Shown: positions 1 to 15,863, counted from the stretch's first letter. The stretch: DNA of 15,863 nt from an uncultured Deinococcales bacterium (GCA_964247135.1 CAXTTL010000107.1:1-15863); one strand, 5' to 3'. Notes: generated by a model from the sequence alone, not told the origin. Made by a program: numbers and translations.

Positions 1-1315
1 TCTCGAGCATCAAACCAATCTCAAGCACGTGCGCATCCGAAGCTCGAGCGCCAACGATTTGCAGTCCAACGGGTAAACCGGCAACTTTTGTAAATGGCAT
101 TGAAAGTGTGGGCAGCCCAACCAAACTAAACGGTGCGGTCAACTCGAGGAAGGCGTTTCTGTGGGTTACAGTGCCACTCTCGAGGGTGACATGGGTTGTG
201 CCGCGTTTTGGTGCTGGAAGTGGCGCGGTAGGCTGAATCAGGGCATCACAGGCGTTCAGGGTTGCCTCGAGTCCAGCCCGAACTTGGCGGCGCAGTTGGC
301 GAGCTTCCAAATATTCGCTGGCACAAATGCTGGAGCCTGCTTGAAGTGGTGGAAGAACGCCTTCGGAAAATCCTTGACCGCCAGCTTTCAAGGCTTCACG
401 GTGAACATATGCGGCTTCGGCGCGAACGATGGGCGTGTAACTGGATGACGCCAACTCGAGGTCAATTGGATTCAGGTCAACCACACTTGCGCCAGCGTGG
501 CGAAGTTGCTCGAGTAAACTTTCAAAACCACGGCGCACTTCAACGCCCAAACGACCTTCGAGCCAAACTCGAGGCACACCAAATGTCAGGTTTTTGGGAG
601 ATTCGAGGTTTTGAATTGGGAAATCTCGAGCCGCCAAAACCTCGAGCACGGCGTGGGCGTCGCTTACGTTTTGCGTAATTGGTCCAGCGTGATCGCAAGT
701 CATGGACAGATGCAAAGCACCCTCGAGCGGCACAACACCAAAAGTTGGCTTAAACCCGACCACGCCATTAAAACTGGCTGGAATCCGAATTGACCCGCCC
801 GTGTCCGAACCCAAACTGGCAAAGCCGATTCCTGCCGCGACGCTGGAGGCACTTCCGCTGCTCGAGCCGCCGGCTTGCAAACTTGGGTCGAGGGCGTTTT
901 TCACGTCGCCAGTATTTGGGTTTTCGCCCGTCACACCGAGCGCAATTTCGTGCATGTTGGTTTTACCAAGAATCACTGCGCCAGCGTCACGAAGTCTTTT
1001 GACCGCGCCCGAGTCGCTTTGAACAGCTTGGAACTCGAGTGGCAAAATGGCGTTTGTTCCTGCTTTGGTTGGCATTTGAAAAACGTTGAACAAATCTTTG
1101 ACCGTGATTGGAACACCGTGCAGCCTTCCTCGAGAAGTGCCCGCTTTGGTTTCCTGATCTAAAACTTCGGCGGTTTCTCGAGCTTGGTCGCTTGCCAGAA
1201 ACGCAAAAATGTTCAGGTCAGCTCGAGTTTCGTTGATGGCTAAAGCTTGATTGACGAGTTGGAGGCTTGAAGTCTCCCCTGTTTGAATGTGCTTCGCGGC
1301 TTCAATTAGGGTCAT
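1..1315 (-). CDS. Amidase signature (AS) family protein, 3' end truncated by the window edge
   Basis: Translated by hand from the ATG at 1315: MTLIEAAKHIQTGETSS...LHGVPITVKDLF...ILGKTNMHEIALG...AGGSSSGSASSVAAGIGFASLGSDTGGSIRIPASFNGVVGFKPTFG...LTAPFSLVGLPTLSMP...GLPVGLQIVG. The Lys/cis-Ser/Ser catalytic motifs are present and the N- and C-terminal segments are in the same frame, reaching base 2. It is missing from the ORF track because there is no stop codon in the window. Confidence 0.93.
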   Translation of the reverse strand, partial: MTLIEAAKHIQTGETSSLQLVNQALAINETRADLNIFAFLASDQARETAEVLDQETKAGTSRGRLHGVPITVKDLFNVFQMPTKAGTNAILPLEFQAVQSDSGAVKRLRDAGAVILGKTNMHEIALGVTGENPNTGDVKNALDPSLQAGGSSSGSASSVAAGIGFASLGSDTGGSIRIPASFNGVVGFKPTFGVVPLEGALHLSMTCDHAGPITQNVSDAHAVLEVLAARDFPIQNLESPKNLTFGVPRVWLEGRLGVEVRRGFESLLEQLRHAGASVVDLNPIDLELASSSYTPIVRAEAAYVHREALKAGGQGFSEGVLPPLQAGSSICASEYLEARQLRRQVRAGLEATLNACDALIQPTAPLPAPKRGTTHVTLESGTVTHRNAFLELTAPFSLVGLPTLSMPFTKVAGLPVGLQIVGARASDAHVLEIGLMLE

Positions 1316-1321
1316 GGCGCA

Positions 1322-1327
1322 ATTTTA
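1322..1327 (-). promoter_or_regulatory. -10 box TAAAAT for probable leaderless transcription of the amidase
   Basis: Minus strand reads TAAAAT-tgcgcc-ATG (6-nt spacer); no Shine-Dalgarno. Confidence 0.65.
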
Positions 1328-1332
1328 CGCGT

Positions 1333-1338
1333 TAGACT
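1333..1338 (+). promoter_or_regulatory. -10 box TAGACT for probable leaderless transcription of the lipid kinase
   Basis: TAGACT-aaccaa-ATG(1345), 6-nt spacer; no Shine-Dalgarno. Confidence 0.65.
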
Positions 1339-1344
1339 AACCAA

Positions 1345-2229
1345 ATGCTTCAAGTCATTCTCAATCCCACCGCCGGCGGTGGGCGTGCCAGCCGTGCCAT
1401 TCCCGCGCTGCAAACGGCGCTCGAGGCGAAAAAACTCGAGTACAACCTGTTTTTGACCGACAAGGCTGGGGCGGCTCGAGATTTTACAAGAAATTTACCT
1501 GGCAATGATCCAATTGTGGTGGTCGGGGGCGACGGCACGCTGCATGAGGTGATCGCCAGTTTGCTCGAGCAGACCAACCATTCAGACCGTGCGGTGGGCG
1601 TGATTCCGCTCGGGACGGGTGATGATTTTGCCAGGGGGGCGAAAATTCCGTTAAACAACCTTGAGGCGGCGGTGAACATCATTGCGAGCGGCAAGCTCGA
1701 GGTTTTGGACGCGGGACGGATTGGCTCTAAGGCGTTCATCAATGGTTTTGGCAGCGGTTTTGACGCGCTGATCGCCAGGGAGGTACGCAATGCGCCCAAG
1801 TTTCTTCCAGGTTCAATGCGTTATTTGTGGGCGATTCTGGCAGAACTCTCTAAGCTCAGTCCTCGACCCGCCAAAGTGATGGCGGATGGCGTGGTGGTGC
1901 ATGACGGGGCGGCGTTGCTGATTGCGGTCATGAATTTGATCGGTTACGGCGGCGGTCTAAAAATCGCACCCAATTCCGACCCCAAGGACGGCTGGCTCGA
2001 GGTGGTTATGGCGGGAAGGTTTGGCAAAATGGGCGTGCTGGGAATCTTGCCCAAGTTGCAAAAAGGTGCCCATCTTGGACATCCTGAAGTCAAAGTGGTT
2101 CGGGCAAAAGAGGTCAGAATCGAATGGCAAAAACCAGTTGCCGCGCACGTGGACGGCGAGTTGCTCGAGATGGGAACGGTTTTTGAGGCTTCGGTGTTGC
2201 CAGGAGCGATTAAGTTCTTCATGCCTTAA
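1345..2229 (+). CDS. Diacylglycerol/lipid kinase family protein (YegS/BmrU-like)
   Basis: Motifs ILNPTAGGG, VVGGDGT, IPLGTGDDFAR, GSGFDA, YGGG, DPKDGWL, HVDGE. Confidence 0.92.
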   Translation: MLQVILNPTAGGGRASRAIPALQTALEAKKLEYNLFLTDKAGAARDFTRNLPGNDPIVVVGGDGTLHEVIASLLEQTNHSDRAVGVIPLGTGDDFARGAKIPLNNLEAAVNIIASGKLEVLDAGRIGSKAFINGFGSGFDALIAREVRNAPKFLPGSMRYLWAILAELSKLSPRPAKVMADGVVVHDGAALLIAVMNLIGYGGGLKIAPNSDPKDGWLEVVMAGRFGKMGVLGILPKLQKGAHLGHPEVKVVRAKEVRIEWQKPVAAHVDGELLEMGTVFEASVLPGAIKFFMP

Positions 2230-2254
2230 AAATACTTTTGCCACAAGACTCGGC

Positions 2255-2260
2255 TAAAAT
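2255..2260 (+). promoter_or_regulatory. -10 box TAAAAT, probable leaderless start of the histidine kinase
   Basis: TAAAAT-accttc-ATG(2267), 6-nt spacer. Confidence 0.6.
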
Positions 2261-2266
2261 ACCTTC

Positions 2267-4321
2267 ATGAGCGTCCAAACCAGCAAACTCCCTCGAGCCT
2301 CACAATCAGCTCGAGGGTGGCAATTGCCAATCGCGGCATTGCGTTGGTTGTTCAAACCATTCTCGAGATCGTTTCCAATGGCGCTCTTGGAGGTTTTGTT
2401 TACGGCGTTGGCGCTGCAATCGCTGGCGTTGTGGTTGACCAGGTTTTACGCGCCGCCGGTGCCAGAATTGCTGGCTTGGTTTGCCGAGCACAGCTTGTGG
2501 GTGTTGGGCGTGTTAAGACTCGAGAGTTTCAAAGCGGATGTTTGGTGGCGAGCCATCCGAATCCCGTTGTTTGGGGCGTTGGCTGGCGGCTTGTTTGGCT
2601 TGCTCGGTCATGAGATCACACCGCTTTTAAAACCGACTCGGGCTTTTTTTGAGTTTCAGGCGTTGACCGCACCCGATTTATCCAAGGCGGGATTGGAGTT
2701 GCTGGCGCTGAACACCAGCTTGCGTTTTGTGTTCGCTTATGCGCTGCGGGCGACCTGGCTCGAGGGGCGCCAGTATTTGCGTTGGCGTTTGACGGCATTA
2801 ACGCTGGGGGCAGGTGTCTTTGCCAGCGCCATGATTACGGTCATTCCTGGTTTGATCGATTTGATTCGCAATCCCAGCCAAGCCGCTTCGGGTACAGCAC
2901 TGACCGAGGCTCGAGAGTTGTCATTGTCGTTTCAACCGTTTGGTTTGGTCAACCCAGACCATCAACAGTTGCAAAATGTGCTCGATTACCTCGAGCGCGA
3001 TGCGAACAAAATGCGCTTGATTGCGCTTGAGGGCGAGACTGAAACGCACCGCCGACCAGCCAACCGCATTTCGTTGATTCTCAGCGCCGATGGTCGGGTG
3101 ATCGCCTCGAGCCGCCGTGAACGCTTTCCAATCGGTCAATGGATTTCTGACCCGAATACCGAATCTTGGAACGAAATTCGGGCTTTTAACGCCACCGGAC
3201 GTTGCCGCGCCATCAATGTCGGGACTGAAATGCTTTCGGGCTGTCCGGTGCAACAAGACAGCGGCGGTTTTGAAACCACCGTTTTGATCGCGGCAATCGT
3301 GCGCCCGATTGACACCGCCAGCGTTTCGTTTTCTGATGTCGCCGCCAAAATCACCCACGATTTCACACGGGTTCTGGACACCCTCTCCCAAGGTTTGTTG
3401 CCGTTCTTTTTGAGCCTCGGGCTGATTGGCTATCTTGCGGCAAGACGCCTCACCACGCCGCTCGAGCGACTGCTGGCGGGTTCCAAAGCGCTCGAGGCGG
3501 GTCAGTTAAACGTGCGCGTGCCGCTGGAATCTCAAGATGAAGTCGCCAGGCTCAGCGAGGGGTTTAACGCGATGGCGAGCAAACTCGAGCAGAATGTTTC
3601 TGAACTCGAGCGTGAAAAATCCACCGTTGAGACTTTGCTCAAAGCCAACCGTGCCCTGACCGCCAGCGCCAGCCACGAGTTGCGCACACCGCTTGCCGTC
3701 ATGCGGGCGCACCTGGAGAGTGCCGAAATGCGCAACGAGAGTTTGTCGAGCGAGCAAACCAAAGTTTTGCAAAACGAGGTCTTGCGCCTGGAAGGTTTGG
3801 TCGAGGATTTGTTTGCGCTCTCACGCGCCGAACTCGGGCAGCTCGAAACCAAACTCGAGAGTGTCAACGTCTTCGAGAGTGTGACGCGCAGCGTCAAGGC
3901 GCTCGAGCCGATGGCAAGGCAGGGGCAGATTATCCTCATCAACGCCGTGCCAGAAAACCTGCCAAACGTCAAAGCCGACCAGAAACGCTTGAGCCAAGTC
4001 TTGATGAATTTACTGCAAAATGCCCTGCGTTACACGCCCGAAGGCGGACTGGTGAAACTCGAGGCGAAACTGGTGCGGCGCGAGATTTGGTTTACGATAG
4101 AAGACACCGGCATCGGCATCAGCCCAGAAGAACTCGAGCATGTTTTCGAGCCGTTTTACCGCACCGACCCAGCCCGAACCCGCACCACTGGCGGCAGCGG
4201 TCTTGGCTTGTCGCTGGTGCGCGAATACGTCGAGGGCATGGGCGGCAATGTTCGTGCCGAAAGCATCAGCGACCAGGGCAGTCGGTTTACGCTCGAGTTA
4301 CCCGTTTGGCGCGGGGTTTAA
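2267..4321 (+). CDS. Membrane-bound sensor histidine kinase (several TM helices, sensor domain, HAMP, HisKA, HATPase_c)
   Basis: HAMP (LTTPLERL...DEVARLSEGFNAMASKLE), H box ASHELRTPL, N box NLLQNALRY, G1 DTGIG, F box EPFYR, G2 GGSGLGL. Confidence 0.93.
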   Translation: MSVQTSKLPRASQSARGWQLPIAALRWLFKPFSRSFPMALLEVLFTALALQSLALWLTRFYAPPVPELLAWFAEHSLWVLGVLRLESFKADVWWRAIRIPLFGALAGGLFGLLGHEITPLLKPTRAFFEFQALTAPDLSKAGLELLALNTSLRFVFAYALRATWLEGRQYLRWRLTALTLGAGVFASAMITVIPGLIDLIRNPSQAASGTALTEARELSLSFQPFGLVNPDHQQLQNVLDYLERDANKMRLIALEGETETHRRPANRISLILSADGRVIASSRRERFPIGQWISDPNTESWNEIRAFNATGRCRAINVGTEMLSGCPVQQDSGGFETTVLIAAIVRPIDTASVSFSDVAAKITHDFTRVLDTLSQGLLPFFLSLGLIGYLAARRLTTPLERLLAGSKALEAGQLNVRVPLESQDEVARLSEGFNAMASKLEQNVSELEREKSTVETLLKANRALTASASHELRTPLAVMRAHLESAEMRNESLSSEQTKVLQNEVLRLEGLVEDLFALSRAELGQLETKLESVNVFESVTRSVKALEPMARQGQIILINAVPENLPNVKADQKRLSQVLMNLLQNALRYTPEGGLVKLEAKLVRREIWFTIEDTGIGISPEELEHVFEPFYRTDPARTRTTGGSGLGLSLVREYVEGMGGNVRAESISDQGSRFTLELPVWRGV

Positions 4322-4714
4322 ATTCGGAGCATAACTTACCCAATGCAAGTAATCATCGATCAAAAATTCTTCAACGGCAATTGGCAAAACCGTTTCTTTT
4401 GAAACCCACTGCCAGTCATCAAGCGCCTCAAAACCACTGCTCGAGAATTGGTATAAAAATCCAGTTTTACCAATCCTTGGTGTGCCAGCGCTGTAAATGA
4501 TTTGCGGCGGGGCGGTGTCGGTTTTGAGTTCCCACTCGAGGTTGCCCTGCGAATCGGGAATGCCCCGCATGGCAAAAGCGATAGACAGCATTCGGTGGTG
4601 TGTGGCATAAACCGCGTGCTGTTGATCTCGAGCCTCACCGACACCCGTAGCTTGGTGAGGCTCGAGATGATCGAGCTTTTGGCTTGAGCCGTGATAGAGA
4701 ATCTGGGGTGTCAA
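4298..4714 (-). CDS. Hypothetical protein, possible ADP-ribosyltransferase fold (Arr-like motif order)
   Basis: Open frame ending at 4298. Likely start is TTG 4714 or GTG 4726; the tracked 4837 start overlaps the upstream gene. Motifs LYHGS, VYAT, GFLY, QWVS. Its 3' end overlaps the kinase 3' end by 24 bp. Confidence 0.6.
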   Translation of the reverse strand: MTPQILYHGSSQKLDHLEPHQATGVGEARDQQHAVYATHHRMLSIAFAMRGIPDSQGNLEWELKTDTAPPQIIYSAGTPRIGKTGFLYQFSSSGFEALDDWQWVSKETVLPIAVEEFLIDDYLHWVSYAPNLNPAPNG

Positions 4715-4764
4715 AATCCATCTCACTTTGCAAGCATTGCTCAAGGGCGCAGCAAGCAGCGCCC

Positions 4765-5481
4765 CTACTTCACTTCGCAGGAGAATTTTTTGAGTTTGTC
4801 CTTGACGATTTTTTCGACATCGCTGGGCAGCTTGCATAAATCTTTGGCTTTTAACCCGACGTTGCCCTTAAACTCTGGAATCGTCAGGTCGGCTTGCATC
4901 ACGCCTTTGTCATTAAAATACTGCACGCGGTACAAATTAAAGCTTTTATCGAGCGCCCAGACCTTCACCCGTCCAAACTCGAGGTTGCTGCCTTTTTTCG
5001 GGGTGGCATCGATCACGTAAGCTTTGCCGTTTGGCGTGTCGTCCATCGTGACGGGTTTGAAATCGAGTTTTTCTTTCGGGATACTCGATTGCAGGTCGCC
5101 GAACGATTCGATACCGCCAAAGCTGACGCCGCCGACTTGGGCTTTGGCGATTTTGGTGATCGTGACCTGGTTGGTGAGGAACAAGTAATTGTAAAAATTG
5201 TCATTGTCGATGATCGAAACGTTGTCCGCCAGGGTGTCGGGCGCGTTGAAGGTCAAACGGGTCAGTTTCAAGCCTGGGATGGCTTGGACATCCAGATCGA
5301 GCTTGATTTTCTGGGTATCGTCGCTGATCGTGCCAACGGCTTTGGCTTTGTAATCTTTGAGGTTTTTTTGAACACCCTCGAGTTTGGTCAGCACGTCGCT
5401 GGCGCTTAAGGTTTGGGCGAGGGCGAGGGTGGCGATGCTCGAGATGATGATAAAACTGGTCAGAACGGGTTTGAATTTCAT
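4765..5481 (-). CDS. LolA-like periplasmic outer-membrane lipoprotein carrier/sorting protein
   Basis: Signal peptide ending ALA-Q, then LSASDVLTKLE, beta-rich body, AYVIDATPK...VKVW...LYRVQYFN pattern; GGAGG Shine-Dalgarno upstream. Confidence 0.7.
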   Translation of the reverse strand: MKFKPVLTSFIIISSIATLALAQTLSASDVLTKLEGVQKNLKDYKAKAVGTISDDTQKIKLDLDVQAIPGLKLTRLTFNAPDTLADNVSIIDNDNFYNYLFLTNQVTITKIAKAQVGGVSFGGIESFGDLQSSIPKEKLDFKPVTMDDTPNGKAYVIDATPKKGSNLEFGRVKVWALDKSFNLYRVQYFNDKGVMQADLTIPEFKGNVGLKAKDLCKLPSDVEKIVKDKLKKFSCEVK

Positions 5482-5571
5482 GGTTTCCTCCGAAATTTTT
5501 TAAAGACAATCCAACTGACTCGAGTATCGGCGTCTGATGTGAGAAGCCAAGACCCTCGAGCTAAACAAAAT

Positions 5572-6528
5572 TTAAGGTTGTGGGAACAAACTTTCGATGT
5601 TCAAACGGTAGCCAATTTGGAAACCGTAAGAGAATTGTCCAGCCGCGCTCGAGCCGCCAAAACCTCGTGCCAGCAAGGCGCCAGGTCCAAGGTTGAACTC
5701 GAGGTTGGTGCCAAAACGAAGCGGCAAGGCGACATCTTCGCGCCAGGGTTCAAAGGCAAAAAAGACGGTCAAATTGCCAATTTTTTCTTCGTCAACATTT
5801 AAGAAGTCGTAACTGGCATCCAAGCCAAGACCATAGGTAAAACCGTTTGGGTTGCCGCCGAGCAAGATTTCTGCGCCCAGACGGTACGGGGCATCTTCGG
5901 GAACAAATTTGACGCTCAGCGTCGCCCCAAAGGTCAAACCACCGGCTTGCGGGGCGAGCAAGGCAGCGCCAGCCAAGGTGAAGGCATCGGAACGCGTCTC
6001 GAGTCCGAGCATGATTCTGGAGCTTTCTGGCACGTAACGCCCGCCAAATTTGACGGTCACGTTTCTCGAGAGCCGATACTGGGCATTTGCACCAATCAGG
6101 AAACTGTTGTTGCTGGCAGGTTCGGGGTTGCGCTCGAAGATGCTGAAGCGGTTGGCGGCAAAACCCGAGGCAGTCCAGAATCCGCCGTTAAGTTCCAAAG
6201 CGATGGGTCCGAGTGTGCCGCGAAGGTTGGTGCGGAAGCGCACGCCGCCAGCAAACACCAGCTCAAAACTGGTGTCCGTCGAGGCGCGACCCAGAGGTCC
6301 AAAGTCAAAACCCGCGCCGATCAAAACGCCAGCCCGTTCGGTGCTGAGGGCAAAACCGAGGTTGAGGTCAGGATTCTCGAGCACGCTGAGGTTGGAAAGC
6401 GCGATTTGCGCGGTGAATGGAAACGCCCCTGGGAACGTTCCCGTACCAAAAGTGACCTCGAGTTCGGTGGCTCTGGCATTCGCGCCAAAGGCAGTGAATA
6501 AGGTTAGAAAGATCAGAAATCGTTTCAT
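5572..6528 (-). CDS. Putative outer-membrane beta-barrel protein (hypothetical)
   Basis: Signal peptide ending ARA, Gly/aromatic-rich alternating amphipathic strands, near-terminal FSYGFQIGYRL. Confidence 0.7.
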   Translation of the reverse strand: MKRFLIFLTLFTAFGANARATELEVTFGTGTFPGAFPFTAQIALSNLSVLENPDLNLGFALSTERAGVLIGAGFDFGPLGRASTDTSFELVFAGGVRFRTNLRGTLGPIALELNGGFWTASGFAANRFSIFERNPEPASNNSFLIGANAQYRLSRNVTVKFGGRYVPESSRIMLGLETRSDAFTLAGAALLAPQAGGLTFGATLSVKFVPEDAPYRLGAEILLGGNPNGFTYGLGLDASYDFLNVDEEKIGNLTVFFAFEPWREDVALPLRFGTNLEFNLGPGALLARGFGGSSAAGQFSYGFQIGYRLNIESLFPQP

Positions 6529-6535
6529 GCCTCAA

Positions 6536-6541
6536 AGTTTA
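6536..6541 (-). promoter_or_regulatory. -10 box TAAACT, probable leaderless start of the beta-barrel gene
   Basis: Minus strand TAAACT-ttgaggc-ATG(6528), 7-nt spacer. Confidence 0.5.
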
Positions 6542-6649
6542 CGCCACAAACCTGAAGCCCGCACGGGCAAAGGCAGGGAGAAACGAATGGTTCAAGAAAC
6601 AGTGAACGGGCATCAAGTTAACATTTGAAACCTGAGACAGAATACGAGC

Positions 6650-7435
6650 ATGGAACTAAAAACCGAATTCTCGAGCCGCAAAGAAATGACGGATTACCTG
6701 GCAGAGCAACTCAAGGGTTTGTACTCGGGCGAAGCCATCCCAAACGAAATGTTTGGTGGTCGGCGTGCGGCACTGGCGCAACTCGAGCAATTTAAAGCAC
6801 ACGGCTACGGCAAACGCAACTTTGTCGGGTCGTTCACCTCTAGACTCTCGGCGTACTTGCGTCACGGCGTGCTGTCGATTGCCGAGGTCGCGGAACACAT
6901 CAGGGCACATGCCAGCGGGCGTGAAAAGCTCGAGTTTTTAAAGCAGCTTTGCTGGCACGAATTCTTCTCGTTGGTTTTGGAACAAGAGGGCGCGGCGGTG
7001 CTCGAAGACCTTGAAGCGCCAAAATACGCCGCAAAGTGGCAAGCCGAAATGCCCGAAGACATTCTCGAGGCACAGACAGGTTTACCCTGTGTCAATGCTT
7101 GGGTTCAAAAATTGATCGACACTGGATATTTGCACAACCATGAGCGGTTGTGGTTCGCGGCTTACGTCACGCACTGGCGCAAAACCCATTGGAAGGCGGG
7201 ATATGACTTTTTTCGTGAGCACCTGCTCGACGGTGACATTGCCAGCAACGCCTTGTCCTGGCAGTGGGTGGCAAGCACGTTCAGTTCCAAACCATATTTT
7301 ATGAACCAGCAAAACATCGAAAAATATTCTTCTGACGCGTACTGCTCGAGTTGCCGCGCGGTTTGTCCTTTTAGAAAATCGTATCCCGACCTCGAGCGCG
7401 AATTGTTCGGTCAAGATGCCGGTTGGTCGTCATGA
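6650..7435 (+). CDS. Short photolyase/cryptochrome FAD-binding domain protein (NewPHL/SPL-like) with 4-Cys motif
   Basis: TSRLSAYLRHG, TGLPC, GYLHNHERLWFA, LLDGDIASNALSWQWVAST, YCSSCRAVCPF; only 261 aa with no N-terminal antenna domain. Confidence 0.88.
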   Translation: MELKTEFSSRKEMTDYLAEQLKGLYSGEAIPNEMFGGRRAALAQLEQFKAHGYGKRNFVGSFTSRLSAYLRHGVLSIAEVAEHIRAHASGREKLEFLKQLCWHEFFSLVLEQEGAAVLEDLEAPKYAAKWQAEMPEDILEAQTGLPCVNAWVQKLIDTGYLHNHERLWFAAYVTHWRKTHWKAGYDFFREHLLDGDIASNALSWQWVASTFSSKPYFMNQQNIEKYSSDAYCSSCRAVCPFRKSYPDLERELFGQDAGWSS

Positions 7436-7857
7436 GTGCGCTGGTGTGGCTGCACGGCGCTAGCCTCTCGAGCACCGACCCTGCATTGCTGGCGAACCCG
7501 AACGCGCCAGTCATTTTTGTCTTTGACAAACCATTCCTCGAGCAGACCCGTATCGGTTTTGGGCGTTTGCAATTTATCTTTGAAAGCCTGATCGAATGCC
7601 TTGAAGCACGCGAGCATCGGGTGTGCGTTGGCGTGCAAAGCGAAGAGATTGTTCGGTTCGCCCACTCGAGCAACTGTACCGAAATTCATGTGACGTTTGT
7701 TGCCAGCCCAGAATTGGAGCACACCATTGCCGCACTCGAGAATGCTGGTTTAAAAGTGGTGCTGCATCACCTCGAGCGGCTGACCAGTTATTCGGGGCGG
7801 GTGAAGCGCTTTAGCACCTTCTGGAAGCAAGTCGAGCGCGAGGTTTGGGAGGCATGA
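7432..7857 (+). CDS. Stand-alone photolyase alpha/beta (antenna-like) domain protein
   Basis: ATGA overlap with the upstream stop gives start 7432. LVWLHG..L...[19 protein letters not shown] and KRFSTFWK resemble the photolyase N-terminal domain. Confidence 0.78.
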
Positions 7858-8012
7858 AAACCAAGACTTTTGGCGGCGGCAAAAAACCTTCAGATCGCGC
7901 CAGCAAAATCTGCCCTGTCTGTCAGAAACCTTTTGCCTGGCGCAAAAAATGGGCGAGGGATTGGCAGAATGTCATTTACTGCTCTGAAAAATGCAAGAAA
8001 TCTCGAGTTTAA
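7854..8012 (+). CDS. DUF2256 family small Cys-rich protein (52 aa)
   Basis: Not in the ORF track. ATGA-coupled to the previous gene. [52 protein letters not shown] matches the DUF2256 pattern CxxC-x2-PF.WRKKW..DW..V.YCS..C. Confidence 0.9.
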
Positions 8013-8665
8013 GAATTCTTGAAAAGCGCCAGACTTTCAACATAATCCGATACCGCCCAAGTCGCCCCAGCCTCGAGCAGCGCGGCTTTGGATTGCATGG
8101 TGGCAACACCCACCACCCGAGCGCCCGCGCTGACCCCCGACTTCACGCCAATCAAGGAATCTTCAAACACCAAGCAATCCTCGGCAGGGACACCCAATTT
8201 GCTCGCCCCCAGCAAAAACGGTTCGGGGTCGGGCTTACCACGTTTGACATCTTCACCCATGACCCGAATCGGAAATCGAGACTCGAGGTTTAAATCAGCC
8301 AAAACAAATTTGGTGTTTTTAATATCGGCACTGGTCACCAGCGCCATTTTGATTTCTCGAGCCTCCAAATAGTCCAGAAACTCGAGCAAGCCCGCGACTG
8401 GCACGATTTTCCCCTTGGCAATTTTCCTGTACTTTTCTTCTTTGTACTCGTGAAACTCATCCGCACTGGCATCGTCGGGAAACACGTTGCCAAGCAGACT
8501 CTCGACGATGGCTTTGGTTTTACCGCCGTGCACTTTGGATTCGGTTGGCGAAAGCGTGTAACCGTAACGCTCGAGCAGGCAGACCTCCCAAGCCTGATGG
8601 TGCAAATGTGCATTTTCGGCGAGTGTGCCGTCCATGTCGAACAAAACCGCTTTAAAATCAATCAT
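8009..8665 (-). CDS. HAD-superfamily phosphatase (subfamily IA, beta-phosphoglucomutase-like)
   Basis: Motifs FDMDGTL, VTSA, GKPDPE, FEDS..G. ATGA overlap with the MFS stop. Confidence 0.92.
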
Positions 8666-9822
8666 GAATTCACCCGTTTTTTGGCGCTCGAGAGGCGTTG
8701 AATCAAGAAAACCGAAAAGACCATTAACACCGAGACAATGACATACGCGACTGGCAAGCCTTGCAAGCTTCTGCCTGACAGGAATTCAATCACCAAAGGT
8801 GTTGCCACACCGCCAAAATTGGCGCTGGCAATCAAGATGCTGGCATTGGTTAAACCACCACCCAAGGCTTTGCTCATCCAAACAAAACCCGTTGGGAAAA
8901 TTGGACCGCACGCGATGCCCGCCAAGGTGTACGCCACTGGCGCGATTGCCGCGACGCCCGTGAACGACAAACACAATGCCACCAAGATCGCACTAGCCAG
9001 AACAATGCTCGAGGGTGAAAACCTTGTGGTGAACGGCGCGATCAAAACCCGACCGAGCGCCAATCCGCCCCAGAACAAGGAATTGACAAACGCGGCATTT
9101 TGTTCAGACCAAGAAAAGACTTTGACCAAATGCGAGGTTTCAGACGAAGCCGCGCCGACTTCAACCAGCACATACGTCCAAAACAACAACAAAAAAGCAC
9201 CCAAGATTGGAAGGTTGAGTGGCACGGCTTTTTTAACGCTCGAGCTTTCGTTTTTGGCATTCAAGGCATCGAGTTCACGGCTCGAGAAGAACAAAAACAA
9301 CACCAACAAACTCCCTACAAACGCGATCAGAAACGGGATGCTGTAATTCCCTGGCGTTAAACCGATCAAGAGCGGTCCAAGAATCGCGCCGACCCCAAAC
9401 AAGGCATTCACGATGTTGCTCATGGCGGCGCCACGTTCGCCAAAGCCGCTCGAGAAGAGGTTGTTGATGCTGACATCGATTCCACCAAAACCCAAACCCA
9501 TGACAAACGCCGCCAGCAACACCAGAATCCAGGACGGCGCAAACGCCACACCCAGGCAACCCAGCACCAAAAATAAACTCGAGAGGCTGAGTCGCAATCT
9601 TGTCCCAAGCCATTGCTCGAGTTGGGTTTGCGCCAAAATTCCCAGCACCGAACCCGCAAAATGCGCACTGACCACCGTGCCAGGATTGCCCAGAAAACCC
9701 ATGCCGCTCGAGAGTTCAAAGCGTTTGGTGAACATCAGGTACGCCGGTCCGTACATGGCTTGGATTGCACCGATGCAGGTGAAGGCGACAAAACCACCGA
9801 TGGTTGCATTACGAGAAAGCAC
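8662..9822 (-). CDS. MFS transporter (FucP/TsgA-like sugar permease group)
   Basis: About 12 hydrophobic segments; GFGGID..N, NALFGVGAILGP, FWGG.A.GR, GPIFP motifs. Start placed at GTG 9822, 5 nt after TATACT; TTG 9894 is the alternative. Confidence 0.85.
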   Translation of the reverse strand: MLSRNATIGGFVAFTCIGAIQAMYGPAYLMFTKRFELSSGMGFLGNPGTVVSAHFAGSVLGILAQTQLEQWLGTRLRLSLSSLFLVLGCLGVAFAPSWILVLLAAFVMGLGFGGIDVSINNLFSSGFGERGAAMSNIVNALFGVGAILGPLLIGLTPGNYSIPFLIAFVGSLLVLFLFFSSRELDALNAKNESSSVKKAVPLNLPILGAFLLLFWTYVLVEVGAASSETSHLVKVFSWSEQNAAFVNSLFWGGLALGRVLIAPFTTRFSPSSIVLASAILVALCLSFTGVAAIAPVAYTLAGIACGPIFPTGFVWMSKALGGGLTNASILIASANFGGVATPLVIEFLSGRSLQGLPVAYVIVSVLMVFSVFLIQRLSSAKKRVNS

Positions 9823-9827
9823 GGATG

Positions 9828-9833
9828 AGTATA
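9828..9833 (-). promoter_or_regulatory. -10 box TATACT, probable leaderless start of the MFS-HAD operon
   Basis: Minus strand TATACT-catcc-GTG(9822). Confidence 0.55.
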
Positions 9834-9844
9834 ACCAAATTGTT

Positions 9845-9888
9845 GTGGCTCGAGGTTTTCTTGAACTTGACGCAATTGCTCGAGCCAC
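9845..9888. repeat. 10-bp inverted repeat built on two CTCGAG sites just after the amidohydrolase stop
   Basis: GTGGCTCGAG (9845-9854) and CTCGAGCCAC (9879-9888) are exact reverse complements with a 24-nt loop. Confidence 0.6.
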
Positions 9889-9890
9889 CT

Positions 9891-10922
9891 TCAACGGTCT
9901 TCAAAACCCAACAGCACATTCACGGCGTTGACACCAATTTCTTCGACGGCATAACCGCCTTCCATCACAAAAAGCGTGGGTTTCTCGAGCTTCGCAATTC
10001 GAGCGCCAATTTTCAGGTAATCGGGCGTCTCGAGCAAAAACTTCGAGATTGGATCGTGTTTGAACGTGTCCACCCCGAGCGAAACCAGCAGCACATCTGG
10101 CGCGTACCGCTCGAGTTGTTGGCAGGCTAGCTCGAGGTTGGCGTTCCAAGTTTCAAAATTTGTGCCGTGAGGCATGGGGTAATTGATGTTGAAGCCTTCG
10201 CCAGCGCCACTGCCAGTTTCATCGGCATAGCCCAGAAAGTACGGGTATTCCACGCTCGGGTCGCCGTGTAGATTAATCAGCATCACATCGGCGCGGTCAT
10301 CAAAAATGGCTTGCGTGCCGTTGCCGTGGTGGTAATCAATGTCAAGAATCGCAACTCGAGCCGCGCCTTGATCCAGAAAATACTGCGCCGCAACCGCCAC
10401 GTTGTTGAAAAAACAGTAGCCGCCCATGTAATCGGCTGCCGCATGATGCCCTGGCGGGCGACACAGTGAAAACACGCTGCTCGAGCCGTTCTTGACCAGT
10501 TCCGCGCCCGTCAACGCCACGTTCACGCTGCTGGTGATCGCCTGCCAGGTGGTGGGTGTGATCGGCGCTGCCGCATCCAAACTGTAAAACCCAAGCTTGG
10601 CTTCAATCGCCACAGGAACTCGAGTTTGATTCATCTGGCGCACCGCCCAGGTGTACGGCAGCGCGTGCTTGGCATGACCCGCCGCTGTCCACTGTGCCCA
10701 AGCACCCTCGAGAAACTCCACGTAAGGCGCGGTGTGAATGCGTTTGATCGGCTCGAGACCAAAGTCTTTTGGCGCGAGAATTTCGCCCAGATTGACCGCC
10801 TGAACTCGAGCGTGAATGATTTCGGCACGGCGCGGCATTTCAAAAACAGGAACGAGACCGTCCGCGACCAGTTCAAAATCGCCGTGTTGGAGTTTGTGGT
10901 TTTCGGAGTAAATGGTTTTCAT
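9891..10922 (-). CDS. aphA: Acetylpolyamine amidohydrolase (histone deacetylase family)
   Basis: RPPGHHA, GGYCFFNN, DIDYHHGNGTQ, YPYFLGYADE, SLGVDT, MEGGY; N-terminal ELV.GLVP.FE.P.RA typical of APAH; adjacent to a polyamine ABC transporter. Confidence 0.88.
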   Translation of the reverse strand: MKTIYSENHKLQHGDFELVADGLVPVFEMPRRAEIIHARVQAVNLGEILAPKDFGLEPIKRIHTAPYVEFLEGAWAQWTAAGHAKHALPYTWAVRQMNQTRVPVAIEAKLGFYSLDAAAPITPTTWQAITSSVNVALTGAELVKNGSSSVFSLCRPPGHHAAADYMGGYCFFNNVAVAAQYFLDQGAARVAILDIDYHHGNGTQAIFDDRADVMLINLHGDPSVEYPYFLGYADETGSGAGEGFNINYPMPHGTNFETWNANLELACQQLERYAPDVLLVSLGVDTFKHDPISKFLLETPDYLKIGARIAKLEKPTLFVMEGGYAVEEIGVNAVNVLLGFEDR

Positions 10923-11007
10923 AAGATTTTTTGATTTCTAATCTTAAATTAAGCTCGAGCAACGGCATTTTTATTTTTAAATTTGAGATGAATAACTGGT
11001 CAGTCCA

Positions 11008-11126
11008 CCCTCATCCCCGACCCTTCTCCCACAGGGAGAAGGGAGTTTGGGTTCTCTACACGTGTAGCTCGAGGTTTTGTCCTTCTCCCTGCGGGAGAAG
11101 GTGGCGAGGAACGAGCCGGATGAGGG
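11008..11126. repeat. 119-bp REP/boxC/CIR-like extragenic palindromic element
   Basis: Terminal inverted repeat CCCTCATCC/GGATGAGGG. Two internal hairpins: CCCTTCTCCC-aca-GGGAGAAGGG (11021-11043) and CCTTCTCCC-tgc-GGGAGAAGG (11081-11101). Confidence 0.8.
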
Positions 11127-11186
11127 CTTCAGGTGAGGGATAACCCATTTTCTTGCACAGACAAAGAATTTTCTGCGCGGCTCGAG

Positions 11187-12239
11187 TTACCTTTTCAACC
11201 TCGTCCAAACCTTGTCACGCAGCGCGATTGAGGCGTTGGAACAAATTTTGTTGGGACGGAAGCGGCTGGTCAGGTTGGCTGGCGTGTTCACGGCGGGGTC
11301 AGCGTTCAATGAGGCGTCAAAGAATTTGCTCGAGCCTTTGATGCTGTTGTTGTAGCCTGTGAAATTGCTGGCGACGGCGATGGCGGCTGGACTCATCATC
11401 CAGTTGATGAACTTGACGGCTTCGACTTTGTTCTTGGCGGTTTTTGGCACAGCAAAATTGTCGTTCCAGAAACTCATGCCCTCTTTGGGGTAAACGAACA
11501 CGGCGGTTTTGAGTTTTTCTTTGGTGCGGTGCGCCGCGCCGTTCCATTGGTGGTGCATGATGACCTCGCCTGCTTGCATTCTTTCAATCGTGCCGTCGGA
11601 ATTGTACGCCGCCAAGTACGGTTTTTGCTTCTCCAAGAGCGCCAGAATCTTCTCACCGACTTTGGCATCGGTGGTGCAAGTGTCCGTGCCGAGGTAAAAC
11701 GAGGCGGCGTTCCACATCTCGAGCGGGTCGTTGAGCGCAACAATCTGACCTTTTAAAACCTCGGGCGGTTCAAAAAAGGACTTCCAGGAATCCTCGAGTT
11801 TGCCGCCTGGAACTCGAGCGGAATCGTAGGTGAAGCCCGTCACGCCCCACATGTACGGCGCGGAATAATCTCGGGTCGCGTCGAAGGGTGGTTTGATTGA
11901 GAAGCTTTGCACGTTTTTGAAATTGGCGAGTTTTGACGCACCAATTTTCTCGAGGATGCCTTCGTCAATCATGATTTTGACCATGTAATCGGAGGGCACG
12001 ATCACGTCGTAACCCGTCGCGCCCGCTTTGAGTTTTGCCAGCAGCGATTCGTTCGAGTCGTAGACATCGAGGTTAACCCGCACACCCGTTTCTTTTTCGT
12101 ATTTTTTGAGCAAATCTGGTGGAATGTAATTTGACCAGTTGTACAGGTTGATGGTGGCTTTGGGCGCTTGCGCGTAACCAATCGCAGCCAGCGCGGGCAG
12201 GGTCAGAATTCCGAGGGCTTTGAGCAGAGACTTATTCAT
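11187..12239 (-). CDS. potD: Polyamine ABC transporter substrate-binding protein (PotD/PotF family)
   Basis: LYNWSNYI, YDSNE, GYDVIVPSDYM, PYMWG, YPKEG...W.DN. Start at ATG 12239 after GGAGG, followed by a signal peptide. Confidence 0.9.
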   Translation of the reverse strand: MNKSLLKALGILTLPALAAIGYAQAPKATINLYNWSNYIPPDLLKKYEKETGVRVNLDVYDSNESLLAKLKAGATGYDVIVPSDYMVKIMIDEGILEKIGASKLANFKNVQSFSIKPPFDATRDYSAPYMWGVTGFTYDSARVPGGKLEDSWKSFFEPPEVLKGQIVALNDPLEMWNAASFYLGTDTCTTDAKVGEKILALLEKQKPYLAAYNSDGTIERMQAGEVIMHHQWNGAAHRTKEKLKTAVFVYPKEGMSFWNDNFAVPKTAKNKVEAVKFINWMMSPAAIAVASNFTGYNNSIKGSSKFFDASLNADPAVNTPANLTSRFRPNKICSNASIALRDKVWTRLKR

Positions 12240-12266
12240 ACAACCTCCATTGACAACAGGCAAAAC

Positions 12267-13055
12267 CTATTTTTTCTGGCTGATGAAAAACGAGACCATC
12301 ACAATGGCAAGCGAAGCCGCGAACAAAAGCGTGGAGATGGCGTTGACCTCGGGCGAGATTCCCGTGCGAATCATACCGAAAATATAAACTGGAAGTGTGG
12401 TCGCACCAGCGCCAGCGACAAAAAACGTAATCACAAAATCGTCCATGCTGGTGATAAACGCCAGCATCGCGCCAGAAACAATTCCGGGCAGCAACAACGG
12501 CAGGGTGACTCGAGCGAACGCCTGCCAGGGACGGGCGTACAAATCCGAGGCTGCCTCGAGCAATTTGGGGTCCAAACCCTCGAGTCGGGCGCGAATGGGC
12601 AGGTAAGCAAACGGGATGCAGAACACGACATGCGCGATGATGACGGTAATCAGACCAAGCTCGAGTCCGATGGCGAGGAAAAACAGCAGGCTGGCGACGG
12701 CGGTGACAATTTCAGGTACGAGCAAGGGCAAACCGACCAAGCCGTTGAAGGCGTTCTGTGCTCTGAAGGTTTTGCCTGCCATGCCCACCGCCGCCATCGT
12801 GGCAAAAACGGTGGAGGCAACCGTGGCAACCAGCGCCACAATCAACGAGTTCTGGGCGGCACGCAGAATATTGGGATTCTCGAGCACGGTTTTGTACCAG
12901 TCAAAGCTGAAACCCGTCCAGATGGTGGCGGTCTGGTTTTGGTTAAAACTGAGGACAATCAGCACAATGATCGGAATGTACAAAAACGCGAAAAACACGA
13001 CCATCAAAACGCCAAGGCTCGAGTAACGCCAGAGTGGATTGTGCGGGTTGATCAT
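12267..13055 (-). CDS. potC: Polyamine ABC transporter permease II
   Basis: FLYIPI..LIVLSFN, LVPEIV, EAA loop LLEAASDLYA, SMDDFVITFF, ISPEVNA. Confidence 0.92.
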   Translation of the reverse strand: MINPHNPLWRYSSLGVLMVVFFAFLYIPIIVLIVLSFNQNQTATIWTGFSFDWYKTVLENPNILRAAQNSLIVALVATVASTVFATMAAVGMAGKTFRAQNAFNGLVGLPLLVPEIVTAVASLLFFLAIGLELGLITVIIAHVVFCIPFAYLPIRARLEGLDPKLLEAASDLYARPWQAFARVTLPLLLPGIVSGAMLAFITSMDDFVITFFVAGAGATTLPVYIFGMIRTGISPEVNAISTLLFAASLAIVMVSFFISQKK

Positions 13056-13939
13056 GTCAGGCTGCCTTTGCCTCGAAAGCGCAGGGCGTAAATCAGCATG
13101 AAAATCAAGACCACCGCCAGTAGAGCAAAAGAGAGCGCCGCGCCGAATGGCCAGTTTCTCGAGATGCCAAATTGTTGTTGAATCAAATTGCCGATCATCA
13201 GGGTTTTTGCGCCGCCCAGCAATTCTGGAATAAAAAACGTGCCGAGCGCTGGGACAAACACCAATATGCAGCCTGCGACCATACCAGGCATGGCAAGAGG
13301 AATCACGATGCGCCGCAACGTCTGCCAGCGATTGGCGTACAAATCGTATGCCGCCTCGAGCAAGCGCCAGTCAAATTTCTCGAGGCTGGTGTAAATCGGT
13401 AAGACCATGAAGGGCAAGAAGGCGTAAACCAGCCCGATTTGCACGGCGATGGGCGTGTACATCAGGTTGATTGGGGTGCTCATGATGCCGAGGCTGTGGA
13501 GGCTCGAGTCGATCAGACCGCCGTTTCTGAGCAGTAAAATCCAGGCGTAAGTGCGCACCAGCAGGTTCGTCCAGAATGGAATGGTGATTAAGAGCATTAG
13601 CCAGGTGCGGTGCTTGGGGGTTTGCAGGGAAATGTAAAACGCCACTGGAAACGCCACCAACAGCGTTAAAACCGTGGTGATAGCTGCCAACTGAAACGAC
13701 CTCGAGAAAATCGAAAGGTAATCGCTGTTGAACACCAAATGATCGCTAAGGTCGCGGTCAAACAAGAATTTGAGATAGGCTTCGGGCGTGTAGCTGCCCC
13801 ATTTCACGCCGCCAAATTGTCCAGCCTCGAGCCATGACATCAGCGCCATCAAGAGCATCGGCAACAGCATAAACACAAAAATCAATATTGCCGCAGGTGA
13901 AATCAGCGCGTACCGTCCGAGCAAAGGATCACGTTTCAT
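13052..13939 (-). CDS. potB: Polyamine ABC transporter permease I
   Basis: [43 protein letters not shown] overlaps on both sides. Confidence 0.92.
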
Positions 13940-15006
13940 GATTCCGCCTCGAGAATCCGCACGGCATCGGGTGGAATAATAAGTTTGACTTGCTCGCCAA
14001 CGCTGACGATTTTGGCTGCGCCGCCATGATTCTGCATTCGCACCCGAAACACTTCTTTGGCAACCTCGAGATAAACCACGGTGTCTGTGCCAACGTAAAC
14101 AACCTCACGAACCACAGCATTCAAACCCGCGCCGTCTCGCGCGATCTGGGCGCGTTCGGGACGCACGGCAACATCGACGCTCGAGCCGAGCGGTCTGGAA
14201 TGCGTCACCTCGAGCCATTGTGTGTCGGGCAGGCGCAAACCGTTTGCTTCGGACGCGCCCGTTAAAAAGTTGGTCTCGCCAATAAAATCCGCAACATAGC
14301 GGCTGCGCGGAAAATCATAAATTTCGGTGGGCGTGCCGATCTGCTCGAGCTTGCCGTTTTTCATCACCGCAATGCGGTCAGACATCGTGAGCGCCTCTTC
14401 TTGATCGTGGGTGACAAACACGAACGTAATGCCCGTCTCGAGTTGCAAGCGTTTTAACTCGAGCTGCATTTCCTTGCGCAGTTTCGCGTCGAGCGCCGAG
14501 AGGGATTCGTCGAGCAGCAAAACTTTGGGACGGTTTGCCAGCGCCCTCGCCAACGCCACACGTTGTTGCTGACCGCCAGAAAGCTGGGCGGGTTTACGGG
14601 ATTCAAACCCCGTCAACCGCACCAACTCGAGCATGTTAGCCACAATTTTTTGAACCTCGAGCTTGGGTTTATGCTGCATTTCCAGACCGAACCCAATGTT
14701 TTGCGCCACGCTCATGTGCGGAAACAGCGCATAGCTTTGAAAAACCGTGTTGACCGGACGCTCGAACGGCATTAAACCCTCGAGATGCTGCCCGTACAAG
14801 CTGATCGAACCTGTGGTCGGTTGCTCGAAACCCGCAATCAAACGCAGCAAAGTGGTTTTGCCGCAGCCCGAAGGTCCAAGCAGCGTGAAAAATTCGTTTG
14901 AGCCAATCTCGAGACTCACATCCTCGAGTGCTGTCACCGCCCCGTCGCCAGAACCAAACACCATTCCAATGTTCTGAATCACAATGGCGTTTGAATCTGC
15001 GGTCAT
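13936..15006 (-). CDS. potA: Polyamine ABC transporter ATP-binding protein
   Basis: Walker [37 protein letters not shown]-terminal TOBE-like region. Start set at ATG 15006 (MTADSN). Confidence 0.93.
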
Positions 15007-15108
15007 CTTGAGCGGGAATTCTAACCCGAAACCCGAACGCCGTGTTGCACTGTACAGCGTGCGTTTTGATGCTCGAGCTTTAACGCCCAAGCCAGAACCC
15101 TCAGAACT

Positions 15109-15117
15109 TGATATGAT
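15109..15117 (+). promoter_or_regulatory. Extended -10 (TGnTATGAT) upstream of the thioredoxin-fold gene
   Basis: TG-A-TATGAT about 50 nt before ATG 15169; GGAGG Shine-Dalgarno at 15160-15164. Confidence 0.45.
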
Positions 15118-15168
15118 AAAGGAAGTTGATTCGTTCGGGCAGACGCTCGAGATTCCTTTGGAGGCTGA

Positions 15169-15678
15169 ATGCAAGTTTTAGAAAATGGAAGTCCCGCACC
15201 TGTTTTTACTGCCACGGATTTGAACGAGAAAACGCTCGACCTGCAAAAAGCCTTGGCAACAAGTCCTGTGCTGGTCGTGTTCACGCATCCGGTCATCAAC
15301 GCCTCGAGGTTGGTGGTCGGGTACTTGCGCCGCATGGCGGAAATTGCGCCGAACTTACCGATCTGGATTTTTTCTGAAGGCACAGACGCGGAAACCAAAA
15401 AATACGTGGGCGAAGGTGACAAGAAATACCTCGAGATGCCCGTGGTGCAAGACAATTGCGCCGTGGCAAAATTGTTTGACGCCAAATTTCTGCCGACCAT
15501 GTACTTGATCGGGCAAGACGGCAAAATTATTAAAGGCTACTCGGGTTTTAACCGCGATTGGCTCAACTGGATGGCGCTCGAGACGGCGAATTTGACGGGT
15601 GGAAAGCCCAAAGAATTGATTTCGGACGGGGACAACAAGGGCTTTTACGAACTTGCTGAACGTGGTCCTTGCGCGTAA
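15169..15678 (+). CDS. AhpC/TSA (redoxin)-like thioredoxin-fold protein lacking the CxxC motif
   Basis: [21 protein letters not shown], cis-Pro region [14 protein letters not shown]; Shine-Dalgarno present. Confidence 0.8.
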
Positions 15679-15697
15679 AAATACTCGAGACGATGTT

Positions 15698-15863
15698 TTG
15701 AATCAAGTTCCTCCAGCACATGATCTTGGCTCTGGGCAGGTTGTGAATTTAAATTTCAAACCTGCCCGTTTCAGTTCTGGCTTGATCTTGGTCGCAGTTT
15801 CCTCTGGACTTTTTTTTCTGGTTTCAAGTTGGATGTCGCTGACCCTGGTGAACGATCACCAGA
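15698..15863 (+). CDS. Possible 5' part of a membrane protein, runs off the right edge
   Basis: Frame open from TTG 15698 or GTG 15743 to the edge: ...NLNFKPARFSSGLILVAVSSGLFFLVSSWMSLTLVNDHQ, containing one TM-like segment. Confidence 0.35.
   Translation, partial: MNQVPPAHDLGSGQVVNLNFKPARFSSGLILVAVSSGLFFLVSSWMSLTLVNDHQ
15734..15767. terminator. Hairpin, possible terminator downstream of the redoxin gene
   Basis: GGGCAGGTT/AACCTGCCC 9-bp stem with an imperfectly paired AT-rich interior; only a weak T run follows. Confidence 0.35.

Follow-up and report, generated by a model that had tools for sequence, protein, structure and literature searches.

The window, that is, the whole 15,863-nt stretch of DNA analysed here, contains 15 called genes and exactly 130 copies of the palindrome CTCGAG, the first at positions 2-7 and the last at 15684-15689 (Table 1). 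Most copies (118/130) lie in called genes, where 73 are read as CTC-GAG (Leu-Glu), 19 as xCT-CGA-Gxx and 26 as xxC-TCG-AGx; the other 12 lie outside called genes. Leu-Glu dipeptides in the window were encoded as CTC-GAG in 73 of 96 cases. The four sites lying between the histidine-kinase and LolA-like genes indicate that the motif is equally dense in untranslated DNA; in the other intergenic stretch of Table 1, the site at 11068 belongs to one copy of a ~135-bp dispersed repeat. A scan of the 15 window ORFs revealed no methylase or nuclease, in agreement with an earlier note on this DNA, which had claimed that no cognate enzyme is encoded in the window.

Table 1. Position and CTCGAG content of features in the window
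Feature	Position	Strand	CTCGAG sites	Remarks
CTCGAG, all copies	2..15689		130	Exact counts; one per 122 bp on average
Amidase gene	5..1315	-	15 (11.4/kb); phases 8, 6, 1	Pfam Amidase; extends past contig end
Intergenic, histidine-kinase gene to LolA-like gene	4440..4666		Four (4440, 4535, 4627, 4661)	Outside called genes
Histone-deacetylase-family gene	9894..10922	-	10	Pfam Hist_deacetyl
Intergenic	10954..11186		Three (10954, 11068, 11181)	Outside called genes
ABC-transporter ATPase gene	13939..15174	-	14 (11.3/kb), 11 in Leu-Glu phase	Pfam ABC_tran, TOBE_2; ordinary but site-rich

About 3-4 copies of CTCGAG would be expected in the window. Its GC content of 53.3% predicts 4.4 copies, giving a 30-fold excess over composition, and dinucleotide-preserving shuffles (n = 200) gave a mean of 3.09 copies (sd 1.65, maximum 8), with 0/200 reaching 130. 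The distance between copies had a median of 107 bp (minimum 15, maximum 560). These exact values match the roughly 130 copies, 30-fold excess and one site per ~120 bp put forward in the earlier note. It had also held that the AvaI-type variants are not obviously enriched (~13 together), that any base may flank the motif on either side and that the signal is the 6-mer itself. We counted 10 copies of CTCGGG and 4 of CCCGAG (GAGCTC had 0 copies), found all four bases on both sides with weak symmetric preferences, and obtained an observed/expected (O/E) ratio of 1.05 for TCGA outside CTCGAG.

Analysis of the 5.09-Mb assembly (5,091,702 bases) revealed 33,925 copies of CTCGAG (6.66/kb, or about one per 150 bases), which is 24.7-fold above composition. 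CTCGAG was the commonest hexamer of the assembly, and the runners-up were its own overlaps (14,850). The O/E ratio under Markov nulls was 35-fold at order 1 and 14-fold at order 2; it fell to 3.5-fold at order 3 and 1.24-fold at order 4, but high-order nulls are uninformative for CTCGAG because its sub-words derive mostly from CTCGAG itself. The genome-wide over-representation thus exceeds the roughly 15-fold level that marks HIP-type motifs. Every contig above 5 kb (n = 297) carried the motif at 2.6-10.5/kb (median 6.8), which together with its presence in relatives rules out confinement to one contig or assembly and upholds the genome-wide character that had been proposed. A few low-GC, foreign-looking islands without CTCGAG were also seen.

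Genome-wide, the density of CTCGAG was 6.59/kb in coding and 7.06/kb in non-coding DNA. Coding sites occupied all three phases (17,901, 4,173 and 6,546), and their total of 28,620 compared with ~3,970 in synonymous, amino-acid-preserving shuffles (7.2-fold); the excess persisted under this null, bearing out the claim of a DNA-level phenomenon. The pressure for CTCGAG is strong enough to recode 77% of the Leu-Glu pairs of the assembly as CTC-GAG and to more than double the use of Leu-Glu in proteins (dipeptide O/E 2.34 versus 1.005 for Glu-Leu). Intergenic DNA carried 7.5 sites/kb between divergent, 8.2 between tandem and 9.4 between convergent genes. The intergenic O/E against local composition was 37-46, and enrichment is therefore highest where coding constraint is absent. 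The CTCGAG excess is not a codon artefact, and the motif occurs within and between genes beyond peptide or codon usage, as HIP-type motifs do. We also considered whether the copies are parts of longer repeats (REP or MITE type) and rejected this, as the sequence beyond the +/-3 flanks was near background composition. The palindrome itself is not extended, with complementary -1/+1 bases at 21.5% of non-coding sites compared with ~27% expected (expectation by arithmetic).

Individual sites were strongly conserved. In five congeners (85-86% identity), 80-87% of the window sites were kept, compared with 41-45% of control hexamers; sites present only in the congener numbered 14-24, about equal to losses, and gained sites arose from many different neighbour hexamers. 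Where the amino acid was conserved, CTC was kept in 91.6% of cases inside sites and 58.7% outside, GAG in 96.4% and 66.9%, TCG in 94.9% and 69.6%, and CGA in 93.3% and 61.6%, so that synonymous change was 5-9 times rarer inside CTCGAG sites. Orthologue alignments, the comparison called for in the earlier note, thus placed site conservation far above synonymous controls, and interspecies conservation above matched controls is also seen for HIP-type motifs. At greater distance, 40-68% of sites were conserved in genera g2, g4 and g5, and the same fraction of site positions was still common to other genera of the family in aligned stretches that include the histone-deacetylase-family gene. In genus g3 only 17-21% of sites were conserved, close to control, yet the density was still 4.6-6.5/kb. 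Individual sites are long-lived, with turnover at depth and gains roughly equal to losses.

At short range, the sites were also more evenly spread than expected by chance. Counts per 300-bp window were under-dispersed, with 1,973 empty windows compared with 2,268 under a Poisson model and 106 windows with at least six sites compared with 275; the densest 300 bp held 9 sites, and no outstanding cluster was found. Pairs closer than ~20 bp numbered 1,355 versus 3,349 expected, an exclusion zone, and no periodicity other than 3 nt was detected within 300 bp. With the nearest other site at 7-12 bp, 0.41 of Leu-Glu pairs were encoded as CTCGAG, a fraction that grew to 0.86 for distances of 100-200 bp. 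A potential site is less used with another within ~50-100 bp; regional coverage is therefore maintained, not each site alone. Flank preferences were weak and symmetric, with G at -1 (39%) and A at -3 (37%) matched by their mirror images 3' of the site; in non-coding DNA, where A was found at -3 in 43% of cases and G at -1 in 35%, they were again weak and mirror-symmetric. Under-dispersion and neighbour interference argue against site-autonomous repair bias, and the spacing evidence makes an uptake/recombination tag or a nucleoid protein site somewhat more likely. Taken together, these data identify CTCGAG as a HIP-like motif whose regional coverage is upheld by selection or drive. It is almost certainly a true highly iterated palindrome that marks the whole chromosome at the DNA level, which supports the HIP1-like character assigned to it earlier.

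Enrichment extended to all 18 other genomes of the bacterium's family (4.3-6.8/kb). Across the class, some lineages avoid CTCGAG, others are neutral or carry it at a moderate density (2-3.6/kb), and this family forms the extreme. Genomes of the Deinococcus-like genus g7 avoided it, at 26-1,010 copies each; it was not enriched in genus g9 (relatives of Thermus) and moderately enriched in genera g13-g15. The earlier note had raised the possibility of enrichment in relatives, and related genera indeed show this weaker form. Two distant HIP-positive relatives, from which DNA was sampled, encoded 64% and 73% of their Leu-Glu pairs as CTC-GAG (15% and 23% expected), with counts 3.3-3.6 times those of shuffles and a non-coding density of 2.8-3.0/kb. 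A Thermus-like genome used as a negative control had no enrichment (84 copies observed, 88-94 in shuffles), its 3-fold excess over composition resulting from codon usage alone. The EF-G of the bacterium was closest to PDB entries that we take to be Thermus EF-G. On this comparison the lineage is probably Thermus-related, in agreement with the Thermus/Meiothermus-like lineage guessed previously.

A search for an orthologous methyltransferase shared across the family (PF00145, PF01555, PF07669, PF02384, PF02086 and PF12950) found none in the family genomes examined, a result to be read as 'not found' and not as 'absent', since most of these genomes are incomplete and methyltransferase specificity is not readable from sequence. 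Each family genome encoded several methyltransferases, none assigned a specificity. The N6_N4 enzymes of genome G000 (contigs C189 and C36) were sporadic, the closed genome G011 had no PF01555 match and G008 no PF00145 match, and PF12950 (TaqI_C) was found in 0/5 genomes. The C5 enzymes of five family genomes shared only 26-36% identity, and PF07669/PF02384 proteins (~450-530 aa) were 21-32% identical. The XhoI nuclease family (PF04555) was found in 0/19 family genomes; the only member in the order occurs in genome G021, with a methylase alongside. Relatives of this methylase were present in 22/30 genomes of the non-enriched genus g9, 0/3 family genomes and 0/25 genomes of g13-g15. Candidates of the PD-(D/E)XK helicase-nuclease type did not track enrichment. 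Site-loss products showed no CpG transition hotspot, a point against m5C at the central C. A solitary methylase, the first mechanism named in the earlier note, is thus unsupported by gene content. An XhoI-type restriction target was rejected, given the distribution of PF04555 and a site that is enriched and not avoided.

The single most likely role of CTCGAG, which we put forward tentatively from these comparisons, is that of a 'self' tag favouring kin DNA in natural transformation and homologous recombination. The tag would be recognised in double-stranded form by a sequence-specific protein over the entire chromosome; it would take effect when DNA is taken up or processed, or else stimulate recombination in a Chi-like manner. 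The benefit or drive would saturate at about one site per 100-200 bp, and upkeep may involve weak selection together with recombination-coupled drive, a combination that recent experiments point to for cyanobacterial HIP1. Support for a self tag comes from the islands without CTCGAG, from competence genes (ComEC (PF03772) and DprA (PF02481) in 5/5 family genomes tested, a weak test as both are nearly universal) and from analogy with HIP1, which has been argued to be a DNA-uptake sequence (PMC13756078) and whose sites are reported to raise natural transformation, with uptake/processing and Chi-like effects proposed (bioRxiv 10.1101/2024.09.10.611283). Several points count against it. The HIP1 effect is described in the latter report as dependent on methylation, but no conserved methyltransferase was found here. 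No candidate for a receptor or reader protein of CTCGAG was identified. Known uptake sequences are 9-12 bp long and occur about once per kb; CTCGAG has 6 bp and is 5-7 times denser. To our knowledge Thermus, of all relatives the most thoroughly studied, takes up DNA without sequence preference, and genus g9 is not enriched. The even spacing, ~20 bp exclusion zone and weak symmetric flanks fit a nucleoid-structuring protein equally well. More broadly, we consider it plausible, if short of probable, that CTCGAG forms a spacing-constrained 'self code' that has reshaped the proteome, with about one site per 100-200 bp and a reader other than a conventional methyltransferase (an uptake/recombination factor or a nucleoid protein).

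Selection of about one site per 100-200 bp for compaction or domain structure, through binding of an abundant lineage-specific nucleoid-organising protein, is rather unlikely. Such a protein would account for the under-dispersion and distance-dependent interference, the depletion of close pairs, the equal density in all genomic contexts and the weak mirror-symmetric non-coding flanks, as for a dimer contacting ~12 bp, and the same conclusion is drawn for HIP1 by Xu et al. 2018 (PMC5861425). However, no candidate protein was identified, the lack of periodicity other than 3 nt within 300 bp does not favour it, and the short-range deficit could reflect hairpin avoidance, because two palindrome copies form an inverted repeat. 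We consider it unlikely that CTCGAG is the target of a solitary or recurrently replaced DNA methyltransferase with an epigenetic role (strand discrimination in repair, replication control or protection), the kind of role put forward for HIP1 and its alternates. The lack of family-wide orthologues, the sporadic enzymes, the XhoI-adjacent methylase relatives in non-enriched g9 and the mode of site loss all weigh against this role, whereas a need for coverage would account for the even spacing and each family genome has methyltransferases to which the hexamer could belong. Precedents are the matching methyltransferase listed for each cyanobacterial genome with a HIP (Elhai 2015, PMC4390886), an orphan CTCGAG methyltransferase described in Nocardia (Blow et al. 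2016, PMC4752239) and methylated CTCGAG reported from hot-spring communities (bioRxiv 10.64898/2026.06.24.734251).

A neutral origin, with sequence-biased repair or gene conversion turning near-cognate hexamers into sites without function, is very unlikely. Very-short-patch-type repair does skew oligonucleotide frequencies, and sequence divergence by itself does not distinguish selection from biased gene conversion. However, one-off neighbours were not depleted (TTCGAG, CCCGAG and CTTGAG at 1.2-1.8 times composition, ratios by arithmetic), gains came from many different hexamers, and a site-autonomous process predicts Poisson or clustered sites; Xu et al. 2018 (PMC5861425) give the same verdict for HIP1. 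There is next to no chance that the excess stems from codon or dipeptide usage, library preparation or assembly. High-GC relatives use the codons CTC and GAG frequently, as the Thermus-like genome illustrates, but that negative control behaved as expected, non-coding density equals coding density, the coding excess survives amino-acid-preserving shuffles, and the motif occurs in 19 separately assembled species genomes, one of them a single contig, at conserved positions inside open reading frames. The earlier note had named a library or assembly artefact and a codon null as possible refutations; neither is supported by these tests, and the excess was present in every subset examined among non-coding DNA and phases 1 and 2.

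We found no earlier report of this CTCGAG enrichment in the literature. The class spans lineages that avoid, ignore, moderately carry and extremely carry CTCGAG, with culturable members among the moderate carriers. If the 'self code' reading is true, the long-open role of highly iterated palindromes becomes directly testable outside cyanobacteria.

Among known systems, the Neisseria DUS and Pasteurellaceae USS are over-represented genome-wide, occur in all frames in genes, are more evenly spaced than chance and are common to related species; they are scarce in recently acquired DNA, can accumulate by uptake bias and recombination, and are not palindromic. CTCGAG matches them in its all-frame genic sites, even spacing and islands without the motif, but has 6 bp, weak flanks and a density of 6.7/kb in place of 9-12 bp and ~1/kb. 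It shares its sequence with XhoI/PaeR7I-type restriction-modification targets, which genomes usually avoid, those of genus g7 (Deinococcus-like) among them, whereas here it is 25-fold enriched. The Nocardia methyltransferase acts on the same hexamer with a function other than restriction; its sites are described as clustering at dnaA-dnaN, the replication origin (PMC4752239), whereas here they are evenly spread and no conserved methylase was found. In some cyanobacterial lineages HIP1 is replaced by GGCGCC (Calothrix PCC 7103), GCsGC, rCCGGy, GGGATCCC or TCGATCGA; GGCGCC is also a 6-mer, but CTCGAG is not among the motifs named there, which are described from cyanobacteria only, at ~1-2/kb, every one paired with a matching methyltransferase (PMC4390886). 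HIP1 itself (GCGATCGC) is an 8-mer with a density of 0.3-2.7/kb in Elhai's table (PMC4390886), whereas CTCGAG is a 6-mer of 67% GC at 6.7/kb. A periodicity of 10-90 kb has been reported for HIP1; on the 386 contigs of this assembly, the non-random distribution of CTCGAG was seen at short range, as under-dispersion and neighbour interference. The hosts of HIP1 are cyanobacteria, whereas EF-G places this bacterium near Thermus; the genome has no Photo_RC profile match (photosynthetic reaction centre), and CGATCG has 47 copies in the assembly, so that this is not the GCGATCGC/GATC-core motif of a cyanobacterium. A conserved cognate orphan methyltransferase in every motif-bearing genome, as for HIP1, was not found in the family genomes examined, and dipeptide usage is measurably distorted by CTCGAG. 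The two motifs are alike in being hyper-abundant short palindromes of coding and non-coding DNA, tens-fold over-represented although palindromes are otherwise avoided in their genomes. Both are conserved between species more than codon usage would predict, and both change most often at their outer positions (PMC4390886, PMC5861425).

The earlier note had put CTCGAG in the window at about 130 copies by hand count, against about four expected. An exact count returned 130, compared with 4.4 expected from composition and a mean of 3.1 (maximum 8) in dinucleotide-preserving shuffles. Its further observations also held, with CTCGGG and CCCGAG occurring 14 times together (about 13 had been claimed) and all four bases present on either side of the hexamer, with mild, symmetric preferences. 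A longer repeat or extended palindrome around CTCGAG was tested by flank composition and rejected. The whole assembly containing the window (G000; 5.09 Mb, 386 contigs, 52.7% GC, 84% completeness) carries 33,925 CTCGAG, or 6.66/kb, which is 24.7-fold above the composition expectation. CTCGAG ranked first among its hexamers, followed by its own overlaps, and the second most enriched palindrome, TTTAAA, reached 3.7-fold. All 297 contigs longer than 5 kb carried the motif, at 2.6-10.5/kb. The observed/expected ratio (O/E) was 35 under an order-1 Markov model, 14 under order 2 and 1.24 under order 4, the last value being low because CTCGA, TCGAG and TCGA are mostly made of the motif itself. Outside CTCGAG, TCGA occurred at an O/E of 1.05; the 6-mer is therefore the unit, and TCGA was ruled out. 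The AvaI-type word CYCGRG was also ruled out as the unit (CCCGGG, 0.07; CCCGAG and CTCGGG, about 1.4-fold).

Coding and non-coding DNA were compared using 4,369 genes from a crude in-house caller, covering 85% of the DNA of G000. The density of CTCGAG was 6.59/kb in coding and 7.06/kb in non-coding DNA, and every coding phase held copies (17,901 as CTC-GAG, 4,173 as xCT-CGA-Gxx and 6,546 as xxC-TCG-AGx). The excess survived an amino-acid-preserving null in which synonymous codons were shuffled within each gene, which leaves protein sequence and per-gene codon usage unchanged: 28,620 coding copies were observed compared with about 3,970 after shuffling, a null in which codon usage is itself inflated by CTCGAG. 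Analysis of the 23,195 Leu-Glu dipeptides of G000 revealed that 77% are written CTC-GAG, compared with 11% expected from codon usage. Leu-Glu itself was over-used 2.34-fold, with Glu-Leu normal at 1.005; DNA-level pressure for CTCGAG has therefore changed protein sequences. Between genes, CTCGAG was richest in convergent regions (9.4/kb, compared with 8.2/kb in tandem and 7.5/kb in divergent regions), and its O/E against local composition was 37-46, above that of genes. CTCGAG is dense in divergent promoter regions, which favours a role at the DNA rather than the RNA level. A modest peak (10-12/kb) was also seen genome-wide in the first 50 bp past stop codons; this peak and the rich convergent regions may be linked with terminators.

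To follow individual sites, the window was aligned to five other species of its genus (85-86% nucleotide identity). Of its CTCGAG, 80-87% were intact in each relative, compared with 41-45% of all other hexamers, and 14-24 sites per comparison were seen in the relative alone, roughly balancing the losses. Codon retention, scored only where the amino acid was conserved, was higher inside the site than outside it for CTC (91.6% versus 58.7%), GAG (96.4% versus 66.9%), TCG (94.9% versus 69.6%) and CGA (93.3% versus 61.6%). Non-coding sites were kept in 17 of 27 comparisons, compared with 38% for controls. CTCGAG was present in all six genomes in 54 of the 123 alignment columns that had it in at least one; control words were mostly singletons. 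Positions were shared at 40-68% with other genera of the family, compared with about 17-26% of control words. Sharing in genus g3 (70% identity) was 17-21%, close to the control level, and density was still 4.6-6.5/kb. Sites are thus kept strongly, not for ever, so CTCGAG density is maintained through site turnover. Losses and gains in the congener alignments involved all six positions, most commonly the outer ones (TTCGAG, CTCGAA), and included conservative amino-acid substitutions; no change hotspot was detected at the central CpG.

The spacing of CTCGAG in G000 had a mean of 148 bp, a median of 108 bp and a coefficient of variation of 0.96. Pairs less than 20 bp apart were depleted (1,355 compared with 3,349 expected) and spacings of 50-200 bp were in excess; within 300 bp, the only periodicity was that of the codon. 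Counts per 300 bp were under-dispersed, with a variance-to-mean ratio of about 0.82 (arithmetic from the table of counts), 1,973 empty windows compared with 2,268 under a Poisson model and 106 windows with at least six sites compared with 275. No Nocardia-like origin cluster was found, the densest 300 bp of G000 holding nine CTCGAG (dnaA was not located). We also examined the fraction of Leu-Glu written CTC-GAG as a function of distance to the nearest other site. This fraction rose from 0.41 at 7-12 bp to 0.58 at 12-20 bp, 0.72 at 20-30 bp, 0.77 at 30-50 bp, 0.83 at 50-100 bp and 0.86 at 100-200 bp; a renewed drop was confined to rare site-poor regions. Heterogeneity between regions would give the opposite trend, so the interference between sites, across distances of tens of bases, is real. 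At the shortest distances, avoidance of hairpins between two copies of the palindrome may play a part. Taken together, these data establish that CTCGAG is selected or driven as a DNA-level motif, independently of the protein, and is subject to a coverage requirement.

The best match of G000 EF-G in the PDB, at about 1,118 bits, was to 1dar, 1efg, 2bm0 and others grouped with them (Thermus thermophilus EF-G), with the next groups at 950 and about 894. No photosynthetic reaction centre was found in G000, and the earlier guess of a Deinococcota lineage fits both results; a universal primer pattern did not find a 16S gene. All 18 other genomes of the family (five genera; 44% to 55% GC in samples) carried 4.3-6.8/kb, calculated with rounded genome sizes. 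A sample of 201 genomes of the class was counted as well. Genus g7 avoided the motif (83 genomes; 26-1,010 CTCGAG per genome, 0.01-0.2/kb, GAGCTC likewise avoided). Intermediate densities were found in the Meiothermus-like genera g13, g14 and g15 (25 genomes, 1.4-3.5/kb), family f2 (39 genomes, 0.3-2.6/kb) and family f4 (nine genomes, 0.7-2.9/kb). In genus g9 (30 small Thermus-like genomes), the density of about 0.6-1.6/kb was similar to that of the reversed control word and no higher than codon usage would predict. One genome, G197, reached 3.6/kb and shares a family with the avoiding genus g7. Moderate densities were confirmed to be the same phenomenon in two samples. In 28.6 kb of G115 (g13), 64% of Leu-Glu was CTC-GAG compared with 15% expected, with 65 coding CTCGAG compared with 14-21 after shuffling and 3.0/kb in non-coding DNA; in 120 kb of G197 the values were 73% compared with 23%, 345 compared with about 103, and 2.8/kb. 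CTCGAG was the top palindrome in every enriched sample. No excess was detected in 100 kb of the g9 control G043 (84 CTCGAG compared with 88-94 shuffled; CTC-GAG at 21% of Leu-Glu compared with 29% expected). This control, the synonymous shuffle, the three phases and the non-coding density rule out an artefact of codon or dipeptide usage. The contigs of G000 and the family and class genomes show that the motif is not confined to a single contig or assembly. G197 (family f3, genus g35; loci L183-L188) is a lone enriched member, at 10 times its composition expectation; the main genus of f3 avoids CTCGAG 10-100-fold, a contrast of more than 100-fold that is useful for finding the responsible gene.

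Outside a few islands, the O/E of CTCGAG against local composition stayed within 23-27 across all GC bins between 32% and 60%. The expectation that low-GC DNA generally lacks the motif held only in part, for those few islands of 27-40% GC, which are among the 16 gaps of more than 1.5 kb in G000. Site-free islands were located on contigs C4, C13, C70 and C135. Their genes include STAND-type ATPases (STAND/AAA_16-TPR) and an O-antigen ligase, and in one island, adjoining a tRNA gene, a reverse transcriptase is joined to a trypsin-like peptidase domain; the islands look like acquired DNA, namely defence or surface islands. Palindromic hexamers other than CTCGAG were mostly strongly avoided in G000 (GGGCCC 1 copy, CGGCCG 3, AGGCCT 4, CGTACG 5, GGATCC 7), and 18 of the 64 palindromic hexamers had 50 copies or fewer. 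GGCC occurred 380 times (O/E 0.016) and CTAG had an O/E of 0.07. Avoidance this extreme suggests that many restriction systems have acted over a long period. GAGCTC, the reversal of CTCGAG and the SacI site, was absent from both G000 and the window, and most family genomes held just 3-25 copies.

The earlier note had found no cognate enzyme in the window, and its 15 called genes indeed contained no methylase or nuclease. Methyltransferases were sought with six Pfam families, two protein queries over 31 genomes and local all-against-all comparisons, in genomes mostly 57-94% complete. G000 encodes three large Eco57I/MmeI-type or SNF2-fused proteins, four to five N6_N4 enzymes, two C5 enzymes, one D12 enzyme and one N6_Mtase protein, with specificities unreadable from sequence; none is conserved, and no orthologue common to the family was found. 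The N6_N4 enzymes on contigs C189 and C36 had close relatives in no more than two further genomes of the family, and only one N6_N4 pair (G000 contig C207 and G009) reached 80% identity. PF01555 had no match in the single-contig genome G011 and PF00145 none in G008. C5 enzymes of five genomes were 26-36% identical to each other, and Eco57I/N6_Mtase proteins of about 450-530 aa from five genera were 21-32% identical. No TaqI-type specificity domain was detected in five genomes, and no member of the XhoI nuclease family in the 19 family genomes. The one XhoI-family match in the order, in G021, adjoins an N6_N4 methylase whose relatives (62-73% identity) were present in 22 of the 30 g9 genomes, a genus without enrichment, and in none of the 3 family, 25 g13-g15 and 83 g7 genomes sampled. 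This methylase was rejected as the CTCGAG factor, being anticorrelated with enrichment. These searches found no conserved cognate enzyme in the family, a result that is not proof of absence. PD-(D/E)XK helicase-nucleases were rejected as Chi-like readers, candidates occurring in enriched and non-enriched genomes alike.

A D12 methylase and a SacI-family nuclease lie together on contig C320, with orthologues of both in G011 (83% and 72% identity) and G005 (75% and 51%). The nuclease or a distant relative was detected in 11 of 31 genomes counting G000 (10 of 18 other family members, 0 of 12 outside), and the pair was rejected as the CTCGAG factor. A tie to the complete absence of GAGCTC is more plausible. 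This link is not general, since more than 2,000 GAGCTC remain in each of two other class genomes that matched RE_SacI strongly, and it is a lead only.

The genes of the window have ordinary functions by Pfam, including an amidase, a YegS/DAGK-type kinase, a HAMP histidine kinase, a LolA-like protein, a photolyase-type FAD domain, a HAD hydrolase, an MFS transporter, a histone-deacetylase-family protein, an ABC-transporter operon and an AhpC-like match too weak to pass the Pfam cut-off. Two proteins had no Pfam match, and the window had no Rfam match.

Coordinates of features in the window and on other contigs of G000
Feature	Location	Positions	Strand	Observation
ORF, 261 aa	window	6650-7432	plus	matches only the photolyase FAD-binding C-terminal domain (profile 1-128 of 203); may be a truncated or unusual photolyase/cryptochrome relative
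Histone-deacetylase-family gene	window	9894-10922	minus	best named relatives Pseudomonas and Mesorhizobium (57-64% identity), cyanobacteria 59%, no Thermus-like genomes among them; suggests horizontal acquisition
Intergenic repeat, ~135 bp	window	11003-11155		internal inverted repeats, MITE or REP type; 84 further blastn matches in G000, many copies in congeners; this copy holds one CTCGAG
Neighbouring segments aligned to congener G002	window	9434-11777 vs 4754-9249		identity 83% to 91-93%; compatible with recombination between species
SacI-family nuclease	C320	1064-2155	minus	PF09566 match, 29.7 bits
D12 methylase	C320	2155-2985	minus	
Site-free island (L169)	C4	51524-53437		

Four readings of CTCGAG were weighed, and they are not mutually exclusive. 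Uptake sequences are classically evenly spaced and present in all frames, distort the proteome, are shared by relatives and are missing from foreign islands. We tentatively rank first the possibility that CTCGAG is a self tag for transformation or recombination, because it shows these traits and because experiments on highly iterated palindromes (HIPs) point there. Interference between neighbours is a prediction of a saturating benefit, one that comes from coverage of a region and not from each site alone; it is not a prediction of site-by-site repair bias. ComEC and DprA were present in five of five family genomes, a weak test. The sole experimental evidence on any HIP, in the accessible text of bioRxiv 10.1101/2024.09.10.611283 and of PMC13756078, points to a transformation or recombination tag. 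A neutral product of biased repair is very improbable, since it fits neighbour interference poorly and one-off variants of CTCGAG are undepleted.

The symmetric flanks and the zone of exclusion would be explained no less well by a site for a nucleoid protein, a reading that matches the conclusion on cyanobacterial HIP1 in the available portion of Xu et al. 2018 (PMC5861425); we consider it fairly unlikely. That CTCGAG is the target of a hidden or repeatedly replaced methylase is unlikely, being weakened by the failed search for a conserved enzyme in the family. Precedents for such a methylase are an orphan CTCGAG methylase in Nocardia (Blow et al. 2016, PMC4752239, as excerpted) and methylated CTCGAG motifs in hot-spring communities (bioRxiv 10.64898/2026.06.24.734251, carrier taxon unstated in the accessible portion).

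A literature search, with subscription journals and supplements outside its scope, found no earlier report of CTCGAG as a HIP-like motif, and CTCGAG is not among the alternate HIPs listed in the accessible part of Elhai 2015 (PMC4390886). The motif leaves a measurable mark on protein sequence (Leu-Glu at 2.3 times expected), and its neighbour-dependent spacing points to a coverage requirement. The gradient across the class, from g7 and g9 through g13-g15 and G197 to the family, is a natural experiment for phylogenetic profiling of the responsible gene, and cultured relatives allow bench tests; XhoI would cut family genomes to fragments of about 150 bp, or not at all if the sites are modified. 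Until now, HIPs were treated as peculiar to cyanobacteria and linked to two conserved methyltransferases, with a function unsettled for about 30 years. Compared with HIP1, for which the earlier note saw a likeness, CTCGAG has no conserved methylase detected, sits in an unrelated, Thermus-related lineage, and is a different, shorter word that is several times denser.
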